Source: a virus. Taken from it: 64,000 nucleotides of DNA. The stretch lies in the IMG/VR virus record IMGVR_UViG_3300025288_000013, positions 46,223 to 110,222 of that record; one strand, 5' to 3'. Below the pieces are notes generated by a model. The model was not told where the DNA came from and did no database searches. It saw only the letters and a list, made by a program, of their open reading frames with translations. Both the position numbers and the translations under genes were made by a program. The stretch's first letter is position 1; every line of letters begins with the position of its first letter. Shown here piece by piece: positions 1 to 64,000 of the stretch.

Positions 1-1551
1 CAATTTTTAAAAGATGTTGGCGGTATAAGAGATTATCAGGAAGATCTTTTAAAAATGTTTCAGGACAGCCAATTCAACATTGTTTTGGCTTCAAGACAAA
101 TTGGTAAGTCTATTACAGTTGCTATATATGTGTGTTGGTATTTGTTGTTTAATGATGATGCTAACATACTTCTTTTATCAGAAACAGGTACAAAAGCAAA
201 AGATTTACTTAAAAAGATAAAAGACATACAGGACAACTTACCATTTTACATGCAAGTTGGTTTATTATATGATTCAACACAACGAAGAATTTATGATAAT
301 GGTTGCACACTTATTAGTGAAAACACAACAGAAAATAGCGGTGTTTCTGGGTCGTATCAATTCGTTTATTGGGATGAAATGGCATTATTAGACGCACCAA
401 CACAAGAAAAGATTTTTACTGGTGTATTCCCAACAATGGCAAGTTTTGGTAATAAAGCCAAGTTTATTATAACAAGCACACCAAGAGGAAGAAACAATAA
501 ATTTCATAACATATGGAACGGTGCTACAAGTGAACTAGATTCACCAGAATATGTGCCGTTTTCATATGCAAAGGTCATGTGGCATCAGGTCAAGGGTAGG
601 GGTGAAGAATGGGAAAGAAAAGAAAGGAAAATAATGGGGGATGATGGTTTTGATAGAGAGTATGGATTATCTTTTGATGCTGATGGCGATTTGCTTATAA
701 GTGACGAAAATAAAAAGAAAATAAGCAGCAATTTTGTTAAATATGTAAGATATGAAAAAGATCACAAATTTTACAAATTATTCAGTCATCACCCAGATTT
801 CAAAGTATCCATGTTATCTGATCCAGAAAGAAAATTTCATATATCAATCGACATAGCTGGTGGAAAGAAGAGAGATTATACTGTGTTTAATATATTTGAA
901 TTGAAATTCAAATCTTATGATGAAATAAAAGATATGGATTTTATCGTTGACGAAATGGACTTCTTTAAATTAGAACAAGTTGCTATAATAAGAAGTAATG
1001 TTATAAAAACAGAAATAATGGCTATGTACCTTTATGACTTTATCATAAAGTATATGATTCCACATAATATTAGAATAACCATAGAAATTAATTTTGAGGG
1101 CAAGTTTTTTCTAAAGAATTTGTTTGATTATAAAGGTAGAAAGAATGAACTTAATAATTCAAGAGAAGATATGATTGTAGAATATCCACTGAACATGAAT
1201 TTTGATAAAGACAATGCCATATATGAATTTGGAATAGTTCAAAACGAAAAAACTAAACAAGATACATGCAAGACCATAAACACGGTTATTCGTGACAACC
1301 ATATTGTTATAAACCACAGTGTAACTGTTGAGGAGGGTTTGGCGTTTGGCTTGAACAAAAAAGGCAAATATCAAGGTTTATCAAAAAACGATGATTGCTT
1401 CATGACTGTTTTGAATATAGCAAATTATAAAAAAACAGATGAATATGAAGAGCAGGTTAATGAAATAATAAATAATTTGGATTCTTATCAATTAGAACTA
1501 ATAAGCAAAATAGTTGGTGAAGATGATGAAGAAGATGATGACATATATTAA
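1..1551 (+). CDS. terL: Large terminase subunit (T4 gp17-like), 5'-truncated by the window
   Basis: Frame open from base 1 (IRDYQ motif); Walker A ASRQIGKS, Walker B YWDE, motif C ITSTPRG, nuclease motifs IDIAGG..RDYT and DDCFM. Confidence 0.95.
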   Translation, partial: QFLKDVGGIRDYQEDLLKMFQDSQFNIVLASRQIGKSITVAIYVCWYLLFNDDANILLLSETGTKAKDLLKKIKDIQDNLPFYMQVGLLYDSTQRRIYDNGCTLISENTTENSGVSGSYQFVYWDEMALLDAPTQEKIFTGVFPTMASFGNKAKFIITSTPRGRNNKFHNIWNGATSELDSPEYVPFSYAKVMWHQVKGRGEEWERKERKIMGDDGFDREYGLSFDADGDLLISDENKKKISSNFVKYVRYEKDHKFYKLFSHHPDFKVSMLSDPERKFHISIDIAGGKKRDYTVFNIFELKFKSYDEIKDMDFIVDEMDFFKLEQVAIIRSNVIKTEIMAMYLYDFIIKYMIPHNIRITIEINFEGKFFLKNLFDYKGRKNELNNSREDMIVEYPLNMNFDKDNAIYEFGIVQNEKTKQDTCKTINTVIRDNHIVINHSVTVEEGLAFGLNKKGKYQGLSKNDDCFMTVLNIANYKKTDEYEEQVNEIINNLDSYQLELISKIVGEDDEEDDDIY

Positions 1552-1580
1552 TGTAACAAAAGTTAATATTGTGGGTTTTT
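1552..1580 (+). promoter_or_regulatory. Class II (ECF-type) promoter TGTAAC-N17-GTTTTT
   Basis: One of 13 copies with identical spacing; intergenic, faces ORF 1615. Confidence 0.75.
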
Positions 1581-1614
1581 TATTAAATTATTATTAACTA
1601 AAACAGTAAAAATT

Positions 1615-2142
1615 ATGAAAAACATTAAATTTAACATATCATCATTGGTGATATGGACCAGGTTTCTTTGGCTAATACCATACAAAAAAGAAACAAAAAC
1701 TTGTATTGATTCCATAACAATTGATGGTGTCGATAAAACAGCTGAAGATGGAATAAGAAGTATTGATGAAGCACTTGCAGATTGGTCTTCAATAAATCAA
1801 TCTGTTAATAGGGAATTATCACAAGCCAAAGATATATGTAATAAGCTATCAAATCACATAGCCATAAAATCATGTGACCCAATACTACCAAGTTTCAGAT
1901 CTCTTGTTGCAGAATTATTTGTCGCACAAACCATTAGAGAGTTTGAAAAAGGAACAAAAATTGGTGAAAATTTGAAAACCTTTATGTCACTAAACCGAAT
2001 TGATACCAATAAAAACCTGGACATTTCTGTTTATGAAGATATTTGGGCAATAACCAAGAAAAAATTACATGTTTTTCATAGAAACGTTTATTGTTTCAAG
2101 ATGATAATGGATGATAAAATGTTTACCATAACTTTCAAGTGA
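1615..2142 (+). CDS. Hypothetical protein
   Basis: 175-aa ORF, own promoter motif. Confidence 0.75.
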   Translation: MKNIKFNISSLVIWTRFLWLIPYKKETKTCIDSITIDGVDKTAEDGIRSIDEALADWSSINQSVNRELSQAKDICNKLSNHIAIKSCDPILPSFRSLVAELFVAQTIREFEKGTKIGENLKTFMSLNRIDTNKNLDISVYEDIWAITKKKLHVFHRNVYCFKMIMDDKMFTITFK

Positions 2143-2744
2143 TAATTATTGTGGACGACAGAAAAGACATAAATTATAAAACGGTTGAACTATTTGATGA
2201 TAGTTCAACCGTTTTTATAAATAAGAATGTTGTGTCCTCTGAATACCTATCATCTGATGAAATCCAAAAATACCAAGACAACGAATTATTTGAAAGCATA
2301 GTAAAAACGTTTTACAAAATAAATCACAAAATAAATCCAAAATATAGAACTTGTATTGATTCTATTTTAACAGATGCTTATTTAGTTAACACACCAATTT
2401 CTTACGACAATTGTAACGACTATAAAATTTTGTACAGAAGAGATAATACGTGCATAATATCAAATGGAAAAAATGTCTTAGAGGTTAATATCAACAACAT
2501 TAGTATAGAACATGGCAATATAGGTTCAGAAGTTATATCATATATTTTTTCAGAGATTTACAAAATTTTAAAAAACGACATAAATGATTATACAAAATTT
2601 TTCATTTATTTTTCAGACATTTTTAACATAGAATACAAAGATTTGTATGACAATGTGTCATATAAACATAGAACAACCATAGAATCAACCATAAAAAACA
2701 AATTCAAGTATTTGTTTTCAAACACAGATGCAGCAATGTGGTAA
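2139..2744 (+). CDS. Hypothetical protein
   Basis: 201-aa ORF, GTGA overlap with upstream stop. Confidence 0.7.
   Translation: MIIIVDDRKDINYKTVELFDDSSTVFINKNVVSSEYLSSDEIQKYQDNELFESIVKTFYKINHKINPKYRTCIDSILTDAYLVNTPISYDNCNDYKILYRRDNTCIISNGKNVLEVNINNISIEHGNIGSEVISYIFSEIYKILKNDINDYTKFFIYFSDIFNIEYKDLYDNVSYKHRTTIESTIKNKFKYLFSNTDAAMW
2178..2215 (+). terminator. 16-bp perfect hairpin with T tract (intragenic terminator/attenuator)
   Basis: aaaacggttgaactat-ttgatg-atagttcaaccgtttt. Confidence 0.55.
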
Positions 2745-2747
2745 AGC

Positions 2748-2764
2748 TTGGCACGATTTTTGCT
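2748..2764 (+). promoter_or_regulatory. Class I sigma54-type (-24/-12) promoter
   Basis: TTGGCACGATTTTTGCT matches YTGGCACG-N4-TTGCW; about 50 bp upstream of the sigma-like gene. Confidence 0.8.
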
Positions 2765-2783
2765 GTGTTATAGTATGAATTTA

Positions 2784-2815
2784 AAACTTAACTTAAACTT
2801 AACTTAAACTTAAAC
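2784..2815 (+). repeat. AAACTTAACTT tandem repeat in the 5' leader
   Basis: About 2.5 copies immediately before ATG 2816. Confidence 0.6.
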
Positions 2816-3898
2816 ATGGAACAAGAAAAAATTTATGTGAACAATTTCACAAAACTATCACAAAATTATTTTGAATCAAGATCACAAAAAGATTTTGCCA
2901 AAATTTATGCAGAAATAAGAATAATAGCCATGTCTGCAGCTAAAGGGCTAACAGTAGATTCACATGATTACGAAAGTATAGTTGACGATATTTCTATGAA
3001 GCTTTATTTGAACTTTGATAAATATTATCAAGAAAATAAAAGTCTTTTATCTTTTGTCTTTGTTTCATGTAAACGAAAGTATTATACACTCAAGAAGACA
3101 TACAACAAAAGTATTTGTGAATCAGACATGATAATAATAAATGACAAAGACGGTGGAGAAACATCAAAATTTAATCAGGCTTTGACAAATTATTATGGCG
3201 ATTTTGTTGACCAAGAAAATGTGGAGGTTGATGCAGCCGATAACATGTTGCATTTATCGACAGATAGACAGATAGACAGAGTTAAAGAAATTGTTAAAGA
3301 AATGTGCTATAACGATAAAGGTGAGTTTAATGAAGACGAACATACCAAAATGATAGATATTCTTACACTAAGAAACGGCGAGTTTTCTCTTGGTGAAAAT
3401 TTGGAAGAGTTAATACCATATATAAAAAATGAAGAAGTTGGAAGCGTGTCAGACTTTATTAGTCCAACCATAATTTCTAATAAATATGGTATAAAGAACA
3501 GAGCAACTGTGTCGGCAAAAAGAACAAGAGCCATAGAAAAAATAAGAAACATAATTTTGTCTGATATATCAAATTCAGAGATTTTTGACAAAGTAAATTA
3601 TACAGGGACAAAAATTGTTAAAAAAGACATAAATGGCAAAATATACACACACACATATGAACTCATAGATGGTGTTGCAAATGGGGAATACAAAAAAGAA
3701 ATTTTGATTAATTCAAAGAAAACAACTCTAACAATAGGAAAATTTGAAAATGGTAAAAAAATAGGCATATGGCATCATTTTTTTGTTGAAAACGGATCTT
3801 ATATGGGATATGTAGATTATAATAGTGGTAAAAGTTTTGAATATACTGATATGGACGAAACAAGTATGGAAACACGTATAATGAAATTGTCTGTGTAA
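2816..3898 (+). CDS. Sigma70/ECF-like sigma factor with C-terminal MORN-like extension
   Basis: Region 2-like (DYESIVDDISMKLYLNFDKY..SLLSFVF), region 4 HTH-like (IISNKYGIKNRATVSAKRTRAIEKIR); C-terminal GKFENGKKIGIW-type repeats. Confidence 0.7.
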   Translation: MEQEKIYVNNFTKLSQNYFESRSQKDFAKIYAEIRIIAMSAAKGLTVDSHDYESIVDDISMKLYLNFDKYYQENKSLLSFVFVSCKRKYYTLKKTYNKSICESDMIIINDKDGGETSKFNQALTNYYGDFVDQENVEVDAADNMLHLSTDRQIDRVKEIVKEMCYNDKGEFNEDEHTKMIDILTLRNGEFSLGENLEELIPYIKNEEVGSVSDFISPTIISNKYGIKNRATVSAKRTRAIEKIRNIILSDISNSEIFDKVNYTGTKIVKKDINGKIYTHTYELIDGVANGEYKKEILINSKKTTLTIGKFENGKKIGIWHHFFVENGSYMGYVDYNSGKSFEYTDMDETSMETRIMKLSV

Positions 3899-3899
3899 T

Positions 3900-4547
3900 A
3901 TGAAGTATAACGAATTTTATGACGCTATTTTTTCTGTTGGTGAGAATCTTATTGTTAAGGCAGATTGCTCAAACAGTTGTTTTAAGCAATCTTCTGACTA
4001 TGTTACCATAATAGATATTTTTATAGATAATGGTATCATATGTTTCCATGTTGAATGTGAGGGAGAAGTGTTGCAAGATACTGATATGTGTCTGGAAACA
4101 AATGGCGTGTTTGATATAACAGCTGATGACATATTGAGTGTAGAAACCAACCAATATACAACAAAATACCTTAGCGATCTTGTTGATAGCAACAATGTTA
4201 TAAACATTGATTTGGTTGATATATCTGATATTACATTGACATCAATTATAGATATAAAAATGGATGTGGATATTGAGATAAAGAACTTGTCTGAATTAAT
4301 AAATAAAACCATAAACAACATAACATATTTGTCAAATAATTTGTTGTTTAATTTTACTGAAAAACAAATTATGATTTTGAACAAAAATGGAACCAATTAT
4401 TATGGTTATGATGAATTGGTTGGCGTGCCAGAATCATGTGAACCATGTGACCACATGGTTTTATATAATAAACTTAAACAACAAAAATCTTATTTAAGAT
4501 CATTAAAAACAATAAAAACAATAATTAAAAACAACAAAAATGGATAA
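3900..4547 (+). CDS. Hypothetical protein
   Basis: 215-aa ORF in operon. Confidence 0.7.
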   Translation: MKYNEFYDAIFSVGENLIVKADCSNSCFKQSSDYVTIIDIFIDNGIICFHVECEGEVLQDTDMCLETNGVFDITADDILSVETNQYTTKYLSDLVDSNNVINIDLVDISDITLTSIIDIKMDVDIEIKNLSELINKTINNITYLSNNLLFNFTEKQIMILNKNGTNYYGYDELVGVPESCEPCDHMVLYNKLKQQKSYLRSLKTIKTIIKNNKNG

Positions 4548-5031
4548 AGTTAAAAAAAGAGATTTAAGCAACATTAAACAAAAATTAAACAAGGCAAACT
4601 CAATAGAGTGCACGAAATTAGCATTAGCTTTGATGGAAAACCACAAAATAATTGATAAAGAACTCAATAAGTTATCACATCAAGTAACTTCTAATAGTTT
4701 GACTGAAAAAACAGAAGGATATGAACAAATTGTTGAATTTGAAGAACAAATGAGAGGATCATATCCAACATTTTGCAAAGAGGTTCCAGGTGGTGGATTG
4801 CAACTTGTTGATAAAGATGGCTGGACAAAAAAACTTGAAGAGTTAAAAGAAAAATACCCTTTGGGTAGAAAATTTTTTGATGAGAATGAAATCAGAATAA
4901 ATGGTATACTTGAAGAAGAAGTTGAACTTAATTTTAAAAAATTAAACATAAATTCTATACCAGATTTGAGTTTGGACATGATTAATACAATAAGTTTCAT
5001 GTTTAGTGTAAACCTTGTTAAATTAAGTTAA
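4540..5031 (+). CDS. Hypothetical phage protein
   Basis: 163-aa helical ORF overlapping upstream stop. Confidence 0.7.
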   Translation: MDKVKKRDLSNIKQKLNKANSIECTKLALALMENHKIIDKELNKLSHQVTSNSLTEKTEGYEQIVEFEEQMRGSYPTFCKEVPGGGLQLVDKDGWTKKLEELKEKYPLGRKFFDENEIRINGILEEEVELNFKKLNINSIPDLSLDMINTISFMFSVNLVKLS

Positions 5032-5063
5032 TCGTATCATCATAAAGGACATATAATAAAAAT

Positions 5064-5519
5064 GTGTCCTTTTATCACACTAATATGAACAATAATAATT
5101 ATAATTACAATTTATCAAAGATAATGGATTCTTTGATTGAAGATTATAAAGACAACAAAATCAACAAATCTTTAATAGATAACTGTGTAATCTCATCAAT
5201 AATAAGAAGTATTGGATATTATAACTCTGATTGGTATCAAAAATTGGATTTGTATAGAAACAAAATGTGTGACAACATATCAAATTTTTATGGTACCGGT
5301 ATGACATTGGAACAAATTGATAAAATAGAGAGAGTGTTTATGTCAAAATACGTGAACAATAAATTGGCTACATTAGAAGCAAATTTTAGGGCGACATTAT
5401 CTTTGGTTTCTTATTGTAAGGGTCTTAGGGGCAGCATGATTGAAAATGAAATAAATAAAAGAATGAATCCACCAAATGTCAATAAAAAATTTCAAACCAA
5501 TACGAAACAGTCCATATAA
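5064..5519 (+). CDS. Hypothetical protein
   Basis: 151-aa ORF; start uncertain. Confidence 0.6.
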   Translation: MSFYHTNMNNNNYNYNLSKIMDSLIEDYKDNKINKSLIDNCVISSIIRSIGYYNSDWYQKLDLYRNKMCDNISNFYGTGMTLEQIDKIERVFMSKYVNNKLATLEANFRATLSLVSYCKGLRGSMIENEINKRMNPPNVNKKFQTNTKQSI

Positions 5520-5970
5520 TCAGGGTTATTACAAGTGCAAAAACCCACAAAAATATATTGGCGACTTAAAGAAAATAATCTATAGATCTTCCCTTGAGTT
5601 AAAGGCGTACACAGAGTTTGATCTTGATGATACAGTTGTGCGTTGGTCTGTAGAACCGCCACAATTGAAGATATCATATTTGTATGTTGTTGATGGCAAA
5701 AGACACTCTTATAATCCAGATGCATATATAGAAAAAATCAACAAAAACGGTTTCTTAAACAAATTTGTCATAGAAATAAAGCCAAAGAGTTTACTTATAA
5801 AGCCAAATAAACCAATCGTGGCTGATAGGAAAAAATATGTGGCATATAAAAAAAGATTGGCATTTTGGCTAAAGATAATGAACAAAAAAATGGCTGCAGA
5901 AAAATTTTGTGAATCAAAAGGTATGAAATATATCTTTATGACAGAATCTTATATTAACAGAAATCTTTAA
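5476..5970 (+). CDS. Head completion nuclease (T4 gp4-like, TnsA-N PD-(D/E)xK fold)
   Basis: QG.Y...NP.KY.GD...IIYRSS.E, Y.PD, EIKP, A..FC...G.....TE. Confidence 0.9.
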   Translation: MSIKNFKPIRNSPYNQGYYKCKNPQKYIGDLKKIIYRSSLELKAYTEFDLDDTVVRWSVEPPQLKISYLYVVDGKRHSYNPDAYIEKINKNGFLNKFVIEIKPKSLLIKPNKPIVADRKKYVAYKKRLAFWLKIMNKKMAAEKFCESKGMKYIFMTESYINRNL

Positions 5971-8012
5971 ACACCAAATTTTTGTATGGTGCAATCCACA
6001 CTTAGCGATGTTGTTCTATGACCCATAGTTATTCTATATCTTATGTCGGCTGGTATAATTACAGTAGCACTACCATATCCAACCACTCTTCCAACCACTC
6101 TGAATATATTAGTTCCTATACCTGTTTCCAAAAATATCTGTATGTCAGTGTCACCAACGCCTTGTGTATAGGTATATAATATTCTATCATATTCTTTTGC
6201 TGACAAAGACGTAATAGAAGTTGAAACAGAACCAGATGTATTAGTAAGATAAACCAAAGAACCAGATGTGTTTCCAACTATGTTCCAACTAGCATCAAAT
6301 GTTGGATTTATCGTGCTGACATTATTTATCAATTTTACTCTGCCTTTTGTTGAACCAGCCCCACCAACTAAGTTTATATGCCCTCCTCTACTTGTTTGGC
6401 TTGAACCACCAGCAATATTAATATCACCGCCTCTACCAACTCCAAATCCACTGTTAACATTATATCCGCCAATAACATTTATGTCACCTCCATCAAATCC
6501 ACTTTTTCTACCTATGATATTTAGAACATTAGATATTGATGTGTATATGTTTGCTTGGAAACCATCTGGCGTTAACTTTGCTAAATGTACGCTTGGTATC
6601 GGTATAAGCGTTTCACCAGCAATGGTTTGTGCTGATCCAAAAACAGACATCAAAAACTCTCCATTTTTAGATGCTGCATAATTTGAACTGTTGAACTTTA
6701 TCCTACTTTCAGATGATGTTATTTCTAAGCCAACGCTATTATTAAAAATAATGGTTATAGAAGTTAACCCAATATCAATTTTCTGATTAGCCGAGTTTGA
6801 TAAAACAACATTGGTTGAATTCATGGAGAGATTTCTATTAGTATCATATATCATACTAATAATTGTTGGTGTTATTTCAAATTTGTGTGACGAATGTTCC
6901 ATCAACAGTTTTGTTCCATCCATTGTCATATCACCAATATTTGTTGGGAATGATGGGTTTGGATAAACGAATCTAAAAGTCCCCATACCATGCAATGTGT
7001 GTGTTGGTACGCCTGTCCCAGTACCAATACCAACTCTGTCATTGTGTATTGTGATGTTATTTTGATTACCAATTCTTAATTTTTCTGTGGTTGGGAATGT
7101 TAACAACCAAATGGATTGTGATTTTGAAAATATTAATGAATTTGTGGTGCCCATATTTTCTATATCAGACACTCCGCCAGAGAATACTAGTCTATTGGTA
7201 TTAATCATTTTGCTGGTTACACCAGAATTTATGTCATTTTTTGTGCCAAATTCTGCTTGGTTATTTTTTATAACAGACCATTCAACATTTGATTTTATAT
7301 AATATATGAAATCCATAGATGTTAAACTTGCTGATCCAGTGGGGGTGTTTCTAAATTTTAAATTTAATTGTGAGAACGGTTTAGAATCAGTACCAAACGC
7401 ATCGGCTATTTGGCTGGGGGTTGTGTTTGATTCTCCCAATATGTTACACAACGTCAACGTGTCCAGATCTGAACCCACAAACGTGTTATTACCAATAATC
7501 AATCTCATGTATTCAGCATCGCCACCTATTCTTTTTGCCAATAATATATTTGATTCAGCATTTATTGTGTCAAAATGCCTCAATTTATGATTGGAAATGA
7601 TACCCTGCGTACCAAAAATTAATTCATCAACAAAATCTGATGGAACATTTGGTGTATAAGCCAAATCATATTTCAAAATACCATTGTCATCTATGATTTC
7701 AAAATATTGACCAGCATCATTAACCACTATGTCACCCAAATTATAGTTTGGATTCAAAACCAAACCACCATCTGTTGGAATATTATCAAAATGAAAGACA
7801 CTACCAACATCCCCCTTATCCCCCTTATCCCCCTTAATTGATAAACCAGACCAACCTATGTCACCTTTGCTACCTTTGTTCATAACATTGACCGTGTGAA
7901 GATATATCTGATCAAAGTTGTGTTGAATTTTTTCTTTCAATGTCGATAGGGCATCACCATCTTGCAATTTCTTTAAAGTGATGTCTGGGTATGATGTAAA
8001 ATTGTCAACCAT
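5967..8012 (-). CDS. Tail fibre-like virion protein with short collagen-like repeat
   Basis: KGDKGDKGD; RVGIG.G.P...L; GGDIN..GG repeats. Confidence 0.7.
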   Translation of the reverse strand: MVDNFTSYPDITLKKLQDGDALSTLKEKIQHNFDQIYLHTVNVMNKGSKGDIGWSGLSIKGDKGDKGDVGSVFHFDNIPTDGGLVLNPNYNLGDIVVNDAGQYFEIIDDNGILKYDLAYTPNVPSDFVDELIFGTQGIISNHKLRHFDTINAESNILLAKRIGGDAEYMRLIIGNNTFVGSDLDTLTLCNILGESNTTPSQIADAFGTDSKPFSQLNLKFRNTPTGSASLTSMDFIYYIKSNVEWSVIKNNQAEFGTKNDINSGVTSKMINTNRLVFSGGVSDIENMGTTNSLIFSKSQSIWLLTFPTTEKLRIGNQNNITIHNDRVGIGTGTGVPTHTLHGMGTFRFVYPNPSFPTNIGDMTMDGTKLLMEHSSHKFEITPTIISMIYDTNRNLSMNSTNVVLSNSANQKIDIGLTSITIIFNNSVGLEITSSESRIKFNSSNYAASKNGEFLMSVFGSAQTIAGETLIPIPSVHLAKLTPDGFQANIYTSISNVLNIIGRKSGFDGGDINVIGGYNVNSGFGVGRGGDINIAGGSSQTSRGGHINLVGGAGSTKGRVKLINNVSTINPTFDASWNIVGNTSGSLVYLTNTSGSVSTSITSLSAKEYDRILYTYTQGVGDTDIQIFLETGIGTNIFRVVGRVVGYGSATVIIPADIRYRITMGHRTTSLSVDCTIQKFGV

Positions 8013-8013
8013 C

Positions 8014-11000
8014 TTAATTTATATTTATATTTTTATTTAGTACTAAGCTTAATTTTGTCAATATGTTAACTGTGTCCCACGTTTTGTCTTCTTCGTCCCA
8101 CGTTTTATAATGAGTATACCAGTTATCATATACTGTGTCACCATTTATTAACGATAAGTTTTTGTTTGATATTATGTATCCATCATTATATTTATTATTC
8201 GAACTTGGTTTTATGAACTTTATTTTTCCTATTTCAGAAGTATAATTAACATTTTCATCTGATATTATGTCTTTTATGTTAGAAAACGACAATATTGATT
8301 TCATTGATTCATAACATCTTGTAACATCAGATACCTGATACCAATCAAATTTTCTAAGGTCAATGAATCCTTTAACATAACTGAATAGCATAACAGAATT
8401 TATAAGACTACCATTTAGTGCCAAAACAAAAATTTTATCATCAACAAATCTAATTGTGTTATTTGTTACATTAAATGGTAATGGGTTTGACGGATTCCAT
8501 AATCCCAATCCATCAGCGTTAACGAATGTTGTTATTACTGATAAATCTTTATTATTTATACCAACCAAAGACCCAAATTCACCATTTGATTGTTTTATCC
8601 AATTTGATACTTTCATTATATTACCATCGAATTCAATAGAATCTGGCGGTGTTGGCGAAACCGATAATTTGTTTTGCAATTTAATACCTCTAAATTTGTC
8701 TGTTGGATTACTTAATGAATCTTGATAAACTAAATTTGGTATTGGTGGATATTCAAATTCGTCACCAAATAGAAAAGTTCCATTTGTGTATTTCTTTATG
8801 CCAAGCATAACATGTAAATATAAATAATCAAGTATTATCTCACCAGAATCAGTTATGGATTTCCAATCAGATATGCCTATTTCTATAACAAGCACTATGG
8901 CTTTGTGATTATCGTTTTTTATGGTTTTTATTTCAAATGGTTTATTGCTGCCTTGATAGATTTCATGTATATCCCTTGTATTTAACACAACAGAAAATCT
9001 GTAACCATCCAATGACATATCAAAAGACAATTTAACGCCTCTGAATATTGTTTCGGATATATCAAAATCATTATTCAATACTATGTTTGAATAATTTTTA
9101 TCAAAATACTCCCTAAAATAGTCATATTTGGCACTTTTAAATAAACTTTCATCAAATATTCCCCCCATTAGATTTGATATGTGATACCAACTGTGTGTGT
9201 ATAGTGATGTGTCTGATTCTTTTGTATCAAAATCTGGAGTTGTTATGCCATCCATATACATATTACCACCGTTTATGCTTATTGCGTTTCTTATGCACCA
9301 ATTATATTCATTGTTAACTTGTTTGCCAAAATTTAACAAGGGTTTCACATTATCAACAAAAAATTGTACCTCATTATCATCATTATAACTTTTTATCATA
9401 ACTTTTGGGTTACCAGATATGATGGTAAAATTTTCATCTGTTGCCGCAAACGTATCAACCAACGTCACATTGTTTGATACACCATATTGAACGCCATCTG
9501 ATTCAACAATAAATTCTGAAGAATCTCCTATTACTACATATGTTTCGCCAATTGTTAGTTTTGTCTGCTCTATATAATTACTTAGATAATCTACAACATT
9601 TGATCTGTTTATTAGTATTTCTGATTCGATTTCTGATTCAGGATAAACAGATAACACACCATATTCAATTTTTTCTCTTTGGAATACTCTAATATCGTCC
9701 ACAAAACCATTATAGTCACTTTCTGCACATGATATTATTTTGTTATTCATGTCAACTAATTCATCTAAGCCATTTGTGTTTTGGATATCAACGAATGTCA
9801 AGAATTTTGTTATTTTATGATATCCTATTTTACTTTTCATATAACCGCCCAAAACTTTATTTTTATTATCTATATCAATGATAGATGTTATATAATTGTT
9901 GGTGAAACTTATGTCTGTATTATTAACAATTGTCAAGTCAACATTTGTTGATATGTTTTTTATGTCAAATGATAGGAATTCGTTTGTTGATGATACTATT
10001 ATTTTATTATCAATTGCTTTGGCTAATAAATTGTTGCTGTAGCCTACTTCGTTATTAAATGCTTTTGATATTGATATACATTGTTCTGGTAACGTACCAC
10101 TTGGATTAAACACAAATCTTTCTGCATCTGTTTTACCAAAATTTGGATTATTAAATAATTCATCAGCCAATAATATGATGGACGTATTTTCAAAATCAAA
10201 ACGTATAGTATCGCTTTGTGACGTTGATGAATTCAATTCTAGAACTATTAACCTGGTGTAATTTTCAAGTATTTCAAAATCAATTGGTTCTTTTTCTTTG
10301 AATTTTGATAGCAATTGATCTGTTATGGTTATTTCGTTTTCTATTATTTTTGATGATGATGATATCTTGTTATCGCATTTACAATAATTATATGGAACAT
10401 CACTAAGTTCGTTTATTACTATACCATCAAAATCTTCTATTTCTATGTTCCCACTTACCAATGCATCATATATGGTTGGAACAAAATCCTTATTGTGTGT
10501 TTTTTTATAGAATTCACCAAGTTTTATATCATCCACAAATAACCAATAATCATCTTCTTCTAAATCATCTATGTAGAATGCAAATTGGAAAATTGAATTC
10601 GGTATGATTTTGTTTTCCAAAAAAGTGTTGGTTATCGTATCATTTGTTATTAAATCAAACCCAGAAACTTTTGATACAATAGATCCATTCAACAAATCAA
10701 CTCCGTTAACAGTTATGGATTTGTTATCAAAATCTATGTTTATGGGATCATATTTTATATTAAGTTCTGATAGGTGATTTGTTATATACTTACCTATTTT
10801 AGAGTTTATGGATAAGTCATATGTCTTTTTTATCGTATGATCATTTTTATTATCACTACCATTTTTTGACATAACAACAAATCTACTTGGTAAAGATTCA
10901 TTTACAACAAGAGTAACTATTATTCTGTTCTCAATAGTTTCAAAATCATCGCCAGAAAACAAAATTTTGTTCTCCACTTCACCAAATATCCTATGTAAAT

Positions 11001-11166
11001 CTGATGAATATCTTCCGTCTGGATTAACAATCGCATCTTTAAATTGATGATCTGATAATGAACTCTCTGACAAAGCTGATGAAAGTTTTATTGTATTATC
11101 GTCTACCATTAATAATATGTTTCCACATATTTTAGATATTTTTCTATTTAGATAAAATGTACCCAT
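8014..11166 (-). CDS. Large virion structural protein (putative baseplate)
   Basis: 1050 aa, acidic, beta-rich, coupled to flanking structural genes. Confidence 0.6.
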   Translation of the reverse strand: MGTFYLNRKISKICGNILLMVDDNTIKLSSALSESSLSDHQFKDAIVNPDGRYSSDLHRIFGEVENKILFSGDDFETIENRIIVTLVVNESLPSRFVVMSKNGSDNKNDHTIKKTYDLSINSKIGKYITNHLSELNIKYDPINIDFDNKSITVNGVDLLNGSIVSKVSGFDLITNDTITNTFLENKIIPNSIFQFAFYIDDLEEDDYWLFVDDIKLGEFYKKTHNKDFVPTIYDALVSGNIEIEDFDGIVINELSDVPYNYCKCDNKISSSSKIIENEITITDQLLSKFKEKEPIDFEILENYTRLIVLELNSSTSQSDTIRFDFENTSIILLADELFNNPNFGKTDAERFVFNPSGTLPEQCISISKAFNNEVGYSNNLLAKAIDNKIIVSSTNEFLSFDIKNISTNVDLTIVNNTDISFTNNYITSIIDIDNKNKVLGGYMKSKIGYHKITKFLTFVDIQNTNGLDELVDMNNKIISCAESDYNGFVDDIRVFQREKIEYGVLSVYPESEIESEILINRSNVVDYLSNYIEQTKLTIGETYVVIGDSSEFIVESDGVQYGVSNNVTLVDTFAATDENFTIISGNPKVMIKSYNDDNEVQFFVDNVKPLLNFGKQVNNEYNWCIRNAISINGGNMYMDGITTPDFDTKESDTSLYTHSWYHISNLMGGIFDESLFKSAKYDYFREYFDKNYSNIVLNNDFDISETIFRGVKLSFDMSLDGYRFSVVLNTRDIHEIYQGSNKPFEIKTIKNDNHKAIVLVIEIGISDWKSITDSGEIILDYLYLHVMLGIKKYTNGTFLFGDEFEYPPIPNLVYQDSLSNPTDKFRGIKLQNKLSVSPTPPDSIEFDGNIMKVSNWIKQSNGEFGSLVGINNKDLSVITTFVNADGLGLWNPSNPLPFNVTNNTIRFVDDKIFVLALNGSLINSVMLFSYVKGFIDLRKFDWYQVSDVTRCYESMKSILSFSNIKDIISDENVNYTSEIGKIKFIKPSSNNKYNDGYIISNKNLSLINGDTVYDNWYTHYKTWDEEDKTWDTVNILTKLSLVLNKNININ

Positions 11167-13184
11167 TAACCTATTATTATAAATTCATAATTGGTTTTGT
11201 TTATGCAAACAACTTCAACAACATTTGATGTTGGTTTTATACTACCTATTTCAAGACCAAGAGAGGTATTTGTGAATTGTGAATTTATGTCAGTAAAGAT
11301 TCTAACACTTTTACCATTTATATCTATATTCCTTGATAAAACTATTTTGAAAGATTGATTAATATCCCATTTCATATCGTCTTCTATGTAAACATTTATA
11401 TCGTCTTGTGCAATAATTGGGTCTGAACTCAAATAACCAATTTTATTCCTCTTGCCAAGTTTAAAATTGTTTTTGTTGTTATATTTAACATCAGCCATTT
11501 TATTAGAAACGCCATTATAAAAACTGTTAGAAAGTGCAATAGACAATGTGCTTCCAAGTAATTTAGCATCAACTCCATCCTTTCCTATTATTGATAGAAT
11601 TATTTCGCTACTTATTTTTGTCTTATTTGTTAATATGTCAACTATCAACTTGCTATTTTTGTTAACAAGTTCTGATATAGTATCAAATTCTGTGCTTGTT
11701 AATAATTTTGAATTTATTTGGTTTAATATAGTTTCTATGTTTGATTCTCGTGAAGCTATTATCATGTTCAATAATTCTTCATTTTTGTTTCTCAAATTAA
11801 CATTCTCTGATATTATGTTTTCATAATTGTCTGTTATTTCAGCCATCCTTGAAACAGCTTCAGAGAATAATTGCATAGAAAACACATTATAATCGTTTAT
11901 ATCATGGAACACATCAACAGCCACATTCGCATTTGTTGTGTCTATTCTAAAATTCAACTTATATCCATATCCATTACCAGATTGATTTAATACGCTTGAA
12001 TTTTTTATTTTTGGTTGTGTTCTTATTATAGATTGACCACCTGTAACTTCCACAACATCGTCTAAAAATAAAACTCCATATAAATTTCTTTCAACAACTC
12101 CGTTTTCTTCAACTTCATAATACAATGCAACACAATTAAAATCAAATCCAAATGACGTATTTGATGAATTAAATTGGTTGAACGACTTTAAACTTTGATC
12201 GTTGAATGCAACATATGATGTTTTATCAAAGTCTATGCCAACACCATCAAGTCTATTTCTTATATAAGTTTTTTGCAAAGCACTTGTCGGGTGCGTAACG
12301 GTGATTTCATCATTTGATGGATCGGAAAATGTTTTATCAGTTAAATAAGCATCCGCCCCAGTATAATAATCAAACCATAAATCTGTATCATTATTATCAA
12401 CATCATTTACAGAAGAATAAACAAGTCCAACAACATCTATGTCATATTGTGCTAATAAATCAAGTCCATTGGCTGGTGGTGGTGATAATGAGTTATATCC
12501 CTCTATATACTCTCTGTCTGGCATACTGTTCCTCTGCATAATCATATTTTCGTTATAATTATTATCAGAAAGAGTATTAAACAAAACAACTGGGGTGTAA
12601 CCAGCTTGTGACGGCACTAACATATAAATTTCTTCAAAGTTATTTTTGTTTGAAGTGTTTTTGTTTTGCATTTCAATTTCACCAACATATTGGATCAATC
12701 TTGAGTATAAATTGCCTGAACCAACATTAGAGTTATCATCCTCTTCTACATAATTTGGTGTTAGGTTATTGCTTTCTGAATTTGTTGCACTTCTATATCT
12801 AACAGCACCAATTTCTTTTAACCACTTAAAAAAAATACGCTCTGATGTGGTTTTTAAATTATTATTATTGTATTCTGGTTTTGAGGTCAAAATTTCTTCA
12901 AAGTTTAAAACATAGTTTTGTAATGATTCTGATAAATCTATGGAATCACCAAGTGATGGTGGTGTAACGACAGAGTTACCAACAATAAATCTTGATTGTA
13001 TTCTTTCAAAATCTGATACATTTTCATTGTTTGATGCTGTTTTTATTTCTGGTACGTTTAATAACACAAAATGTGAAAATCTGAATTTCTTATCACTTCT
13101 ATTAAATAATTCTATATCTTCTAAACCACTCTTAAATGTGATTAATGAATCTTTTTTTATCCTTGTTATTAATGAAGTCGACAT
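11166..13184 (-). CDS. Virion structural protein (putative baseplate/tail)
   Basis: 672 aa, first gene of the leftward structural operon. Confidence 0.6.
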   Translation of the reverse strand: MSTSLITRIKKDSLITFKSGLEDIELFNRSDKKFRFSHFVLLNVPEIKTASNNENVSDFERIQSRFIVGNSVVTPPSLGDSIDLSESLQNYVLNFEEILTSKPEYNNNNLKTTSERIFFKWLKEIGAVRYRSATNSESNNLTPNYVEEDDNSNVGSGNLYSRLIQYVGEIEMQNKNTSNKNNFEEIYMLVPSQAGYTPVVLFNTLSDNNYNENMIMQRNSMPDREYIEGYNSLSPPPANGLDLLAQYDIDVVGLVYSSVNDVDNNDTDLWFDYYTGADAYLTDKTFSDPSNDEITVTHPTSALQKTYIRNRLDGVGIDFDKTSYVAFNDQSLKSFNQFNSSNTSFGFDFNCVALYYEVEENGVVERNLYGVLFLDDVVEVTGGQSIIRTQPKIKNSSVLNQSGNGYGYKLNFRIDTTNANVAVDVFHDINDYNVFSMQLFSEAVSRMAEITDNYENIISENVNLRNKNEELLNMIIASRESNIETILNQINSKLLTSTEFDTISELVNKNSKLIVDILTNKTKISSEIILSIIGKDGVDAKLLGSTLSIALSNSFYNGVSNKMADVKYNNKNNFKLGKRNKIGYLSSDPIIAQDDINVYIEDDMKWDINQSFKIVLSRNIDINGKSVRIFTDINSQFTNTSLGLEIGSIKPTSNVVEVVCINKTNYEFIIIG

Positions 13185-13281
13185 GTTATTTCTTTATTGA
13201 TAGTTTATACAAAAGTTATTTATTAAATGAACATTACTAAAATATATAAGATTTAATCAAAATCAGATAAATAACAAAAAT

Positions 13282-13289
13282 TATAAATA
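13282..13289 (+). promoter_or_regulatory. Possible T4-type late promoter TATAAATA
   Basis: Exact octamer 15 bp upstream of the tail tube gene; weak given AT content. Confidence 0.4.
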
Positions 13290-13304
13290 TAAAATCTAAC
13301 TAAA

Positions 13305-13865
13305 ATGGCAAAAAAATTATATTCGTTTTCTGCATCAAAAACAAATCAAAATAAAGACATGCCGTTATTCTTAACGAAATATGTCATAACATTTATCCTA
13401 CCAGATGCATTAAAGGCTAAATATGGATCAGAAATTTTGTCAGAAGCCATAAACGAAATAGATGGTATGGAATTTGATAAAATGCCAGAACCAGTTGAAC
13501 AAAAATATAAAGGTATATCAAGAAGATTTGGTGGTTCTGTTGCTGATACAAATGTTGACTTAGCTATGGTATTTGCTGTTAATGTTGATAAAGAGGGTAG
13601 AATTTATCCGTTAAATGTGATACGTGATTGGTGTAGATTGATTTACAATAGTGATGGAATCGTTTTAACCAAAGAAGAATATGCTGGTGCTGCGGTTATA
13701 GAAGTTCACAATGTTAAAGGTGAAATTTTAAGAAAGGTAAAAATTCCTATATTTTTCCCAATGACTAACATTGCTGCGATGAAACTTGATTATCACAATG
13801 ATGAAATTTTCGAATTACCAATGACATGGGTTGCGGAAAATGCCGCAGACACATACATAGATTAA
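13305..13865 (+). CDS. Tail tube protein (T4 gp19-like)
   Basis: 186 aa; Q.YKG..RRF, ..DW..LIYN..G....K.EYAG...I......G pattern; followed by terminator. Confidence 0.75.
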   Translation: MAKKLYSFSASKTNQNKDMPLFLTKYVITFILPDALKAKYGSEILSEAINEIDGMEFDKMPEPVEQKYKGISRRFGGSVADTNVDLAMVFAVNVDKEGRIYPLNVIRDWCRLIYNSDGIVLTKEEYAGAAVIEVHNVKGEILRKVKIPIFFPMTNIAAMKLDYHNDEIFELPMTWVAENAADTYID

Positions 13866-13897
13866 GAATTTAAGTTTGAGTAGTTTTTTTAATAGGT

Positions 13898-13934
13898 AAA
13901 AGCCGAACAACTTTATCAATTGTTCGGCTTTTTT
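13898..13934. terminator. Bidirectional intrinsic terminator
   Basis: aaaagccgaacaa/ttgttcggctttt between convergent genes. Confidence 0.85.
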
Positions 13935-13986
13935 GTGTAGAAAAGACCCCTCAAGTGTGCTTCTATGATAGGCAAGAAGAGTTTAT

Positions 13987-15066
13987 TTACTGTCTTTCAC
14001 CATTTACATAAGATTCAACAGTGTTATCAGAATCATAAAAATCATCTAATTTATAATGTCCGTTTTTAGTTTTATTTATGTGTTGAATAACACCACCCTC
14101 TTTGGTTGTTATTTCTATGGCTTCTTTTCTAACTTCGTCCAAATTGTTATTGTCTGATTCGTTCATTTTTATCAGTTCGTTCAACGGTTCATAATCTTCA
14201 GCATAATCACCCATAAAATCTTTCTTAAACAATACAGATAAGAATGCTCTCATATCCCCCTCATTATCGGTGCACCAACTATCATTTTTGCTTATTATTT
14301 TTAACGCTCTATCTGTGTACTTTTTATCATATGTTGAACTAACAAAATTTTTGAAAGCATCTTTGTCCTTTTTGTTGTCTAAACAATACCACCCAGCATT
14401 TTGTTTTATTGACCTTAATAATGAATCAACAAAATTGCTATCGTTTTCCAACAAATCTTCATATTTTTCACCAGAACCCTTTGATTTGTCTGTTTGATTT
14501 GATGGATCGTTACCAAATGATGCTTCACCTCTGCCTGGAACAGTTGAAGTGGCTGATTCTGATTCAACCATTTTGGTAATATCTTTCAATTTATTAATAT
14601 CTGATTCTGTTAATTTTATCCCTCTGTTAATTTTGTTACCAATACTATCATTCTCAAGAATTTTACCAATTGCATTTTTAAAATTCGTTTCATATTTTTT
14701 CCTTAATCTCATTGACACAGGTTTATATGATTCTTTTAATTCAACCAATGCCTTTTTGGCTTCATCACCAGTTTTACCAATCAATTCTTCAGTTCCATCA
14801 AGTTCCATTTCTTCAAATAATGAAACCTTATCAGATAGTTTTGATACGTCATCAAGCATTTGAAGAAAATCATCTGTTGATTTACCATCATAATCTTCAC
14901 CAAATAGATCAAAATCTTTATTATCACGTGCAAACACATTCAGCTTTCCATTAAAATTTTCAAGCATTTCATAGGTAATATCTTTTTCACTAAATACTTT
15001 ACCTCTCACATTGTTTAGTGTGAATAGTTTTGCTAATTCTTCTTTTGTTATTGATTTTGGTGTCAT
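13987..15066 (-). CDS. Acidic putative internal head protein
   Basis: 359 aa with several L-x-E-S/N motifs (LKES, LTES, LLEN). Confidence 0.6.
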   Translation of the reverse strand: MTPKSITKEELAKLFTLNNVRGKVFSEKDITYEMLENFNGKLNVFARDNKDFDLFGEDYDGKSTDDFLQMLDDVSKLSDKVSLFEEMELDGTEELIGKTGDEAKKALVELKESYKPVSMRLRKKYETNFKNAIGKILENDSIGNKINRGIKLTESDINKLKDITKMVESESATSTVPGRGEASFGNDPSNQTDKSKGSGEKYEDLLENDSNFVDSLLRSIKQNAGWYCLDNKKDKDAFKNFVSSTYDKKYTDRALKIISKNDSWCTDNEGDMRAFLSVLFKKDFMGDYAEDYEPLNELIKMNESDNNNLDEVRKEAIEITTKEGGVIQHINKTKNGHYKLDDFYDSDNTVESYVNGERQ

Positions 15067-15083
15067 AGTAAGTTATTTTTGTG

Positions 15084-15112
15084 ATAAACTTTTAAATTTG
15101 GTTTTTGTTACA
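15084..15112 (-). promoter_or_regulatory. Class II promoter TGTAAC-N17-GTTTAT
   Basis: Intergenic, 18 bp upstream of ATG 15066. Confidence 0.75.
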
Positions 15113-18100
15113 TTAATCTTTTAATAATTCATCAGCTAGATCACCAATGCCTTTTATCAACGGATTGTTTTCAAATGCTTTAACGATTTTATCTTTCTTT
15201 TCTTTCAAATCATCAATAGCCAATTTTATCTTTTCTTTAGCTGTTGGGTCTTCTTCACCAGCCAATTCTTTCTTTAAATCTTCTATTTCTTTGTCAAGTT
15301 TTAACTTATCTTCAAGATTTTTTATAACCAACTCCTCTTTTTCTATATTAGTTTTTAACTTTTCAATAGATTCTTCATTGGTTTCATCAGCTAATTTTTG
15401 TTTAAGTTCAAGTATATCTTCTTTTGATTCTTTGATTCTTTGTTCAATTTTAACCAATTTTTCCTCACGTTTTTTAACTGCCTCTGAATCTTCTGCCTCT
15501 GTTAATTCTTTATTTTCAAATACCATACTTGCTAATTCCTTGTATCTATCAACGTTACCAAAAATGATATCATAATTACCAAGTTGTTCAGGTTTCACCC
15601 AAGCATATTCAGAATGTTCTTCTGACAAAACAACCTCTTCACTATTTGATAAACCAGAATAATAGTGGGAAACGCTACCATCATTTGTGAATTCTTTTAA
15701 TCGCTTCACATCGCTAAATGTTAGCCCAGATTCCTCATTTGCCTCACGAATAGCAGCTTCTTCAGTTGTTTCACCGTCTTCAACTTTACCACCAGCTAAA
15801 CCCCATTGGTTCGGTGCAACTTCTTCATCAACTGTTCTTTTTAATAACAAAAGTTCGCCCTTATCATTATAAATGACCATATCAGCATAAGTTTTTATCT
15901 CTCCAACACCATTTTCATTTTCAACTAATTTCTTTAATATACCACTTATTTTTGTTTGACACGATTCAGTTAATTTACCAAATTTGGTTGACGAACCCTC
16001 TTTCATTTCTATTAACGCATCATATACTTCGTTAACATCTTCGTTTTCTGATAATTCTGATATGAGTTGTAAATCTTCATCGTCTAATTGATTAACAATT
16101 TCAATTTCTGATACAATTTCTGTTGGTTCAACGATTTCGTTTTCTACCAATGGCGTCTTAAAAATCACGCCAGTCATTGTGTCGTAATCCCATATACCAA
16201 TAAAGTTACCATCTTGGTCTTTAAACCAATCTTGGTCACCTCTTGATTCTATGCTACCATCACCAACATAAGATAAACCTTGTGAAAATGAATTAAAGTT
16301 ATCATATTTGTCACCACCAAGTTTTGATATGTCTTTAAATGATTCAGTCAATTTTGCTGATTCTAATACCTTATGTTTTTTTAATAATTCAATATCATCA
16401 ACAGTCACAGGAAACCCAAATCCGTCACTTAATGTTTTCATAAGTTTCTTTTCATTACTTGCAGCATCAGTAACTTGTGGTATCAGTTTACCATACTGAT
16501 CAAGTATTGCTTTGTCTGTGTTGGTTCCATCTTCAAACCCCCCCAAAACCTTTATAATTTTAAAGCCAATTGAATTCTTAAGATCACCATCACTTTCAGT
16601 TAATTTTGCTGATTCTGTTAGTTCAACAATAACTTCAACATCTTCTTTATCATCATAAATTGATAGAGTTTTGTTTTCAACATCAAAATCCAATTCAAAA
16701 TCGCCAAAGTCTGATCGCCATGATTCTTTCGTACCATATTTTTTGAATAACGATTTTATACCATCAATATCTTTTTTCCCAAAATGTAATCTTGAATTAT
16801 CATCTTCAATTGATGAATTTTTTTCTATATGTTTTATAATTTTATCAATTGGTGTTGATTCACTTTCAGTTAATTTTGATTCAACAAATCTCAAATCTGA
16901 AGATGGCACATTAAGTTTGTTTTCATTTTCTATTTCTAGTTCATTTTCAGTTAACTTGTTTATTGGTGTTACAGAATATTTGTTTTCATCTATGGCAAAT
17001 ACGTCATAATCTTTACCATCAACTCCTAATTGTACACCTGCACTACCGTTTATTGGTGTCCCCAATATCATTGATAATTCAGAACCACTAAACATTTTTT
17101 TGACCTTATCTTTATCAACAACAATTTCTTTACTTTCAGTTAACTTTTTTGGTTTAAAATGAATTGGGTGTGCCTTTTCCTTAGTATTTTTATCAATTAT
17201 CCAATTATCTTTAGTTATTTCACCGATTTCAAACGGTTCACCAAGAACTGTACCAACATCACCAACTTTTAAACCACGTCCTTTGATATTGGTTTCTCTT
17301 TGGTGATTATCAGCATAGCCCTCATTCAAAACCGTTAAATAATCAAATGCTATTGTTTCTACACCAAGAAATTTTCCATTTTTGTCAAACACAGACACAT
17401 CAACATCATAATCGTTTTGACCAGTTTTATCAAGTCTATCAACAATACCATAATAATCTGGATATTTTTTATCACCTATAAGAATTTTAACTTTGTCATT
17501 AACTTTTGGTAATACTGCTTCAGTTAGTTTATCTACACCGTTCACTTCAACATCACCAATTTTATAAGTACCATTTTCTTTCAGTGCTTTTATAATTTTG
17601 TTGCTTTCAACAAGCATAACAAATTTACCTTTTTGTATTTTGGCTGCTTCCGTTAGTCCAACCACTTCAACCACTTCAGATATAGTCATTTCATTTTCAT
17701 TATCTAAGTTTGATAAAATCTGTGCAACAGTTGAATCATTGCTCATTTCTAAATGTTGATAAATGTGATCTCTGAATTCTGGTTTGTATTCGAAATCACC
17801 ATCATTATATATGATGTTGTGTAAAATTCCTATTTGATTTTCATCAAGTACATTGTACACCAAATTTTTTATGTCTGTTGGATCGATCCCATCATTTTCT
17901 TTCAGTTTGTATTGTTCAGACATTTTTACCATACCATCAACAAAATGGTCAACTGCTTCGTCATTTTTTATATTTGTTTTATCAATTTGTATACCATCCT
18001 CATTTATAGAAAACCCATCAAACATATAACAACAACTTGCTATGTGTTTACAAACATCATTTATATAACTGTTAAGATTGGCTTCATCGAGATTGATTTC

Positions 18101-18307
18101 TTTTCCACCAGCCTGTTCGTTAATTTTAACTATCATTTCTGGTGTCAAGTCTTGACATTTAACAAGATGATCAACCTTTGATTCATCAACATCTCTTATG
18201 GTTTCTTTGTCCAAATAATATTTAGCAACACCATTGTTAGCAAAATTTTCTTCTACTATTGATTTACCAAATGATTCCAATAATTTTACAGTTATCTTTT
18301 TGTTCAT
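15113..18307 (-). CDS. Multidomain putative internal head polyprotein with Nudix hydrolase domain
   Basis: Nudix box GGKVEDGETTEEAAIREANEESGL; ten LTE motifs; C-terminal coiled coil. Confidence 0.8.
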   Translation of the reverse strand: MNKKITVKLLESFGKSIVEENFANNGVAKYYLDKETIRDVDESKVDHLVKCQDLTPEMIVKINEQAGGKEINLDEANLNSYINDVCKHIASCCYMFDGFSINEDGIQIDKTNIKNDEAVDHFVDGMVKMSEQYKLKENDGIDPTDIKNLVYNVLDENQIGILHNIIYNDGDFEYKPEFRDHIYQHLEMSNDSTVAQILSNLDNENEMTISEVVEVVGLTEAAKIQKGKFVMLVESNKIIKALKENGTYKIGDVEVNGVDKLTEAVLPKVNDKVKILIGDKKYPDYYGIVDRLDKTGQNDYDVDVSVFDKNGKFLGVETIAFDYLTVLNEGYADNHQRETNIKGRGLKVGDVGTVLGEPFEIGEITKDNWIIDKNTKEKAHPIHFKPKKLTESKEIVVDKDKVKKMFSGSELSMILGTPINGSAGVQLGVDGKDYDVFAIDENKYSVTPINKLTENELEIENENKLNVPSSDLRFVESKLTESESTPIDKIIKHIEKNSSIEDDNSRLHFGKKDIDGIKSLFKKYGTKESWRSDFGDFELDFDVENKTLSIYDDKEDVEVIVELTESAKLTESDGDLKNSIGFKIIKVLGGFEDGTNTDKAILDQYGKLIPQVTDAASNEKKLMKTLSDGFGFPVTVDDIELLKKHKVLESAKLTESFKDISKLGGDKYDNFNSFSQGLSYVGDGSIESRGDQDWFKDQDGNFIGIWDYDTMTGVIFKTPLVENEIVEPTEIVSEIEIVNQLDDEDLQLISELSENEDVNEVYDALIEMKEGSSTKFGKLTESCQTKISGILKKLVENENGVGEIKTYADMVIYNDKGELLLLKRTVDEEVAPNQWGLAGGKVEDGETTEEAAIREANEESGLTFSDVKRLKEFTNDGSVSHYYSGLSNSEEVVLSEEHSEYAWVKPEQLGNYDIIFGNVDRYKELASMVFENKELTEAEDSEAVKKREEKLVKIEQRIKESKEDILELKQKLADETNEESIEKLKTNIEKEELVIKNLEDKLKLDKEIEDLKKELAGEEDPTAKEKIKLAIDDLKEKKDKIVKAFENNPLIKGIGDLADELLKD

Positions 18308-18328
18308 GTCTATATGATTTTCTTTATG

Positions 18329-19267
18329 TTATTTATTGTTGTCCTCTTCAACTTCATCAAATTCTCCATCATCTATATCTTGTTTCATTTTCCTCAACTC
18401 TTTCATCAATTCTTTTCTACTTGATGTGCTTATTATTGTACCATCATCGATTTCATCAAATTTTTCTTCACTTTTTATCTCCTTTTGTCTTTCTTTTACT
18501 CTTTTGAAATCATCCGTTATTTCCTTTATGAGTATTGATTGATATTTATTAACGTCTAACACTATTCTTTGTATTGTTGCTAATGCCTCTATATCTTTTG
18601 TTGTTGATGAACCTATATAAATTTTTTTTGATATATCATGTATGGCTTTTTTACTAACATCTATTTGAAAAATCAAAGTAGATAAACTATTTTCTTCAAG
18701 TTGCATCTTGAATTTTATATAATCATTTTTTTCTATAAACTCACTACCTAAATAATAATCTGCTATGTTCATCAATAAACCTTTTGCTATTGTTGCACAT
18801 CTTGTAGCTTTTTCCTCAAATTCATCCTCAAATTCTTTTATCTGTTGCTCAAGGTCTTCATCCTCAAACTCTCCAAGTTCACCCATATCAATTTTAGCCA
18901 AACTTTCAAGTGTCATGGTTTGTCTTGATTCAACCGCTTCAGCTTTCTTTTTGATCTCCTCTAAGTCACTTTTCCCCATTGATTTTGTGTATTTTTCCAT
19001 TGTTTTTATTGTGTGGAAAAATGCTTCGTCAATGGTTTTACCGTTTTCACTTATTATTGGTAATTTTATGAGTTGTATTGTTTTGCCTCTAAGTGATTTA
19101 AATCTTATAGCTTCATCTTTTGTAGAAAAAATGATTCTATATAGTGTTTTTTTATCATCTTTTATAGAAATGTTAAAGTATTCTTGTTTTGGTAATCTGT
19201 ATGGATCAGTAACAGAAAGATTTCCTCTTTCAACTTCTATTTGTTCATGATTACCTGCTATTCTCAT
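18329..19267 (-). CDS. Hypothetical coiled-coil protein
   Basis: 312-aa ORF coupled to the WYL gene. Confidence 0.7.
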   Translation of the reverse strand: MRIAGNHEQIEVERGNLSVTDPYRLPKQEYFNISIKDDKKTLYRIIFSTKDEAIRFKSLRGKTIQLIKLPIISENGKTIDEAFFHTIKTMEKYTKSMGKSDLEEIKKKAEAVESRQTMTLESLAKIDMGELGEFEDEDLEQQIKEFEDEFEEKATRCATIAKGLLMNIADYYLGSEFIEKNDYIKFKMQLEENSLSTLIFQIDVSKKAIHDISKKIYIGSSTTKDIEALATIQRIVLDVNKYQSILIKEITDDFKRVKERQKEIKSEEKFDEIDDGTIISTSSRKELMKELRKMKQDIDDGEFDEVEEDNNK

Positions 19268-19833
19268 TAGTAATTTATTTTAGGATTTTCACCTTTTGGA
19301 AATTCGTTATGATCCAATGATGTTATAATAGTTCCCATTTGTGAATCGCTTGGATTATATTGTCTTCTATATTTACTGAACTTCTTTTTCATGTTTGTCA
19401 TAGATTCTATACCATCAAGTCTGAACAATCTCCATCGGTTTCTTTTATCTGATACAGATACAGATTTTCTTCTTGTGAATCTTGTTTTTATTTGTTCATC
19501 TTTACTGCTATCCATAATAACAAACGCTCTTATGTAATATCTGTCATTGTGTAAAACTTTATTACCCATTCTATAGCCTCTACCAATCGCATATGGTTCT
19601 AATAGTCTATGACCTTTACCACCATCCCTATCCTCATAATAAACTGATATGTATTCTCTGTTCTTTATTGCATTTGATATTTCATTTATACCAACATTTG
19701 TTCTTTCTACTCTTGGTACACCACGTTCTGTTAAAGGTATATATATGGATTTTATGAGTTCATATTCTTCTTCTGATAAATCTATGTCATTTACGCCAAA
19801 GTGGAAGTTGAATGGTTTGTATATCTTAAACAT
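19267..19833 (-). CDS. WYL domain protein
   Basis: Y......R.LEPYA.G, YYIRAF, WRLFRLDGI; ATG start chosen downstream of the promoter. Confidence 0.8.
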   Translation of the reverse strand: MFKIYKPFNFHFGVNDIDLSEEEYELIKSIYIPLTERGVPRVERTNVGINEISNAIKNREYISVYYEDRDGGKGHRLLEPYAIGRGYRMGNKVLHNDRYYIRAFVIMDSSKDEQIKTRFTRRKSVSVSDKRNRWRLFRLDGIESMTNMKKKFSKYRRQYNPSDSQMGTIITSLDHNEFPKGENPKINY

Positions 19834-19842
19834 ATTATTAAA

Positions 19843-19871
19843 ATAAACCAACAGATTTGGTTATTGTTACA
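19843..19871 (-). promoter_or_regulatory. Class II promoter TGTAAC-N17-GTTTAT
   Basis: Conserved spacing; upstream of the WYL gene. Confidence 0.75.
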
Positions 19872-19874
19872 TAA

Positions 19875-20561
19875 CTATTTTAATAATATGTTTGGTACAA
19901 CTGAAGATTGTTTTTTGAAAGTTATGGTTGTCATGAATCCAATTCTGTGTGATTGATCAAGAAACCCATATTGATATTGGAACATATTATTTTTCTTATC
20001 CATGTATCCTATACTTCCACCAATATTAAATGCATCCATTTTGTCACCAACAAATCCACCAACCAACAATTTCCTTTTTGTTGGATCAATTGTTACAACT
20101 CTGTCTTCTCTAAGATTTTTTAAATAAAACTTTCTATCAGTTATTCTATTCATTGTTACTGAATCATTTATTATAGCCTCATAATCGTTTTCACCAATTA
20201 TTGTGTCAGAATAATACTTTACATAAAAATAATCAGAATAAACTGCTAATAATCTTCTTTCACCTATCATACCAACAAGTGAATCAACTGATATTCCTTT
20301 TAGATATTCATTGAACAATGCTGATGTATCGATTTTAGCTTTATCATAAAATGTATCAATTTTTGTCTTCCAATCAGTTTTAACTATGGTAATCGGTTCT
20401 AATGGTTTCTCTCTTATGTGTTCAACATGTGTTGAATCGGCTGGTTTTATAACATCTATTGTGACGTTTCCATTATTTTTATCACCACAACCTCTTGTTA
20501 GATACAAAATAATACAAAGACAAAACAAAGCCATTATAATTATGTTTTTTATGTCTTTCAT
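19875..20561 (-). CDS. Membrane-anchored lysis-associated protein (spanin-like candidate)
   Basis: N-terminal hydrophobic helix ending TRGC; beta-rich C terminus; follows endolysin. Confidence 0.5.
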   Translation of the reverse strand: MKDIKNIIIMALFCLCIILYLTRGCGDKNNGNVTIDVIKPADSTHVEHIREKPLEPITIVKTDWKTKIDTFYDKAKIDTSALFNEYLKGISVDSLVGMIGERRLLAVYSDYFYVKYYSDTIIGENDYEAIINDSVTMNRITDRKFYLKNLREDRVVTIDPTKRKLLVGGFVGDKMDAFNIGGSIGYMDKKNNMFQYQYGFLDQSHRIGFMTTITFKKQSSVVPNILLK

Positions 20562-21082
20562 TATCCTATGGTTTTTACATCCATTTCAATCCAACCACAT
20601 TCAGATTTCAAAATCAAATCCCTAATTTTTGGGTAGACTATTTTATATGCATCAGCTGATTTTCCAATAAAATCTTTGTTAACTTCTGATGTCAATCCAA
20701 CCAATACACAAGCATCTGTGTTCTTACTTGTGTTGCCTATATGAATTAGCACATACTGAAATGACATGTTCGGGTAGACCAACTTCCAATTTGGTTCATT
20801 GTATATACATAACATACCTTTATGCCAATCAGCACCCATAAAGTCTTTAGAAGTTTTGTCGTTGAATTTCTTTTTATAATTATTGTGGTATCCACCCTCT
20901 GATCTAAGAGCGATTTTGACTTTTCCGTCTGGTATACGTGTTTCACCAGCTTTCTTAACTTCTCTGCCCTCATCTTCTATGGTGAAAGCTTCAAAATTTT
21001 TTTTTACATATATCATCCCACTGGAAAATGCTGGGTTGCTATCAAATCTTAATAGTGTTACATCTGAATTTATCATTGTCAT
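20561..21082 (-). CDS. Putative endolysin, DUF5675-like L,D-peptidase
   Basis: TIED...K..GETRIP.G and LIH.GN....T..C.LVG; alternative TTG start at 21103. Confidence 0.75.
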   Translation of the reverse strand: MTMINSDVTLLRFDSNPAFSSGMIYVKKNFEAFTIEDEGREVKKAGETRIPDGKVKIALRSEGGYHNNYKKKFNDKTSKDFMGADWHKGMLCIYNEPNWKLVYPNMSFQYVLIHIGNTSKNTDACVLVGLTSEVNKDFIGKSADAYKIVYPKIRDLILKSECGWIEMDVKTIG

Positions 21083-21108
21083 TACGTTTTGGTTAATGTT
21101 CAAATTAT

Positions 21109-21393
21109 TTATCTTTCTGATCTATCAAAATCTTCTTCTTTGTTATTCAATTTTGTGTCTTTATCTTTTAATATCTTCTTGGTTGTCACTGATTCAATTG
21201 TAGAAACCGCCATGAGTGATCCAACAAATGACAACAAATAAAACAAAACTGTTAGATTATCAACATGTTCAACCAACATGCTATAGAACACAACAATTGT
21301 TATCAAACACATTGTCCATATAGCCATGAATCTTTTTGAACTTTCCTTTGATGATCCCTCTATTATTTTCTTTATATAATTTATGAATTCCAT
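21109..21393 (-). CDS. Putative holin
   Basis: 94 aa, SSKRF then two TM helices, charged tail, upstream of endolysin. Confidence 0.6.
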   Translation of the reverse strand: MEFINYIKKIIEGSSKESSKRFMAIWTMCLITIVVFYSMLVEHVDNLTVLFYLLSFVGSLMAVSTIESVTTKKILKDKDTKLNNKEEDFDRSER

Positions 21394-22053
21394 TTATTCG
21401 TATTTAATGTTTCTAAAATAACCATTCATTTCTTCAAAGCTTCTAATACCATCAGTTGTTGCAAGTTCAACAGCCATAGCAAAAATTTCCATGACTGCTA
21501 TGGTTTTGTGGTAATTAGTTTTGTGATAAGTACCAGACAAAACCATATTTATTCTGTTATACACAGCTTTCAGAGTGTCATCATGCCACTTATCAAACAT
21601 TTTTAATGTGTGATAGCACTGATCATTTGACAAACCTTTTTTCCTAAATGTTTCCAAAGCTTTTCTATTACATTCTATTGTTGTTTTTGTAACCAAAGAT
21701 CTCATAATATTTGCATAATCAGATTTTGAACACGTCAATGTTTTTTTGTCATTTATAATTTGTATAATTTGCTCACCTATTTCTGTTAATTTTATTTTTA
21801 TGAAATCTTTGAAAATTTGCGTTTTGGCTTCATCATTTTCAAAAGTTATTTTATGTATGTCGTCAGCAAGAATTTTGTTGATTGTTGTAAATAAATCGTG
21901 ATTTTTTAATTGTTCCCTGGTACCCATTATACCAATCAATAACATAAAGTTTATTTTGTCCTTAAAAATATAAGATAAACTTACAAGTACTAATAATATT
22001 AATGTTACTATTGGTGACAAACCTTTTACTAATGTTTCTATTAACTTCTCCAT
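21394..22053 (-). CDS. Membrane protein of the lysis cassette
   Basis: Single N-terminal TM helix plus soluble domain. Confidence 0.55.
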   Translation of the reverse strand: MEKLIETLVKGLSPIVTLILLVLVSLSYIFKDKINFMLLIGIMGTREQLKNHDLFTTINKILADDIHKITFENDEAKTQIFKDFIKIKLTEIGEQIIQIINDKKTLTCSKSDYANIMRSLVTKTTIECNRKALETFRKKGLSNDQCYHTLKMFDKWHDDTLKAVYNRINMVLSGTYHKTNYHKTIAVMEIFAMAVELATTDGIRSFEEMNGYFRNIKYE

Positions 22054-22066
22054 TCTATTGTGATAT

Positions 22067-23488
22067 TTAAAGTTCCTTAACAATTACATTAAGGTCAACA
22101 GTCGCATTTGTTGCATCTGTTGCGTTTCTTATATGTATTTCTATAAAATCATCCAGTGTGTGATCTATCACCCCCATTATTGATATTGGGGTTGCCTTAC
22201 CTACACCATCAGTAGTAACCTTTAATTTTGATGACGGAATAATGCCACTTATTTTGCTATCATATATACCAAATTCAAGGGTTTTATTGTTTCCAGCTGT
22301 AAAACTAATCGTACAATAAACCGCCAATTTTCGTTTTATGGCTGTTTTACACATTAAGTTATTTGATGAATGTGCGTATTTAAACAAAAAACTACCGGCA
22401 ATTGTAGCACCGGCAATTTTTACAAATGATATTGTATCTGGTATAACTGTGGCAACAACGTTGCCAACCATATACATTGTGCCTATCACACTTGTATTGT
22501 CTATTGGACGACAATTGACAAATAATGATTTATCTGATGTGTGATCTATGCCTTGCAGATAAATTCCATTACCGCTAAAATGAATATCATTTAGTATATA
22601 ACTTTCAGAACCAATAACAGTATCAACATTGAAATCTATGCCAATTGCTGTTTCTGTTGGTGCAAATGCTGAATCTGTTACTCTAAATCTTCTATTGATT
22701 GTGGTTGTGGCAAGTGTTTTTAAAATTGTTGTGTTTGATGAAAGGAATAATGCTGTAAAAAATGATATTGTGTTACAAAACCCATCAAAAATTAACCCAC
22801 CACTGTTTATAAATGTTCCATTGCTGAAGATAAAATCAGAAAAATTTTTTATGACACCAATATTGGGACAATTAACAAAACTTACGCCTCTCCATATCAT
22901 GATGGCATTACTTCCGCCAGCACCATCTACACAATTTATGTCAAAAACTTTTGTGATATCTTTTATGGTTATATCTTGTATTGTCAGATCTTTTGTTGAT
23001 GTTATTATGGCGAAATCAGCACCTAAACCAGTTGATGTTATAGAATTACTACCGCCAGCTGTTCCATGAATGACATTGTTTATTCCACAAACTATTCTAT
23101 CACCACCCAAATCTACTGCTTTTGTTACAAAATATGTGATATTGTCAACAAGTGTTATAACACCACCAACCGCTTCTGGGAAATCAAAATTATTATTTAT
23201 CCACACTATGTTTTCTGGAGCATTTCCTGTATTTTGTAATGTTATTGTATTAATACCGTCTGTGTATTTATAAACGTGTTGCGTTGTGTTATACCACAAC
23301 GCACCATCAACCAATACTTCTGGGTCTGTTGCGTATTTCGGTATAACTGACCCTGTTGCTGTTTCTATATCAGAATCAACTTGTGATTTTGTAGTTGGCT
23401 GGCTATTTGTTGTAGCATTTGGTACATTTTCTATTGATTTATTATTTACATCTAATCCGAATATACTTAATTTTCCTCTAATTTTCAT
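22067..23488 (-). CDS. Tail fibre/spike protein (beta-helix-like)
   Basis: Stalk motif I.NV.N......TK.QVD; DFP.AVGGVITL; T/N/I-rich. Confidence 0.65.
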   Translation of the reverse strand: MKIRGKLSIFGLDVNNKSIENVPNATTNSQPTTKSQVDSDIETATGSVIPKYATDPEVLVDGALWYNTTQHVYKYTDGINTITLQNTGNAPENIVWINNNFDFPEAVGGVITLVDNITYFVTKAVDLGGDRIVCGINNVIHGTAGGSNSITSTGLGADFAIITSTKDLTIQDITIKDITKVFDINCVDGAGGSNAIMIWRGVSFVNCPNIGVIKNFSDFIFSNGTFINSGGLIFDGFCNTISFFTALFLSSNTTILKTLATTTINRRFRVTDSAFAPTETAIGIDFNVDTVIGSESYILNDIHFSGNGIYLQGIDHTSDKSLFVNCRPIDNTSVIGTMYMVGNVVATVIPDTISFVKIAGATIAGSFLFKYAHSSNNLMCKTAIKRKLAVYCTISFTAGNNKTLEFGIYDSKISGIIPSSKLKVTTDGVGKATPISIMGVIDHTLDDFIEIHIRNATDATNATVDLNVIVKEL

Positions 23489-23498
23489 AACAAATTTT

Positions 23499-24680
23499 TT
23501 AAGATTTCATAACTGATATATAAACACCATCAGTTGCAGATGGATAAACAACATCAAATATAACATGTAATGTATTAACATCAACCGCAAAAACAGCATC
23601 AGCTATAATCACCTCACTTGTTAATTTATCAACTAAATTAAACAAAAATCTCTCCTTTGCCGTTAAATTTAAATTGTGTATAACTATATATCTTTGTTCA
23701 GTACCAATTGGCACATAAGTCCCATCAACATCAGTTGATAATATCTCTTTGAAAAATGTTGGCGGTGAACCAAGTAGTGCTTGTGCTTGTGCTAATGGTA
23801 CTAAATCTTGTGCACCAATGGCGTTAACACCAATTTGTGGATTTACAAAAGGCGTAGAACCATCTGTTTGAACAGCATTATTGACTTTTGATAAATTAAC
23901 ATCTTCATTTGGTATAATTAGATTTCTTAACACACCTGTTGCGATTGCTGTTGTTGTAAATCCAACTTTCTTTGTTGCATCAGCACCATCAAATACCCTG
24001 AAAACACTATTATCAAACGTATCTTTTCCGACAGGTATTTCGAAAAAATCATTTGCGACTGCCGTATTACCACTGCCTGTACCCCACGTCAAATTGGTTC
24101 TCAATCCCACCCACACATAAAACTTTATAATAACTCCGTTAGTCCATTTTATGAAAATCGTATCATATTCATTAATTGTTATTTGTGTAGAATTGTTGAA
24201 TGCACTTTGTATGTTTGACTGAACAACTGTTATATCGTGTAGATGTACTTTTGAATCGAATATAACCTTTGTTATAACATTTGTTGGAAATGTTCCGTTG
24301 TTGTGATATTGAAGAATTTTGTTACCAACTTTTATTGAAAAAAGTGTGTTGTTTGGTATAACTGCTACATTCCACACATTATTCCAATACAAAGCAACAT
24401 TGTTAGTGTTACCAGATAAAATTCCTATCGGTGCATTACCTATTAGATATTTATCACCATTTTTTGGTGAAACTACTGTGGAAACATCGTTAATTGTACC
24501 AAGTAGATTCAATCCATCAGTAAGTTTTAATGAATCTATGTCATTTAGTTGTATGATTGTTCCATTATCGGTTTTTATGTAACCTTTCTTATTAGAAGAA
24601 TCTATAAAGAATGTCACAAATCCAGCTGGCGGAGTTGGTATAGCACTTTGACTTCTTGGTATTAATGTTAAAACTGACAT
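23499..24680 (-). CDS. Tail fibre-associated protein
   Basis: N-terminal anchor shared with 24684 and 29359; HNL C-terminal module. Confidence 0.65.
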   Translation of the reverse strand: MSVLTLIPRSQSAIPTPPAGFVTFFIDSSNKKGYIKTDNGTIIQLNDIDSLKLTDGLNLLGTINDVSTVVSPKNGDKYLIGNAPIGILSGNTNNVALYWNNVWNVAVIPNNTLFSIKVGNKILQYHNNGTFPTNVITKVIFDSKVHLHDITVVQSNIQSAFNNSTQITINEYDTIFIKWTNGVIIKFYVWVGLRTNLTWGTGSGNTAVANDFFEIPVGKDTFDNSVFRVFDGADATKKVGFTTTAIATGVLRNLIIPNEDVNLSKVNNAVQTDGSTPFVNPQIGVNAIGAQDLVPLAQAQALLGSPPTFFKEILSTDVDGTYVPIGTEQRYIVIHNLNLTAKERFLFNLVDKLTSEVIIADAVFAVDVNTLHVIFDVVYPSATDGVYISVMKS

Positions 24681-24683
24681 GTT

Positions 24684-25244
24684 TTATAAATCTAATAATT
24701 TGTAAAAAAGTTTTATTGTTATTGTTGATGATGCCGATCCACCAATTATATCTGTTGATGTTATTAAAATTTTTATAGCATGATTTTCTGTGACAATTTT
24801 TGCAAACGACATAGCGGTTTCATTAACAGCTGATTTTATTGATTTTATGGTTTTTTCTTTAAATATTTCAGCACCCACCGTGCCAATTACCTGAACATAA
24901 TTGTTTTGGATGATTATGTTATCTGTAACAATTATATCAACGCCATCTGGATCAACTGTTACAAGTGTTTTATCTTGTTCAAATATAGCAGCTTGTCCAT
25001 TTACTATACCAAGATCAACTTCAGTTAGTTTTATATTGTTACCAACCAAATTAGTGTAAGTTGCCCTATCCATTATTATTTCAACAGATAGAACGTCATT
25101 CAATTTGTTGCCTATTATTATTGAATTACCGTTTGGTTTTTTTATACCAATTTCATCATTATCAGTAGCAAACAACGTAATATCATCACCAAGTGGTGAA
25201 ATTATCTGTGCTGGGTTTGTTTTCCTTAGAGTAATAGATGACAT
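24684..25244 (-). CDS. Virion accessory protein
   Basis: Shared N-terminal anchor segment. Confidence 0.6.
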   Translation of the reverse strand: MSSITLRKTNPAQIISPLGDDITLFATDNDEIGIKKPNGNSIIIGNKLNDVLSVEIIMDRATYTNLVGNNIKLTEVDLGIVNGQAAIFEQDKTLVTVDPDGVDIIVTDNIIIQNNYVQVIGTVGAEIFKEKTIKSIKSAVNETAMSFAKIVTENHAIKILITSTDIIGGSASSTITIKLFYKLLDL

Positions 25245-25251
25245 AATATCT

Positions 25252-25689
25252 TTATTTTTGTATATTTATTGTTTCGCCAACAGCATCAATATACAATTTG
25301 TTGTCAATTATTTTTGCGTTTCTTAATCCAATAGAAAATAATTCGTCTTTGTTCCTCAATAATTTTGATATTGCTGAATTAAGATCACGTTTTGTTGGTT
25401 TTATGCCTATTGTTAATAAGAACCCATCACCACTATTACAAGTTTTGAGTTTTTTACTTTTGATAACTTTTTTTATTGATATACCGTTTTTAACTTGTTT
25501 CTCAAATTCGTCCCACCATGTGTTCACAAATACCGGTTTATCAAGAATAACTCTTATGAGTTCTATTGATATAATGAGTTTAGGATCAATTTCACCAAGT
25601 CCATTATTTATACCATTAACATATGATTCTGGGCTAACGAATTCATCAGCATAAAAATTGTCAAATATCTTTCTTCTTTCTAATTTCAT
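25252..25689 (-). CDS. Degenerate peptidase M15-like protein
   Basis: NF.ADEFV, DP.L.....IR..L.KPV.VN.W, LYID; no histidines. Confidence 0.45.
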   Translation of the reverse strand: MKLERRKIFDNFYADEFVSPESYVNGINNGLGEIDPKLIISIELIRVILDKPVFVNTWWDEFEKQVKNGISIKKVIKSKKLKTCNSGDGFLLTIGIKPTKRDLNSAISKLLRNKDELFSIGLRNAKIIDNKLYIDAVGETINIQK

Positions 25690-25701
25690 TGGGTTTTGTT
25701 T

Positions 25702-26127
25702 TTAATAATTTACGTATCTCTTTACATCACGAGAATCTCTATAATAATAAAAACCTGTTGATGATTCATATAATACAGGTCGTAATTCTTTATATTCATC
25801 TCTAAAATAAACACGCTTCTTGTTTATATCGTATCTTAATCCTAATGAAAATGTGTGTTGTTCACTTGGAAATCTTTGTCCTATTAATATTTCAAGTTCT
25901 TTTATTTTATTGTCTTGGTAAGCATGGATTGAATCTGACTTAGGTAACAAAACTTCTTTAGCATAATAACCGTATTCTACTACTTTAATAAACTCTTTGT
26001 AAGTTTCGGTATTCTTTATAGCTAAACCACCTAAGAATATTACAAGTGTAAAAATGGGACCAGCTACAAATAGAACATCTTTTACTTTACTTATTATTTC
26101 TGATAGTTTTAAATCAAACATGGGCAT
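25702..26127 (-). CDS. Membrane-anchored hypothetical protein
   Basis: One N-terminal TM helix. Confidence 0.6.
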   Translation of the reverse strand: MPMFDLKLSEIISKVKDVLFVAGPIFTLVIFLGGLAIKNTETYKEFIKVVEYGYYAKEVLLPKSDSIHAYQDNKIKELEILIGQRFPSEQHTFSLGLRYDINKKRVYFRDEYKELRPVLYESSTGFYYYRDSRDVKRYVNY

Positions 26128-26180
26128 AAAAATTTTATCCTAATAATGCTTTTAATTCTGTTCTTTTTTCGTTCATTCCT

Positions 26181-26417
26181 TTAAATTTCTTCTACTTTAA
26201 TATCATTTATATTTATTTCAGTCCAATCTAAATGGGCAACTTTTTCTTGATGTTCTTTTTTGTCGGGGTAAGGAATTGCAAAATTTCCATTTTTCAGCCT
26301 AATATCAGGGTTTTCAAAACGTCCAGAATATCTACAACTTATTGCTAATAAATCAACAATCTCTTGCTGTTTAGTTTCAAATTCTTTAACCGAATTTACT
26401 ATTATTGCTCTTATCAT
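26181..26417 (-). CDS. Small protein, possible fibre chaperone
   Basis: ATGA overlap with the upstream fibre gene. Confidence 0.55.
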   Translation of the reverse strand: MIRAIIVNSVKEFETKQQEIVDLLAISCRYSGRFENPDIRLKNGNFAIPYPDKKEHQEKVAHLDWTEININDIKVEEI

Positions 26418-27139
26418 GCTATTCCGTAAAGTGCTTTAAGCGTGTTTGAATTATTCGTTAATTTCGTTGAGTTGTAGCTACCAAATGAAGCATATCCCTC
26501 ATCGGTTAGAAATGAAAGTAAAGTATTAGAACTTGTCGCTATCCTGCCTATTAAAGATAAATTAGTTGTTGCTGTTGGTATTAATAATGGATTTGATGCT
26601 GGTGCATTAACTCTTAAAATTCCATTTGTGTATATTTGAATATTTGTCCCTGTGTATGCAAATATGATTAATATTTTGCCGCTACCAATTGCTGAGCCAA
26701 ATGAGATTGGAAATGAACTTGTTCCAGCAGAGTTAAATGTCTGCATTATAATTCCACCCGTTGTTACAATAAATTCAAAACCTTCATTATTTGGATTGGC
26801 GGTATTAAAGCAAGTTAACATTCTGTAAACAGATGAAGCATTGTAATTTATAACAAAGTTAGCCATCCAGCCGCTATAACTCCTTCCGAAATTAGTAATA
26901 TTTTTTGTTATAATATCGTCAATCGCATCTCCTTTATAACTCTTCAAACCATTTATAGTAGTTGCTGTTGGCTTATTCGCTAAAGCAGGATTTTGTAAAT
27001 TCAATCCTCCAACACTTCCACTATCGGGAATGGTTATAATATTCCCATCGGCATTTTGAACATTAGGCATAAACCATTCATTCTCAATGTCTAATATTTG
27101 AGTTAAACTTACGTATCTATATGGATTAATTATGTTCAT
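26414..27139 (-). CDS. LamG/ConA-like tail-associated protein
   Basis: Start MNIINPYRY coupled to upstream stop; Y.G..I.IY.NG motif. Confidence 0.6.
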   Translation of the reverse strand: MNIINPYRYVSLTQILDIENEWFMPNVQNADGNIITIPDSGSVGGLNLQNPALANKPTATTINGLKSYKGDAIDDIITKNITNFGRSYSGWMANFVINYNASSVYRMLTCFNTANPNNEGFEFIVTTGGIIMQTFNSAGTSSFPISFGSAIGSGKILIIFAYTGTNIQIYTNGILRVNAPASNPLLIPTATTNLSLIGRIATSSNTLLSFLTDEGYASFGSYNSTKLTNNSNTLKALYGIA

Positions 27140-27933
27140 TAGGCTATTAATTTTACTTTTAAGCCAGCACCAGCAATTGTGCTGCCCACTTGTGTTATAA
27201 AACATTCTATTTTATCTCCTTGCACAAATGCTTCTGTACCATTTAAAACATAAGGAACAGAAGCGGTTAAACTTGTGTTTTCAGTTGTATCAATGCTTAT
27301 TAGTGTGCTAAAAATAGATGTTCCGTTTTTCTTAATATCTACTATTATTTTAGCTCCTGTTGGTGCGGTATTTACGTTTGTCATTACTGATGTTGGTGTT
27401 ATTGGCACTGCTATATAATCTGTATAAACAGATGTTGTTGCATCTGCCCCTAAATCAGAGGTTTCGTCTGATGCAGCAAACATATATGAGTGTTTTGGTA
27501 TATCATCCAAATGAGCAACCACACCTGATTTCGCCCTCCATGTTTGAGTGAAGTTAAGACCGGGAAAAGCAATAGCATTATAGTCATGTGTGATTTTACC
27601 AATACCATCATAAGTCCACTCTAGTAATCGAGATACTGTTTCTATAATATTAGATTTAAGAGATTTACCATTGGTAGATAAATCTAAATCTCCTGTCATT
27701 GGAGTTGTTCCATCTAATTTTAAGTAGGGAGATAAATCTTCGTTAATGATATTCTTGAAAATTGTTCCATTCCACACAAAATATAAAAGTTGCGTATTGT
27801 TCCAAATGACATAGGGCTTTGTATCGCCAGCACCGATTAAAGAGAATTTTAAAGCCAACATTTCTGCATCGGTAACTTCAACCGTTTTGATGGGTCTTAT
27901 CTGTCCTTGTATGTTAGAATCTGTTTGTTTCAT
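27139..27933 (-). CDS. Tail fibre-associated protein
   Basis: YLKLDG..PMTGDL; TAPTGA...VDI.KNGTSIFST; IAGAGLKV. Confidence 0.65.
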   Translation of the reverse strand: MKQTDSNIQGQIRPIKTVEVTDAEMLALKFSLIGAGDTKPYVIWNNTQLLYFVWNGTIFKNIINEDLSPYLKLDGTTPMTGDLDLSTNGKSLKSNIIETVSRLLEWTYDGIGKITHDYNAIAFPGLNFTQTWRAKSGVVAHLDDIPKHSYMFAASDETSDLGADATTSVYTDYIAVPITPTSVMTNVNTAPTGAKIIVDIKKNGTSIFSTLISIDTTENTSLTASVPYVLNGTEAFVQGDKIECFITQVGSTIAGAGLKVKLIA

Positions 27934-27947
27934 TTTTATTTTTTATT

Positions 27948-29354
27948 TTATTCAATACCACTATCAAATATAAAGTTAGTACCACTAATGGTATTTGTTA
28001 TGTTCGTATTCACGTCAACATTACTAAATACACTTCCAAGTATTTTTATGTTTTTAGGCGAACCAGCTGCTATGGATTCTGGTGTTCCAGCTGCGACGTT
28101 CATAACCATTTTTACATTATCCATGATGATATTAGTACTGCCAGCAATGTCAATACATGAAACTGTTATACCAATGTTTGCAAGATTTTGGTATATTTTT
28201 GTATTTTCAAGTATGAGTTTTGATGTTGTGCCAGATTCTTGTATTGCTGTTAATGATGAATCTGTGTGTACTTCAGAATTTTTAATTTTGAGAATTTGGT
28301 CAACACTTATATTGATAGGTGCTAATGCACCTGTTGTATAAATCTTGCCCTCAAAATTTGTTGTGCTGCCAGACGAATCACCAAATATCGCATGCTTATT
28401 TAGTGAATAAATATCACCCCGTAAAATAAGACTCCCGAATTGTATTGTTCGTATTGCTGCGGTTCCCCAAAATCCTGATGGTGATGTAATGACTTCTTGG
28501 TAAACATTACCGTTTATTGTTAGTGTGCCACCATTATTTGTGGTACCAGATATCATGACTACTGGGTAACTTGATGTTCCCCCATTTGATTCAGACTTTC
28601 CATAAATATTACCAATTATCTTTGGGTTGCCGCCCATATTGAACATACTTACTGCAGCGTTCAAACTTATTGTTGTATTATCTGTTGATATTTTTGGGCA
28701 AATAAAAGTTCCCTCTGCAAAATTTGATAATTGTATTGTATAAATATTGCCACTAATGCCTGTTGTGTGTATAAAATCAGTTGCTTCAAAGACACTATCA
28801 GACGTTCCACCAGACGAATCTATAACTCTTGCTGCACTACCATCAACAGTAACACTTTTACATTTTATATTAAATTTTGTTAGGGCGTTATCAACATCCA
28901 TGAACTTTTTGTTGGATCCTGTTACATAAAATATTATGTCACCTTTAACGTCTATTGTTATTTGTAAACCATTATCAGCAAATGCCGTTGTTCCAAAAAA
29001 ATTTATAGTTGGGCTTCCAATACCAACCATTTTTACACCATTTTTTGCAAGATTTGTAAAACTTGAGTAAGTTCCTCCAACTATCATTATAGTATCACCA
29101 CTAACAGCCACAGAAATTGCCTCGTCTATATTAATAAATTTTTTTGATAAACTACCCTTTGTAGCACCATTAGCAATTGATACTCCGTTCGGTGCAACAA
29201 ACAAAACATTATCAAAATTTGTTGATATAGAAGTTAGTTGCTGCATTGTTGCTGCATCATTTGGGTCTGTGCCATCAGCGACATTTTTGATTTGTTTTTG
29301 TGTAGTAAAAACAATTGCTTCATCAAAATTTATAAATTTGTTGCTTGGTTTCAT
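27948..29354 (-). CDS. Tail spike, pectin-lyase-like beta-helix (putative depolymerase)
   Basis: IKNVADGT...DAAT..QL; FVAPNG..GS..K.F..I..A......GDTI....GTY. Confidence 0.7.
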   Translation of the reverse strand: MKPSNKFINFDEAIVFTTQKQIKNVADGTDPNDAATMQQLTSISTNFDNVLFVAPNGVSIANGATKGSLSKKFINIDEAISVAVSGDTIMIVGGTYSSFTNLAKNGVKMVGIGSPTINFFGTTAFADNGLQITIDVKGDIIFYVTGSNKKFMDVDNALTKFNIKCKSVTVDGSAARVIDSSGGTSDSVFEATDFIHTTGISGNIYTIQLSNFAEGTFICPKISTDNTTISLNAAVSMFNMGGNPKIIGNIYGKSESNGGTSSYPVVMISGTTNNGGTLTINGNVYQEVITSPSGFWGTAAIRTIQFGSLILRGDIYSLNKHAIFGDSSGSTTNFEGKIYTTGALAPINISVDQILKIKNSEVHTDSSLTAIQESGTTSKLILENTKIYQNLANIGITVSCIDIAGSTNIIMDNVKMVMNVAAGTPESIAAGSPKNIKILGSVFSNVDVNTNITNTISGTNFIFDSGIE

Positions 29355-29358
29355 ACCT

Positions 29359-29820
29359 TTATATGTTATATTTTATGGTTATAGAATCTGTTGTACTCAA
29401 ATTTACTCCCAATATAGATGGATTGACATGTAAAGTATCGCCGACGTCCACTTTGCCATTGGCGTGTGACGAATTGAACCCCTTAGCGGTATTACCACCA
29501 TCATTTGAGAAATAAAAAGGTTTTGTTTTTGTACCGTCGCCAACATTAAATTTTATACCGTCTATATAAATGGAAATATTATCTCCATCAGTTGGTATTT
29601 TGTCTATTGTTTCATTTACAGCCTTATCACCGTCATTTAATGATACCAAAGTTTGTAAATCTTGTTGTTCATAATTTTTGCCACCCCCAATTGGTATAAC
29701 TGATCCATTTGATTTTTTTATTGCAAGTGTGTCAGTATTTGTTATGAATAATTTTATATAATCACCATCTGGTAATTGAACGTTTATTGGATCATTGGGT
29801 TTTAATGTTAAATGTGACAT
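29359..29820 (-). CDS. Virion accessory protein
   Basis: Shared anchor; GDG.KT...YFS.DGG.TA. Confidence 0.6.
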   Translation of the reverse strand: MSHLTLKPNDPINVQLPDGDYIKLFITNTDTLAIKKSNGSVIPIGGGKNYEQQDLQTLVSLNDGDKAVNETIDKIPTDGDNISIYIDGIKFNVGDGTKTKPFYFSNDGGNTAKGFNSSHANGKVDVGDTLHVNPSILGVNLSTTDSITIKYNI

Positions 29821-29876
29821 AAATTTATTGTATTTGATTTATTTATTGTTTAATATATAAATCAAAGAATTTTCAT

Positions 29877-31520
29877 ATGGCATTTATACCAGGCAATACA
29901 ACCATAGAATCAGAACAATCAAATGAATTTGACGATCAAGATATAAATGCTATAAATGAATCGAACATATCAAACGACGGCGAATCATCACAACAACCAG
30001 AAAGTGAAATTGTTGAAAACAACGATGGAGTATTGTATAGGGAAGCCACACTAAAAAACAATGTGTTTGGTTATGAAAGATCGGTTAGAACATCACAACT
30101 TGAAGACGTTTATGGATCGCCGTCAATATTCAACAAAGGGACTTTGTTTGTTTATCCATCAAGTAGCAGCAGAAACGGTATAAGAAGATTCCATGATATA
30201 GATGGTGAAACAAACATGTTTCCAAACATGAATCCAACCTATTCACAAATAATAGAATTATCAAAAATAAAATTTGGTGGGAATCATACAAACACAGAAC
30301 TGAAATGGGCAGACTTTGTTTATTGTAAACACTTTGAAAAAATACCAACAAATAGATTGCTGATTTTGAGGCGGTATCCTTTTCCAACCTATAATAACTT
30401 ACAATTTCCATTGGATGAAGAGGTTAGACCACTTTCAACAGGTATAACTTATTTTGGTGGTGAAACTGGCAATACATTATCAGAATTTTTTAAACTTAGT
30501 GGTTATAAAAATTACAAAGATCTTACTGCATCATTGGAAGTTATAAGTGGTCAAGGACAAAACAAATCGATGGGTGACACACCTTTGATTGGTGCAGCTG
30601 GTAGTACCGTTAACAAAGGTTTAAAAGTTGTTAGTGCAGCAAGTGGTCGTGGTGACATAAGTGGTCGTGAAAGAGTGAAAAATGAAGCATTGGCTGGGAA
30701 GAATTGGGAAAATGAAAGAAAGGGCGAGGAAAATGTAATACACAAAACTGTAATAGCTGATGTGGGTGTTGGGGTAGAATTAGCATTTGATATCATTTTT
30801 GAATATAAATTAAGAAGTTACAATGGTATAAATCCAAGAATAGCTATGCTTGATTTAATAACCAATTTGATGACATTAACCCACACAAATGCTTCTTTTT
30901 GGGGTGGCACAAACATAGTGTTACCAAACAGTCCAAAATTCCCATTTATTGGCGATCAAGATTCTTATTATCGTGGTGACTATTCATCTTATTTGGGAAG
31001 TGTGATGGATTCGTTTTCTGGCGTTGGCGAGGGGTTATCCAATCTACTAGATGGAATATTGTCTGGGGATTTAAGTTCAATCGGTGCTGCTCTTGGTAGT
31101 GCGGGTAGCAAGGTTTTAGATTTACAATCAAGTAAGTCCAGATCATCTGTAATTGGATTGAAAGCGTTGCTTGATGCCTCACCTGTTGGTAATTATCATC
31201 TTACCATTGGTAACCCTTTAGAACCAATAGGAAAAATAGGCAATTTAATTTGCCCAAAATTTGAACTTAGCTTTGGCGATGAAATTGGCTACAACGGATT
31301 TCCAACCACCGTTAAACTAAATGTTTCACTTAAACTTGCCACCCCACTTGATTCTACTGGGGTTCAATCAATTTTTGCCAATGGTATTAGTTCAAACAGA
31401 ATGTATATGAAACCAGAAACTTTTATCAGTGAAGACGGCAAAAATAATGAAGATGCAACATTCAATGGAACAAAATATAGGAAAGATGATATTGATAGGA
31501 TGGATGGTGTTATATTCTAG
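29877..31520 (+). CDS. Putative baseplate/tail hub protein
   Basis: 547 aa; IP.NRL..LRR.P.P, HLTIGNP..PI..IGNLIC. Confidence 0.55.
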   Translation: MAFIPGNTTIESEQSNEFDDQDINAINESNISNDGESSQQPESEIVENNDGVLYREATLKNNVFGYERSVRTSQLEDVYGSPSIFNKGTLFVYPSSSSRNGIRRFHDIDGETNMFPNMNPTYSQIIELSKIKFGGNHTNTELKWADFVYCKHFEKIPTNRLLILRRYPFPTYNNLQFPLDEEVRPLSTGITYFGGETGNTLSEFFKLSGYKNYKDLTASLEVISGQGQNKSMGDTPLIGAAGSTVNKGLKVVSAASGRGDISGRERVKNEALAGKNWENERKGEENVIHKTVIADVGVGVELAFDIIFEYKLRSYNGINPRIAMLDLITNLMTLTHTNASFWGGTNIVLPNSPKFPFIGDQDSYYRGDYSSYLGSVMDSFSGVGEGLSNLLDGILSGDLSSIGAALGSAGSKVLDLQSSKSRSSVIGLKALLDASPVGNYHLTIGNPLEPIGKIGNLICPKFELSFGDEIGYNGFPTTVKLNVSLKLATPLDSTGVQSIFANGISSNRMYMKPETFISEDGKNNEDATFNGTKYRKDDIDRMDGVIF

Positions 31521-31617
31521 ATCGTTTTTTTGTTCCACAATACATACACACCTTTAACTCCCCAATGTTCTTAAAGAAATGTAAAACTCTGCAACCTATT
31601 GGAAAATTCTTATCCAT
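31510..31617 (-). CDS. 35-aa peptide with CxxC
   Basis: MDKNFPIGC..CMYCG; overlaps upstream stop. Confidence 0.4.
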   Translation of the reverse strand: MDKNFPIGCRVLHFFKNIGELKVCMYCGTKKRSRI

Positions 31618-32254
31618 CTATATATTGTGCTGATACAAGTAAAGGCGTTAGTGTTGAAACTTCTAATGCTTGTTGTACAATATAGGTATCTATGGTTTGT
31701 TTCATAACTTCTTCTATTCCACCAATTCGTGTTGATACTATAAATTGGCTATCAACAAGATTTTCAAACAAATTATCATTGATTTTGGCTATCATTTCAA
31801 CTTTGTATACATTGGCAATTGTACCTGTTGAACCATTGGCGAATGAAACAACTGTATTGGTCATGGTTCCAATAATAACGGTAGCAAGTATATAAGTATT
31901 AGAAGATGCACCTGCAAGAACTGAAGCTGTTATGGCAACAACATTTGTGTTTGATGTTGATGAATAACCATGAGTTTCAGTATTAGAATTGATATCAATT
32001 GATAAACCATTAGCAATATCATCAGTCGTGTCGCCAATTTGTTTTACATAAGTCCCAATATCAAAAGCACCAGCACCCTCATTAACATTTGCTGTAATTC
32101 TATCACCGTCAGCGCCAGCAACATTAATAGTTATTGAACCTGTAGCAGCAACATTAGAAATTTTACCGCTCCCACTACCCCAATCAGACACAGGATATTT
32201 AACTTCTATTTTTATCTTGTGGTTTTTGTATGTGTACTCTCTAACTTTGTGCAT
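31610..32254 (-). CDS. Structural protein with tail-sheath-like domain
   Basis: ATGSITI..GDTTDDIANGL...IN...VV.ITA. Confidence 0.5.
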   Translation of the reverse strand: MHKVREYTYKNHKIKIEVKYPVSDWGSGSGKISNVAATGSITINVAGADGDRITANVNEGAGAFDIGTYVKQIGDTTDDIANGLSIDINSNTETHGYSSTSNTNVVAITASVLAGASSNTYILATVIIGTMTNTVVSFANGSTGTIANVYKVEMIAKINDNLFENLVDSQFIVSTRIGGIEEVMKQTIDTYIVQQALEVSTLTPLLVSAQYIDG

Positions 32255-32290
32255 TTCTAATATTTTGTTTATAAACTTTATATATCATAA

Positions 32291-32995
32291 CTACAATAAA
32301 TGTTTATTTATCCATTTGTCTTGACCAATTATATTTGATTGACCATCAGAATATGCTTTTCTACATAATTCTTCAACTTCTGTGCGATGATAAAATTTTC
32401 TAATAATGCCTATGTTAGCATAACCATTTTCATCAGTTTTAACCGTTTGAATTTTTGGATTAGCACATTGGGTGTCACAACTTAACATGTTACATTCTAT
32501 TTCGTTACATTCTATATCATTCATTTCAACAAAAACAACTGTATTAACGTGACCATCATTGTGAAGCATAATGTATGATTTTATAAATTCTTCGGTTGGT
32601 TTTGGTAATTCAATATCAAATGATACATCTGGTAACAATTCGCCTCTGTAACCGTCTATATGAATTTTTAGTTTCTTATTGGTTGTAATAGTTATTTTAT
32701 TGCATTTATCTTTTTGGTAAATTAAACCGTTATCACAATATATGTCACCACCAACAAGTCCATAACTAAAACCGACACATTTTTGGTAAGTTGTGTGTCC
32801 CTCTACATATATATAATCGCCAATTTCTATTTTATCACAAGACAAAAGATACATGTGGTTGCCAACACCTCTTGGCAAGTCATCACTTGTTCTATAAATT
32901 AAATCATTAGAGTCAAAAAATCTACCTATTGGTGCTTGTGCCTCATTTTCTATTGCTTCCAATAATACTATTATGTGTTTACTGCGATTTTTCAT
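32291..32995 (-). CDS. Hypothetical protein (paralog family A)
   Basis: HMY, KI..TT.K.L, P.P...FI motifs shared with 33252 and 43823. Confidence 0.75.
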   Translation of the reverse strand: MKNRSKHIIVLLEAIENEAQAPIGRFFDSNDLIYRTSDDLPRGVGNHMYLLSCDKIEIGDYIYVEGHTTYQKCVGFSYGLVGGDIYCDNGLIYQKDKCNKITITTNKKLKIHIDGYRGELLPDVSFDIELPKPTEEFIKSYIMLHNDGHVNTVVFVEMNDIECNEIECNMLSCDTQCANPKIQTVKTDENGYANIGIIRKFYHRTEVEELCRKAYSDGQSNIIGQDKWINKHLL

Positions 32996-33084
32996 CTTAT
33001 ATATCTTTTAGTGCAACTAATGTCATTATGTTAGAGTGTGTTTCACTATCAAGTTCCATTTGTTTAAGCGATGCAACAAAACAA

Positions 33085-33249
33085 TTAAATTTCACATTTT
33101 ATCAAATCCGAACTTGTAAGTTGATCAATAAGCTTATTGTGTCCAAAATAATTATGGACACATTTTTGTTTGCTTATCCCTGTCTTTGAATGCAATGGTA
33201 GATTGTTCCACCACTTAGACGCCTTCATTATTTTACTAAAATCTACCAT
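33085..33249 (-). CDS. 54-aa protein, possibly extended by a +1 frameshift to 32997
   Basis: MVDFSKIMKASKWWNNLP...; fills the gap between genes. Confidence 0.5.
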   Translation of the reverse strand: MVDFSKIMKASKWWNNLPLHSKTGISKQKCVHNYFGHNKLIDQLTSSDLIKCEI

Positions 33250-33251
33250 TT

Positions 33252-33893
33252 TTATAAATATTTGTCAACCAATTCTAAAAATGCCTCATTGAATCCATTG
33301 GGAGTTTTATCACGTTCAGTTTTTGATCCAGCAATACCACATTTCATACCAAAATCAAGCATTTCTTCTCTTGTGAAATTTTGTTTTATGAATTTTATAT
33401 CAATGTCACCATTTTCTTTTGGTCTGAAATATTTTATTCCACCAATAGGTAATTTAGCAAACGCTTCATCAATTATAACCTTTGAACTAAATTTGGATTC
33501 ATCATTCTCATACAATTCATTAAATTTACAGACAAATTCAATTATGAAATCTATCGGTATTAACATTGTACCAAACAAATCCTTATCGGTTGTAGCAATA
33601 ATTTTGTGTATAGAATTACTCAAATTACTTTTGTTAATGATTCTTCTTGAAAAGGTTTCATAATTACCAAAATTATTTTTTAAAAAACTACCACCATCAT
33701 CTATTTCGACAGGTTTTGTTGATAAAATGTGCATATGAAATGGAACACAGTTTTCAACATTGCTGAATTTATCGACATTCAGCAAATCATTAAAAAGTAC
33801 CCCATCGCCATAATTGTCCCTCCACACAATAGAAGATTGATTTTTAGTATTTTCAATTGGAATTAATAGTATTTTAACTTTCTCGTTGCACAT
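33252..33893 (-). CDS. Hypothetical protein (paralog family A)
   Basis: HMHI, KIIATTDKDL; start set downstream of the promoter. Confidence 0.75.
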   Translation of the reverse strand: MCNEKVKILLIPIENTKNQSSIVWRDNYGDGVLFNDLLNVDKFSNVENCVPFHMHILSTKPVEIDDGGSFLKNNFGNYETFSRRIINKSNLSNSIHKIIATTDKDLFGTMLIPIDFIIEFVCKFNELYENDESKFSSKVIIDEAFAKLPIGGIKYFRPKENGDIDIKFIKQNFTREEMLDFGMKCGIAGSKTERDKTPNGFNEAFLELVDKYL

Positions 33894-33910
33894 TTTGTTT
33901 TCATTTTTAT

Positions 33911-33939
33911 AAAAACTTTTATCAGTTCTATTTGTTACA
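33911..33939 (-). promoter_or_regulatory. Class II promoter TGTAAC-N17-GTTTTT
   Basis: Conserved spacing. Confidence 0.7.
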
Positions 33940-36789
33940 GTCATTAACAATTTCCACAAATAGAACTCCCTCGTTTTTATCAGTTTTATCAGTGAATCTC
34001 TTATCATCTGTTTCAACCATATCACGTTTTAATCTTGCTTTAGAATTTTCATTGTCATAATTGGTAAACAGAACACCATCAATCAATCTTTTCTCTCTGT
34101 CTTGGTTACCAAATAATTTTTTATAAATAGCTTCGACAAATTTTGATTTACTTAAACCCTTTGCAAAACAATTAGCCTTATAATATTTATACACTCTTTC
34201 AACTTGATCCCATGACCTAGCCTCAACTTGTACTATCAGTGTTTTTCCTGCACTGTTATTACTAACATCAAGTTTCTTAAGCTTAAATCGTTTCTTAAGA
34301 ATTCTCATTGTTTGGAGTTCTACACTGTTGATATTTTTATTGATAGTTGGATCAAATGGTCGTTTTATAACAACATTTAATGTATTTTTCCAATAATCTA
34401 TGGCTTCTTTTATAGCAATTTCACAATCTTTTTCACCAATACCTGTCTTTTTCATTATTGTGAATTTGTAATTTTCTATAAAATGTTTCTCAACTTTTAT
34501 CTCTTCAATAAGTGCATCCCTTAAACCAATCAATATAGGCAACATGTTTAGATAATGTTTTCTGTGTAACCTTGAAGTTATATAATAATCAATTTCTTCA
34601 AGAACCAATGCATCATAATTTATGACAAAATTATCATCATTAAAAATCTTGAACCTTGTCCATGTGTCACCATTATAGTCTTTCTTGATTCCCAACTCTT
34701 CTGCATAATATCTATATTTGTCTTTACCTTTTCTTGTTTCTCCACTAGATTCATTGAAACTTATTGACATTTCGGTATAACTTTCTTCATAAGACCACAT
34801 ACCATTTTTATCAGAATAATTTATTTTTGTTAACAACTTGCCATCAACTTCTTTGGTTTTATCCATCAATCTTATACCATCCATATTACCTTTTAACAAC
34901 TTGTATTTTTCCTCTTCTGTTACCCATTTTACATATTCAACACGTCTTGTTTTTTTAATTGGTTTTACAAAATAAACGCTTGAATAAGGCATTCTTGGTG
35001 CAGACCATTTATTTGACCAATATTTTGTAAACCTATCAGAATTGTCTTCAGCACTACCATCCATGTTTTCAGAAGAATAGTAAATTCTACTTCCAACTTT
35101 TATATCTTTGTTAATACATTTTAACCATTCTTTAAATGTTGGTTTACCATCAGACAAAACATTCTCTTCATCATAAATCATTTGTACAACTCCTTTATGT
35201 TGTTCAACATTCATTATATTAAACTCTGAACTAACATTAAAGATATTGGTTCTTGATATTATACCATGAAGAAGTAAGAAGTTTTTCTTGTATGAAAATA
35301 ATTTTCCGTCTGAATTCTCAAGTTCTTGTAGTGCCGTTTTTGAATTATAATCATCACCTGTTATTTTTTGTTGTGAACTTGATATGTTTTCAAACAATTG
35401 TTGGAGTTCTTCTTTCTTTGGGAACAATCTATTAGAACCAATGTGATCAGTGAAAATTCTATAAACATTTCCACCATTTCTTATCATTATGTATGTCTTA
35501 TCATCCATATCAGCCAACATTGCTCGTTCAAATGCGTTTTCTATATGTTCACGTTTCTTACTATTTCGTCTTAATCCCATTATCACAACACATTTTTCGT
35601 CTGGAACAAGCTTGGTATAATTTTCTGATTTACCTGCCCACAAATCAAATTCTGGCAAATCTTTTAACTCCAATCCCTCGTTTTCATAAATTGCTATTTC
35701 TTCGTCCATAAACAATTTCATTTGTCTTAAACAAATTTCTTGTGTATCTGGTGCATCTTGTCCAACAGCTATTTGGACTATATCTTCATTTATTCCAGCA
35801 AAGATTTCAATGGTTTGTATGAGTTTATTAATTTTGTTGATTTTTGTTGATAATTCTGCAACAGAAACAGCAAGTAAATTTTTGATACCGTCAAATTTAG
35901 CCATTTCTTCTGAAATCTTCTTCTGCATTTCATTGGTCTTTAACATTATGCTTCTTCTTGTTGACCTTGAATAAAGTGTTGCGTTATCTTTTGATATAGC
36001 CATTTTATCCCTCATTAATTCATAATGTTTTGTTGAACCCATGTGAACAAGTCCATTATCAACATCAACAGATTTATCGTCTGATCCAATAAGTATAACA
36101 TCTTCTGATAAACTTGATATGTCACCAGATTCAATAAACATCTTTATCTTGCTCTCATATCCACCAAGTGATGATTCGTTTAATTTAATAAGATTTAGTT
36201 CGTCAAATTCTTTTTTTGTTATCAACTCTTCTTTATCAAATTCTTCTGGATAAAACGAATCCTTTTCATATTTGATTTTTATAACAGGTTCATCCATGTT
36301 GATATTGATTCTGTGTGGATTAAAAATTGTATCATATGACAAATCCCCATTAATTGTCTTTCTTGTGGTTATATCACAAACATTATAATATCTACCACTT
36401 TCATGTAAATAAAACGCACCTATTGTGACACCACCATTTATCCAATCTCTTCTTATTTCAGTTAACTCCTCATTGGAAATAATTTTGCCTTTTTTAAGAT
36501 AATCATCACTAATCGCTTCAAATTTTATGTTGTATTTTTGACCCTTATTATCAATTTTTATGAATGATACCAATTTCCATGCTTTTTTTGGATAGAGTTG
36601 TTCTGATTTATTTGATGGTTTATAATGAAAAATTTGATTATCTTTTATGGAAACACCATGACTCAATTCTATGTTTTCATCGATAAGTGTGTGACCATTT
36701 GTTTCAGCATCAACCAAAAGATTTTTTATCCTTTCTATATATATGACATTATCTCTGTCGTAGGATGATATTTTTATGTTAAATCCCAT
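33928..36789 (-). CDS. Large hypothetical protein
   Basis: 953 aa; central coiled coil; Q..LFMDEE and NG.N.YRI blocks. Confidence 0.85.
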   Translation of the reverse strand: MGFNIKISSYDRDNVIYIERIKNLLVDAETNGHTLIDENIELSHGVSIKDNQIFHYKPSNKSEQLYPKKAWKLVSFIKIDNKGQKYNIKFEAISDDYLKKGKIISNEELTEIRRDWINGGVTIGAFYLHESGRYYNVCDITTRKTINGDLSYDTIFNPHRININMDEPVIKIKYEKDSFYPEEFDKEELITKKEFDELNLIKLNESSLGGYESKIKMFIESGDISSLSEDVILIGSDDKSVDVDNGLVHMGSTKHYELMRDKMAISKDNATLYSRSTRRSIMLKTNEMQKKISEEMAKFDGIKNLLAVSVAELSTKINKINKLIQTIEIFAGINEDIVQIAVGQDAPDTQEICLRQMKLFMDEEIAIYENEGLELKDLPEFDLWAGKSENYTKLVPDEKCVVIMGLRRNSKKREHIENAFERAMLADMDDKTYIMIRNGGNVYRIFTDHIGSNRLFPKKEELQQLFENISSSQQKITGDDYNSKTALQELENSDGKLFSYKKNFLLLHGIISRTNIFNVSSEFNIMNVEQHKGVVQMIYDEENVLSDGKPTFKEWLKCINKDIKVGSRIYYSSENMDGSAEDNSDRFTKYWSNKWSAPRMPYSSVYFVKPIKKTRRVEYVKWVTEEEKYKLLKGNMDGIRLMDKTKEVDGKLLTKINYSDKNGMWSYEESYTEMSISFNESSGETRKGKDKYRYYAEELGIKKDYNGDTWTRFKIFNDDNFVINYDALVLEEIDYYITSRLHRKHYLNMLPILIGLRDALIEEIKVEKHFIENYKFTIMKKTGIGEKDCEIAIKEAIDYWKNTLNVVIKRPFDPTINKNINSVELQTMRILKKRFKLKKLDVSNNSAGKTLIVQVEARSWDQVERVYKYYKANCFAKGLSKSKFVEAIYKKLFGNQDREKRLIDGVLFTNYDNENSKARLKRDMVETDDKRFTDKTDKNEGVLFVEIVNDCNK

Positions 36790-36794
36790 GATTG

Positions 36795-37166
36795 TTAGTT
36801 TATCAATTTTAGTGCCTCTTGTAGTCCATCTTCTAATGCCTCTTCGTAAGTTTTATATTCTTTGGCATCAATTGGCGAACTAAATGCGATATTTCGTACA
36901 ACTCTAAAAACATGTTTATTATACTCAAAGGAATTAAGTAGATGAATTTCGTATACTTCTCTTAACCATTTTTGTAGCAAGGATTGAGTTGGTGCTGATA
37001 ATAAAGTAATATTCCACAAACTTTGTTCTTCGTCACTATTATGATTATATAAACTACCATCAATTATCGTGTCTTTGTCCCCTTGATATCTATGTTGTGT
37101 TTTACAATCAAAACCTTTTTCTTTGGCTAATTTGGCTGTTTCAAAACTTATTAGTTGATCTTTCAT
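36795..37166 (-). CDS. Hypothetical protein (paralog family B)
   Basis: SFETAKLAKEKGFD..APTQSLLQKWLR..TYEEALE. Confidence 0.75.
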   Translation of the reverse strand: MKDQLISFETAKLAKEKGFDCKTQHRYQGDKDTIIDGSLYNHNSDEEQSLWNITLLSAPTQSLLQKWLREVYEIHLLNSFEYNKHVFRVVRNIAFSSPIDAKEYKTYEEALEDGLQEALKLIN

Positions 37167-37177
37167 GATTACTGTTT

Positions 37178-37522
37178 TTAGTATAATTGTTCGTTAATTC
37201 TTTTTCTACATTCTTTGCATCTGTATCTTAAATCAATTACAGATTTGACAATATCAACTTTTGCGTTCGCATTTTCTCCAAGATAACTAACATCAGGTTG
37301 TACAAATGGTGATTTATGATTCATACCACGTTCTATAATTTCTTCAACAAGATAATCATGTCTGATTTGCATTGACATTGGTTCGATTTGTATAATTGGT
37401 GCTAATCTACCATCCATTTTGTGCTTCTTCTCAAAATTGTGCTTGTGCTTATGGATCTCACCGTGTTCACCAAGTAAATGTTTATCACACATCAACTTTG
37501 GGTTTATCATCCACATTTTCAT
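37178..37522 (-). CDS. denV: Pyrimidine-dimer DNA glycosylase (endonuclease V-like)
   Basis: M.MW...P..MCD.HLLGEH.E.H; RH..LV.E...RG.NH.SP. Confidence 0.7.
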   Translation of the reverse strand: MKMWMINPKLMCDKHLLGEHGEIHKHKHNFEKKHKMDGRLAPIIQIEPMSMQIRHDYLVEEIIERGMNHKSPFVQPDVSYLGENANAKVDIVKSVIDLRYRCKECRKRINEQLY

Positions 37523-37653
37523 ATTTCAAACTGTTTGTTGAATATTTTTGTTGCACCAGTTCCAACAACGAAACCAATTATTGTGTTTTCATCAAGTTCA
37601 GAACAATTTCTCAACACAAACTCATTTCCTTGTAAATCTCTAAATTTTCTCAT
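37519..37653 (-). CDS. 44-aa protein
   Basis: Follows class I promoter and leader; ATGA overlap downstream. Confidence 0.6.
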   Translation of the reverse strand: MRKFRDLQGNEFVLRNCSELDENTIIGFVVGTGATKIFNKQFEI

Positions 37654-37687
37654 TTTATATAATTTAATTGGTTTATGTTATATACAT

Positions 37688-37704
37688 TGCAAAAATCGTG
37701 CCAA
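37688..37704 (-). promoter_or_regulatory. Class I sigma54-type promoter
   Basis: TTGGCACGATTTTTGCA. Confidence 0.8.
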
Positions 37705-37707
37705 GCT

Positions 37708-37863
37708 TTATTTTGAATTTAAATCTGATAATTCAGACCAAAATAGATACAATATGATACCTAAAGCAATTGTTCGTTGGATACTTTCAATAATAAAATT
37801 TGATAATCCAATAAAAACACCTATTCTAAAAATATATACCAATGGTTTAGTGATTTTATTCAT
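37708..37863 (-). CDS. Small hydrophobic protein
   Basis: 51 aa from MNKITKPL. Confidence 0.45.
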   Translation of the reverse strand: MNKITKPLVYIFRIGVFIGLSNFIIESIQRTIALGIILYLFWSELSDLNSK

Positions 37864-37887
37864 GGTTCCAATTGTTTGTTGTATTTT

Positions 37888-37965
37888 GTAGGAAAGATAG
37901 GACTTGAACCTATCACCTCTTACCAACTTTCATCAATAAGCGTACTGCCCTTATATTATTTCCTA
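37888..37965 (-). tRNA. tRNA-like RNA with atypical anticodon arm (undetermined/pseudo)
   Basis: Acceptor TAGGAAA/TTTCCTA; T arm GATAGG-TTCAAGT-CCTATC; D loop with GG; 22-nt anticodon arm; no encoded CCA. Confidence 0.65.
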
Positions 37966-37970
37966 TGTAA

Positions 37971-38001
37971 AATGAAACCAACTACAATAGTTGGTTTCAT
38001 T
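37971..38001 (-). terminator. Intrinsic terminator hairpin
   Basis: 14-bp perfect stem aatgaaaccaacta/tagttggtttcatt with T tract. Confidence 0.75.
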
Positions 38002-38004
38002 GTT

Positions 38005-38283
38005 TTAACGAATTTCTTCGATTCTTTTCAAAAGATTCTCTTTGGTGTTCTTGTTACTTTTGTAAGCAATTTGAATCTTTTTGTCATCTTTGGCGATTCT
38101 TATGAAGTTTTGACCAAAAGTCACATCATATTTTTTACGCCCCATGAATAAGTCAACTTTGTTTTCTTCTTCATTTTTGATTCTTATGTTAATCCCAAAA
38201 CCCTCTAAAACTGTTGTTAAGCTTTCAGTGGTTTTATCAAAATTAACTGTTTCTTTTACTGTTACTGTTTCTGTTTTTGTCAT
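38005..38283 (-). CDS. Hypothetical protein (paralog family C)
   Basis: FG..F......KIQI.Y.S..NT motif. Confidence 0.75.
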   Translation of the reverse strand: MTKTETVTVKETVNFDKTTESLTTVLEGFGINIRIKNEEENKVDLFMGRKKYDVTFGQNFIRIAKDDKKIQIAYKSNKNTKENLLKRIEEIR

Positions 38284-38345
38284 TGGTTTATGCTTATTTC
38301 TAAGACTTTATTGGTTTATGATTAAAATTTTTATATAATATACAT

Positions 38346-38362
38346 TGCAAAAATCGTGCCAA
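38346..38362 (-). promoter_or_regulatory. Class I sigma54-type promoter
   Basis: TTGGCACGATTTTTGCA. Confidence 0.8.
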
Positions 38363-38365
38363 GCT

Positions 38366-38557
38366 TTATATAAGACGAATATCTTCTATTAGTACGTATT
38401 GGTGGTGTGTTTCGTACTCATATCTTACTCTAACTGTGTCATTTATTTTAGACCCATAATCGATGTGAGCAATAGTGTGACCGTTTATGTGGACAATTTC
38501 ACCACCATTTGATACATGTGATTTGATATCTTTTAGTGTTCTTACTGACTGTGCCAT
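38366..38557 (-). CDS. Hypothetical protein
   Basis: 63 aa between two class I promoters. Confidence 0.7.
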   Translation of the reverse strand: MAQSVRTLKDIKSHVSNGGEIVHINGHTIAHIDYGSKINDTVRVRYEYETHHQYVLIEDIRLI

Positions 38558-38590
38558 TTTATTTAAGTTTTAAGTTTATATAATATACAT

Positions 38591-38607
38591 TGCAAAAATC
38601 GTGCCAA
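38591..38607 (-). promoter_or_regulatory. Class I sigma54-type promoter
   Basis: TTGGCACGATTTTTGCA. Confidence 0.8.
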
Positions 38608-38634
38608 GCTTTATATAAAACATAAATACTGCCC

Positions 38635-38808
38635 TTAAATGTCTATGTCATTCAATATTTCCTCATAAGAATCCTTAAACAAATTATCAATTGTTGATAG
38701 GTCTTTCATGGTTTCAATGATTTCTCTAAGTCTTACCCCTGAAGTCTTTGGGTTATCAAACTCACTTCTAAGTGAATCAATGATACTTTTTATAGTTGTC
38801 TTTTTCAT
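38635..38808 (-). CDS. 57-aa protein
   Basis: MKKTTIKSIIDSLRSEF..; ATGA overlap. Confidence 0.6.
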   Translation of the reverse strand: MKKTTIKSIIDSLRSEFDNPKTSGVRLREIIETMKDLSTIDNLFKDSYEEILNDIDI

Positions 38809-39032
38809 ACCAATCTTTCCTCCATATGTTCTTTTAGACGTTCATTAAGTGTCATTAATAAATTGTTTGATAATTCACAAACACCGAACATACTTTCGAA
38901 GTTTCTTATCATTCTGTTTGATACCAATAAATGCATGTAATCATTTTTCTTATTGTTTATGATGCTTAGTATTCTTTGGAAATGATCGTTTTTTGTTTTA
39001 TTGATGTTTCTTGTTGGTATTGCTGATAACAT
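38805..39032 (-). CDS. Hypothetical protein
   Basis: 75 aa after class II promoter. Confidence 0.65.
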   Translation of the reverse strand: MLSAIPTRNINKTKNDHFQRILSIINNKKNDYMHLLVSNRMIRNFESMFGVCELSNNLLMTLNERLKEHMEERLV

Positions 39033-39068
39033 AACTTTAAGTTTTTGTTAATAAAAATTTTATATGTA

Positions 39069-39097
39069 ATAAACTGCCATATATTTAGGTTGTTACA
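39069..39097 (-). promoter_or_regulatory. Class II promoter TGTAAC-N17-GTTTAT
   Basis: Conserved spacing, intergenic. Confidence 0.75.
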
Positions 39098-39101
39098 GAA
39101 A

Positions 39102-39332
39102 TTAGAAATTTATCTTGTGACCAAGTTTTTTGTATTTCTCTACAACCGATTTTAAATCGTTTGCAAATGTTAGCACATCAACATACATATAACCTATAAT
39201 AACATTTTCATTGTTTTTCAGATGCATAACAGGTATATTCGTGTTTGAATAATTACCAAATTCAAGCACAATATCGCTTTTCTGCGTTAAAGCACCAACA
39301 TTTATTATTTTTTCTATTGGTTGGCTACCCAT
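39102..39332 (-). CDS. Hypothetical protein
   Basis: 76 aa in operon. Confidence 0.6.
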   Translation of the reverse strand: MGSQPIEKIINVGALTQKSDIVLEFGNYSNTNIPVMHLKNNENVIIGYMYVDVLTFANDLKSVVEKYKKLGHKINF

Positions 39333-39561
39333 TTGAATTTTTATTACGTTTTATATGATAACAACCAAGTAAAATACCTGATATTGCTAAAACCCATATA
39401 TGAGTGTTTATAGACACTTTGACTTTTACACATTGTGGATTATATGGGTTTTGCTCACACCAACATGGTGAAAAGGGTAAACAATTTGGATTTGGTGGTT
39501 GGCAAAACAAATCGTTGGGCAAAACGAATAAAAACAATGATATAACTAATAAATGTTTCAT
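39325..39561 (-). CDS. Small exported Cys/Pro-rich peptide with PID-CTERM-like anchor
   Basis: Signal peptide; QPPNPNC..PCWC..PQC; SIN..IWVL...G..LG.Y.IKR. Confidence 0.55.
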   Translation of the reverse strand: MKHLLVISLFLFVLPNDLFCQPPNPNCLPFSPCWCEQNPYNPQCVKVKVSINTHIWVLAISGILLGCYHIKRNKNSNG

Positions 39562-39872
39562 ACGTCTGGTATTTCTACTGTTTGCCCTTTAAACTCGTGT
39601 TTACAATCGCTCAAATACTCTATCATACCATTTTTTACAAATGAATGACAAATTGTTTCATTTATATTGCTCCCAGATCTTTGTCTTTTTATGTGTATTG
39701 ATGGTGTGAATGTTGGTTTGTCCACATCACCATTAAACGACCAAATATGGGGTTTTCCATCAACTATAATTGGTTTTGTTGTCCAAACTCCATGATGGCA
39801 TCTGCATCCGATGCAATAAAATATCCAATCTGGACTATTCTCTGACGGTTCTTGTGTGAATACTTTAGCCAT
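39558..39872 (-). CDS. DUF6527-like Cys/His protein
   Basis: F.C.GC...H, WSFNGD..KPTF.PSI, CHSFV..G.I.YL.DC.H. Confidence 0.7.
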   Translation of the reverse strand: MAKVFTQEPSENSPDWIFYCIGCRCHHGVWTTKPIIVDGKPHIWSFNGDVDKPTFTPSIHIKRQRSGSNINETICHSFVKNGMIEYLSDCKHEFKGQTVEIPDV

Positions 39873-39873
39873 A

Positions 39874-40125
39874 TTAAAAGGGTAATAGTTGAGTTGATTT
39901 TATATTCAGTGCCTTACAAATAAGATAAAGATTTTTCATTGATAATTGTTGTCTTCCACTTTCTATATTAACAATTGAAACCCTTGTTAAACCGATATTA
40001 TTAGCCAATTGTTCTTGTGTTAATTTTTTATCTTTTCTTAGTTGTTCAATTTGTATAGCAATATATTTATTGTAACTCACCTCTTGTTCTATTACTACTT
40101 TTCTTTTAATTGTGAACTTTTCCAT
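39874..40125 (-). CDS. XRE-family HTH regulator
   Basis: LTQEQLA..IGLTRVSI.NIE.G. Confidence 0.85.
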   Translation of the reverse strand: MEKFTIKRKVVIEQEVSYNKYIAIQIEQLRKDKKLTQEQLANNIGLTRVSIVNIESGRQQLSMKNLYLICKALNIKSTQLLPF

Positions 40126-40139
40126 AATTTAAAATTCTT

Positions 40140-40493
40140 TCATATTAATTCTTTTAAAATATAATCAAATGCTACTGAATAAGCTTCTTGTGGAGTTTTA
40201 TTACCATTAAATGATTGTTTCTTATTATTTGTTTGAATAAATGAAGAAAATAATTTACCATCCATATTATGATATAATTCTACTCCTATCCAAATACCAT
40301 AATTAATTCGTAGCCATTCAATTACTTGCCATTGTTCTGGTGCTGAACATATTATATCTACACTATTAAAATTTGTTTCTATTTCTGTTATAAACCTATA
40401 ACTATTACTTGAATAATATAATTTACATTTTACATCAAATCCTTTACCTTTAAGGAGTTTAGCTTGTTCAAATGTTACAAAAATTCTTTCCAT
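40140..40493 (-). CDS. Hypothetical protein (paralog family B)
   Basis: TFEQAKLLK.KGFD..APEQ.QV.EWLR. Confidence 0.75.
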   Translation of the reverse strand: MERIFVTFEQAKLLKGKGFDVKCKLYYSSNSYRFITEIETNFNSVDIICSAPEQWQVIEWLRINYGIWIGVELYHNMDGKLFSSFIQTNNKKQSFNGNKTPQEAYSVAFDYILKELI

Positions 40494-40528
40494 TTCGTTT
40501 AAGTTTTATTTATTTCACAAAATTTCAT

Positions 40529-40545
40529 TGCAAAAATCGTGCCAA
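40529..40545 (-). promoter_or_regulatory. Class I sigma54-type promoter
   Basis: TTGGCACGATTTTTGCA. Confidence 0.8.
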
Positions 40546-40548
40546 GCT

Positions 40549-40773
40549 TTAAATTGATTTTCCATCAATAAGTATTTGTCTTAAGTTTTGTACCGCTTCC
40601 ATAACCTTTGTGTTGTGTTCACCAAGTTGTTTGTATTTGGTTTGTTTATTACCTTTTGATGGGTGGCAATAATCCAATTGACTTTGTGCTACTTCTTTTG
40701 CTGCATTTATATCACCATCTGTTAAATCTAAAATTGAATTACAAGCATTATTCACTTTTGTTACTGAATCCAT
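40549..40773 (-). CDS. Hypothetical protein
   Basis: 74-aa ORF. Confidence 0.65.
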   Translation of the reverse strand: MDSVTKVNNACNSILDLTDGDINAAKEVAQSQLDYCHPSKGNKQTKYKQLGEHNTKVMEAVQNLRQILIDGKSI

Positions 40774-41116
40774 AATTTTTATTTTTTTTATTTTGCTCTA
40801 TAACATTTATATCAAGATAATAATCAGCATATATGTGGATTGTGTAGACAACCCTGTTATTTGGTCTTAATGTCCTTTCAGTCACAAAACACATTTTATC
40901 GGGTTCTGTTAAACAGTTTTCTAATGAACATATCATTTCTTTGACTGGTTTGGCATCTTCAGTCCAAGCCATAGCCATTATATCCATATCAGCATTTAAA
41001 CTACCATGAAGCCCTAAAGCCCACCCACAATCTAATGCAGCTTGTCTAAGATCACCATAAATTGAAGCATAAAATGCTGCTCTACCATTTGTAACAATTG
41101 ATTTTCTATCTTTCAT
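40748..41116 (-). CDS. Hypothetical protein, minimal nucleotidyltransferase-like motif
   Basis: LHGSL..DMDI. Confidence 0.55.
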   Translation of the reverse strand: MKDRKSIVTNGRAAFYASIYGDLRQAALDCGWALGLHGSLNADMDIMAMAWTEDAKPVKEMICSLENCLTEPDKMCFVTERTLRPNNRVVYTIHIYADYYLDINVIEQNKKNKNYGFSNKSE

Positions 41117-41285
41117 TTATTTGTTTTTTAATAACATCCATATTATCTTCTATATAGACTTTCACTTGTTCTGAATATTTATCGTTATCATATAACCACA
41201 TTAAATAATCAGCTGGAACATCTTCCATTGGTTTTCCCTGATACTTGCCAAATGGCATTAAACTTTTATCTGTTAAAACAATCAT
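41106..41285 (-). CDS. DUF3820-like small protein
   Basis: 59 aa, MPFGKYQG.....VP..YL.WL (below the ORF-track cutoff). Confidence 0.75.
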   Translation of the reverse strand: MIVLTDKSLMPFGKYQGKPMEDVPADYLMWLYDNDKYSEQVKVYIEDNMDVIKKQINER

Positions 41286-41542
41286 AATCTTTTAGTTATT
41301 TTAAACTTTTTTAAACAATATTCTTCTTTTGCGTTTTTTATAAGTCTTATGAATTTTATTTGTTCATAAACCTCCATATCAGATACCCATTTATCCATTT
41401 CTTTCTGAAATTTCTTATATGCTTCAACATAATCAAGCCTTTCATATATTGGTTGTCCTAAAAAATTTTTCCCAGTTGGTTCTTTTGGTGATGGATAATC
41501 TTTTATACTAGGTTCTATTGGTTTTTTTGGTTTTGCCATCAT
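41282..41542 (-). CDS. Hypothetical protein
   Basis: 86 aa. Confidence 0.65.
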   Translation of the reverse strand: MMAKPKKPIEPSIKDYPSPKEPTGKNFLGQPIYERLDYVEAYKKFQKEMDKWVSDMEVYEQIKFIRLIKNAKEEYCLKKFKITKRL

Positions 41543-41809
41543 TTAAATTTCTGAATATAGGGGATTATCATAATCTGTATAACCAATTCCACATTTTGAA
41601 CAAGTAACTTCACCACCAGCAACATTTAATTTGTTTTGTTCATCTTTGTTCATCAACTCAAACTCAACTTTGTTCATAACTTTATCACTATTATGAAACG
41701 TATATCTTGTATCACCATCCCACACATGTTCACCACCTTTCTCACAATCTGGTTTATTTTTTGTTACAAATGCTGTAAACGTGTCGGTTTGTATAAATTT
41801 TTCAGCCAT
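41543..41809 (-). CDS. Small Zn-ribbon-like protein
   Basis: C....H.WDG ... CSKCG. Confidence 0.65.
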   Translation of the reverse strand: MAEKFIQTDTFTAFVTKNKPDCEKGGEHVWDGDTRYTFHNSDKVMNKVEFELMNKDEQNKLNVAGGEVTCSKCGIGYTDYDNPLYSEI

Positions 41810-41812
41810 AAT

Positions 41813-42721
41813 TTATTGGTTTTGTGTTAATAATTCAATAACTCTTTCTAATTTCTTTATTCTAAGATTTTTGCTTTCTATAACAACCATCAATTGATTT
41901 ATGTTATCATGTAACCCTTTTATCTCTTCATCAACCAATTCATGTTTACTTGATGGTAGTTTCACCCATTCTTCAATAATAACTTCATCAACTATATCTT
42001 TTAATTTTTGATCACGTATATCTGAATCTTCTGATATAAGGTTCTTTGTAAAATTTGATGGTTTCCTATCAAGTTTTAATTTTGGTTGTTTCTTAACTTC
42101 TATTCTTTCACTAACACCCAAGAAATCCTTCCATCCTTTCCATCCTTTCCCTTTATATGTTATGTGTGGCATTTTTGGTACACCAATAGGTAGTTCTCCA
42201 AGATCTTTTAATTTCATGAAATCTCTACACCTAAACAATATCAGTTTTGGATTTTCTTCACGTAGTTCTTTTAACAAATATTTGGCTTTGCCGTATGGAA
42301 CAGTTGTCTTTCTACCATCATATTCAGATTTCATAAGTTCGTTTTTGTGTTTCTTTTGTAGTGTTGTATCATACTTACCAAGTGGTATTTTTGTGCTACC
42401 AACAGTTGTTGGTTTATTAGAAAATTCATTAAATGTTATGTTTGATAATCGTTTGGTTTTTCCAACCTTTCTGTCGCCCAATTCTAATAACAATTGATCA
42501 ACCATTTTTTGGTTTGGTTTGGTTTTTTTATCGTTCCAAAAGAATTGATTTGGTTGTTTTTCTGATATTATTTGTTTTCTTATCAAAAGCGGTATTATCA
42601 TTTCATCTATATCTCTTCTAACAGCTATTTTCTTTAGGTCTAAATATTTTGGTGAAAATAAAGCATAATAAACTTCATCCAAAAATCTTAATTCTTTTGA
42701 TATAAATTTCTCTTTAGCCAT
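41813..42721 (-). CDS. Basic putative DNA-binding protein
   Basis: P..P...YK..GW.GW.DFL repeat-unit motif. Confidence 0.6.
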   Translation of the reverse strand: MAKEKFISKELRFLDEVYYALFSPKYLDLKKIAVRRDIDEMIIPLLIRKQIISEKQPNQFFWNDKKTKPNQKMVDQLLLELGDRKVGKTKRLSNITFNEFSNKPTTVGSTKIPLGKYDTTLQKKHKNELMKSEYDGRKTTVPYGKAKYLLKELREENPKLILFRCRDFMKLKDLGELPIGVPKMPHITYKGKGWKGWKDFLGVSERIEVKKQPKLKLDRKPSNFTKNLISEDSDIRDQKLKDIVDEVIIEEWVKLPSSKHELVDEEIKGLHDNINQLMVVIESKNLRIKKLERVIELLTQNQ

Positions 42722-42959
42722 TTTTTAATTTATAGGTTCTAACACTTTTATTCAATCTTTCTCGTTTAAATTCTAATGCACCAAGTAATCTATCACCTTG
42801 TAGAAAATGTGCATCAGCTTTTATAACTATTGTGTCTTCTAATTTCGTATCTTTGTCAGTCATTTTAGAAGTTACACATTGGAACGTATCAAACATGAAC
42901 AATATCTCTTTACCAAGCAAAACTGTATCCAAAATGAACTCTTGTAAATTTTCAGCCAT
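42714..42959 (-). CDS. Hypothetical protein
   Basis: 81 aa. Confidence 0.6.
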   Translation of the reverse strand: MAENLQEFILDTVLLGKEILFMFDTFQCVTSKMTDKDTKLEDTIVIKADAHFLQGDRLLGALEFKRERLNKSVRTYKLKNG

Positions 42960-43251
42960 TTTCCAATTTTTTAATTTGTTTGTTTAACCAATTTATCCTT
43001 GCCTCTCTATTATTCGATTTCCAATAAAACCACCCAAACTTGTCTTGTGGTTTTGTAATTTGTATTTCGAAACCACTATATGCATACGCTCTGCTGGGAG
43101 AATTATCAAGCAAAAATTAACTAAATTTTTCATAATCATTAAATGTTAAAACCATCTTTGCAGCTTTACATAATCCACTTGGTACAACAACTGATGTTGA
43201 TGATACAAATTCGTCCTTAATTTTTTTTAATATGTGTAGCATTTCACCCAT
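42952..43251 (-). pseudogene. 99-codon gene interrupted by an in-frame TAA at 43117-43119
   Basis: One frame fills the gap exactly; C terminus resembles that of ORF 44314. Confidence 0.55.
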
Positions 43252-43254
43252 TAT

Positions 43255-43710
43255 TTAAATACCAAGACAACATTTTTTGAATTTTTTGCCAGAACCACAA
43301 ATACATGTTTCATTTCTACCAACCTTTTTTTCGGTTCTTATTGATTCAATTGTTTGTAATAATTGTTTGTTTGTCAAGGGCGGATAGTGTTCAAGATGTT
43401 GATTCTCAAATTTGTACTCAATTATTTCTTTTTCCCATTCATTGATACTTTTTGTCTTTGGAGCAATATCATCTTTTGTTACCAATTTATCAGATAAAAC
43501 GAAACCCTTTTCCTCAAGAAGTTTCTTTACTTCATCAGTCACATCACTTTGTAACAAGAATAATTCTTTACCGTTTGTGTCAACGTATACCCTTATATCT
43601 TGTTCAATTGTTGCCGCATTTAAAGTAGTCTTTCCATGACTAACTGTACCAATGTTTTTGTGTGCAATTTCTCGTGAATCACCAACGATTGCAATAGTTT
43701 TCTTACTCAT
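43255..43710 (-). CDS. SEC-C motif protein with EF-Tu-like N-terminal motif
   Basis: KVGRNETCICGSGKKFKKCC; HKNIGTVSHGKTTLNAA. Confidence 0.8.
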   Translation of the reverse strand: MSKKTIAIVGDSREIAHKNIGTVSHGKTTLNAATIEQDIRVYVDTNGKELFLLQSDVTDEVKKLLEEKGFVLSDKLVTKDDIAPKTKSINEWEKEIIEYKFENQHLEHYPPLTNKQLLQTIESIRTEKKVGRNETCICGSGKKFKKCCLGI

Positions 43711-43816
43711 AATATGTGTTAAATATAAATTGTAAAGCGTAATATAAAATATGATATGCACAGAAAACGCCAAAAATAAGTGCCAAAAGTATTACATATT
43801 TCATTTTTAATTTCAT
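43703..43816 (-). CDS. 37-aa hydrophobic peptide
   Basis: MKLKMKYVILLALIFGVF.. Confidence 0.45.
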   Translation of the reverse strand: MKLKMKYVILLALIFGVFCAYHILYYALQFIFNTYYE

Positions 43817-43821
43817 TTTTA

Positions 43822-43850
43822 ATCAACTTTTATAATTGTTGTTGGTTACA
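43822..43850 (-). promoter_or_regulatory. Class II promoter variant TGTAAC-N17-GTTGAT
   Basis: Same spacing, at a gene boundary. Confidence 0.5.
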
Positions 43851-44311
43851 CACTGTTTAAATTTTATTTTTGTGTACCCACGCATGCATAAGTTCGGTTT
43901 TCTCATTTTATATTGTATAAACAAATCTTCATTTATTTTGCCCATATAATGTTTTATTATAAACGATTGTATAAAATCAATACTTGGCTGTGGATATGTT
44001 TGTGTATTCATATTATATTTATAGTTGATATTTTCTAAACTTGTATCAGTTGTTGAAGCAATTTTGTGAACAAAATCTCTATTATACCCAATCCTATCAT
44101 CCATTTTTATAGAACCATCATTTAAATAGTTTAAACACTTAAGAGGTTTATCAACATTATCAACTATGCACCAATCATTTGGCAAAACATGATCACTAAC
44201 TGTTATATATAAATGAACAAAACAGATTTTATCAGTCTTTACCATAAAACTATCCAATCTGTTATTTGATTTTGCATGTAAAAGATATGCCACTGCTTGT
44301 TTTTCTAACAT
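43823..44311 (-). CDS. Hypothetical protein (paralog family A)
   Basis: HLYIT..DW..KIASTTD.SL..PQPS.DFI. Confidence 0.7.
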   Translation of the reverse strand: MLEKQAVAYLLHAKSNNRLDSFMVKTDKICFVHLYITVSDHVLPNDWCIVDNVDKPLKCLNYLNDGSIKMDDRIGYNRDFVHKIASTTDTSLENINYKYNMNTQTYPQPSIDFIQSFIIKHYMGKINEDLFIQYKMRKPNLCMRGYTKIKFKQCVTNNNYKS

Positions 44312-44313
44312 TG

Positions 44314-44622
44314 TTATTTTTTCTTTAATTCTTTAATTTCTTTCTTTAAATCACAAATTATATGTCTTAAGAATCGTTTCCTTTCAACAAGTATACTTTT
44401 GTTCCACCAATAACTGAACACAGAACCAAATTTTTTGAAGTCTTTATTCCACCAAAATTTTGAAAAGATGTTTGGCTTCTTTTTGTTCAGATAATCACAC
44501 ATATCAGCCATTTCTGATTCATCATTACCTATATGTTTGTTATAAATCCGTTCTATATTTCCACAAAGTGTATATGACCCAAGTGGATAATGTTTAATAA
44601 CACAAATAAAGTGTTTTAACAA
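44314..44622 (-). CDS. Hypothetical protein
   Basis: 102 aa; start uncertain. Confidence 0.6.
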   Translation of the reverse strand: MLKHFICVIKHYPLGSYTLCGNIERIYNKHIGNDESEMADMCDYLNKKKPNIFSKFWWNKDFKKFGSVFSYWWNKSILVERKRFLRHIICDLKKEIKELKKK

Positions 44623-44647
44623 TTTTTTACGTTTCTTTAATTTTTCT

Positions 44648-45214
44648 TTATTGTTTGCTATATAGCTGAATCTGTTGTGTCTGGCAAACTTTAAATGGTT
44701 CTTTTACAGCACCAGAAAAATGTTCAGCACATCTTAAGGCATTAACAATTATATCAACAGGATTTGTTTCGTTTGTTAAAAATATGCTACCAAGTGCATA
44801 TTCACTACCACAACCAATTGCATCATACCCTCTTATTGTTTCAGCCACCTGAAAATCTTCATCTATTCTAAACAAATTGTTTTTATATCCAACCAAAAAC
44901 ATGTCAGTTTTATCTCCACCGCTGTCATATGTTTGTAAGTATCCACCATCTTTGAAACATTGACGAACAACTTTTATAAAGTCCGTACACATATATTCAA
45001 AGATTGATTTGTCAACTTTTGGTAATTCTAATGAGAATTGTAACAATTGCATCATTCTAAATGAACCCACACAACCTATAACAAATTCGCCAACATAAAA
45101 AACTTTTTCATTTTTTCTTTGCGTAACATTATAATAGCAATCAATACTTGCACTATCACCACCAATGATGACGTTGCCGTTTTGTCTATCAATATAACCC
45201 ACTATACAAGTCAT
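44648..45214 (-). CDS. HslV/proteasome-beta-like Ntn peptidase
   Basis: N-terminal MTCIVG (Thr nucleophile), GGDS, K.F, AIG.GS..ALG. Confidence 0.75.
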   Translation of the reverse strand: MTCIVGYIDRQNGNVIIGGDSASIDCYYNVTQRKNEKVFYVGEFVIGCVGSFRMMQLLQFSLELPKVDKSIFEYMCTDFIKVVRQCFKDGGYLQTYDSGGDKTDMFLVGYKNNLFRIDEDFQVAETIRGYDAIGCGSEYALGSIFLTNETNPVDIIVNALRCAEHFSGAVKEPFKVCQTQQIQLYSKQ

Positions 45215-45522
45215 GATTTGTTATTTTCGTACCACTTATTGAATTTTTTCTTAGCATTTTTATTATTGAGTGCTGAACATATGAATATAGAATTATCAAA
45301 ATCTGGAATTTTTGTTGAAGTGGTAAACAAATGATTTTTGTCAAAAGAATACCATTTGTGACCTTTGTGTAGAACTTTTAATTTTTTTAAATTCAAATTC
45401 TTGCCTATTGTGTCACCAATTTCGTCTGTTGAATCAAATTCAAGTTCTTGGTGGTTTTGATTTTGTGATGCCATAGCCATAGCCATTGTGGCTAATAATG
45501 CACCTTTCATTTTGCTTTTCAT
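45211..45522 (-). CDS. Hypothetical protein
   Basis: 103 aa; ALN.KNA.KK. Confidence 0.65.
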   Translation of the reverse strand: MKSKMKGALLATMAMAMASQNQNHQELEFDSTDEIGDTIGKNLNLKKLKVLHKGHKWYSFDKNHLFTTSTKIPDFDNSIFICSALNNKNAKKKFNKWYENNKS

Positions 45523-45537
45523 ATTATATCTATTTTG

Positions 45538-45852
45538 TTAAAATAATTTTGGTTGTTCCATTGATTTTATTAGCTCTATTAAAATGTCACCATGACACGA
45601 TTTTGGTTTGCACCAACAACCAAGTGTTTTATCCTTTAATTCATGTAAATCGTTCAACAAATGCTTACCATCACCATTGGTTATATATAAACGATAAGAT
45701 TCAATGGCTTCTTTCCTACTATTAACCATAAATTTTGCCAATGTGGCAGAATCTTTCTTATGTGTGAAAGGATTTCCCCACTTACTTGGTCTACCAATAT
45801 AAACATCATATTCATCGGTTTTACAATTAACAACAAGAGTTTTATTCGCCAT
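45538..45852 (-). CDS. DUF4326 family protein
   Basis: VYIGRPSKWGNPF ... LGCWCKP..CHGD.L. Confidence 0.85.
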   Translation of the reverse strand: MANKTLVVNCKTDEYDVYIGRPSKWGNPFTHKKDSATLAKFMVNSRKEAIESYRLYITNGDGKHLLNDLHELKDKTLGCWCKPKSCHGDILIELIKSMEQPKLF

Positions 45853-45956
45853 TGTTTTAGTTATTATTTTCATTAGAAATAAGGTCAAAGAATTTAGGTA
45901 GACACCATAATTATTTTTACCTTTCCTAGAATTCCTCAATTCAAGGTTTATGATTT

Positions 45957-45985
45957 ATAAACCATAACAAAACAGATTTGTTACA
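45957..45985 (-). promoter_or_regulatory. Class II promoter TGTAAC-N17-GTTTAT
   Basis: Heads a leftward operon at a divergence point. Confidence 0.75.
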
Positions 45986-46016
45986 ATAAATAATGTGAAT
46001 TTAAAGTGTAATAACC

Positions 46017-46628
46017 ATGATGTTGAGTGATCATATAATCAGCGATTTTATAATTCGTTTCTCGGACGATTTCTTTTATGATGATGTTAAGAAAAAATTT
46101 CAAGATTACTTTGATGAAAATAATGGGATCTTTCGTTCTATCACAGATTCGTTTAACGCAACCATCATTGGTACAAATATTCTTGGGTATGATTCACAGT
46201 CAACAAGTCCGCAAGGACACCACAAAGGACAAGTAAGAACATTCCAAAATTCGTTAACCAATATACAAAAACATAAAAAAACACTTGATGTCAGTTTTGC
46301 CCTCAAGTATGGTTTGTTTAATTATTACATGTTATTTGAAAACATCATTCAGTTTAATGAAAATAACATAAATGATGGTATGGATATATTCTTACCACCG
46401 ATAATAATGGATATAATTGATTCTAATGGTAACATTATTTATACATACATTTACAAAGAAATACAAGTGGAAAGTTTGTCTACATTAAGTCTTAAAAAAA
46501 CTGACAATGGTATAGGATCAAAAGAATTTACATGTTCATTTCGATATAACATACTTGACATAAAAACTTATTTAAACAAAGACAAATCAAAAAGTTTAAA
46601 CGATTCATTCAAACACAAATTTAAATGA
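46017..46628 (+). CDS. Tail tube-like/baseplate protein
   Basis: Tube-like C terminus (D.NG....Y.Y......L..L......F.C.F.YN). Confidence 0.5.
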   Translation: MMLSDHIISDFIIRFSDDFFYDDVKKKFQDYFDENNGIFRSITDSFNATIIGTNILGYDSQSTSPQGHHKGQVRTFQNSLTNIQKHKKTLDVSFALKYGLFNYYMLFENIIQFNENNINDGMDIFLPPIIMDIIDSNGNIIYTYIYKEIQVESLSTLSLKKTDNGIGSKEFTCSFRYNILDIKTYLNKDKSKSLNDSFKHKFK

Positions 46629-46981
46629 TAACAATTTTATCAGACAATAGAACCGATCAAAATTATGAACAAAACAAATTTGTGATATCAAATCCAATTA
46701 TCATATATGTTGAACAGATAAAAATGGCTTTACAAAGTGACACGGGTAGTATCATGGGTTCAGAAGATTTTTTTGACTTAGAAGATTTAGTGTTTGAACA
46801 GAATTTAAATGAACAACAAATACAAGACAGAGTTAGACAAACAATATCACATTTTTGTTCATTTTATGAAAATTTTGACACAGAGATTGATGTAAGGTTC
46901 ACAAAAGGAGAAGTTCGTGATATTTGTTTGGTAAATATCACAGTAAATAAAGAACATACATTGAACTTGTTAATTCAATAA
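46625..46981 (+). CDS. Baseplate wedge protein (gp25/GPW-like)
   Basis: 118 aa; QI.M.L....G..MG..DF..LE.L.FE. Confidence 0.6.
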   Translation: MITILSDNRTDQNYEQNKFVISNPIIIYVEQIKMALQSDTGSIMGSEDFFDLEDLVFEQNLNEQQIQDRVRQTISHFCSFYENFDTEIDVRFTKGEVRDICLVNITVNKEHTLNLLIQ

Positions 46982-47149
46982 AACCCCAAGAGTAATTCCA
47001 AGAAATAAAATAACTATTATTGATACCACATATTTGATATTTAATTCTTGTCTGACCCATTTTCTTCTGTTTTTTGTGAAAGAAAAAAAATTGTATACAC
47101 AATAAAATGAAATAACAAATAAAATTATGAACAATAACACTAACATCAT
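46970..47149 (-). CDS. Small two-TM protein
   Basis: Two hydrophobic helices; ATGA overlap. Confidence 0.5.
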   Translation of the reverse strand: MMLVLLFIILFVISFYCVYNFFSFTKNRRKWVRQELNIKYVVSIIVILFLGITLGVLLN

Positions 47150-47565
47150 AAACAAAATAATGATACAACAAACAAGACAGTTCTTGTATACCAATCAAAT
47201 GAAAATATAGAAGTTGTCGTAGTTGATCTATCAAACCAGCCTTTCAAATAAACTGTATTGTTTGATAAAATTTTTCTTGTTTGATAATAAGCACCATCAT
47301 GAATAAATGGAAATGATAAAACAAAAGCAATAGAATAATAAACTGTATCAATAATACCATGTGATACGTATATGGCTAATATGAGTGGCGTAGCCCATAA
47401 AATTCTAACAAAAGTAAAAAGAATATGTATGTTGAATTTCCATTTATCTTTGAATTTTTTATCAAAATCCGCATCATCATGAAAAATTTTGGCTTCAATT
47501 ATACCAAAAGATAATGAAAACCAAATCCAGGTAAAAAAACATATATACATATTATATTGCATCAT
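47146..47565 (-). CDS. Membrane protein
   Basis: Several TM helices; FPF.HDG.YY. Confidence 0.65.
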   Translation of the reverse strand: MMQYNMYICFFTWIWFSLSFGIIEAKIFHDDADFDKKFKDKWKFNIHILFTFVRILWATPLILAIYVSHGIIDTVYYSIAFVLSFPFIHDGAYYQTRKILSNNTVYLKGWFDRSTTTTSIFSFDWYTRTVLFVVSLFCL

Positions 47566-47572
47566 GATTTAT

Positions 47573-47884
47573 TTATTTTTTGCTCCATATTTTACTTGGT
47601 CTAACATCTATTAACAATTCTCCGAAATGTAATTTCATATGGTTTGTTAAAGACGTAAGTTTTCTGTTGTCTTTACCAATCATAATTGATGGTTTATGAC
47701 TTGTTATTTTTATAACAACTTTAGATTTCTTTTTATAAACTTTGACAGACGTAACATATTGATAAGCCAATAAGTCATTTTTTTCCCAAAAATTCATTAA
47801 TTCAACTCTTATTTGTGCTGAATCAATACTATTAGATTTCCATGTTTTGATGAATGATTTAATTGAACGTTTTAACCTTTCCAT
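47573..47884 (-). CDS. Type II KH-domain protein resembling the uS3 N-domain
   Basis: VVIKITSHKPSIMIGKDNRKLTSL vs uS3 I.I...RPG.VIGK.G..I..L. Confidence 0.55.
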   Translation of the reverse strand: MERLKRSIKSFIKTWKSNSIDSAQIRVELMNFWEKNDLLAYQYVTSVKVYKKKSKVVIKITSHKPSIMIGKDNRKLTSLTNHMKLHFGELLIDVRPSKIWSKK

Positions 47885-47917
47885 GTTTTAATAAATGTAG
47901 TTTAATCTTTTAATTTT

Positions 47918-47958
47918 ATTGAAACGAACAAAAATTGGGCAATTTTGTTCGTTTCAAT
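47918..47958. terminator. Long near-perfect hairpin
   Basis: attgaaacgaacaaaa/ttttgttcgtttcaat. Confidence 0.65.
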
Positions 47959-48081
47959 TGGCTGTCGCACTATTTTAGTTCTATAAGCACATGATACGCT
48001 ATGTTTATACTAAATTTCAAGTTTGCTACAAGTAAATTATCTTTGTATCAAGACAAAATACCAACTATCAATTCGTGTATT

Positions 48082-48110
48082 ATAAACTATCCATATCTAT
48101 TGTTGTTACA
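48082..48110 (-). promoter_or_regulatory. Class II promoter TGTAAC-N17-GTTTAT
   Basis: In non-coding region. Confidence 0.7.
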
Positions 48111-48344
48111 GCATATCTAACATATAAGGTAATAATTTGATTATAAAAATAGCACAATCAAAACAAGGGTCAAATTGTTTTGAAAATAATAAAACACCAA
48201 AATCAAATTTGTGATTGCTTTTGAAATAATGCCATGATGTATGTGAGTTATTTTTTTTATTTTTATGTCGCCTATTTTATAGGGTTGCATTTGTGACAGT
48301 TCTATATGATTAGAAAGATTCTGCCTTTCTTGAGTGTTTTTTAC

Positions 48345-48373
48345 TAAAACCAACAATATTTGATTTTGTTACA
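48345..48373 (-). promoter_or_regulatory. Class II promoter TGTAAC-N17-GTTTTA
   Basis: In non-coding region. Confidence 0.6.
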
Positions 48374-48388
48374 ATACCATTTTACCAA

Positions 48389-48430
48389 ATCTTCAGTTTT
48401 GTATGAATTTTTGAATATAAAACTGAAGAT
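48389..48430. terminator. Hairpin, 12-bp perfect arms
   Basis: atcttcagtttt/aaaactgaagat. Confidence 0.5.
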
Positions 48431-48741
48431 ATAAGAACAATATTTAAAGTTATTATATTAAATTATTGTCAGTTTTATAAGCATGATACAACATTGTAAC
48501 ACATTTATAACAAATCTTTGAGTTTTGTTTAAGATTATTGAATTGCATTTTACTGTATCAATACACATTTATAATTAAGCACAATATATGTCCCTTTTAT
48601 TGATTTTGTGTTATAGACACTAACATAGCAGAAATATGGTATTAAAATAATGGTAATATAGAGGAGTTTGTGGGAGATATGTCTGACTAATTTGAGTATG
48701 GGTGTATACAGATATGTTTAAGAACATATTGTTAATACAAT

Positions 48742-49089
48742 CTATTTATTATTTTGGTGAAACTTTGATATAACCGATATATTATCTTTTCCATAAAGTT
48801 CTTCCATAAAACATTTAACATTATCATTTTTACACTGATCAGCAACATATTCAACAAACAATCTGAAATCGTTCTTTGCTAATGCCAATCCAGCTGATAG
48901 ACCGACTATATCTATGTGTTTTGAAATGGATGTTATGGCTTCAATAACCTTTATGTTTTTAACAACCTCATCAATTTGTGATATAGTCATTAATTGTCTT
49001 TGTGAATTTGGAAATTCTCTAAGCGATTTGTCATATAATTTCATTTTTTCTAACTCCAATTCTTCAAGATTTTTTGATATGTGTGCCAT
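48742..49089 (-). CDS. Hypothetical protein
   Basis: 115 aa after class I promoter. Confidence 0.7.
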   Translation of the reverse strand: MAHISKNLEELELEKMKLYDKSLREFPNSQRQLMTISQIDEVVKNIKVIEAITSISKHIDIVGLSAGLALAKNDFRLFVEYVADQCKNDNVKCFMEELYGKDNISVISKFHQNNK

Positions 49090-49115
49090 TTTTATTAAGT
49101 TTATATAAATACACT

Positions 49116-49132
49116 TGCAAAAATCGTGCCAA
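49116..49132 (-). promoter_or_regulatory. Class I sigma54-type promoter
   Basis: TTGGCACGATTTTTGCA. Confidence 0.8.
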
Positions 49133-49135
49133 GTT

Positions 49136-49834
49136 TTATTTTACCAAATGTCTTACACCATTAATTGTTCTTACCAATCTGAACCCCACTTTTGCACACA
49201 TTTGTTTGAGATATGTTTTTGTTTCCAAATCATTGACATTTATAATCCACAAACCCTTATCGTCTTTCTTAAACTCACAATCTTCTGATATCAGTGTTAT
49301 TAATTTATCTCTTTTGATTCGTTGAGATTTTGTCAAACCCTTAGAATTCGATCTATAATGATTAACAACTTCACTGATATTTGATTGTTTTGATATTGGA
49401 CAGACAAAAATTTGCTTAACGGCATCAAATACACAGCCAAGACTTATGAGTTCTTTTGTGAACCCCCAATTGTAATCATCAAGATTTTCGACAACAAATT
49501 GGTCTTTTGATACAACAATTTTCTTTGGTTCAGAAGTTGGTTTATTTTCATTCATAATAATTGGTTGATTAACTTGGTCCTGTACACAAAACAATTTGTT
49601 GAATTTTTGTTGTAAAATTTCATCAGTGTTTTTCTTACTTTTATAACTGATTTGTATCTTGCAATCACCAACAAATACACCAATGAAAGTTGCTCCAAAG
49701 TTTGTTGTACATGTTTTACCATTCATTAGAAATTCGTGCTTACCATCTGATGCCTCTGATATGTAAAACAAAGATTTCACGAATGGTTTAACCTTATTCG
49801 TGAAATCTGATGGTTTTTTTGTAAATTGTAACAT
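49136..49834 (-). CDS. Hypothetical protein (paralog family C domain)
   Basis: FG..F..KIQISYKSKKNT. Confidence 0.75.
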   Translation of the reverse strand: MLQFTKKPSDFTNKVKPFVKSLFYISEASDGKHEFLMNGKTCTTNFGATFIGVFVGDCKIQISYKSKKNTDEILQQKFNKLFCVQDQVNQPIIMNENKPTSEPKKIVVSKDQFVVENLDDYNWGFTKELISLGCVFDAVKQIFVCPISKQSNISEVVNHYRSNSKGLTKSQRIKRDKLITLISEDCEFKKDDKGLWIINVNDLETKTYLKQMCAKVGFRLVRTINGVRHLVK

Positions 49835-49869
49835 TTTATATAAATTTAATTGGTTTATATAATATACAT

Positions 49870-49886
49870 TGCAAAAATCGTGCCAA
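49870..49886 (-). promoter_or_regulatory. Class I sigma54-type promoter
   Basis: TTGGCACGATTTTTGCA. Confidence 0.8.
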
Positions 49887-49910
49887 GCTTTATGAAAACA
49901 ACTATATTGG

Positions 49911-50246
49911 TTAGAACCATTTATCAGACCATTCTATTCTACTTGAAGATGGTATGTGTGTGTGCAACAGATCTTTTATTTTCTTACAATCAGTAAACCA
50001 AAATCTACCATAAGCATACTTTGATCCAAAATTAATTTTCCTAAGAACAACGCCTTTTATTCTAAAGTGTGAACAATATTGTTTATGGGTAGTTTTTTGT
50101 CCTATCCAATTTCTTGTTGTTTCTATGATAAATATTTGTCTATCAAATTTTTTTACCTCATATATCATAGGAAAGAACAAACTTTTTAATGATGAAATTC
50201 TGCTTGATTTAATCGATAATAATGTGATTTCTTCTTTGTTGTCCAT
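49911..50246 (-). CDS. Hypothetical protein
   Basis: 111 aa. Confidence 0.65.
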   Translation of the reverse strand: MDNKEEITLLSIKSSRISSLKSLFFPMIYEVKKFDRQIFIIETTRNWIGQKTTHKQYCSHFRIKGVVLRKINFGSKYAYGRFWFTDCKKIKDLLHTHIPSSSRIEWSDKWF

Positions 50247-50302
50247 TTTATTATGCTTATTTCTAAGACTTTATTGGTTTATATAGTGTTTTTATGTTTA
50301 CT

Positions 50303-50319
50303 TACAAAAATCATGCCAA
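50303..50319 (-). promoter_or_regulatory. Class I promoter variant TTGGCATGATTTTTGTA
   Basis: Two mismatches; same position just after a stop codon. Confidence 0.65.
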
Positions 50320-50322
50320 AAT

Positions 50323-50631
50323 CTATCCATCCAAACAATCAAATACTTCTGTTATGACTTCCCAGATGTTTTTACCTATTTTGGTTTCAAACTCTACGTG
50401 ATTAATATTAAGTTGTTTGAGAATGTCTTCTTGTATTTCTGCTCTCACTTGACTTTCTGCTTCACCTCGACCAGTTTCTTGATATGCTTCGTGTTCATCT
50501 GAATATTCATCTTCCCAATCATCGTCCAAATAATCTAAAGATGCTTCGTCGATTCTATGAAGCAAGCCATCTTCTGCATAATTAACAGTTAGATATGCTT
50601 TTATTGATTCTTCAGTTAATTCTATTTTCAT
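50323..50631 (-). CDS. Acidic hypothetical protein
   Basis: 102 aa, D/E-rich. Confidence 0.7.
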   Translation of the reverse strand: MKIELTEESIKAYLTVNYAEDGLLHRIDEASLDYLDDDWEDEYSDEHEAYQETGRGEAESQVRAEIQEDILKQLNINHVEFETKIGKNIWEVITEVFDCLDG

Positions 50632-50635
50632 AATT

Positions 50636-51040
50636 TTAATGTTTACCTAATAATTCTTGATCAATTTCACAACTTAGTAACTGATTTTTATTAATTGCTT
50701 TATGCTCACTATCACAAATGATGAACCCTTTATCGGTTCTATAGATTCTCAAATATTTTAGTGACCAATTTTTGAATCTTCTATCATTAGTTTTTAATAT
50801 AAGACATCGCCACCCACCCTTTCCGCCAGATCCATCAAATAATCTATCAAGTATTTTAACAACTTCATCCCTTGTACAAAAGAAATGATCGTACTTCTGA
50901 ATAATTCTTATATCTTTGTGTTGTTCCTCACTAAAATGATAACCAGAGTGGAAATCCCTCGTGTCCACACTAAACCTATTATTCTTTGGGCAATCCCAAT
51001 CAATATCTTTGTAAAATACCCATTCATCTTTTTCTTCCAT
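50636..51040 (-). CDS. Hypothetical protein
   Basis: 134 aa from MEEKDEW. Confidence 0.7.
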   Translation of the reverse strand: MEEKDEWVFYKDIDWDCPKNNRFSVDTRDFHSGYHFSEEQHKDIRIIQKYDHFFCTRDEVVKILDRLFDGSGGKGGWRCLILKTNDRRFKNWSLKYLRIYRTDKGFIICDSEHKAINKNQLLSCEIDQELLGKH

Positions 51041-51124
51041 TTTAATTAAATTTAGACACAATAATGATAGACATCTGAAATATTGCTTGTTTTTGTTATA
51101 TGTGGATTACACACTGTTTCAATT

Positions 51125-51280
51125 TCAAAGTATTGCTTTCTGTTTATCATTACACAGTATGCTTTTGTGTTTAATTTTTTTGTGTCCAATTTTTAGATAA
51201 CCATTCTTTTTCAAATGTTCATCAACCTCTTTTTTGTTTGAATTTTTTGTGTCAAAAACAAAATTTAATGTTTCTATCAT
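51125..51280 (-). CDS. 51-aa protein ending CTT TGA; +1 frame continues to 51052
   Basis: ATGA overlap with upstream gene. Confidence 0.5.
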   Translation of the reverse strand: MIETLNFVFDTKNSNKKEVDEHLKKNGYLKIGHKKIKHKSILCNDKQKAIL

Positions 51281-51657
51281 TGTTTGTTTTTTAATTCTCG
51301 TTCAAATTTTATCATATCAAGATATGACATAAGCATCTTTTTATTTTTAACTTCATCAGTTTCATCATCACTTGATTCTATTGGTTCAACCACTATTATT
51401 GCGTTTAACGCATTCTTATAACCGCCAATCAATTCAAATTTTTCATTGATTCTTTTTATATCAACACTTAACCTTTGTAATCTTGTTCTTATATCTTTCA
51501 AAACAGAATAATCCATTTTCTTGAAAGATTTCAATTTGTTATCAAAATCATATTTTATTATATCAAGATTTTTTAATTCATGTTTTATTGTGAATAATTC
51601 ATCTTCAACTTCATAAGCCAATTTTTTCCTCAATAATTTCATGTTTGAATTTCCCAT
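51277..51657 (-). CDS. Coiled-coil hypothetical protein
   Basis: 126 aa. Confidence 0.65.
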   Translation of the reverse strand: MGNSNMKLLRKKLAYEVEDELFTIKHELKNLDIIKYDFDNKLKSFKKMDYSVLKDIRTRLQRLSVDIKRINEKFELIGGYKNALNAIIVVEPIESSDDETDEVKNKKMLMSYLDMIKFERELKNKQ

Positions 51658-51659
51658 AA

Positions 51660-51896
51660 CTATTCAGGTTTTGTATAATTATGTTGTCCATACGTAAGAA
51701 TACTACTTGGTTTTATTAATGAATGTGACATAACTGTTAAACCTTTATATGATGGATTTCTACCTTTATATCTACTGTGTCTTTCTACCTTGTGTATTCT
51801 TATTTCATTGGATTTCCATATACAACAAGTACTCACATTTATTTGTCGTTTAAGTTCTTTCTTAATTTTGCGTGGTATTCGTTTTATCTTTTCCAT
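51660..51896 (-). CDS. Basic hypothetical protein
   Basis: RIPRK.KK motif. Confidence 0.6.
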   Translation of the reverse strand: MEKIKRIPRKIKKELKRQINVSTCCIWKSNEIRIHKVERHSRYKGRNPSYKGLTVMSHSLIKPSSILTYGQHNYTKPE

Positions 51897-51898
51897 AA

Positions 51899-53755
51899 TT
51901 AAAATAATGAATCGTTTTTAACTTCTTTCTTTATAAACTCGTTTTCTAATTCTACCAATGTTATTATTGGTAACCCATTAGCCTTTGCCTTTCTTGTTTT
52001 ACCACTAACAATGTTTTCATTCAATCTCACTACATGTGTCACAGAGTTGTTCCAATTGTCTTGTATTTTGTGACCAGCATTTTCAATAGCTTCAGCTAAT
52101 TTTCCATGAAATCTGCAATTAGTCGGACAATACACATGACCAATAAAATCTTTATCACTTATCGGTTTCTTTATAATGTACCCAAGACTTTCAACTTGTT
52201 TTTTAAATTCCTCATATTTCAATAAACCTTTATCAATTGTACTTGTTGCAAAACTACCAAGACCCTTTGCCTCTATTCCATCAAGTAAATATAATTTTAG
52301 TTTAGTACTACCAAGATTAGGGAAAAAGCCACTTGCAGCCATAAATGTGTGTTCATCAATACCATTTATTGATTTGTTTAATTCGTTTTTAAGTGTTTCA
52401 GCGGTTTTATTACCAAATCCATCATCATTGATAAGTTTGTTAAAATCAAATAAAATCAATTTACTGATTGTATCAATACCATGACTATCAAACATATGTT
52501 CAAGTGTACTTATTCCAAATCCTTTAGCCTTTGTTTTTGTAACAAAATGTTCCATAAGTCTAATGCTTATACCTTTGTTTTGTGAATTGTCTGCAGCTTT
52601 TATGCAAACACCATCCCAAAAGTATTTAAAATCTGGTTCATTGTACTTATCTTGGAAATCTTTTGGAAAGAAATAGATATCTCTGATTTCATCTATTGTA
52701 TGGTTCTTAGAAACTTTTAATAATTCTTTTCTATTTGGTATTTCAACATCTTCAACTGAAACAAGTCTTGGAATTATACCGCCAGATTTTTTCAAACCAA
52801 TTTTAGTTCCAATACCCATTCCAAAGATTTTTACAAACAATTCATTATCAACATTTATATTGGTGATATTAGAACCATCAATGACTGTCGGTTTTATGTT
52901 TAATACAGGGTTGTATACACCATTCTTCGATATTTGTCTTGTTATTCCAATAATTTCTGATTCATAGATATCATCAAATGAAACATGTTTGTATGCCTTT
53001 GATGCTTTTGGATTAATTGTACCAGTTTCACACCCTTGATGTTTACTATTATCAATCAAATCAATAACAACACCATCACAAGGATAAAGCTTCTTCCATG
53101 AATAAAAAACATCTGAAAGAAGTTCATGTGTTAAATCTTTTGAATGAATTGTTTTGAAGATTGTTGAAGATTGTTTCCAATCATTACCGTCATTACCACA
53201 TTTATCAAATGGTACAAATTCAACAAATGACATCAGTTCTTTACTTGGACTTTTTGAATTAAACAGACCGGCAACAGCGTTTCGTGGGTGACTATACTCT
53301 AATGGTTTAAAATGTTTTTCAAAGTTTTCATTTGATATAACAGCCTCACCTCTAAAATAATCTTCTTGAGATAAATGGTGTGATGCGTTTTGGATCAACA
53401 TGAATTGATTGGTAACGATTGTACCTGTTATACCATTTTCGTTTTTTGACATAGCATGACAATTTCCCACTTCTATACTTATACCATCAAGCTTCGGACT
53501 TAATGTCACCATGTCATCATACCCATTTAACCATTTTTTTGTTTCTTCTATTGTTTTTAATTTCTTTAACGAACCCATTTGATGTGGAAGTTTTATAACA
53601 CTTCCATAAGCATAACTTGCCTCAATATCTGGTTTACTACCAAATTCTATGATATACATTTCAACCAATCTGTCGAATTCATAATCAGAAATTTTTGGGA
53701 TTCCTAAACGATAAAGAGTATTATGAGTTATTATTTGTTCTAACAAATTTTCCAT
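51899..53755 (-). CDS. ligA: NAD-dependent DNA ligase
   Basis: Y..G.P.ISD.EFD, MGSL.K, KLDG, RGE, PRN.VAG, DGVVI, OB/HhH, BRCT-like C terminus; start after class I promoter. Confidence 0.93.
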   Translation of the reverse strand: MENLLEQIITHNTLYRLGIPKISDYEFDRLVEMYIIEFGSKPDIEASYAYGSVIKLPHQMGSLKKLKTIEETKKWLNGYDDMVTLSPKLDGISIEVGNCHAMSKNENGITGTIVTNQFMLIQNASHHLSQEDYFRGEAVISNENFEKHFKPLEYSHPRNAVAGLFNSKSPSKELMSFVEFVPFDKCGNDGNDWKQSSTIFKTIHSKDLTHELLSDVFYSWKKLYPCDGVVIDLIDNSKHQGCETGTINPKASKAYKHVSFDDIYESEIIGITRQISKNGVYNPVLNIKPTVIDGSNITNINVDNELFVKIFGMGIGTKIGLKKSGGIIPRLVSVEDVEIPNRKELLKVSKNHTIDEIRDIYFFPKDFQDKYNEPDFKYFWDGVCIKAADNSQNKGISIRLMEHFVTKTKAKGFGISTLEHMFDSHGIDTISKLILFDFNKLINDDGFGNKTAETLKNELNKSINGIDEHTFMAASGFFPNLGSTKLKLYLLDGIEAKGLGSFATSTIDKGLLKYEEFKKQVESLGYIIKKPISDKDFIGHVYCPTNCRFHGKLAEAIENAGHKIQDNWNNSVTHVVRLNENIVSGKTRKAKANGLPIITLVELENEFIKKEVKNDSLF

Positions 53756-53789
53756 TTTATATAATTTAATTGGTTTATATAATATACAT

Positions 53790-53806
53790 TGCAAAAATCG
53801 TGCCAA
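53790..53806 (-). promoter_or_regulatory. Class I sigma54-type promoter
   Basis: TTGGCACGATTTTTGCA. Confidence 0.8.
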
Positions 53807-53819
53807 GCTTTATTAGAAA

Positions 53820-54518
53820 TCACAAAACATTATTCATAATGAAACCAACAAGGCTATTATCAACAATATATTGGTCACGTGCTCGTGCTGCTTCAAATTC
53901 TGTGTCAAATACGCCAAAACGAACACGTTTCTTATTAACATTTATTGATGATTCCCACCTCTTTTTTGATCTGTTTACACCAATATATTTGCTACCTGTT
54001 CCACCTCTTTTTCTTTGATTTCTACTCTGAATTATGTTTGTAGTCCACCTACAATTAGATGGTTCATAGTTACCATCATTATCAATTCTATCAATTGACA
54101 AACCTTTTTTGTAACCATTGCCCATTGCCCAATCATAAAAGGCTTTAAAATCATTTTTCCACTCCTCACAAACAGTTATTCCACGACCACCATATATTTT
54201 AAATGATTTATCGTTTTTATTGTAACATCTTTGTATGATGCTATTTAATATCAAATACAATGGATGCTTACTTAAACCATGTGTCATGTTTATCGGTGGT
54301 GGTTTTTTTATGCATCCACAAGATTTTGATCCATTTGTTCTTACATGTGTCATTGTAGTAATCCATCTGTTTCCACAATGACATTCAAATAACGCTTTTT
54401 TCCTTTTTCCTCCTCTTGGATAAATATGTGGTTCAACTTCTTTTATAAATTTTATGTTATTATCACCAATTATTTGATTTTCTTTATATTCTGTTGATTT
54501 TTTCATTGTTTTATTCAT
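53820..54518 (-). CDS. HNH-type homing endonuclease with AP2 domain
   Basis: C.CG, SCGC, YGGRGI.VC.EW, SIDRIDNDGNYEPSNCRW, SKY.GV..G.FDT..EAARA.D. Confidence 0.88.
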   Translation of the reverse strand: MNKTMKKSTEYKENQIIGDNNIKFIKEVEPHIYPRGGKRKKALFECHCGNRWITTMTHVRTNGSKSCGCIKKPPPINMTHGLSKHPLYLILNSIIQRCYNKNDKSFKIYGGRGITVCEEWKNDFKAFYDWAMGNGYKKGLSIDRIDNDGNYEPSNCRWTTNIIQSRNQRKRGGTGSKYIGVNRSKKRWESSINVNKKRVRFGVFDTEFEAARARDQYIVDNSLVGFIMNNVL

Positions 54519-54525
54519 GTGTGTA

Positions 54526-54735
54526 TTAGAAAAATCTTCTTGATTTCATTATGTTTTCATTGTACCCCAATTCATATGTTTGCATCAACTCTCTAAAATG
54601 TTTTTCTGTGTATTTTGGCGGTTGATTGTTTATCTCCATTTCTTTGTTAGCAACTTTCATTGCTTCAAGTTCTATCATTGCTGCAGCAAAATCATTTAGT
54701 TGTTTTGCATGTTCTTGTAATTGAAAAGCTTCCAT
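54526..54735 (-). CDS. Hypothetical protein
   Basis: 69 aa. Confidence 0.65.
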   Translation of the reverse strand: MEAFQLQEHAKQLNDFAAAMIELEAMKVANKEMEINNQPPKYTEKHFRELMQTYELGYNENIMKSRRFF

Positions 54736-54869
54736 AGATTTTATGTTTAAAAAAGAGGTATCGACATCATATAATATCTAAGTCTTTAATATCGAAAATC
54801 CACAAATAACAAACAAAATTGCTCTCTTAGAATTATTTGTCTGTAACTTTTGTTTCATGTTTCCCTCTT

Positions 54870-55934
54870 TTATAGGTGTTTGTTTGCTAAGGTTTTAATT
54901 TCTTCATCCATATCATCATCGCATAAATCTTCTATATACAATGAACTTTGACCTCGTTTTGCGAATTCGTGTATATCAAATTCTTTCAATGTTAAGGATT
55001 CTATTATTTCTTCTCTAACTTCAGCTATCATGTCATTAACTCTGTCTTGTATGGCTTCGAGAGATTTCATTTTTATATAACTCTCTTTAATAAATGATTT
55101 ATATAAATTTTCATCAATAAACTCTTTTAAGTTTTCTACAAATATATCTCTTATTTGTTTTGTGCTAAATGCATCAAGTTCAAGACCTTTCTCTTCTCCA
55201 TCTATGCCGCCAGTTCTATCCATCCATTTTTTGATATTAGCTTTCTTGGGCGAATACATGTTTTGTCTAACTTCATCATAAGATAACTGATCAGGCGTTA
55301 TACCAATTCTATGTGTAATAATTTCACACCGTTTATCCATTGATAATAATATATCTCTTGCTTGTTTTTCCAATGCCTCTGCTATATAATAACCAGCTGG
55401 GTCATAGTCGGTCATAGTTAAAATATAGATAGTGTCGTGGTGTCTGTTATTTCTAAACATACCATGTATTATAGATTCCATAGCCCCCAAACTGTTTTGA
55501 CCTTTACAAGAAATCGAACTACAGCCATATAATGTTGCTATATCAGATATGATTTGATAAACGGTATCTTTCTCTGTTGCTATTAATATGTTTGGATATG
55601 GTGTTGCGTTTCCTTTGTATGAATAGGTATCTGAATCAATGCTATAATAGACTTCTCTTGGATTTGACTTTTGTCTTGATATGTCCTTTATACCCAAATC
55701 TTCAAATTTTAATAAACCTTTTCTAAGCAAATCGCAAACGTAATTAGAGAGCGTTGCATCCCAACGCTTCAATGAATCCTCTTCTTGATCGCTTTCGTCT
55801 AACAAACCAAGTTTGTCAAGTGTCGGTTTTATTGCAGAATACCATACTCCTCTAAGAGTACGAATTTCATGTTTGTTGCAGTGTTCAAGTTCATTCATAA
55901 TAAGAGAACGCATTTGTGTAAAATGGCACTTCAT
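54870..55934 (-). CDS. Topo VI-A/Spo11-like Toprim protein (N terminus possibly frameshifted from 56061)
   Basis: TLRG.WY, EKD, KG, TDYDPAG..I, ELDA. Confidence 0.75.
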   Translation of the reverse strand: MKCHFTQMRSLIMNELEHCNKHEIRTLRGVWYSAIKPTLDKLGLLDESDQEEDSLKRWDATLSNYVCDLLRKGLLKFEDLGIKDISRQKSNPREVYYSIDSDTYSYKGNATPYPNILIATEKDTVYQIISDIATLYGCSSISCKGQNSLGAMESIIHGMFRNNRHHDTIYILTMTDYDPAGYYIAEALEKQARDILLSMDKRCEIITHRIGITPDQLSYDEVRQNMYSPKKANIKKWMDRTGGIDGEEKGLELDAFSTKQIRDIFVENLKEFIDENLYKSFIKESYIKMKSLEAIQDRVNDMIAEVREEIIESLTLKEFDIHEFAKRGQSSLYIEDLCDDDMDEEIKTLANKHL

Positions 55935-56061
55935 GAGTCTTACCCTTATTTTTACCAGATGTTATAACTTTTGTTTCAGTACCCTCTGGAAAGTATTCTA
56001 ACAACTGTTCACGTGTCATATACTTACAATACATTGGTAATTTTACATACAATGAACTCAT
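55891..56061 (-). CDS. 56-aa ORF, probable N-terminal part of the Toprim gene
   Basis: ATGA-coupled to upstream gene; overlaps the Toprim ORF, which lies in the +1 frame. Confidence 0.5.
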   Translation of the reverse strand: MSSLYVKLPMYCKYMTREQLLEYFPEGTETKVITSGKNKGKTHEVPFYTNAFSYYE

Positions 56062-56642
56062 AACTTAAACTTTTTATCAATTTTACCTATTTCAACCAAA
56101 TAATTAACAATACTTCTTGCGTAACTCCAGGTGTGCCACGAATAATAGCTGTCAGAACTATCCATATCAACAATATCTTTAATAATAAGTCTATAGCCTG
56201 TTTTACCAACATATCTATTGTTGACATAAACTCTACCTTTGGATCTGTGTTCAACAGTATTATGACTTTCTGATAATGAGTGTTCAACATTCAATCTTTT
56301 ATATGCAGTTAATCTGTGTCCACCATCAAAAAACTTATCACCATTTAAAATAATTGGGTCTAATTTCATTCCATTTCTAAGTAACGAAATTAAATACTCA
56401 ACATTTTTTTCTGAAATACCCCAACGCATTCGTTTTAATTCATCATAAAGTTCGTTAGTATTTCTATATTGTATTTTAAATTTTGGTTGATAATTTTTAA
56501 TTAAATCGTCTATTGCATCTTTTAAAGCATTTGGATTCCAATAGTTTTTTTCAACGTATTTGTTATAATCATAAACATTTTCAGTTATATCATTTTTAAC
56601 AGAGTTTGATAAATTTTCCCATGCCAATATTCTTGTTTCCAT
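56058..56642 (-). CDS. ParB/Srx-like domain protein
   Basis: V..L...L..G..LDPIIL......DG.HRL.A. Confidence 0.65.
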   Translation of the reverse strand: METRILAWENLSNSVKNDITENVYDYNKYVEKNYWNPNALKDAIDDLIKNYQPKFKIQYRNTNELYDELKRMRWGISEKNVEYLISLLRNGMKLDPIILNGDKFFDGGHRLTAYKRLNVEHSLSESHNTVEHRSKGRVYVNNRYVGKTGYRLIIKDIVDMDSSDSYYSWHTWSYARSIVNYLVEIGKIDKKFKL

Positions 56643-56904
56643 AAAATTCTAAATTATTTCATAATTTTGTTTCATTTTTCATTGCATCATCTATTATTTT
56701 TTCTACAAATTCTTCAATTTCATCAGCAAAATCAATACATATTCTATCAAGTGCTGTTTTCTTTGTCATTTTTGTGTCTTTTGATAGCAGTCAATAAAAT
56801 ATCAAACAACTGATCCCCATTGTGGTTTTCAACAATAGCATTATCAAAAGTGTCTAACTCCATTGTAACAGTTATACCATCTGTAATTGTTATATCGTGT
56901 TTCA

Positions 56905-57078
56905 TTAGTTTTTACAAAATGTTAGTTTTATCATAACAACACTATCAGATGAAGTTATTTGTTTTCTTAAAGTTTCGAATTTAGTTGTGTTATCACTAAA
57001 TCTTGACACAGTTGCAACTCTTTCGTTGTTATGTGCCATTGAACTATTTCGTCTTATACGTTTTATCTTGATTTCCAT
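56905..57078 (-). CDS. 57-aa protein
   Basis: Follows class II promoter; coupled to further small ORFs. Confidence 0.5.
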   Translation of the reverse strand: MEIKIKRIRRNSSMAHNNERVATVSRFSDNTTKFETLRKQITSSDSVVMIKLTFCKN

Positions 57079-57091
57079 GATTTTTTAATTT

Positions 57092-58105
57092 TTACCATAA
57101 ACCACAATGTTTATGTGTTGTTACTTTTATATTGCTGTCTGACATGCCAGACAATAAAAAACTTATTAATTTTACGGTCCATCCGTTTCCTATCATTTCT
57201 CTTCTTCTTGTATCGCTAACAGCCTTTGTGTAGTTGTCTGGTACAGTTTGGATTCTTTCATGTTCTATGGGAGTTAAATTTCTGGCTTTTATTTTTTCAT
57301 ATAGTTCTTTTGTTAAGACCAGATCACAAACATTTTTATCAAACAAATGCCTATATTCTTCATTTATTATGTTTGGTATGCTTGTTCCACTCTGACCAGC
57401 CATAAGCGTTCTCGATTTTTGGTTTCTGTGCAATGGTATTCTTGACATAAATTTTGATTTCATGTTGCCCTCGACACCAGCCATAGTTTTGTAATATTTT
57501 TTGTCAACTTCTTTTTCTAAAATGTCTTCCAGAACCAAATCGCATGTTTGTTCTTCCAAACCATAAATGGGCATGTTGGTCCAGTACAATCTTTTTCTGT
57601 TTTGTGGTGAGAATCTATTACTGTTTATCATGACTGGCTGAACGCCAATTGTTTTAGTTATGATGTCTTTCCATTTTTTTGGCATCATAACATTTTCCAA
57701 CAAAAAGTATTTTGGCTTCTTTGTCTTTATTATGTGCACGTACTCCCAAAAAAGATATGACATACCATTAAACACACAACCATTATTCTTCATTCTAATA
57801 TACTCTTCGTATGATTCTCCTATAAGACCATTAAAATTACCATCGTTTATAGAATTTTGGAATGACAAATTTGTGCAAGGACTTCCACCCATAAACAAGT
57901 CTATGTTGTCTATGTTGTCTAGATTCACATGCCTAATGTCACCAAGTTGTATTGTGTTTGGATAATTATCTTGTGTTACTTTTATTGAGTATGGATTTAT
58001 TTCTATTGCATAGTAATTTTCATACTCAATATTTTGGTCATTTAGTGCTATTTGTCCACAACTCATACCATCAAAAGCACTAACAACATTTTTTAATTTT
58101 ATCAT
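57092..58105 (-). CDS. dcm: DNA (cytosine-5)-methyltransferase
   Basis: S.FDG.SCG, GGSPC, LLENV, QNRKRLYW, GNGW. Confidence 0.93.
   Translation of the reverse strand: MIKLKNVVSAFDGMSCGQIALNDQNIEYENYYAIEINPYSIKVTQDNYPNTIQLGDIRHVNLDNIDNIDLFMGGSPCTNLSFQNSINDGNFNGLIGESYEEYIRMKNNGCVFNGMSYLFWEYVHIIKTKKPKYFLLENVMMPKKWKDIITKTIGVQPVMINSNRFSPQNRKRLYWTNMPIYGLEEQTCDLVLEDILEKEVDKKYYKTMAGVEGNMKSKFMSRIPLHRNQKSRTLMAGQSGTSIPNIINEEYRHLFDKNVCDLVLTKELYEKIKARNLTPIEHERIQTVPDNYTKAVSDTRRREMIGNGWTVKLISFLLSGMSDSNIKVTTHKHCGLW
57097..57125 (-). promoter_or_regulatory. Class II promoter variant AGTAAC-N17-GTTTAT (direct-repeat copy)
   Basis: 27/28 identical to 58123-58150. Confidence 0.6.
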
Positions 58106-58122
58106 AAATCGTCCTTTTAATG

Positions 58123-58151
58123 ATAAACTACAATGTTTATGTGTTGTTACA
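58123..58151 (-). promoter_or_regulatory. Class II promoter TGTAAC-N17-GTTTAT
   Basis: 18 bp upstream of the MTase ATG. Confidence 0.75.
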
Positions 58152-58163
58152 ACCATTATTTAA

Positions 58164-58192
58164 TGTAACAAAAATATGTGTTCTTTGTTTTT
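58164..58192 (+). promoter_or_regulatory. Class II promoter TGTAAC-N17-GTTTTT
   Basis: Back-to-back with the previous copy; heads the recombination operon. Confidence 0.75.
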
Positions 58193-58213
58193 ATTGAAAC
58201 CAATTCATTAGAC

Positions 58214-58858
58214 ATGTACGATATAAAAACATTAACAGAAGAAGAAATAAAAGAAGTCATATTATTAAAAAAATGTGATGATATGGTGGAAAGGTTTTTG
58301 TTGGTTTTACCGTATGTCATGAAAGATGGTTCAAAGTATAGTTTGGACAAAAACATACTAACCATAACAAAACTTGGTGAAACCATAACATTAAGAGTAT
58401 CATTTGGTAAAAAATATGTATTGTTAACAAACGGTACAAGAAAAATACAAATAGTTTATGGTAGCAAAACCAATACAGAAAGTAGTCTTGCTGATAGAAT
58501 CATAAAATTAATAGAACCCATAATAAAAAAGAAGCAGGAAGATTGGTTAACATTCTCAAGTAAAGTAAAATGTGATCATGTTGCCGATACCATATCTGAT
58601 AAATTAAAATCACCTGTATCAAAATCAAAAGTTAAAGGTGTTGACAAATATTATTATAGAATAAAAACCAAAGAATTTGAATCCTTGCACATATCAAGTA
58701 ATGCAAAATCTATAACAAATGTTAGATTTAATGACAAATTAACATCATTCAAAGATATGACATCTAAGAACATTTTTGAAAAATATGAAGTTGCAAAGGA
58801 TGAACTTGATAATAGATTCAATAAAATGCATGATATACTTAAAAAATTGGAAAAATGA
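58214..58858 (+). CDS. Hypothetical protein (paralog family C domain)
   Basis: SFG..Y..KIQIVYGSKTNT. Confidence 0.75.
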   Translation: MYDIKTLTEEEIKEVILLKKCDDMVERFLLVLPYVMKDGSKYSLDKNILTITKLGETITLRVSFGKKYVLLTNGTRKIQIVYGSKTNTESSLADRIIKLIEPIIKKKQEDWLTFSSKVKCDHVADTISDKLKSPVSKSKVKGVDKYYYRIKTKEFESLHISSNAKSITNVRFNDKLTSFKDMTSKNIFEKYEVAKDELDNRFNKMHDILKKLEK

Positions 58859-59865
58859 AAGAGAAAATAATTATTGTTGGTGATATCCATTTAGGAAAAG
58901 AATCAAATGGCGACATATCGTTATTTGAAACATTTGTGGAAAAAATTTTGTTGCCTGAATGTGATAAAGATACAGTGGTTATATTCACTGGCGATCAATT
59001 TGAGGGTAGTTATATAAATATAATACTTTTAAACAAAGTTATAAATGTTTTTAACAAGATCAATGAATCCGTTAAATTTTGTCATTTTCTTGTTGGTAAT
59101 CATGATTCATATAAACTTGATAATGTTGGTGAAAACATGTCATCAATTTTCAATTTGTGGGACAACTTTCAGGTGTGGTACGATGATAAAGTTATTATAA
59201 ATGATAAGTCATTCCATTTCCTTTCCTTTTCTCTTGATATAACAAAAATCAGAAAATCAATAGAAGATTCTGATTCAAATTATTTAATTATACACGAAGA
59301 GATATCAGAGTTTTTCTATGATAAATTTAGACCAATAAACGGTGGTATTGGTTTGTCGGAGTTAGAAAAATTTGAATTGGTATTTGATGGTCATATACAC
59401 AGAAAACAAACAAAAGGTAATTGTTGGATAGTTGGCACACCATATCAAATGAAGTATTCTGATTCTGGTAATCTATGCGGTATGCATATACTTGATACAG
59501 AAACAAATGGGGTGAGATTTGTCGAAAACACACATTATCCAAAATATCACAAATTAACTTATAAAGAAATAACAGATGAAAATTTTGATACAAATCTTAT
59601 AAGTGGTAACAAAGTATGGGTTACAGATATAGAGGACGAAGAAATTGTGAAAAAACTTACTATGTCTGTTGTTGAACTTAGAACAAACATAAAAGGAACG
59701 GACACAATTGTTACAGAAAATTTTACCTATGATCACGAAGAGGATATAATAAGAAATACGGGTGATTATTTGAAAGAACTTAAAGAAGTACCAATATCAA
59801 ACAAGGTTTTGGGAATGAACCCAACTCTTAAGAAAGACATACTTGATAACATAAACAAACTATAA
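58855..59865 (+). CDS. Recombination endonuclease subunit (gp47/SbcD/Mre11)
   Basis: GDIHLG, GD.F, VGNHD, GHIH, GTPYQ. Confidence 0.92.
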   Translation: MKEKIIIVGDIHLGKESNGDISLFETFVEKILLPECDKDTVVIFTGDQFEGSYINIILLNKVINVFNKINESVKFCHFLVGNHDSYKLDNVGENMSSIFNLWDNFQVWYDDKVIINDKSFHFLSFSLDITKIRKSIEDSDSNYLIIHEEISEFFYDKFRPINGGIGLSELEKFELVFDGHIHRKQTKGNCWIVGTPYQMKYSDSGNLCGMHILDTETNGVRFVENTHYPKYHKLTYKEITDENFDTNLISGNKVWVTDIEDEEIVKKLTMSVVELRTNIKGTDTIVTENFTYDHEEDIIRNTGDYLKELKEVPISNKVLGMNPTLKKDILDNINKL

Positions 59866-59866
59866 C

Positions 59867-62305
59867 ATGAAATTAAACAGTCTAAAAATAAAAAACATAC
59901 TAAGCTTTGGTGGGGACAAGGAAATTTGTGTTGATTTTTCCAAAATTGGTATGGGTTTGATAATAGGTGACAACGGCTTTGGCAAGAGTAACTTCACACG
60001 AATAATAAAAATGGTGTTATACTTTGATTATCCAAGCAAGATAGAAAAAGTTGTTAATGATAGAAAAGTTAGTGGTGAAATAACTTGTGAGGTTGAATCA
60101 AAAGGAAACATTTATAGATTGGAGTATGTGTTAACAAATAAAAAGATAAAGTCTGTTTTGGTTTATAAAAACAATAAAACAACTCCAGAGGACACAGGTA
60201 CGTTGGCTTCAACAAAAGATTTTATATTGAATGAAATTGTTGATATTCCAAAAGATGTGTTTTATAATGTTTTTACACCAAGCATAGACACATTCAAATC
60301 ATTTATTGGTATGTCTGTTGATGATAGCAGAAAAATCCGTGATGAACTATTCTCTTTGTCTGATATAAATAAGTATAACGAATTGACCAAGACAAAACTT
60401 AACAAACTTATATCAGATGAAACATTGATTAAGAATAACATTGATATTAACAAAGAATCGATTGATGAATTAAAAGAATCGATTGAAAAAACAAAGAAAG
60501 AAATTGATAAGGACAGGGAGGATAAATTGAAACTTGTAAATAAAGAGATAGAATCTTTAGAAAAACAATTGGTTGATAATGATAGATTAAAAGAATCATA
60601 TAAAAAATTGATTGATGCTGTAAATGAAAATATTGACTATAACACAAAGTTATCAAATAGAGAGAAGTTGTCTTTGTTAAAAAAAGAAAAAGAACAATTG
60701 ATAAAGATAGTAGATTCATTGAAGCTTGATAAAACAAATAAAACAGCTGATCTAAAATCTGTTGAAAATTATGAATTCAAATTAATTTTTGAAGAATCAG
60801 AGGCAAGACTTGTTGTGATTAATAAAAAGATAAATTTGTTGAAAGAGGACATCCTGGAAATGGAGCAAAAAAATGAAAAGTACAAAAAATGGGAAAAAAT
60901 CAATGAATTTATAGATTTAGATAATAAAAAGAAAGAAATTGAAAAAGAAATTGAAAACTTTAAAAGGGTTGGAGAAAATATAAATAAAAAACTTAATGGA
61001 AAGGATGTGGTTTATCAAGAAACCAAAAGTGAATTATTACAACTCAAGAAAGAAATTGAAATAATGTTACTTGGTGAAAAATGTCCGACTTGTGAAAGTG
61101 AATTATCATTTTCACAAGAGCAAATATCCACCAAAAAAGACATATACAACATAAAGGTTTCAGAATTTAACAAATTCAAGGAAGAATTTAAAAAACTTGT
61201 TGCAGATAATGTAACTAATGCAGAAGCTTTAAATAATAATGATAAAAAGTTGTCAAATCTATTAAAGGATATAGAATTGCTCGGCGAAATTTCAACTGAA
61301 CCAATATCAGGTGTTATAACTAAGGAAGAGCATATGTCCAATTTAAAACTGATAGTCAACAATAAAACTGATATAGAATCATTGTTTAGGGAAAAAACCG
61401 CCAAAGAAGTTTGGGTTGATAAATACAAAGAATTCAAGAATTCTGTAAAACCTGAATTTCAAAGATACCAAATTGAAGCAAAAATAACTGAAATCGATAA
61501 ATCCGTAGAAGAAAATGTTGGTAAAGTTGGTTCTATAAATAATGATATAAAAAAATATGAAGATTCGCTTGAGGGTTTTATTGAAAAATTTAATATACCA
61601 AATAAAAATGATTGCTTGAAAAAATTGGACATATTGCTCAAAAAAATGGGCGAAATCAATAAAGAAATTGATGAATTGTACGATACAAAAAACAACAAAC
61701 TTGGAATCAAAGAAAATTTGGAATCAAAGAAGACAGATAATGTTCTTAAAACTATGGAGGAACACCTTAATAAATCAACCAATAAAATCAATGAAGAAGA
61801 AGAAAAATTGATACCGTTGAAAAAACAGATAGAAATTCATGAAGCTATGAAATTTATATTTTCTGAAAGTGGTATGAAACGATGGTTGCTAAACAAAATA
61901 AGAGTTGGATTTTCATCGAACATAAATAGGGATTTAGACGTTTTTGGTCTATCAGTTTCTTTTGACGAAAATTTTGTTATATCAATTTTTAAAAATAAGA
62001 GAGATTTGGATCAAAAACTTATGAGTGTTGGTCAAAGGAAGATAATAGACACAATAATTTGCTTGAACTTTATTGAACTTTATATAAATAAAATAAAAGA
62101 TATGAATTTTTGCATTCTTGATGAATGTTTGTCTAATTTATCAAAAAGAAATTCAGAATTATTGGTTGAAATTATAAAAAACAAATTGATACCGAAAAAC
62201 TTTAATGTTATGTTAACCAATCACGCACCAATATCAAATCAAATGTTTGATTTTAACATAATGCTTGAGAACAAATTTGAATACACAGAAGTAAAATATG
62301 TGTAA
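59867..62305 (+). CDS. Recombination ATPase (gp46/SbcC/Rad50)
   Basis: GDNGFGKS, coiled coil with CPTC hook, MSVGQ, ILDE, H-loop. Confidence 0.93.
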   Translation: MKLNSLKIKNILSFGGDKEICVDFSKIGMGLIIGDNGFGKSNFTRIIKMVLYFDYPSKIEKVVNDRKVSGEITCEVESKGNIYRLEYVLTNKKIKSVLVYKNNKTTPEDTGTLASTKDFILNEIVDIPKDVFYNVFTPSIDTFKSFIGMSVDDSRKIRDELFSLSDINKYNELTKTKLNKLISDETLIKNNIDINKESIDELKESIEKTKKEIDKDREDKLKLVNKEIESLEKQLVDNDRLKESYKKLIDAVNENIDYNTKLSNREKLSLLKKEKEQLIKIVDSLKLDKTNKTADLKSVENYEFKLIFEESEARLVVINKKINLLKEDILEMEQKNEKYKKWEKINEFIDLDNKKKEIEKEIENFKRVGENINKKLNGKDVVYQETKSELLQLKKEIEIMLLGEKCPTCESELSFSQEQISTKKDIYNIKVSEFNKFKEEFKKLVADNVTNAEALNNNDKKLSNLLKDIELLGEISTEPISGVITKEEHMSNLKLIVNNKTDIESLFREKTAKEVWVDKYKEFKNSVKPEFQRYQIEAKITEIDKSVEENVGKVGSINNDIKKYEDSLEGFIEKFNIPNKNDCLKKLDILLKKMGEINKEIDELYDTKNNKLGIKENLESKKTDNVLKTMEEHLNKSTNKINEEEEKLIPLKKQIEIHEAMKFIFSESGMKRWLLNKIRVGFSSNINRDLDVFGLSVSFDENFVISIFKNKRDLDQKLMSVGQRKIIDTIICLNFIELYINKIKDMNFCILDECLSNLSKRNSELLVEIIKNKLIPKNFNVMLTNHAPISNQMFDFNIMLENKFEYTEVKYV

Positions 62306-62329
62306 CATTGATTAAAATGGAAAGTTTAT
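62301..62329 (+). promoter_or_regulatory. Class II promoter TGTAAC-N17-GTTTAT
   Basis: Conserved spacing at a gene boundary. Confidence 0.7.
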
Positions 62330-62334
62330 ATAAT

Positions 62335-62535
62335 ATGTCTGATAACATAGAACAAGAAGAAGATTTGTTTATAAACGACAAACGATGGAAGACTAAGTTG
62401 AGAATATTTGCTATTTTAAGTAAACCCAAGAAATTGGTCATAAAACCTATGAGTATAGATTTGGAAGAAGAAAATACAAAATTAATAAAACAAAGCATAC
62501 ATTTCAAAAAACCTAACAAGGATCAACTGTTTTAA
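62335..62535 (+). CDS. Hypothetical protein
   Basis: 66 aa, coupled to the helicase gene. Confidence 0.55.
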   Translation: MSDNIEQEEDLFINDKRWKTKLRIFAILSKPKKLVIKPMSIDLEEENTKLIKQSIHFKKPNKDQLF

Positions 62536-64000
62536 TGAATATACAAGTTAACCCAAGCAACCATAAAGAATTAATGATTGATTTCAAGAACAGGGATGAA
62601 ATGGATGTGGTTGATATATATATGAAACCAAAAACAAGATCCCACAAATTCCAAAAGGTTAAAGGTAATTGGAATGGTCAAGTTAGTTTTCTAAGAAACT
62701 ATAGATTTGTCCCAATACAATTTTTCCATATTTTATATAAACTGTGCAAAGAAAACAGATTTGAATACGATTTTAAAGATGTTAAGGAATCAACCACCAT
62801 AAAAGTTGATTTAGAAAAATTAAAATCCATATATGAAAGGGCTATACTTGGCGATGAAGATTTAATATATGACAAAGATCAATTTGAAACTATTTATGTT
62901 TTTTTAAAAAACAGATACAATAGGCAAAACATATCAACGTCATATGGTAAAACATTGGTTCTGTTTGTCGTTTCTGTATATTTGTCTTCTGTCAACAATG
63001 AAAATGTTCTAATAGTTGTACCAAAACCATCACTTTCTCAACAGATGTATTCTGACTTTATGTCATTTTCAAAACATGTTATTGAATCCAAGAAAATATT
63101 TAGCTTGGTATCTTCTGGTAATAGCAATATGGAAGATCATGAAGATTATAAAATCATTATAGCAAATTTTTTAATTATAGCAAATAAAGAAAAGGAAAAT
63201 TTTGAAAGGTTTAATGCACTTATGTTTGATGAAGTTCATAGAGCAACCTCCAAAAGTTATAAAAGAATAAATGTTATGTGTAAGAATGTTACATCTACAC
63301 GTGGAATAACTGGAACTATGCATCACGATTTTTCTGCAGAAACATATACAATGATATTAAATTCTGGATTTTCATCAAAAACAGTTAAAAAACGTGAGTT
63401 GATAGATTCTGGAAGAGCATCAGACGGAAAGATTATTGTTAAGTATATAAATAGTTTAAATGAACATGATGCCTATACATTACACAAATATATGCTTGAT
63501 GAAGAAGAACATATCAAGCATCTTGATTTAGAAAGAAAACTTATAAGAGCGTCATATCCAAGATTAAAATGGGTGGTTTCTGATATAATTTCTGAATATA
63601 AAAAAAGAGGCAACACCGTTGTTTTTTTTAAGGATGTGATGCATGGTTACGGCAAAAAGATACATGAACTTTTATCTGAACAAAGAGATATATCTGTGTT
63701 TTATATAGATCAACATGTCAAGGAATCAATTAGACAAACAATGTATGAACACATAAGAAACAATCACAACTGTATATTAGTAGTTTCTCACGATATAGCT
63801 TCCACAGGTATAAGCATAAATACGTTAAGATGTGGTTATCTCGCAGAACCAATAAAATCAAAGATAACGACAGGACAAATACTTGGAAGATTCATGAGAT
63901 TAAGTGATGGAAAAGATATGTTCTACATGATTGATATTGTAGACAGCATACAATCGTCCGTAAGAAAGAAGCCAAATTATTATGAAAAATGGTATACATA
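62535..64000 (+). CDS. uvsW: UvsW-like SF2 helicase, 3'-truncated by the window
   Basis: WNG, STSYGKT, LIVVP..SL..QM..DF, FDEVH, GITGT, STGISI, Q.LGR.MR. Confidence 0.9.
   Translation, partial: MNIQVNPSNHKELMIDFKNRDEMDVVDIYMKPKTRSHKFQKVKGNWNGQVSFLRNYRFVPIQFFHILYKLCKENRFEYDFKDVKESTTIKVDLEKLKSIYERAILGDEDLIYDKDQFETIYVFLKNRYNRQNISTSYGKTLVLFVVSVYLSSVNNENVLIVVPKPSLSQQMYSDFMSFSKHVIESKKIFSLVSSGNSNMEDHEDYKIIIANFLIIANKEKENFERFNALMFDEVHRATSKSYKRINVMCKNVTSTRGITGTMHHDFSAETYTMILNSGFSSKTVKKRELIDSGRASDGKIIVKYINSLNEHDAYTLHKYMLDEEEHIKHLDLERKLIRASYPRLKWVVSDIISEYKKRGNTVVFFKDVMHGYGKKIHELLSEQRDISVFYIDQHVKESIRQTMYEHIRNNHNCILVVSHDIASTGISINTLRCGYLAEPIKSKITTGQILGRFMRLSDGKDMFYMIDIVDSIQSSVRKKPNYYEKWYT

Follow-up and report, generated by a model that had tools for sequence, protein, structure and literature searches.

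In bacteriophage T4, the middle promoters consist of a -10 element and, near -30, an upstream box. In the Bacillus phage SPO1, gp28 serves the middle genes and gp33/34 the late genes; as outlined in PMC13401047, the host sigma serves the early genes and phage sigma(s) the later classes. The gp36 of phage phiEco32, which acts with gp79, is a phage-encoded distant relative of sigma-70 whose N-terminal domain resembles sigma2 and whose C-terminal domain resembles sigma4, and was found to redirect the host core RNA polymerase (RNAP) to the promoters of the phage once the early phase is over (PMC12276001). Among the cellular ECF sigma factors, the promoter of Bacillus subtilis SigX reads tgtAACnww / CGwCww (as cited in PMC8024623), and that of Acinetobacter baumannii SigAb consists of GTCAAC, a 17-bp spacer and CGTT (PMC12153292).

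We analyzed a 64-kb window, i.e., the whole stretch of 64,000 nucleotides counted from its first letter, of a 110-kb viral contig (IMGVR_UViG_3300025288_000013) that belongs to a large uncultured T4-like phage. The preliminary description of this DNA had listed 13 copies of a two-box element, TGTAAC-N17-GTTTWT (in its fuller form TGTAACAA-N15-GTTTAT; henceforth P2), with invariant spacing and mostly unrelated spacers, nearly all at gene boundaries facing a start codon, and each of these statements held when examined. A pattern search recovered all 13 sites, ten as exact matches and three with a single mismatch, and two additional one-mismatch matches within ORFs are doubtful (43550 on the plus strand, antisense, and 52222 on the minus strand in the ligase gene). 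Dinucleotide shuffles of the window predicted 0.10 exact copies, and none of 100 shuffles attained ten, confirming the enrichment over shuffled sequence. In the full contig, 34 sites were detected at two mismatches or fewer, approximately 27 of which are intergenic with a start codon 5-54 nt ahead, and the strict copies amounted to 25 versus 1.35 in shuffles. The first box extends to the 8-mer TGTAACAA, and its TGTAAC is invariant across 25-27 sites. In the upstream regions, the box pair occurred 17 times at N17 versus 0-2 times at any other spacing (12 to 22 scanned), and the spacers are unrelated to each other with the exception of those at 57097 and 58123, which have a common one. Of the 25 strict sites, 17 end 0-60 nt ahead of an ORF start on their own strand in a crude gene model, compared with 3.7% in the background (binomial p = 3e-19), and most of the rest are followed after 5-17 nt by an ATG overlooked by this model.

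Three exact copies reside on the plus strand. The copy at 1552..1580, with GTTTTT as the second box, lies upstream of the sigma gene described below, in the same orientation, and the start codon of a 175-aa ORF (1615-2142) follows 34 nt downstream. The second, at 58164..58192 (also GTTTTT), is upstream of a 214-aa ORF, gp47/SbcD (58855-59865) and gp46/SbcC (59867-62305), while the third, at 62301..62329, is followed after 5 nt by the ATG (62335) of a small ORF, and then by an SF2 (UvsW-like) helicase from 62535. The copy at 58164 is arranged back-to-back, with 12 nt between, with an exact minus-strand copy at 58123..58151, of which the ATG 17 nt downstream (58105) opens a gene for a C5 cytosine DNA methyltransferase (MTase; 57092-58105). 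The final codons of this gene are overlapped by a one-mismatch copy (57097..57125, minus strand; AGTAAC) that stands 18 nt ahead of the ATG of a 57-aa ORF (56905-57078). The remaining copies are all on the minus strand. Exact ones are at 15084..15112 (ATG 17 nt downstream; 359-aa ORF 13987-15066, similar over a short N-terminal stretch to the major capsid protein of Flavobacterium phage MaF61), 19843..19871 (ATG 9 nt downstream; WYL-domain protein, 19267-19833), 33911..33939 (GTTTTT; in-frame ATG at 33893, 17 nt downstream; 213-aa ORF 33252-33893), 39069..39097 within a block of small ORFs (ATG 36 nt downstream; 75-aa ORF 38805-39032), 45957..45985 (TTG start 17 nt downstream; DUF4326 protein, 45538-45939) and 48082..48110. 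Those with one mismatch are at 43822..43850 (GTTGAT), where the ATG of a short hydrophobic ORF is 5 nt downstream and a SEC-C-motif protein (43255-43773) comes next, and at 48345..48373 (GTTTTA), 54 nt ahead of a 49-aa hydrophobic ORF (48141-48290). No ORF lies behind the copy at 48082; approximately 130-170 nt of untranslated sequence lead to a hairpin near 47915-47950, and this copy may drive a small RNA. Rfam at the gathering threshold gave no match, including in this region, and a tRNA scan returned none.

The targets across the contig are mostly genes for replication, recombination and nucleotide metabolism, namely dNMP phosphatase, clamp loader, gp32-like SSB, PolB, primase, Gmk, an exonuclease subunit, gp47/gp46, SF2 helicase, C5-MTase and the WYL protein. 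The targets named earlier (gp47/gp46, UvsW, the MTase and WYL) were thus recovered as Metallophos/gp47, SbcC/gp46, the SF2 helicase, the C5-MTase and the WYL protein, respectively. Two targets look structural, i.e., the portal gene, behind a one-mismatch site, and the capsid-like ORF mentioned above.

Two complete relatives, MaF61 and the IMG/VR phage G001, were found to share both the sigma family and the promoter architecture with the window phage, each with boxes of its own. MaF61, which is connected to the window phage by 43 reciprocal-best-hit proteins and encodes its sigma homologue as ORF93, has 40 copies of TGCAAC-N16-CATTWWT versus 0.3 expected. G001 encodes the family member P0014, and GAAAC-N17-RTTWWT, a motif defined after data inspection, appeared in 11 copies versus 2.0 expected with a sole peak at N17; one site of the P2 type is located 48 nt upstream of G001's own sigma gene. 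In a fourth phage (L121-L123), two copies of TGCAAC-N16-CGTTTTT adjoin the sigma gene. In the upstream regions of three phages, tested for a rigid spacer of ~16-17 nt, every co-occurrence of the boxes was at N17. Position-weight matrices of the window phage and MaF61 retrieved no cross-genome sites at scores >=14. In both phages, boxes stand ahead of the orthologous genes for SSB, primase and Gmk and of an orthologous 150-aa gene, and agreement at the operon level was seen for PolB, gp47 and the clamp loader. A megablast search with 20 kb gave no match among GenBank phages, and a scan of IMG/VR with the exact P2 pattern yielded only scattered single chance matches among the matches listed. A search of the literature for the P2 motif in phages, or for promoters and sigma factors of Flavobacterium phages, retrieved nothing relevant, the MaF61 paper being silent on transcription.

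Based on these features, we regard P2 as a genuine promoter class, best read as one of the ECF (group 4 sigma-70) type. The geometry pointed out in the preliminary description, an AAC-containing -35 with a fixed spacer, agrees with the SigX and SigAb promoters: the -35 contains AAC (TGTAAC is identical in SigX), the spacer is rigid at 16-17 nt and the -10 is a short xGT(T). On the other hand, the -10 of cellular ECF promoters is CGT, whereas it is RGTTTAT in P2 and CATTWWT in MaF61; the GT/TT part is common, and the C is found only in CGTTTTT of the fourth phage. The relatives retain the AAC of the -35 in TGCAAC and GAAAC. Other differences from the cellular systems are the extension of the P2 -35 to TGTAACAA, the ~27 phage copies driving replication genes instead of an envelope-stress regulon, and the absence of an identified anti-sigma gene. 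The two ORFs downstream of the sigma gene (3900-4547 and 4540-5031) had no significant family match.

The sigma gene itself (2816..3898, plus strand) encodes an ECF-like sigma factor of 360 aa comprising sigma2, sigma4 and a C-terminal MORN-type beta domain. The ORF alone fell under every Pfam cut-off (12.5 bits versus a cut-off of 24), and it is the profile of the family and the fold that identify it; Pfam and PHROGs gave no match for it or for many of its neighbouring ORFs. The profile of the family (20 representatives) matched ECF sigma factors in PDB (5uxx, 2.8e-7; SigK, 4.8e-5; RpoE, 7e-4), and Pfam Sigma70_r2, MORN_2 and Sigma70_r4_2 matched 9, 15 and 2 of the 20 members, respectively, the best E-value for the last being 0.013. 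An AlphaFold2 (AF2) model from the alignment reached a pLDDT of 78.8, whereas the single-sequence model (pLDDT 35) was unusable. In the former, sigma2 superposed on CnrH, SigW and SigK with Z of 9.2-9.7 and rmsd of 2.4-3.6 (VIA-align), and sigma4 (residues 147-252) on region 4 of Escherichia coli sigmaE in complex with -35 DNA (2h27_D) with Z of 5.9 and rmsd of 2.6 over 69 residues. The model thereby lends moderate support to a predicted sigma4 domain whose helix-turn-helix would contact the -35 box. Foldseek with the entire model found nothing at E <= 0.001. The closest homologues of the sigma are P0002 and P0003. By tblastn against GenBank phages, the window sigma had no match and P0014 hit MaF61 only. 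Searches for related loci found none with single proteins (sigma, PolB), and none with sigma alignments in metagenome contigs (A3) or in viral contigs (A6).

Directly upstream of the sigma gene, the window phage and MaF61 have a promoter class other than P2. In the window this is a repeated element (TGGCACGATTTTTGC; 2749-2763), which also precedes small early-type ORFs. Separately from P2, the genes for the capsid, scaffold, portal, terminase and baseplate are preceded by a T4-late-like ATAAATA box at a distance of 0-59 nt, in most cases 15-40; P2, with its two boxes, differs from T4 late promoters of the gp55 type, which have one TATAAATA-like -10 box and no -35. As the sigma gene is behind a different repeated promoter and the structural genes are behind ATAAATA, a three-step cascade is suggested. 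In MaF61, a P2 copy is followed after 45 nt by a gp55-like ORF with a weak match (phrog_234, E = 0.0018); phrog_234 (the gp55 family) matched nothing in G001 or in the window contig, which is 64% complete.

Altogether, we propose that P2 is probably an ECF-type class for middle genes read by the phage's own ECF-like sigma, the pairing of this sigma with the P2 promoters being the most likely one; the gene content and the separate late box point to the putative middle timing. The host core RNAP would bind the phage sigma, of which sigma4 would read the TGTAAC box at about -35, and sigma2 would read and open the (R)GTTTAT box at about -10. Transcription would begin ~6-8 nt past the latter box, and since the ATG is just 5 nt past the box at four or five copies, leaderless mRNAs are predicted. 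The prereplicative, or middle, programme driven in this way would cover the operons of the DNA polymerase, SSB, primase and clamp loader, Gmk along with further enzymes of nucleotide metabolism, gp46/gp47, helicase, MTase and the WYL protein, and in MaF61 a promoter of the P2 type would also drive the candidate late sigma resembling gp55.

Alternatively, P2 may be served by an ECF sigma of the host, given the resemblance of its boxes to cellular ECF promoters, and several ECF sigmas exist in Flavobacteria, including seven in F. psychrophilum (PMC9723704). The phage sigma would then serve another class, e.g., the late ATAAATA as an equivalent of gp55. The sigma2 of the AF2 model matches T4 gp55 about as well as ECF sigmas (Z of 8.9), by which the ORF could instead be a late sigma, and a gp55 homologue was not found in the contig. 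Phmmer searches of three proteomes with T4 gp55 and gp45 gave nothing significant, the best match of gp55 being the MaF61 sigma homologue at a non-significant E of 0.18. Against this reading, each of three related phages has a box variant together with a diverged sigma of its own, no cross-matches arose at the score threshold above, and the phage sigma has a sigma4 suited to a -35 box, which T4-type late promoters do not contain. Furthermore, a gp55-like candidate ORF distinct from the sigma is present in MaF61 and in G001, and a stress-induced host sigma would, we infer, be a fragile basis for ~27-40 promoters including that of the polymerase gene. We therefore regard the reading by a host sigma as unlikely.

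The T4-like gene content could also be reconciled with P2 as a composite site for a phage activator and the host sigma, in the manner of MotA/AsiA appropriation and with no dedicated sigma, as T4 middle promoters likewise place a box near -30 upstream of a -10 element. This seems quite improbable, because the search of three genomes, two of them complete, gave for the MotA C-terminal domain (MotCF) just an 11-bit match inside the portal gene and nothing for AsiA, the P2 motif differs from the MotA box, the second P2 box is unlike the -7 box of Bacteroidota sigmaA (TAnnTTTG), and the combination of AAC, 16-17 nt and xGT is the geometry of ECF promoters. Slightly less probable still is that P2 represents early promoters read by the unmodified holoenzyme of a non-canonical host. 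The infection programme needs some starter, and host sigmaA-type promoters (TTG-N17-21-TAnnTTTG; TTGACA/TATAAT) showed no enrichment in the intergenic DNA of the contig, but 36% of the genome is missing, and the other repeated class is what precedes the small early-type ORFs and the sigma gene. The host of MaF61 is a Flavobacterium, in which the primary sigma has a known and different consensus, TAnnTTTG (PMC9723704), and therefore P2 is not the housekeeping promoter there. That P2 is no promoter and instead a repeat related to, e.g., recombination, homing or packaging is scarcely credible, as the sites are strictly oriented to start codons 5-54 nt off, the spacing is fixed though the spacers vary, and orthologous genes keep the architecture in front of them despite changed box letters, even if the MTase gene is flanked by two copies with the same spacer as mobile cassettes can be.

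With the phage sigma as the probable reader of P2, a close counterpart would be phiEco32 gp36, likewise a two-domain phage-encoded sigma that redirects the host core RNAP. Nevertheless, gp36 promoters are mainly AATGTA centred at -11.5 whereas P2 is of the strict two-box ECF type, gp36 serves middle and late genes alike whereas a separate late box is present here, and the sigma of the window phage has a MORN tail and no known gp79-like partner. The proposed cascade is similar to that of SPO1 in using the host sigma for early genes and then phage sigma(s) for later classes, but the lineage and the sigma families are unrelated, and the late step here looks T4-like (the ATAAATA box and the gp55-like ORF). 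T4 middle promoters occupy the place in the programme proposed for P2 and have many target functions in common with P2 (gp43, gp32, gp46/47 and gp55). In contrast to their use of a MotA box and AsiA-remodelled sigma-70, P2 has no MotA box and would depend on a dedicated sigma instead of appropriation.

The link of P2 to a phage-encoded sigma is new here and is supported by the comparison with the two related complete phages. A broader proposition, for which we see the chances as evenly balanced, is that in the T4-like flavophage lineage comprising the window phage, MaF61 and G001, an ECF-type sigma of the phage's own, with a C-terminal MORN domain in some members, replaced the MotA/AsiA appropriation. 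The cascade would lead from an early repeated promoter through the phage ECF sigma to a gp55-like sigma with ATAAATA, and co-evolution of the sigma with its ~11-40 promoters in each genome would have led to mutually exclusive specificities (TGTAAC/GTTT, TGCAAC/CATT and GAAAC/RTT).

To our knowledge, most T4-like phages outside the enterobacterial group lack MotA and AsiA, and the switch from early genes to replication in these phages is largely unexplained for this reason. A phage-encoded ECF-type sigma and a sharply defined two-box promoter provide a concrete candidate answer for one lineage, and since MaF61 is cultured on Flavobacterium, the prediction is directly testable. The P2 motif enables the annotation of operons and timing where most ORFs have no known function. 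The three related phages with non-overlapping box variants constitute a small natural experiment in the co-evolution of sigma and promoter specificity. As far as we know, standard promoters do not work in Bacteroidota; if the proposed pairing is true, these phages would offer a natural set of orthogonal sigma-promoter pairs, and possibly expression parts, for this phylum.

The two-box element TGTAAC-N17-GTTTWT, which the preliminary description regarded as a second promoter class (P2), occurred in 10 exact copies in the window against 0.10 expected. Of the 13 copies claimed, those at 43822, 48345, and 57097 turned out to carry one mismatch each; two extra one-mismatch matches, at 43550 (+) and 52222 (-), lie within ORFs and are doubtful. 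Over the whole contig, there were 34 P2 sites with up to two mismatches, about 27 of which, in intergenic DNA or at the edge of a gene, face a start codon 5-54 nt away, and 25 strict sites versus 1.35 in shuffles. The described position at gene boundaries was borne out, as 17 of the 25 strict sites end 0-60 nt before an ORF start of a crude gene model on the same strand (background 3.7%; p = 3e-19), and the rest mostly face an ATG overlooked by that model (33893, 58105, 62335, and a short ORF downstream of 43822). P2 has the consensus TGTAACAA-N15-GTTTAT, with GTTT often preceded by G or A. Upstream of genes, the boxes are found together at one spacing only, as had been proposed, and the geometry equals that of the ECF promoters of SigX (PMC8024623) and of the SigAb type (PMC12153292).

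The start codons of the contig lack Shine-Dalgarno sequences. At four P2 copies (window 43822 and 62301; contig bases 24025 and 42583), an ATG lies exactly 5 nt past the second box, so leaderless mRNAs are predicted there if transcription starts 6-7 nt past the box; a fifth copy (window 33911) is followed by an out-of-frame ATG after 6 nt.

The P2 targets inside the window are the genes for a WYL protein, a DUF4326 protein, a SEC-C-motif protein, and a C5-MTase, an operon in which a 214-aa ORF stands with gp47/SbcD and gp46/SbcC, and a small ORF with an SF2 helicase behind it. Outside the window, the targets comprise a dNMP phosphatase with the clamp loader next in line, a primase with an exonuclease subunit and PurZ behind it, and an HNH endonuclease, a gp32-like SSB, PolB, an endolysin-like protein, a guanylate kinase, and a DNA-binding protein. 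The target set is one of prereplicative or middle-type genes, in agreement with the earlier assignment based on gp47/gp46, the helicase, the C5-MTase, and the WYL protein. Two targets are at odds with it, namely ORF 13987-15066, with a short stretch of capsid similarity at its N-terminus, and the portal gene. The P2-like site ahead of the latter (contig bases 32864-32892, outside the window) has one mismatch (second box TTTTAT) and a spacer including the late box ATAAATA, and may serve as a dual promoter or overlap by chance.

Some P2 copies are arranged unusually. At 58123-58192, two copies stand back to back on opposite strands with 12 nt between them, one facing the MTase gene to the left and the other the gp47/gp46 operon to the right. 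The MTase gene is flanked by the copies at 57097-57125 (-) and 58123-58151 (-), which, unlike all the other copies, have a common spacer (28 nt, one difference); the likeness ends at the promoter edges. This arrangement suggests a cassette insertion or a duplication via promoter repeats. A stretch of approximately 860 nt (47884-48742, minus strand) is almost free of ORFs, contains two P2 copies, and gave no match in Rfam. Past the copy at 48082 lie about 130-170 nt that do not code for protein, together with a hairpin (13-bp stem) near 47915-47950, and this copy may drive a small RNA. Separately, a perfect palindrome with a 16-bp stem between A and T runs (2178-2215), 36 nt past the stop codon of ORF 1615-2142, resembles a bidirectional terminator and may curb read-through into the sigma gene described below that originates at the P2 copy at 1552. 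As the palindrome falls inside the GTG-started ORF 2139-2744, the 5' end of this ORF is doubtful.

The candidate for reading P2 is the 360-aa product of ORF 2816-3898 (+), which showed a weak Sigma70_r2 match; searched alone against Pfam and PHROGs, it had no match. An exhaustive HMMER search yielded a family of 20 representatives, whose alignment displays an ECF sigma2 pattern, a sigma4.2-like helix (SPE.IA..YGI.SR.TI..R..RA..KI), and C-terminal MORN repeats (Pfam: Sigma70_r2 in 9/20, MORN_2 in 15/20). The family profile matched ECF sigmas in the PDB (5uxx, 2.8e-7; SigK, 4.8e-5; RpoE, 7e-4). In an alignment-based AF2 model (pLDDT 78.8), residues 7-99 resemble sigma2 of CnrH, SigW, SigK, and BldN (Z 8.9-9.7) and residues 147-252 resemble sigmaE region 4 on -35 DNA (Z 5.9, rmsd 2.6). 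Alignment, Pfam matches, sequence profile, and model are the evidence that the family is ECF-like. T4 gp55 also fits the sigma2 part (Z 8.9), so an ECF sigma cannot be told from gp55 by fold alone; what distinguishes them here is the sequence profile and the sigma4 domain. Residues from about 259 to 360 (window 3590-3898) form MORN-type beta repeats, a domain that may regulate or anchor the sigma factor and is absent from the MaF61 homologue.

The IMG/VR contig (110,222 bp, of which bases 46223-110222 make up the window; 30% G+C, 64% complete by CheckV, no tRNA detected by a scan) was found in runs of groundwater and aquifer metagenomes. Its nearest cultured relative by PolB is Flavobacterium phage MaF61 (PQ858689, 167.8 kb; 32% identity, E = 7e-110), with which it has 43 reciprocal-best-hit proteins in common, among them the PurZ-terminase pair and the proteins of capsid, portal, and baseplate. 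MaF61 encodes a family member (ORF93, 67707-68411), and its most enriched upstream word is TGCAAC, part of the motif TGCAACaa-N14-CATTwwT in the same register as P2 (40 copies vs 0.3 in shuffles). G001, a complete 129,295-bp IMG/VR phage with terminal repeats from the same lineage as the contig phage, encodes the family member P0014 exactly. It has GAAAC-N17-RTTWWT (11 copies vs 2.0 expected, peaking at N17 only) ahead of PolB, SSB, a DNA-binding protein, and the G001 sigma gene itself; this looser motif was defined after data inspection, and within this evidence it is the spacing peak that is independent. In a fourth phage (L121-L123, one genome), two TGCAAC-N16-CGTTTTT sites lie near the sigma gene. 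Position-weight matrices swapped between the contig and MaF61 found no sites at scores of at least 14. SSB, primase, Gmk, and a 150-aa gene have P2-type sites in front of their orthologues in both phages; at the operon level, this also goes for PolB, gp47, and the clamp loader. None of the virion genes common to the two has such a site in both.

In Flavobacterium, sigmaA recognises TAnnTTTG and the ECF promoters contain a CGT box (PMC9723704), so the P2 of MaF61 is not of the housekeeping type. In the contig, Bacteroidota sigmaA-type promoters were not enriched. From the geometry, and from co-occurrence and co-variation across three to four phages, we infer that P2 is probably read by the phage sigma. 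Reading by a host ECF sigma is a serious rival, and so is the action of the phage sigma at the late promoters.

K-mer enrichment of contig upstream regions recovered three classes: P2, a sigma54-consensus element, and ATAAATA. AAAGCT-TGGCACGATTTTTGC, a perfect sigma54 -24/-12 consensus, occurs in nine identical copies (window 2749-2763, 37689, 38347, 38592, 40530, 49117, 49871, and 53791; contig base 22044) before small ORFs, the NAD-dependent DNA ligase gene, and, directly, the sigma gene. In MaF61, sigma54-type sites are absent, and the sigma gene lies behind another repeated element, present at 4-6 other places, that has the core AAGCTTG..ACGATT in common with the element of the contig. The sigma gene therefore belongs to a non-P2 class in both phages, and the sigma54 reading needs to be checked against an unusual sigmaA-type early promoter. 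The ATAAATA box, resembling the T4 late promoter, lies 0-59 nt (mostly 15-40) ahead of capsid, scaffold, portal, terminase, baseplate, and other large virion-type genes (window 5451, 8022, 13217, 13267/13283, 18330, 21106, 25263, 29840, and others). Boxes of this type are enriched upstream in all three genomes (AATAAATA, 18 vs 1.6 expected, in the contig; GATAAATA, 16 vs 1.1, in MaF61; ATAAATA, 24 vs 2.3, in G001).

Neither the MotA C-terminal domain nor AsiA was detected in the three genomes. The gp55 PHROG (phrog_234) gave one weak match (E = 0.0018), MaF61 ORF75 (L125, 54739-55476, annotated as hypothetical), whose N-terminus resembles that of T4 gp55 and which lies 45 nt downstream of a P2-type site. 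An orthologue is present in G001 (3210-3929, E = 1e-54) and none was found in the contig, where 36% of the genome is missing. The promoter classes and the sigma placement fit an order in which an early promoter would give rise to the phage ECF-like sigma, this sigma would activate P2 (replication genes and the late sigma), and ATAAATA would then serve the virion genes. The regulatory logic would equal that of phiEco32 gp36 (PMC12276001) and SPO1 gp28. We found no description of the P2 motif or of a sigma factor in the literature on Flavobacterium phages, and the proposed pairing of P2 with the phage sigma is open to testing in the cultured relative MaF61.

Follow-up and report, generated by a model that had tools for sequence, protein, structure and literature searches.

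Repeated 17-nt sites and the genes behind them

The window analysed here, a stretch of 64,000 nt, belongs to the 110-kb record (G000) of an uncultured, T4-like phage from groundwater. It holds eight exact copies of TTGGCACGATTTTTGCW and a ninth with two mismatches (TTGGCATGATTTTTGTA), on the strands and at the positions where the initial annotation had placed them, with 0.02 matches expected from 100 shuffles, none of which (0/100) reached nine. A looser pattern, TGGCAC-N5-TTGCW, returned the same eight sites in the window and no further exact one, while extending the motif scan to the same record beyond the window added one copy, TTGGCACGATTTTTGCG, at G000:C1:22043 (+). Each of the ten sites lies between genes, in the orientation of the ORF that follows, and the distance from the motif end to the ATG, which had been given as 25–65 bp, measures 26–62 nt.

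The copy at 2748..2764 (+; TTGGCACGATTTTTGCT) lies 51 nt before a sigma-factor gene. The remaining sites in the window are on the minus strand. At 37688..37704 (-), the site precedes a 44-aa ORF (37519–37653), a DenV-like glycosylase (37178–37522) and a phrog_12005 protein (36795–37166). The next two head a 92-aa ORF (site 38346..38362, -; ORF 38005–38283) and a 63-aa ORF (site 38591..38607, -; ORF 38366–38557); the former has a long leader with a module in common with the site at 50303 (family D4). Further copies are found before a 117-aa ORF assigned to phrog_12005 (site 40529..40545, -; ORF 40140–40493), a 115-aa ORF (site 49116..49132, -; ORF 48742–49089), where a homologous site exists in viral contig L015, and a 232-aa ORF (site 49870..49886, -; ORF 49136–49834). 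The variant site, with TTGT at -12, precedes a 111-aa ORF (site 50303..50319, -; ORF 49911–50246) and has a like variant, TGGTACGATTTTTGTA, in the relative phage G001. Finally, the site at 53790..53806 (-) lies before the gene of an NAD-dependent DNA ligase (51899–53755).

Outside the 17-mer, sequence is kept on the upstream side (ATAAAGC) and on the downstream side (AATGTATATTATATAAAC), and in three copies the similarity spans the entire leader up to the ATG, giving promoter-plus-leader cassettes of about 70 nt that are 79–93% identical (family D1: 53745..53814, -, with near-identical copies at 37643–37712 and 49825–49894). This conservation past the core, notably through AATGTATATTATATAAAC, indicates that the core is not the sole thing maintained; a further factor may be the reason, or no more than recent duplication of the cassettes. 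When DNA contigs were compared, no variant was found within the promoter cores, and the contigs break at the repeated cassettes. Sequencing runs that contain this phage include contigs of up to 171.7 kb. T4-type phages carry promoter-early stem-loop (PeSL) cassettes, which resemble those described here in being short promoter cassettes repeated between small early-type genes, and in both cases the repeats could mediate shuffling. In contrast to PeSL cassettes, those of this phage have a sigma-54-type promoter and no stem-loop: the leaders showed no folding. An Rfam search of the window gave no match.

The host is probably a member of the Bacteroidota, because kinship and translation signals point there: the closest cultured terminase is that of Flavobacterium phage MaF61, and a Shine-Dalgarno-like motif was found in only 2–3 of 111 genes. 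MaF61 is too sparsely annotated for functions to be carried over to the present phage. Sigma-54 is at hand in this phylum, with rpoN carried by Bacteroides thetaiotaomicron in our control list and present in Bacteroidota such as Flavobacterium psychrophilum (PMC9723704). In the latter, rpoN is expressed constitutively, TSS data have located sigma-54 promoters that mutagenesis then verified, and the chaperone genes have sigma-54 promoters with a high basal level (PMC9723704).

Match to the -24/-12 consensus and conservation

The initial annotation had assigned the sites to the -24/-12 class, and the match is exact: the -24 GG and -12 GC elements of TGGCACG-N4-TTGCW are present with the exact GG-N10-GC spacing, and the motif fits every specified position (about 11 fixed bases), the variant site having TTGT at -12. 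We estimate the chance that an unrelated motif would match this consensus to be of the order of 1e-7, and the reading of the sites as sigma-54 promoters is, at the level of sequence, well supported.

The sites can also be parsed as ordinary primary-sigma promoters, with TTGGCA at -35, a 16-nt spacer and TATTAT at -10, and four of them score 10/12 in a consensus scanner; however, scanner matches are no commoner than in shuffles (118 vs 128). We regard this parsing as extremely improbable and reject it because no site departs from CGATTTTTGCA in the supposed spacer while the supposed -10 varies, being missing or different at 2748, 40529, 49116 and 50303 and in G001, which is the reverse of how a -35/-10 promoter behaves. 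Besides, the translation signals are of the Bacteroidota type, and the primary sigma of Bacteroidota reads TAnnTTTG at -7, not TTGACA/TATAAT (PMC9723704). The full Bacteroidota pattern, TTTG-N17-21-TAnnTTTG, has no intergenic copy in the 110 kb. It had also been suggested that GATTTTTG might act as a Bacteroidota -7 element; this proved a misfit, with TTG only 4 nt upstream vs about 19 required.

The sigma-54 motif of F. psychrophilum, SM4, offers the closest term of comparison with a probable host. Both share the -24/-12 architecture, short leaders devoid of a Shine-Dalgarno sequence and TTGT variants at -12, and the remF promoter has TTGGCACGATTTT in common with the phage sites (PMC9723704). 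Host sites are nevertheless degenerate (groES, TTGGCATAATTTCTGA; clpB, TTGGAATAACAATTGA) and need three host activators (PMC9723704), whereas those of the phage display a perfect consensus, are nearly identical among themselves and have no shared upstream element. As the chaperone promoters are far less consensus-like, the phage is not simply copying them.

Conservation was followed in the relative phage G001, which displays only 25–47% amino-acid identity to G000 and has seven sigma-54-type sites, on a single strand and 26–55 nt before ORFs. Taken over the two phages, the 17 sites have TGG.A.G.TTTTTG without exception, while each phage has its own flanking sequence; downstream of the core, both retain an A/T-rich block that includes TATA(T)AA. 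Such a block would be in keeping with the 17-mer being the box of a phage-encoded factor, either an own sigma or a MotA-like activator binding near -30, with TATATAA as the -10 and the likeness to sigma-54 promoters coincidental. Counted from TATAAA as the -10, the 17-mer would occupy positions of about -39 to -23, where the MotA boxes of T4 also lie, and at least one sigma factor is encoded by the phage. Yet a coincidence over about 11 fixed positions with exact spacing is very unlikely, TATATAA differs in position by 2 nt from one phage to the other and is missing at 40529 and 50303, a GTAAC-N17-GTT class of promoters (see below) is a better match for the phage sigma, and the same 17-mer stands before genes in bacteria of many phyla. 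Altogether, we hold a dedicated phage factor to be very unlikely as the reader of these sites, and retain sigma-54.

In bacteria, the exact 17-mer lies mostly 10–60 nt before ORFs and gives no pointer to the host. A Chitinophagales (Bacteroidota) genome has 11 TTGGCACG-N4-TTGCW sites vs 0 for a control pattern, and seven of the 11 have the same ATTT spacer; of 101 genomes sampled from the class to which genome G005 belongs, G005 alone carries the exact 17-mer. Among phages, MaF61, the closest cultured relative, has no such sites, and a 5.6-kb megablast query found nothing in the phage collection.

An ECF-type sigma factor and a second promoter class

The promoter at 2748 is followed first by a gene (2816..3898, +) for a 360-aa protein, which profile comparisons identify as a sigma factor of the ECF type whose C-terminal domain consists of MORN repeats. 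The profile, built from 28 relatives, matched ECF sigma structures (5uxx, E 2.6e-6; SigK, 4nqw, 6e-6; RpoE, 2q1z, 1e-4), with region 2 and the region 4 helix-turn-helix aligned, and among these relatives Pfam Sigma70_r2 was found in 10 (best E 7.9e-9) and MORN_2 in 16. The 360-aa protein alone stayed below threshold in Pfam and matched nothing in PHROGs, a PDB search with a four-sequence profile returned noise only, an AlphaFold model from four sequences was poor, with a pLDDT of 54, and a search of viral contigs with the sigma-factor alignment found no relative. The initial description of the targets as accessory and regulatory genes missed the main one, the sigma-factor gene.

A second class of promoters, GTAACAA-N13-15-GKTTW, has 21 matches in the record, 20 of them intergenic, with 0.5 expected. 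Its members have the features of ECF-type promoters, AAC at -35 and GTT/CGT at -10, about 16–17 nt apart and upstream of genes, and they precede DNA polymerase, SSB, primase, clamp loader, nucleotide enzymes and endolysin. One copy, GTAACAA-N13-GGTTT (1553..1579, +), lies upstream of two ORFs followed by the sigma gene, a position that would permit autoregulation of the latter. Further copies in the window start at 15085, 19844, 33912, 39070, 45958, 48083, 48346, 57098 and 58124 (all -) and at 58165 (+). In addition, T4-type TATAAATA late promoters stand before structural genes; homologues of gp55, MotA and AsiA were not recognised among about 70 proteins scanned with PHROGs.

The presence of the GTAACAA class before replication genes, together with the sigma-factor gene behind site 2748, suggests a three-step cascade. 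The host sigma-54 RNA polymerase would dock on TGGCACG-N4-TTGCA and, once activated, would begin transcription some 12 nt past the C of TTGC, producing unstructured, A/U-rich leaders of about 15–50 nt. These promoters would head small genes devoid of known function, repair genes (ligase, DenV) and the phage ECF-type sigma, which in turn most likely reads the GTAACAA-N13-15-GKTTW class, so that the probable order is host sigma-54, phage ECF sigma and T4-type late promoters. We infer that the ten sites are genuine sigma-54 (RpoN) promoters of the -24/-12 type, probably at or near the top of this cascade, and put the probability of this reading at roughly 0.7. Phage-encoded sigma cascades are known from phiEco32 (gp36) and SPO1 (gp28). 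Like those and like the early-middle-late programme of T4, the arrangement proposed here has successive promoter classes, a phage sigma made from an earlier class and TATAAATA-type late promoters before structural genes, while it differs in that the first tier would rely on the enhancer-dependent sigma-54 and not on the primary sigma.

Source of activation and meaning for phage biology

To our knowledge, sigma-54 promoters are the sole bacterial promoter type unable to open without an ATP-driven activator, and this need is why they are regarded as tightly host-controlled switches. In agreement with the initial observation that no activator is visible in the window, neither a sigma-54 gene or sigma-54 DNA-binding domain nor a Sigma54_activat (PF00158) domain or GAFTGA motif was found in the 110-kb record, which lacks about 36% of the genome, and the 200 nt upstream of the sites have no common sequence able to serve as an enhancer. 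In five further phage records that carry such sites, of which two are complete, sigma-54 gene, activator domain, GAFTGA and shared enhancer were likewise not found. A sub-threshold PF00158 match in G001 turned out to be an ATPase of the ABC/SMC type and no activator.

These results could mean that sigma-54 polymerase binds at the sites without initiating, its closed complex being stable and silent when no activator acts on it. As phage DNA accumulates, the sites would then form a sink for host sigma-54 polymerase at the expense of the regulon that it normally serves (chaperones and gliding in Flavobacterium), or alternatively act as roadblocks or insulators between gene cassettes. A near-perfect consensus, which maximises binding and not regulated firing, is consistent with such a role, and so are other phage contigs, in which tandem or inverted copies are unlike simple promoters. 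However, a decoy needs neither the co-orientation of all ten sites 26–62 nt upstream of a start codon nor a leader kept to the ATG; several downstream blocks have no other recognisable promoter; and as a sink, ten sites per genome would be effective only late in infection. We therefore judge silent docking quite unlikely.

For firing sigma-54 promoters, activation most likely comes from an enhancer-binding protein that the host has active anyway and that works without a phage-borne enhancer; the missing 36% of the genome may also code for an activator. A more speculative possibility, which we consider rather unlikely, is that the promoters are fired without a canonical enhancer-binding protein, through a new activator that is phage-made or delivered with the virion, or through activator-independent opening. 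The gene for a new activator would be one of the small ORFs of unknown function or lie in the third of the genome that the record does not cover, whereas activator-independent opening would be aided by the A/T-rich DNA after -12. If true, firing by either route would be an exception to the rule by which an enhancer-bound GAFTGA AAA+ ATPase is indispensable for sigma-54 initiation, and such a mechanism could be widespread, as perfect consensus, no enhancer and no activator recur in unrelated phage records, two of which are complete.

The use of sigma-54 by a phage is already known. According to the accounts of Pseudomonas aeruginosa phage YuA in PMC5053324 and PMC10914365, its development depends on host sigma-54 (Ceyssens et al. 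2008, as cited there), and a sigma-54-like promoter, P015, was detected by promoter trap and ONT-cappable-seq. On these accounts, YuA is a virulent phage in which host sigma-54 serves part of the programme, as proposed here; it is a 58.7-kb siphovirus of a proteobacterium for which one sigma-54-like promoter is named (PMC5053324, PMC10914365). In contrast, the present phage is T4-like with a probable Bacteroidota host and has ten near-identical copies that would make up an entire promoter class, one of them before a phage sigma factor. At the level of sequence, the initial proposal of a gene class launched from sigma-54 promoters is supported by consensus, spacing, placement, a core conserved between divergent flanks and the Bacteroidota signals, while the remark that this is unusual for a lytic phage holds but has a precedent in YuA.

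If a virulent, T4-like phage makes a whole class of genes, that of its own sigma among them, dependent on sigma-54 promoters, it has to get activation somewhere. It may rely on a host activator that is permanently active during growth; the sigma-54 chaperone regulon of Flavobacterium has a high basal level. Otherwise the phage must bring something new. Either route would be a new entry in the known repertoire of transcription take-over by phages. Host rpoN and its activators would become candidate determinants of phage susceptibility in Bacteroidota, and ten near-identical promoters, a phage ECF sigma and about 20 target promoters would constitute a compact regulatory kit that is testable in tractable Flavobacterium strains.

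Sigma-54-type sites upstream of phage genes

The nine sites of the window, one on the plus strand at 2748 and eight on the minus strand, were recovered with TTGGCACGATTTTTGCW at two mismatches or fewer exactly where the initial annotation had placed them, against an average expectation of 0.02 in dinucleotide-preserving shuffles of the window. A looser consensus, TGGCAC-N5-TTGCW, returned the same eight exact sites in the window and no further ones, while extending the motif scan beyond the window, as had been proposed, revealed a tenth copy at 22043 (+) of the record. All ten are intergenic and share the orientation of the next ORF, as described for the first nine, with 26–62 nt from the end of the motif to the ATG. 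The conserved sequence reaches past the 17-mer, with ATAAAGC on the 5' side and AATGTATATTATATAAAC on the 3' side, and in three promoter-leader cassettes (window 53745–53814, 37643–37712 and 49825–49894) conservation spans the entire leader, roughly 70 nt at 79–93% identity. Leaders of the sigma-54-type sites gave no structure on folding and no Rfam family match. A second, longer leader module, AAACCAATAAAGTCTTAGAAATAAGCATAA, is common to two genes with such sites (window 38257–38319 and 50220–50282, (-)) and contains a weak CTTA-GAAA-TAAG hairpin whose fold is not significant. Besides, two paralogous HNH endonuclease genes (phrog_374; window 53820–54518 (-) and record 23123–24019 (-)) each adjoin a cassette; the cassettes may be junctions for mobile-gene insertion, or this adjacency may be due to chance.

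As initially claimed, the motif agrees with sigma-54 promoters at every specified position of TGGCACG-N4-TTGCW. The exact 17-mer is found before ORFs in bacteria of many phyla, and in one genome of Chitinophagales (Bacteroidota) TTGGCACG-N4-TTGCW occurs 11 times, 7 of them with the ATTT spacer of the phage sites, versus none for a control pattern. G001, a distant relative phage (126.6 kb; 22 proteins in common, 25–47% amino-acid identity), carries seven sigma-54-type sites on a single strand, most of which end 26–55 nt before an ORF. Over all 17 sites of the two phages TGG.A.G.TTTTTG never varies and the C positions hardly do, while the flanks are unlike between the phages, which argues for selection on the sigma-54 core.

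Other readings of the motif fit less well. A promoter scanner reports TTGGCA-16-TATTAT as a -35/-10 pair at four sites, yet there the "spacer" is invariant and the "-10" variable, and the Bacteroidota primary sigma reads TAnnTTTG. The alternative offered by the initial annotation, GATTTTTG as a Bacteroidota -7 box, fails on spacing. Were the 17-mer instead the box of a phage factor with TATATAA as its -10, agreement with about 11 consensus positions would have to be fortuitous, and the TATATAA element is displaced or missing at several sites; we regard this as improbable. The predicted identity of the ten sites as sigma-54 promoters is well supported by their sequence.

Sigma-54 promoters of Flavobacterium psychrophilum (motif SM4) are known from 5'-end sequencing, with confirmation from mutagenesis (PMC9723704). 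These sites are far more degenerate than those of the phage (groES TTGGCATAATTTCTGA, clpB TTGGAATAACAATTGA); the phage uses an idealised form of the motif and does not simply copy the chaperone promoters. In the literature searched, reliance of phages on sigma-54 counts as "rare but not unprecedented", the example being phage YuA, whose development is host-sigma-54-dependent and in which promoter trap and cappable-seq showed one sigma-54-like promoter (PMC5053324, PMC10914365). The view that such promoters are unusual for a lytic phage holds as to rarity, with YuA as precedent; no paper describing a class of sigma-54 promoters in T4-like phages or phages of Bacteroidota came up in our literature search.

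Clusters, tandem arrays and inverted pairs of sigma-54-type sites also occur in unrelated uncultured phages (G108, 260–271 kb; G114, 20.9–24.3 kb; G115, 22976–23043; loci L011/L020, L022 and L024/L052); G108, complete at 335 kb, has nine in 11 kb, and at L024 the motif and its reverse complement form a pair. In several Bacteroidales genomes, from Prevotellaceae, Tannerella and others (MAG loci L068, L081, L101, L103, L123, L134, L146, L153; L105, L140, L141), the 17-mer passes directly into a long stretch of (GA)n or (CA)n, an arrangement that might make a sigma-54 promoter phase-variable.

Candidate activators and enhancer sequences

No activator had been visible in the window, and a wider search, along the lines suggested and covering the 110-kb record, likewise found no Sigma54_activat domain (PF00158), sigma-54 DNA-binding domain or GAFTGA-like motif; the clamp loader and SbcC are the only ATPases in it with a clear Walker A motif. 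Neither domain passes the Pfam cut-off in five further viral records that carry sets of such sites; two of these, of 335 kb and 51 kb, have terminal repeats and are complete genomes. A single weak activator-domain match in G001 proved to be an ABC/SMC-type ATPase. Within 200 nt upstream, the ten sites have no k-mer in common above background, and hence no common enhancer. In contrast, G001 displays TGTCAT/ATGACA palindromes at about -30 to -60 of its sites (contig C1, about 26970–27010, 29890–29920 and 46310–46330), a possible regulator or enhancer site. In F. psychrophilum, rpoN expression is constitutive (PMC9723704), a sigma-54-driven chaperone cluster has a high basal level during growth, and a sigma-54 interaction domain is predicted in three proteins (PMC9723704 and supplement). 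Most economically, the phage sites would be driven by an activator of the host that is already at work during growth; less probably, a new phage activation mechanism would be involved.

An ECF-type sigma gene and further promoter classes

The 360-aa ORF directly behind site 2748 (2816–3898, (+)) gave a weak Sigma70_r2 match in a six-frame Pfam search (E 0.013), and JGI names a homologue of the ORF a sigma-24 family protein. Searching 1.8 billion representative proteins with a profile yielded 66 relatives, of which 28 were aligned; Pfam detects Sigma70_r2 in 10 of these (best E 7.9e-9) and MORN_2 in 16. The family profile aligns region 2 and the region 4 helix-turn-helix with solved ECF sigma factors (5uxx, 2.6e-6; SigK, 6e-6; RpoE, 1e-4), and an ESM Atlas lead is in agreement with this. 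Together, the Pfam matches in the relatives and the alignment to ECF structures identify the gene product as an ECF-type sigma factor with a MORN-repeat tail.

ECF promoters have the layout AAC-N17-GTT. A pattern conforming to it, GTAACAA-N13-15-GKTTW, has 21 copies in the record, of which 20 are intergenic, versus 0.5 expected; copies lie before the DNA polymerase, SSB, primase, clamp-loader operon, guanylate kinase and endolysin genes. One copy points toward the sigma gene itself (window 1553–1579, (+)), with ten further copies in the window. We infer that the phage ECF sigma would be paired with this class.

The T4 late box TATAAATA shows a roughly five-fold intergenic enrichment (34 copies, 11 intergenic versus about 2 expected with intergenic DNA at 6% of the record). 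In the structural block, boxes lie 9–18 nt ahead of a baseplate gene and of further large genes; counting all four boxes placed before genes (window 13282–13289 (+) and 8022–8029 (-); record 26304 (-) and 18663 (+)), the distance to the start codon is 0–18 nt. No gp55 homologue was recognised among roughly 70 proteins scanned with PHROGs. Intergenic DNA of the 110-kb record lacks the complete Bacteroidota primary-sigma pattern, and just a few isolated TAnnTTTG boxes stand at plausible positions. The sigma gene behind site 2748, the GTAACAA class, the late boxes and the missing primary-sigma pattern point to a likely cascade, in which host sigma-54 would act first and the phage ECF sigma next, followed by T4-type late transcription.

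The phage, its probable host type and its DNA

The record (110,222 bp, estimated completeness 64%; window, bases 46223–110222) encodes a T4-like large terminase that, among cultured phages, best matches the one of Flavobacterium phage MaF61 (39% identity; phage of 167.8 kb). PHROG matches cover replication and repair (family-B DNA polymerase, gp32-like SSB, clamp loader, primase, SbcCD, NAD-dependent ligase) as well as portal, baseplate wedge, head closure and DNA end protector proteins. This phage DNA, with a G+C content of about 30%, was found in groundwater and aquifer metagenomes and in no RNA run. A Shine-Dalgarno-like motif precedes only 2–3 of 111 genes, and the 25 nt upstream of start codons are rich in A and poor in G, features that together read as a signature of Bacteroidota.

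Just upstream of the window lies a gene for a PurZ-type adenylosuccinate synthetase (phrog_1211, E 1e-32; record 44636–45919), alongside genes for an HD-type hydrolase with a weak dATPase match and a MazG-like pyrophosphatase (record 5350–5955 and 34348–34800); adenylosuccinate synthetase is present in G001 and MaF61 too. This gene set suggests a 2-aminoadenine (Z) genome. If Z is present in the DNA, melting of the phage's A/T-rich promoters would be harder.

Follow-up and report, generated by a model that had tools for sequence, protein, structure and literature searches.

Placement of a predicted phage sigma factor with a MORN-variant tail behind a sigma-54-type promoter element points to a host-triggered transcription cascade in an uncultured groundwater phage

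The window analysed here, a 64-kb stretch of a 110-kb phage contig (G000) that is 64% complete, carries on the plus strand, at 2816-3898, a gene for a protein of 360 aa, P0001, which is supported by its open reading frame, by a family profile and by an AF2 model. The gene encodes, in this order, (i) a sigma domain 2 (residues ~7-100; 2834-3115), recognised by VIA-align, by the profile against the PDB and by PF04542; (ii) an acidic linker (residues ~101-146; 3116-3253) of low pLDDT and without a sigma-3 domain; (iii) a sigma domain 4 with a helix-turn-helix (residues ~147-258; 3254-3589), recognised by VIA-align, by the profile and in the family alignment A3; and (iv) a tail of MORN-variant (YwqK/MORN_2-like) beta-hairpin repeats (residues ~259-345; 3590-3850). 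Ahead of it, at 2742-2764 on the plus strand, lies a class I element, TAAAGCTTGGCACGATTTTTGCT, which matches the sigma-54 -24/-12 consensus and whose first three bases (2742-2744) double as the stop codon of the preceding ORF (2139-2744); the 3' end of that ORF contains a UAS-like inverted repeat, TGACA-ATG-TGTCA, at 2648-2660. The predicted start region and 5' leader (2765-2815, plus strand) carry short ACTTAA(A) tandem repeats and lack a Shine-Dalgarno sequence, the start site being placed from the usual sigma-54 geometry, in which transcription begins ~12 nt past the GC. Further upstream, a class II promoter-like site, TGTAACAA-N15-GTTTTT (1552-1581, plus strand), stands 62 nt before the gene at 1615-2142. 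Downstream, a gene for a protein of 215 aa (3900-4547, plus strand) begins 1 nt past the stop codon of the sigma gene, where an anti-sigma gene would be expected; it has neither a family match nor a counterpart beside the sigma gene of a distant relative, the incomplete contig G001. The P0001 gene sits within the late-gene block, which runs from terminase to head closure. The window yielded no tRNA genes, and Shine-Dalgarno-like cores precede only 3.6% of genes. The sequencing runs holding this stretch are of groundwater and aquifer DNA only, with no RNA run listed.

The AF2 model of P0001 has a pLDDT of 80.8, an earlier run on four sequences having been poor (pLDDT 54). It consists of sigma-2, a linker of ~45 aa in which the pLDDT falls below 50 at residues 109-115 and 126-140, sigma-4, and a tail of ~90-100 aa with seven strands at 264-343; region 1.1 and the sigma-3 domain are absent, and no sigma-3 fold match is found among the VIA-align rows listed. 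The best 16 rows of that search are all sigma-70-family factors (Z 7.3-9.5). Sigma domain 2 matches SigW (Z 9.4, rmsd 3.5 over 90), BldN (Z 8.8, rmsd 2.3 over 77) and the sigma-2 domain of SigC (Z 8.4); residues 147-252 match 2h27_D, region 4 of sigma-E on -35 DNA (Z 6.2, rmsd 2.6 over 69), and sigma domain 4 also matches 3mzy_A (Z 6.6); the tail (259-360) matches MORN4, radial-spoke and junctophilin structures (Z 6-7). The sigma-4 support for P0001 itself is weaker than its sigma-2 support; in group 4 sigmas, domain 2 (regions 2.1-2.4) contacts core polymerase and the -10 element, and domain 4 reads the -35 element. The whole model gave no Foldseek match at E <= 0.001, and the ESM Atlas led from P0001 to sigma and MORN_2 clusters, all of them below 0.9. 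As a single sequence the protein has no Pfam match, MORN included; neither PHROGs nor tblastn and megablast against GenBank phages returned anything usable, and its scores of 12.5-14 bits against sigma models lie under every curated threshold, as does its match to PF04542 (Sigma70_r2) in a profile search of its own genome (E 0.013, 12.5 bits). P0001 is nevertheless the only Sigma70_r2-like frame on the 110-kb contig. S100 matches obtained with a four-sequence profile against the PDB were rejected as chance only.

The relatives of P0001 give a clearer signal. A profile of 27 members, from a family that comprises 27 or more clusters at 50% identity, matches 5uxx_A in the PDB (E 1.6e-6) over separate region-2 and region-4 stretches (positions 34-101 and 175-208), SigK (E 1.8e-5), RpoE (E 7.7e-5) and the MORN N-domain of SET7/9 (E 1.3e-6). 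Sigma70_r2 is detected in 12 of the 27 members (best 7.9e-9) and MORN_2 (PF07661) in 19 (best 6.5e-16), while P0015 (46 bits) and P0021 (49 bits) are full-length matches to the sigma70-ECF model TIGR02937 above its curated cut-off, with the Bacteroidetes ECF subfamily TIGR02985 as their second-best model. In alignment A3 the core-binding helix and the recognition helix hold invariant positions across the 27 clusters, including R238 of the recognition helix (27/27); an insertion of ~25 aa in sigma-4 is specific to the lineage of P0001's close subgroup. The initial annotation had read this gene as encoding sigma region 2- and region 4-like segments with a MORN-like extension of roughly 100 aa. 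That reading is borne out by the family profile against the PDB, by the NCBIfam and Pfam matches of the relatives and by the AF2 model, and the model and fold search return the sigma fold on which the proposal depended. Judged by these profiles and models, P0001 is a very divergent phage-encoded group 4 (ECF-type) sigma-70-family factor with a MORN-variant C-terminal domain.

Such a protein might instead have lost its role in initiation and regulate by binding DNA, or serve as a decoy occupying host core polymerase or a host anti-sigma through the MORN tail. We consider this highly improbable: the scores of P0001 under every curated threshold, the sigma-4 insertion in its close subgroup and the nature of MORN domains, which are protein- or lipid-binding modules, would all suit it, but the family conserves both sigma domains with invariant core-binding and recognition helix positions, the domain folds are modelled with high confidence, and relatives exceed the curated ECF cut-off.

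The architecture recalls that of ECF41 (SnoaL-like) and ECF42 (TPR), in which a C-terminal domain fused to sigma-4 replaces the anti-sigma as regulator. P0001 likewise combines just sigma-2 and sigma-4 with a further domain that follows sigma-4 at the C-terminus; in contrast to these factors, its extension is of the MORN_2/YwqK beta-hairpin type, a class of tandem repeats of ~23 aa with G-x-W/Y and N-G-K signatures, and the protein is phage-encoded. No mention of an extension of this type on an ECF sigma was found in the literature. A complex prediction between residues 1-258 and 259-360 scored 0.01, below the mark, which is uninformative on docking of the tail either way. The family is carried by large low-GC phages without Shine-Dalgarno sequences, which probably infect Bacteroidota. 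A related-locus search in viral, metagenome and genome contig collections returned no relative, and the diversity of alignments A3 and A5 was too great for a pattern search.

The element in front of the gene belongs to a set whose existence, positions and statistics were computed for the whole contig. The copy at 2749-2763 matches all specified positions of TGGCACG-N4-TTGCW, with GG at 2750-2751 and GC at 2762-2763, and lies 53 nt ahead of the ATG at 2816. The motif TGGCACGATTTTTGC occurs in eight exact copies in the window, and at up to one mismatch in 12 against 1.8 expected, a number that none of 100 shuffles reached. As first noted in the initial annotation, the copy ahead of the sigma gene is the sole one on the plus strand, the other seven in the window being on the minus strand. 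Nine exact copies are present in the 110-kb contig, and each lies between genes, in the orientation of the gene that follows and 25-65 nt from an ATG. The core TGGCACG-R-TTT-TTGC is unchanged in six more sites of G001, where the flanks differ, even though the proteins that the two phages share are only 25-47% identical. From this agreement with the -24/-12 consensus we infer that the P0001 gene is sigma-54-dependent, in which case host RNA polymerase loaded with host RpoN would transcribe it.

A quite unlikely alternative is that the class I block of ~40 nt is a sigma-70-like promoter, TTGGCA-N16-TATTAT, or the site of a phage factor, and that the -24/-12 match is incidental. A simple scan does read 2748-2776 as TTGGCA-17-TAGTAT (9/12), and an A/T-rich TATA(T/A)A is kept at a fixed distance 3' of TTGC in both G000 and G001. 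However, all 12 specified consensus positions, and the R that follows TGGCACG, do not vary among the 15 sites in the two phages; one G001 site reads ATGGCA, so that the -35-like hexamer is broken and TGGCAC is intact; and the invariant spacer is left unexplained by a sigma-70 promoter. The Bacteroidota-type signals of the host, with no Shine-Dalgarno sequence, also speak against TTGACA/TATAAT (PMC9723704). The -7 box of Bacteroidota sigma-A, TAnnTTTG, is not enriched upstream of genes.

The same alternative draws on the activator side of the question, where the findings pull in two directions. Neither an rpoN DNA-binding domain on G000 nor a PF00158 enhancer-binding activator on G000, on G001 or on G004, a relative with a complete genome, was found; a weak PF00158 match in G001 was rejected as an enhancer-binding protein and is an ABC/SMC-type ATPase instead. 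In eight of the nine G000 sites no upstream activator site is recognisable. Against this, the sole TGACA-N3-TGTCA of the 110-kb contig precedes the -24 box of the sigma gene by 101 nt, and TGACA/TGTCA pentamers are arrayed in an enhancer-like manner 15-90 nt upstream in five of the six G001 sigma-54 sites, both observations being new. The proposal that sigma-54 transcribes the sigma gene thus keeps its consensus element and a UAS-like palindrome, but not an rpoN or PF00158 gene on the contig itself. We favour a reading in which the sigma gene, within the late block, would be transcribed from a sigma-54 -24/-12 promoter of its own with the palindrome ~100 bp upstream, and in which opening of the promoter would fall to an enhancer-binding ATPase not encoded on the phage contig.

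Hierarchies of this form exist in cells: in the flagellar systems of Vibrio, Pseudomonas and Campylobacter, sigma-54 acts above sigma-28 (FliA). There, as proposed here, a sigma-54 promoter and its activator lead to the gene of an alternative sigma-70-family factor and from it to the next promoter class; unlike the flagellar case, which is cellular and has its activator in the same genome, the phage would borrow host RpoN and activator, and its second sigma would be ECF-like. Among phages, development of Pseudomonas aeruginosa phage YuA depends on host sigma-54 (Ceyssens 2008, cited in PMC5053324), but this siphovirus infects a proteobacterium and is unrelated, and no phage sigma downstream of sigma-54 is reported there. 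In Flavobacterium psychrophilum, motif SM4 corresponds to sigma-54 promoters of chaperone, protease and gliding genes, in keeping with the sigma-54 control of chaperone genes in flavobacteria (PMC9723704). SM4 is of the same -24/-12 class, with host-encoded PF00158 activators, and machinery of this sort is what the phage would likely borrow.

The second motif, class II, has a different distribution. GTAAC-N17-GTTT is present in 23 copies in the contig, against 1.6 expected, and in 12 in the window, against 0.3 expected; 20 of the 23 are intergenic or at the edge of a gene, and 16 stand within 100 nt ahead of a co-oriented start. ECF promoters have AAC in the -35 element, a spacing of 17 nt and a G/T-rich -10, which is typically of CGT type, and they are often autoregulated. 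Class II has GTAAC and the 17-nt spacing of this layout, and its -10, GTTTAT, is without CGT. We infer that class II, as TGTAACAA-N15-GTTTAT ahead of ~16-20 genes, is the best candidate target of the P0001 sigma. Between the class II site at 1552-1581 and the sigma gene the plus strand has no terminator-like site, and transcripts may read through into the gene; one class II copy stands upstream of the sigma's own operon, which makes positive feedback possible. In fragment L004, which is 85% identical, a class I site and three class II sites are kept.

The relatives do not repeat this pairing. G001 and G004, both carriers of the sigma-MORN family, lack class II, and a scan of the collections for its pattern gave for the most part isolated chance matches; no sigma-54 site lies upstream of the G001 sigma gene, and the complete genome G004 has zero sigma-54 sites. 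The co-occurrence of the sigma gene with both motifs, which the initial annotation had put forward for comparison across related phages, is not seen in G001 or G004, and its claim that the sigma reads the class II promoters keeps an ECF-like motif far above expectation in one genome and is weakened by the two relatives. Other motifs were considered in these genomes: a 'bipartite motif' of G001, TTAAC-N14-CACC, was rejected as coding repeats, and GAAACY-N15-TATAW in G001 and GAAACTGA in G004 are candidates too weak to call. In G001, TGTAAC shows ~3.8-fold enrichment at 30-90 nt ahead of genes, which we note as a lead only.

The reader of class II might accordingly be a second phage sigma or an ECF sigma of the host, with P0001 having a narrower or different regulon. 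G001 encodes, besides its sigma-MORN protein, a second, canonical small ECF sigma (148 aa; Sigma70_r2 E 5e-13), and with G000 64% complete another phage sigma could be encoded elsewhere; Bacteroidota are moreover rich in ECF sigmas, F. psychrophilum having seven (PMC9723704), and the lack of co-occurrence in G001 and G004 would suit this reading. We nonetheless hold this reading to be unlikely. No homologue of the small sigma of G001 was found on the G000 contig, and G001 has that second sigma yet lacks class II, so the second sigma is not an obvious class II reader; and to place ~20 phage promoters under a stress-gated host ECF sigma would be unusual.

The only upstream motif common to the three sigma-MORN phages G000, G001 and G004 is a third one, the -10-only ATAAATA before structural genes. 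In G004, 25 of 51 copies lie upstream of starts, against 2.7 expected, and 26 sites in G000 and 23 in G001 lie no more than 70 nt from a start, for the most part ahead of large genes. The motif is similar to the late consensus of T4 and cyanophages. The sharing of ATAAATA by all three phages means that the sigma could be a late factor instead: P0001 would be a functional analogue of T4 gp55 that reads ATAAATA before structural genes, and class II would be left to a host ECF, to a phage sigma in the missing 36%, or to host polymerase with a phage activator. Several findings favour this. No match to gp55 (phrog_234) was obtained at E <= 1 in G000, G001 or G004; in the complete G004 the sigma-MORN gene is the sole Sigma70_r2 match; and T4 gp55 is among the best matches of the N-terminal domain (7d7d_F, Z 8.7, rmsd 2.8 over 88). 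However, this Z is not above those to ECF sigmas, an hhalign comparison of alignment A3 with T4 gp55 was null (probability 0.5%), and P0001 retains a conserved sigma-4 helix-turn-helix with its invariant R238, which gp55 lacks and which would be superfluous for a -10-only promoter. On balance a late factor is doubtful, yet it is the alternative to which we give most weight.

The likeness to T4 therefore has two sides. P0001 and gp55 are both phage-encoded, extremely divergent sigma-70-family proteins with a common sigma-2 fold, and ATAAATA ahead of the structural genes of G000 is a -10-only element as in T4; unlike the gp55/gp33/gp45 system, P0001 has a sigma-4 domain and a MORN tail and no sequence relationship to gp55, and a gp45-like clamp (phrog_223) was not found in G000 or G001, both of them incomplete contigs. 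Since neither gp55 nor gp45 was found, what stands of the T4-type late transcription first proposed for this phage is the ATAAATA motif.

Returning to the reading that we favour, P0001, made via a host sigma-54 promoter, would bind host core polymerase and send it to phage promoters, class II being the best candidate, with possible positive feedback through the class II copy upstream of the sigma operon. We rate this reading, as a whole, at a little short of an even chance. A broader version, which we regard as speculative, is a three-tier programme without housekeeping-sigma promoters, in which host sigma-54 would lead to the phage ECF-type sigma and this in turn to class II, ATAAATA or both. 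A host enhancer-binding ATPase of the stress (chaperone) type would act at TGACA/TGTCA, the MORN tail would be a new built-in module, either regulatory or replacing the gp33/clamp contacts of T4, sigma-54 would also turn on accessory genes, and the programme would be that of a lineage of large phages which probably infect Bacteroidota. Of the sigma-54 to ECF to late cascade as originally conceived, then, the protein and the motifs are in place and the links between the tiers are proposed.

Phage sigma cascades such as those of T4 and SPO1 are textbook cases, and both begin from the host housekeeping sigma. In Bacillus phage SPO1 (PMC13401047), host sigma-A is followed by gp28 and then by gp33/34. 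The present phage would resemble SPO1 in setting its temporal classes by successive sigmas, some of them phage-encoded, and would differ in its point of entry, a housekeeping sigma in SPO1 and an enhancer-dependent sigma-54 here. With such a promoter before the phage sigma, expression of the sigma would be gated by a host ATPase; if true, a host signalling ATPase would tie host physiology to the developmental switch of the phage. The sigma-MORN family, with at least 27 clusters, would bring to the ECF sigmas a C-terminal extension of a new type, and the protein with its promoter would give an orthogonal sigma/promoter pair for Bacteroidota genetics. Three testable promoter classes are now defined for a phage group without a cultured member, and the placement of its sigma gene behind a sigma-54-type element points, from sequence, to a transcription cascade triggered by the host in an uncultured groundwater phage.

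The gene at 2816-3898 (+) encodes a 360-aa protein (P0001) whose identity as a sigma factor with a MORN tail is well supported. As a single sequence, P0001 stayed below threshold in every family search; a database search returned three close homologues, one carrying the JGI name 'sigma24 family', and an exhaustive profile search added about 25 more members, its other matches being confined to the tail. The 27-member alignment contains three conserved blocks: (i) an N-terminal block compatible with ECF regions 2.1-2.3; (ii) S-P-x-x-I-A-x-x-Y-G-I-x-x-R-x-T-I/V-S-x-R/K-R-x-R-A, which fits the helix-turn-helix of region 4.2 and includes the invariant R238; and (iii) repeats with G-x-W / N-G-K. Against the PDB, the alignment profile matched 5uxx_A (E 1.6e-6, regions 2 and 4 as separate stretches), SigK (1.8e-5), Rhodobacter sphaeroides RpoE (7.7e-5) and the SET7/9 MORN domain (1.3e-6). 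Scanned singly, 12 of the 27 members matched Sigma70_r2 (best 7.9e-9), 19 MORN_2 (best 6.5e-16) and two r4_2, and the members P0015 and P0021 exceeded the NCBI curated cut-off for TIGR02937 (sigma70-ECF), covering the full model. With the alignment as input, AlphaFold modelled P0001 at a mean pLDDT of 80.8, and in an exhaustive structural search with this model the sixteen best chains all belonged to the sigma-70 family, with matches to CnrH (Z 9.5), SigW (Z 9.4, rmsd 3.5 over 90), SigK (9.0), BldN (Z 8.8) and T4 gp55 (Z 8.7); residues 147-252 matched sigma-E region 4 on -35 DNA (Z 6.2, rmsd 2.6 over 69) and residues 259-360 MORN proteins (Z 6-7). Alignment, profile, model and fold matches therefore give an architecture of sigma-2 (residues ~7-100, by profile and structure), an acidic disordered linker, sigma-4 (~147-258, carrying an insertion specific to the lineage) and, at ~259-345, a tail of MORN-variant repeats, bearing out the initial annotation, which had described region 2- and region 4-like segments with a MORN-like extension. 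No other Sigma70_r2-like frame exists in the contig. Since MORN-variant repeats, variable in number, occur in nearly all members, they probably belong to the function of the family. ECF41 and ECF42 are known examples of ECF sigmas that carry a regulatory domain at the C terminus; our literature search turned up no paper about an extension of the MORN type.

The class I element, a sigma-54-type -24/-12 sequence, is represented in the window by eight exact copies of the 15-mer TGGCACGATTTTTGC, seven on the minus strand and one on the plus strand (2749-2763), directly ahead of the sigma gene. Allowing up to one mismatch gives 12 matches against 1.8 expected, a number reached by none of 100 shuffles, and the invariant 22-mer TAAAGCTTGGCACGATTTTTGC is present in eight of the nine copies in the whole contig. 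All are intergenic, oriented as the next gene and 25-65 nt from its ATG, and the motif agrees with all specified positions of the sigma-54 consensus TGGCACG-N4-TTGCW. Ahead of the sigma gene, the first bases of the copy are the upstream ORF's stop codon, and the GC lies 53 nt from the ATG. From the ORF, copy counts, positions and consensus match, the earlier description of this locus is therefore correct. The other genes behind class I are an NAD ligase, several small genes without assignment and an operon that includes a DenV-like glycosylase. The sigma-gene leader (2786-2813) is made up of short tandem repeats of ACTTAA(A); the other class I sites instead share the leader AATGTATATTATATAAAC.

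Recognition of class I by sigma-54 is, on sequence grounds, well supported and in our judgement quite probable. A sigma-70-like promoter, TTGGCA-N16/17-TAKTAT, keeps some probability, but would leave the invariant spacer without explanation. The strongest evidence for sigma-54 comes from comparison: the distant relative G001 has six sites with the core TGGCACG-R-TTT-TTGC and flanks unlike those of the source contig; one reads ATGGCACGG..., in which the -35-like TTGGCA hexamer is broken and the sigma-54 boxes are intact. The sigma-54 reading would be strengthened by enhancer-like sites: TGACA/TGTCA pentamer arrays lie 15-90 nt upstream of five of the six G001 sites (26970, 29885, 46305, 93713 and 108402; loci L020-L026), and six of seven G001 decamers (TGACATGACA/TGTCATGTCA) adjoin sigma-54 sites, the seventh adjoining a degenerate TGGAAC-N5-TTGT site with an array at 99754-99771. 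These arrays look like candidate binding sites for an enhancer-binding activator, in what appears to be an enhancer-dependent promoter layout. Such arrays are missing from the source contig, where the palindrome TGACA-N3-TGTCA occurs once in 110 kb, at 2648-2660, a position 101 nt ahead of the sigma gene's -24 box; a single random occurrence would fall less than 200 nt upstream of any of the nine sites with a chance of ~1.6%. Counting against the sigma-54 reading, the phage contigs carry no gene for a PF00158 activator or for an RpoN DNA-binding domain, and the phage would therefore rely on host proteins. There is precedent for this: phage YuA is described as needing host sigma-54 (PMC5053324, citing Ceyssens 2008), and Flavobacterium psychrophilum has sigma-54 promoters on chaperone and protease genes and three host activators (PMC9723704). 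The same 17-mer core, followed by a common downstream segment ending ...CATACGGGAGCCAACCCAT, is found in three unrelated IMG/VR viral contigs of ~40-44% GC (L002, L008, L013), which may represent another phage group with sigma-54-type promoters.

The class II motif, GTAAC-N17-GTTT, ranked first in the source contig in an unbiased search of short-word pairs (23 copies against 1.6 expected; for TGTAAC-N17-GTTT, 12 in the window against 0.3), with the consensus T-GTAACAA-N15-(G)GTTT(A/T)T. Of the 23, 20 are intergenic or sit at the edge of a gene, and for 16 the start of a following gene in the same orientation is at most 100 nt away. ECF promoters carry AAC in the -35 element, a 17-nt gap and a -10 element with CGT; class II fits the first two and lacks the CGT. 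The copy at 1552 precedes the sigma gene by two genes, and the interval holds no terminator-like site, so positive feedback on the sigma gene would be possible. A back-to-back divergent pair (58125-58190) separates a 354-aa gene (-) from an SbcD/SbcC operon (+), and 57124 holds a near-duplicate of its minus-strand site. Two further copies (48084-48110 and 48347-48373, -) face 47900-48700, a stretch without an ORF of at least 100 aa, with a hairpin-like AGAAAGG...CTTTCT element, which may encode small RNAs; no tRNA genes were found in the window, this stretch included. The stretch is kept in L004, a 5.5-kb fragment at 85% identity.

Whether this sigma reads class II was examined through the co-occurrence of gene and motifs in related phages, as the initial annotation had suggested, and here the outcome was mixed. 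L004 retains three class II sites and one class I site, the sigma gene falling outside the fragment. Class II is, however, absent from G001 and G004 despite their family members. G001 (126.6 kb) shares proteins only 25-47% identical to those of the source contig, without synteny around the sigma gene; its sigma-MORN member is 25% identical to P0001 and has no sigma-54 site upstream. The 129-kb genome of G004, which is complete and has terminal repeats, was located via a subfamily alignment; the family member is its sole sigma-like gene, and it has no gp55, sigma-54 sites or class II. G001 also encodes a second, canonical small ECF sigma (L155; 83093-83539, -; 148 aa; Sigma70_r2 E 5e-13); this may be truncated or frameshifted, because it ends inside the region 4.2 recognition helix (...GTVKG). 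An apparent G001 bipartite motif, TTAAC-N14-CACC (87800-99700), was discarded, being mimicked by leucine-rich-repeat-like coding repeats (N-x-L-T-S-L-E-G-A-P) in several genes.

Common to all three phages is instead the -10-only (A/G)ATAAATA, which precedes mostly large structural-type genes by 10-60 nt. It has 26 sites in the source contig (window 5450, 8029, 13224, 13282, 18337, 25270, 29847 and others) and 23 in G001; of the 51 copies in G004, 25 are upstream of starts, against 2.7 expected. It resembles the late promoter of T4 and cyanophages, but no gp55 or gp45 homologue accompanies it: neither was found in the source contig or G001, and the sigma-MORN profile did not match that of T4 gp55. 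The T4-type late transcription suggested initially thus keeps the motif as its sole basis. Since ATAAATA is common to the three phages and class II is not, phyletic co-occurrence favours pairing the sigma with ATAAATA, whereas the protein architecture, in which sigma-4 is conserved, speaks for a promoter of the bipartite kind, as class II is. We regard reading of class II as possible, somewhat short of an even chance, and reading of ATAAATA as rather unlikely; other arrangements take the rest, for example a TGTAAC -35 element with differing -10 elements, TGTAAC being 3.8-fold enriched upstream of G001 genes.

The source record (110,222 bp, linear, IMG/VR virus, 30% GC, CheckV completeness 64%), of which the window spans bases 46223-110222, occurs, by sequencing runs, only in groundwater and aquifer metagenomes. 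Among the genes of the window are those for a large terminase, a protein of head closure, an SbcCD-like nuclease and an NAD-dependent ligase, together with many genes without assignment. A Shine-Dalgarno-like core precedes just 3.6% of genes, a Bacteroidetes ECF model ranks second for P0001 relatives, and MORN_2 leads were also found; together these point to a probable Bacteroidota host. Upstream of genes, neither the source contig nor G001 nor the complete G004 shows enrichment of TAnnTTTG, the -7 box of Bacteroidota sigma-A.

Of the proposed cascade, then, the identity of the sigma gene and, by sequence, the sigma-54 nature of its promoter are well supported, while the downstream half is plausible but unproven, the comparative data being partly against it. 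What is new here is a family of ECF-MORN sigma factors, the palindrome at 2648-2660 and a phyletic test of sigma-promoter pairing.

Follow-up and report, generated by a model that had tools for sequence, protein, structure and literature searches.

A tRNA-shaped sequence without a canonical anticodon arm between two small phage genes, a possible processing signal

A 78-nt tRNA-shaped sequence was identified on the minus strand (37965-37888) of the window, i.e., the whole 64-kb stretch of phage DNA analyzed here, by reading the window sequence directly. Judging by its sequence, this element is certainly derived from a tRNA. It has lost the canonical anticodon arm, is no ordinary decoder and lies between two small ORFs in a unit bordered by two copies of a promoter motif. 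We consider it, with a probability of about 0.45, to be a degenerate, non-decoding derivative of a phage tRNA whose upper half would remain a substrate of the host's RNase P and RNase Z in a read-through transcript. Transcription through a hairpin directly upstream, cleavage by the two enzymes and a selective value of this cleavage are the parts of this reading which we infer.

The minus-strand reading given in an earlier note on this DNA matches the window sequence exactly, and the acceptor stem of 7 bp and the T stem of 6 bp, which had been called perfect, consist of Watson-Crick pairs only (Table 1). The 22-nt anticodon arm had been described as a 9-bp G-U-rich stem closed by a GNRA loop, and this fold was reproduced by RNAfold, whose minimum-energy structure of the element is cloverleaf-like, includes the 9-bp arm and has an energy of -17.2 kcal/mol. 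The nine pairs possible in this arm comprise five Watson-Crick and four G-U pairs, capped by the GAAA loop at 37931-37928. All stems of the element are intact but for one pair of the D stem. The D region carries U8, A9, A14, GG and A21, and G26 is the next nucleotide after the D arm. The T loop lies in the consensus motif GGTTCAAGTCC (37910-37900), which matches GGTTCRANYCC, and as in a canonical tRNA the series T54-Psi55-C56-R57-A58 with the pair G53-C61 is found together with U8, A14, G18-G19 and A21.

Table 1. Positions of the element's parts and of the neighboring features in the window
Feature	Position	Strand	Description
Acceptor stem	TAGGAAA 37965-37959 with TTTCCTA 37895-37889	-	7 of 7 Watson-Crick pairs
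D arm	37956-37942	-	3-bp stem AUAU/GUAC with A10-C25 mismatch; 7-nt loop AAGGGCA
Anticodon arm	37940-37919	-	22 nt, 17 expected
Variable loop AGGU	37918-37915	-	4 nt
T arm GATAGG-TTCAAGT-CCTATC	37914-37896	-	6 of 6 Watson-Crick pairs
Hairpin	38001-37971	-	Perfect 14-bp stem, 3-nt loop; inverted-repeat search, 100% complementary
92-aa ORF, first gene of the unit	38005-38283	-	ORF list
51-aa ORF	37708-37863	-	ORF list; ATG at 37863
Sigma-54-type promoter core CTTGGCACGATTTTTGCA	38363-38346	-	Exact motif repeat; putative promoter
Next sigma-54-type promoter repeat, end of the unit	37705-37688	-	Exact motif repeat
Seven sigma-54-type cores	37688-37705, 38346-38363, 38591-38608, 40529-40546, 49116-49133, 49870-49887, 53790-53807	-	TGGCACG-N4-TTGCA inside CTTGGCACGATTTTTGCAA

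In the most stable register, the acceptor and T stems form a stack of 13 bp (7+6), compared with 12 bp (7+5) in a canonical tRNA. With 7+5 pairs, a U7-C66 mismatch would arise, and the acceptor and D stems would be a single nucleotide apart. The 3′ CCA is absent from the encoded sequence of the element. Its GC content is 37% vs. 27% for intergenic DNA, and the z-score of its fold against shuffled sequences is only -1.3. Taken alone, the 22-nt arm is weak, with -3.9 kcal/mol and pair probabilities of about 0.6.

Chance does not account for the element, as follows from a random-sequence test and from its being the sole match to the Rfam tRNA model in the phage record. In the test, 200 Mb of random sequence with the composition of the record were searched for a T loop of the form GTTCRANNC closed by a 5-bp stem and, directly after it, a strand pairing perfectly over 7 bp with a 7-mer located 45-75 nt upstream. 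Such a T arm with a perfect 7-bp acceptor stem occurred in two cases, corresponding to about 0.002 per record, and none of the random cases also carried U8, A14 and GG. The phage record itself contains exactly one such site, which is the element. A chance origin of the element is excluded.

The Rfam tRNA model (RF00005) scores the element with 23.9 bits, which is below the gathering score of 29 bits, and the E-value of this only match is 6e-4 for the whole 110-kb record. ARAGORN with default settings made no tRNA call, either for the window or for the complete record. Only at -ps80 was the element detected, labelled 'tRNA-?', having a 6-nt loop and lacking an anticodon. Among the programs named in the earlier note, Infernal thus returned the element at a sub-gathering score, and ARAGORN at its default settings did not return it. 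YrlA/Y RNA (RF02553) and tmRNA models gave no match in a permissive Rfam scan of 37700-38150 and none at the Rfam gathering thresholds in the whole window, and no tmRNA was found by ARAGORN.

The Infernal alignment takes another register, in which the acceptor strand AGGGCAG starts at 37951 and pairs with one mismatch, GCUU-AUUGAUGA-AAGU takes the role of the D arm, and the deleted anticodon arm is replaced by only 7 nt. This 'armless' register was rejected as the main fold, as it folds at -7.1 kcal/mol with a pair probability of about 0, compared with -15 to -17 kcal/mol, a difference of about 8-10 kcal/mol. Its 5′ features are estimated to arise far more easily by chance.

A BLAST search against 50,697 phage records gave matches which cover the 3′ half of the element only. 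Positions 39-65 of the element are identical in 25 of 27 nucleotides to the tRNA-Asn of Yersinia phage fHe-Yen9-04, and the whole element is colinear with this tRNA-Asn as well as with the tRNA-Asn of a crAss-like Bacteroides phage, save for five extra nucleotides in the anticodon arm. The alignment to tRNA-Asn, the Rfam match and the random-sequence test together back the claim, made before from the letters, of a tRNA-shaped and tRNA-derived sequence. The isotype of origin is not assignable, because the variable loop and the T arm are common to many isotypes (Met, Val, Asn, Ile, Arg, Thr, and Lys tRNAs across bacteria). When four Bacteroidota genomes were searched with a covariance model of the element, the tRNAs it selected were those for Val, Ala, and Met. 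An unannotated tRNA-Asn-like sequence with a GTT anticodon loop was noticed in the crAss-like phage cr106_1 (MT774378.1 near 22850-22930; locus L020, ~109-185), where it adjoins a tRNA-Ala and is not called by ARAGORN.

The window originates from an IMG/VR record of 110 kb, which is about 64% complete and whose sequence occurs in groundwater and aquifer runs. Pfam tallies of its genes include T4-type portal, terminase, gp32, clamp loader, and PolB, and by this gene content the phage looks like a T4-type lytic myovirus. A member of the Bacteroidota is the probable host. The phage genome is 92% coding. Phages commonly integrate into tRNA genes and then carry the 3′ part of the tRNA, and the element might accordingly be pictured as the remnant of an attachment site, with a piece of a host tRNA as the attP core. 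Such a remnant, or a chance look-alike, which the random-sequence test excludes, is hardly credible: the 5′ half of the tRNA is present as well, a search of about 185,000 species genomes gave no exact copy of the 22-nt 3′ end of the element, an integrase is missing from the Pfam tallies of the larger ORFs, and the T4-type genes named above give the record the look of a lytic phage.

As an observation apart from the element, the Pfam matches in the upstream part of the record (G000:C1:1-46400; L141-L143) include adenylosuccinate-synthetase-like, HD-domain, PRA-PH/MazG-like, guanylate kinase, and adenosine-deaminase-like proteins. This gene set corresponds to a PurZ/DatZ/MazZ module, and the phage may therefore replace adenine with 2-aminoadenine in its DNA.

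That the element is non-decoding in the normal way had been proposed before and was borne out by the analysis of the anticodon arm. None of the registers of the 22-nt arm contains a 5-bp stem with a 7-nt loop, and the deletion of any 5 contiguous nucleotides never yields a 5-bp stem with U33. A canonical anticodon arm, consisting of a 5-bp stem and a 7-nt loop with U33 and a purine at position 37, is thus absent, and with a codon-reading arm of the wrong size the element cannot decode. One indel plus one substitution, at the least, could have turned a normal arm into this one.

An unusual decoding tRNA was also considered, since a +1 frameshift suppressor with an 8-nt loop had been mentioned in the earlier note. 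It would read the quadruplet UUUC with the loop A-U-GAAA-G-U, in which U33 precedes and a purine follows the four nucleotides GAAA. This loop is drawable only with a 7-bp stem, and an anticodon stem 2 bp over length displaces the anticodon relative to the tRNA elbow. The 13-bp acceptor/T stack is also non-canonical, and the 9-bp form of the arm is more stable than the form with a 7-bp stem and an 8-nt loop (-3.9 vs. -0.9 kcal/mol). In the whole record, a single gene pair (G000:C1 17531-18460 and 18399-18668) was found to overlap in the +1 frame and to contain an in-frame UUUC. This is at chance level, estimated at ~0.16 per such overlap, and the downstream frame has 90 codons only. The suppressor was dropped as a very improbable reading, and the same small chance is given to decoding as a whole, be it ordinary or quadruplet.

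In the region of this gene pair (G000:C1:17531-18668, plus strand), a 301-aa ORF overlaps the 90-codon +1 open frame, which lacks an early ATG. This frame is probably due to chance or is a small gene with another start. Furthermore, a tRNA-like sequence of 30.7 bits, whose anticodon arm has 29 nt where 17 are normal, was found in a large, uncultured phage (IMGVR_UViG_3300006037_000005:52703-52784; L014:1501-1582, minus strand). It was missed by ARAGORN, and a weaker second one is located at 53418-53482. The same phage also carries the sigma-54 motif and a normal tRNA-Met.

The element is part of a unit which, read along the minus strand, consists of a promoter repeat, the 92-aa ORF, the hairpin, the element, the 51-aa ORF, and the next promoter repeat. 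The sigma-54-type core at the head of the unit would, by its sequence, drive the transcription of the element. Identical cores are present at seven sites in the window, all on the minus strand and ahead of small early-type genes, and each begins about 3 nt past the preceding stop codon. The same spacing is seen at the end of the unit, where the stop codon TAA of the 51-aa ORF lies 3 nt before the next promoter repeat. An early program based on sigma-54 promoters is unusual for a phage and would need an activator.

The hairpin extends from 3 nt past the stop codon of the 92-aa ORF to 5 nt ahead of the element. No other of the 25 longest inverted repeats of the window forms a perfect 14-bp stem with a short loop. 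The earlier note had placed the element 5 nt after a terminator hairpin. Both the hairpin and the 5-nt spacing were found as described, and its designation as a terminator is the note's own inference, as the hairpin was not called in the terminator scan and is followed by UUACAU without a proper U tract. It may act as a weak terminator or as a stem protecting the 3′ end.

The element has no promoter of its own, as the promoter repeats are located only outside the flanking ORFs, and no other promoter motif was seen when the spacer ahead of the 51-aa ORF was read by eye. Lacking its own promoter, the 51-aa ORF is expressible only via transcription through the hairpin and the element. By this arrangement, the element is likely transcribed as part of an mRNA. 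The 51-aa ORF has long hydrophobic stretches and may span the membrane. For the 92-aa protein, one homologue was found (P0002, 63% identical, on a 37.5-kb JGI/ENA contig) and no Pfam or PHROG family above the cut-off. In its AlphaFold model (pLDDT 78.5), a helix is followed by five strands and a second helix, and a search of the PDB gave nothing at E <= 0.001. A role of this neighbor as a tRNA-binding protein, to which a weak Pfam match to the LeuRS editing domain with E 0.016 pointed, was discarded, as this match is below the cut-off and a PDB match is missing.

RNase P and RNase Z require only the acceptor/T-arm helix and the elbow. Since these parts are kept in the element, cuts at both of its ends are expected if it is transcribed. 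According to the preferred reading, the upper half, comprising the acceptor stem, the T arm and the elbow nucleotides of the D and T loops, would have been retained, and the anticodon arm would have been turned into the 22-nt G-U-rich hairpin. The element would be made solely within the read-through transcript of one early unit, between the two small ORFs, and the most likely outcome would be cleavage at both its 5′ and its 3′ end by host RNase P and RNase Z. Such cleavage would leave the upstream mRNA of the 92-aa ORF ending in the 14-bp hairpin and would free the downstream mRNA of the 51-aa ORF with its own 5′ end, a mode of working which can be likened to that of a t-element of plant mitochondria. 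An RNase P/RNase Z processing role, which was among the earlier suggestions, fits the position of the element in the transcription unit. If termination at the hairpin were efficient, little element RNA would be made.

The same features can also be read as those of an inert relic, i.e., of a phage tRNA gene whose anticodon arm was disrupted by an indel and which is decaying, any processing being incidental and of no consequence to the phage. This reading is quite possible, without being the probable one. The 13-bp stack, the A10-C25 mismatch, the weak arm, and the low z-score are all consistent with decay, and the sub-threshold Rfam and ARAGORN scores also speak for it. Since two events could suffice to make the arm, the intact stems say little in favor of selection. 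Furthermore, the element is a lone copy: the covariance model R1 of the element found no second one in the phage's own record, and neither ARAGORN nor Rfam gave another tRNA in the 110 kb of the record, which is about 64% complete, so that the element does not belong to a tRNA cluster there. However, the acceptor and T stems are perfect and all elbow nucleotides are retained. The arm pairs over all 9 positions and is closed by a GNRA loop, and the probability of its four extra pairs arising by chance is estimated at ~0.02. In addition, useless DNA is normally lost fast from a genome with 92% coding density, which argues against very old junk, and the GC content of the element, higher than that of intergenic DNA, also speaks for retention.

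Related loci were searched in viral contigs with the 92-aa, 114-aa, and 953-aa neighbors and with P0002, and only one distant locus (L003, in genome G006) was found. The 3 kb preceding the homologous 114-aa gene contain no tRNA-like sequence there, and ordinary tRNA-Leu and tRNA-Met genes are located elsewhere in this genome. The absence of the element from this locus, the nearest relative examined, is a further point in favor of a relic. The exact 3′ half of the element is absent from the viral contigs, and the scans of metagenome contigs gave no related loci. Metagenome contigs covering the element were obtained from two runs of separate studies (X2, X3), and they are identical to the window without any variation. 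A further contig of run X3, 5.5 kb long, matches window positions 38158-38191. A scan with the promoter motif gave 8 loci, of which one (L006) belongs to a close relative and the rest are unrelated or distant; in these remaining loci the covariance model R1 had no match. L006 (IMGVR_UViG_3300014202_000342, 5.4 kb) is a fragment corresponding to window positions 46017-49834, a region other than that of the element. Its protein identities are 64-95%, mostly 82-95%, showing that the lineage occurs in at least one other sample.

A further reading assigns the element a function in trans, in which the excised RNA would bind or decoy a host tRNA-targeting defense enzyme, a toxin or another tRNA-binding protein. 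The determinants of the L-shape are intact and decoding is abolished, as would suit such a mimic, and phage T4 has tRNA-like stable RNAs whose role is unknown. However, high abundance of the element RNA is not expected, because the element lacks its own promoter and is positioned behind the hairpin. The CCA is not encoded, and an arm without an anticodon loop leaves nothing for an anticodon nuclease to recognize. Genes for tRNA repair or maturation were also not found: RNA ligase, PNK, CCA-adding enzyme, aaRS, PTH2, and integrase gave no match in the ORFs of at least 100 aa of the record, in the small neighbors of the element and in ten ORFs scanned with PHROG, and a PTH2 match was seen neither in the ORFs neighboring the element nor in the Pfam tallies of the larger ORFs. 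A literature search on non-decoding tRNA decoys of phages found nothing specific. A function of this kind is decidedly unlikely. It is unlikely, too, that the element represents a selected non-decoding mimic of an undescribed 'sealed-anticodon' class, which would be excised by RNase P and RNase Z from an early sigma-54 transcript and serve either as mRNA punctuation or as a trans-acting RNA directed at a defense enzyme or tRNA-binding protein of the host.

The importance of the element depends on which of these readings applies. If it is a relic only, it is an ordinary by-product of the turnover of phage tRNA genes and of minor importance. If it is kept as a cutting signal, the phage punctuates its early transcripts via the tRNA-trimming enzymes of its host. 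Punctuation by tRNA enzymes is known from mitochondria and from MALAT1, and to our knowledge, which includes a literature search, it has not been described for phage mRNAs. If the element acts in trans, it adds to the emerging picture of phage RNAs imitating tRNAs. The element is one more data point and provides a clean, short substrate for an RNase P/RNase Z assay.

Among the known systems, the canonical tRNA-Asn of phages (crAss-like Kolpuevirus; Yersinia phage fHe-Yen9-04) is closest in sequence. The sequences are colinear, agree almost completely in the variable loop and T arm and share the pair U1-A72. Unlike canonical phage tRNAs, the element is 5 nt longer, lacks an anticodon loop and has a degenerate D stem. 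One pair is added where its acceptor and T stems meet, and its scores do not reach the Rfam and ARAGORN thresholds.

The RNAs rnaC (species 1) and rnaD (species 2) of phage T4 are likewise phage-encoded and non-decoding, and the record studied here is T4-like in its core genes, too. rnaC, whose function is unknown by annotation and which scores 17.5 bits with the tRNA-Sec model, resembles the element in keeping a tRNA-type acceptor stem and T arm, whereas its core is not that of a tRNA. The T4 RNAs are 119-139 nt long and located inside a tRNA cluster behind tRNA-Arg. In contrast, the element has 78 nt, stands alone between protein genes and shows the full outline of a cloverleaf.

A resemblance of logic only exists to the mascRNA of MALAT1, where RNase P reportedly cuts a tRNA-like structure, said to have been described by Wilusz et al. 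in 2008, and the upstream RNA thereby receives a protected 3′ end. In both cases, the tRNA-like structure is located downstream of a stable RNA structure. The mascRNA is eukaryotic and nuclear with a triple helix as protector, whereas the phage element has a hairpin upstream.

Finally, the t-elements of plant mitochondria are tRNA-derived sequences with a non-canonical cloverleaf, which direct cuts by RNase P and RNase Z and thereby form mRNA ends (Forner et al., 2007, PMC1920247). The motif GGTTCRANYCC is the basis for finding them (PMC1920247). In plants, the RNA ends at t-elements were mapped, whereas the phage element is a predicted processing signal. It also differs from them in being present as a single copy in a phage with a probable Bacteroidota host and in having a closed hairpin directly upstream. 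Like the t-elements, it keeps the GGTTCRANYCC motif of the T arm with the adjoining acceptor stem and is placed next to ORFs in what is likely a longer transcript.
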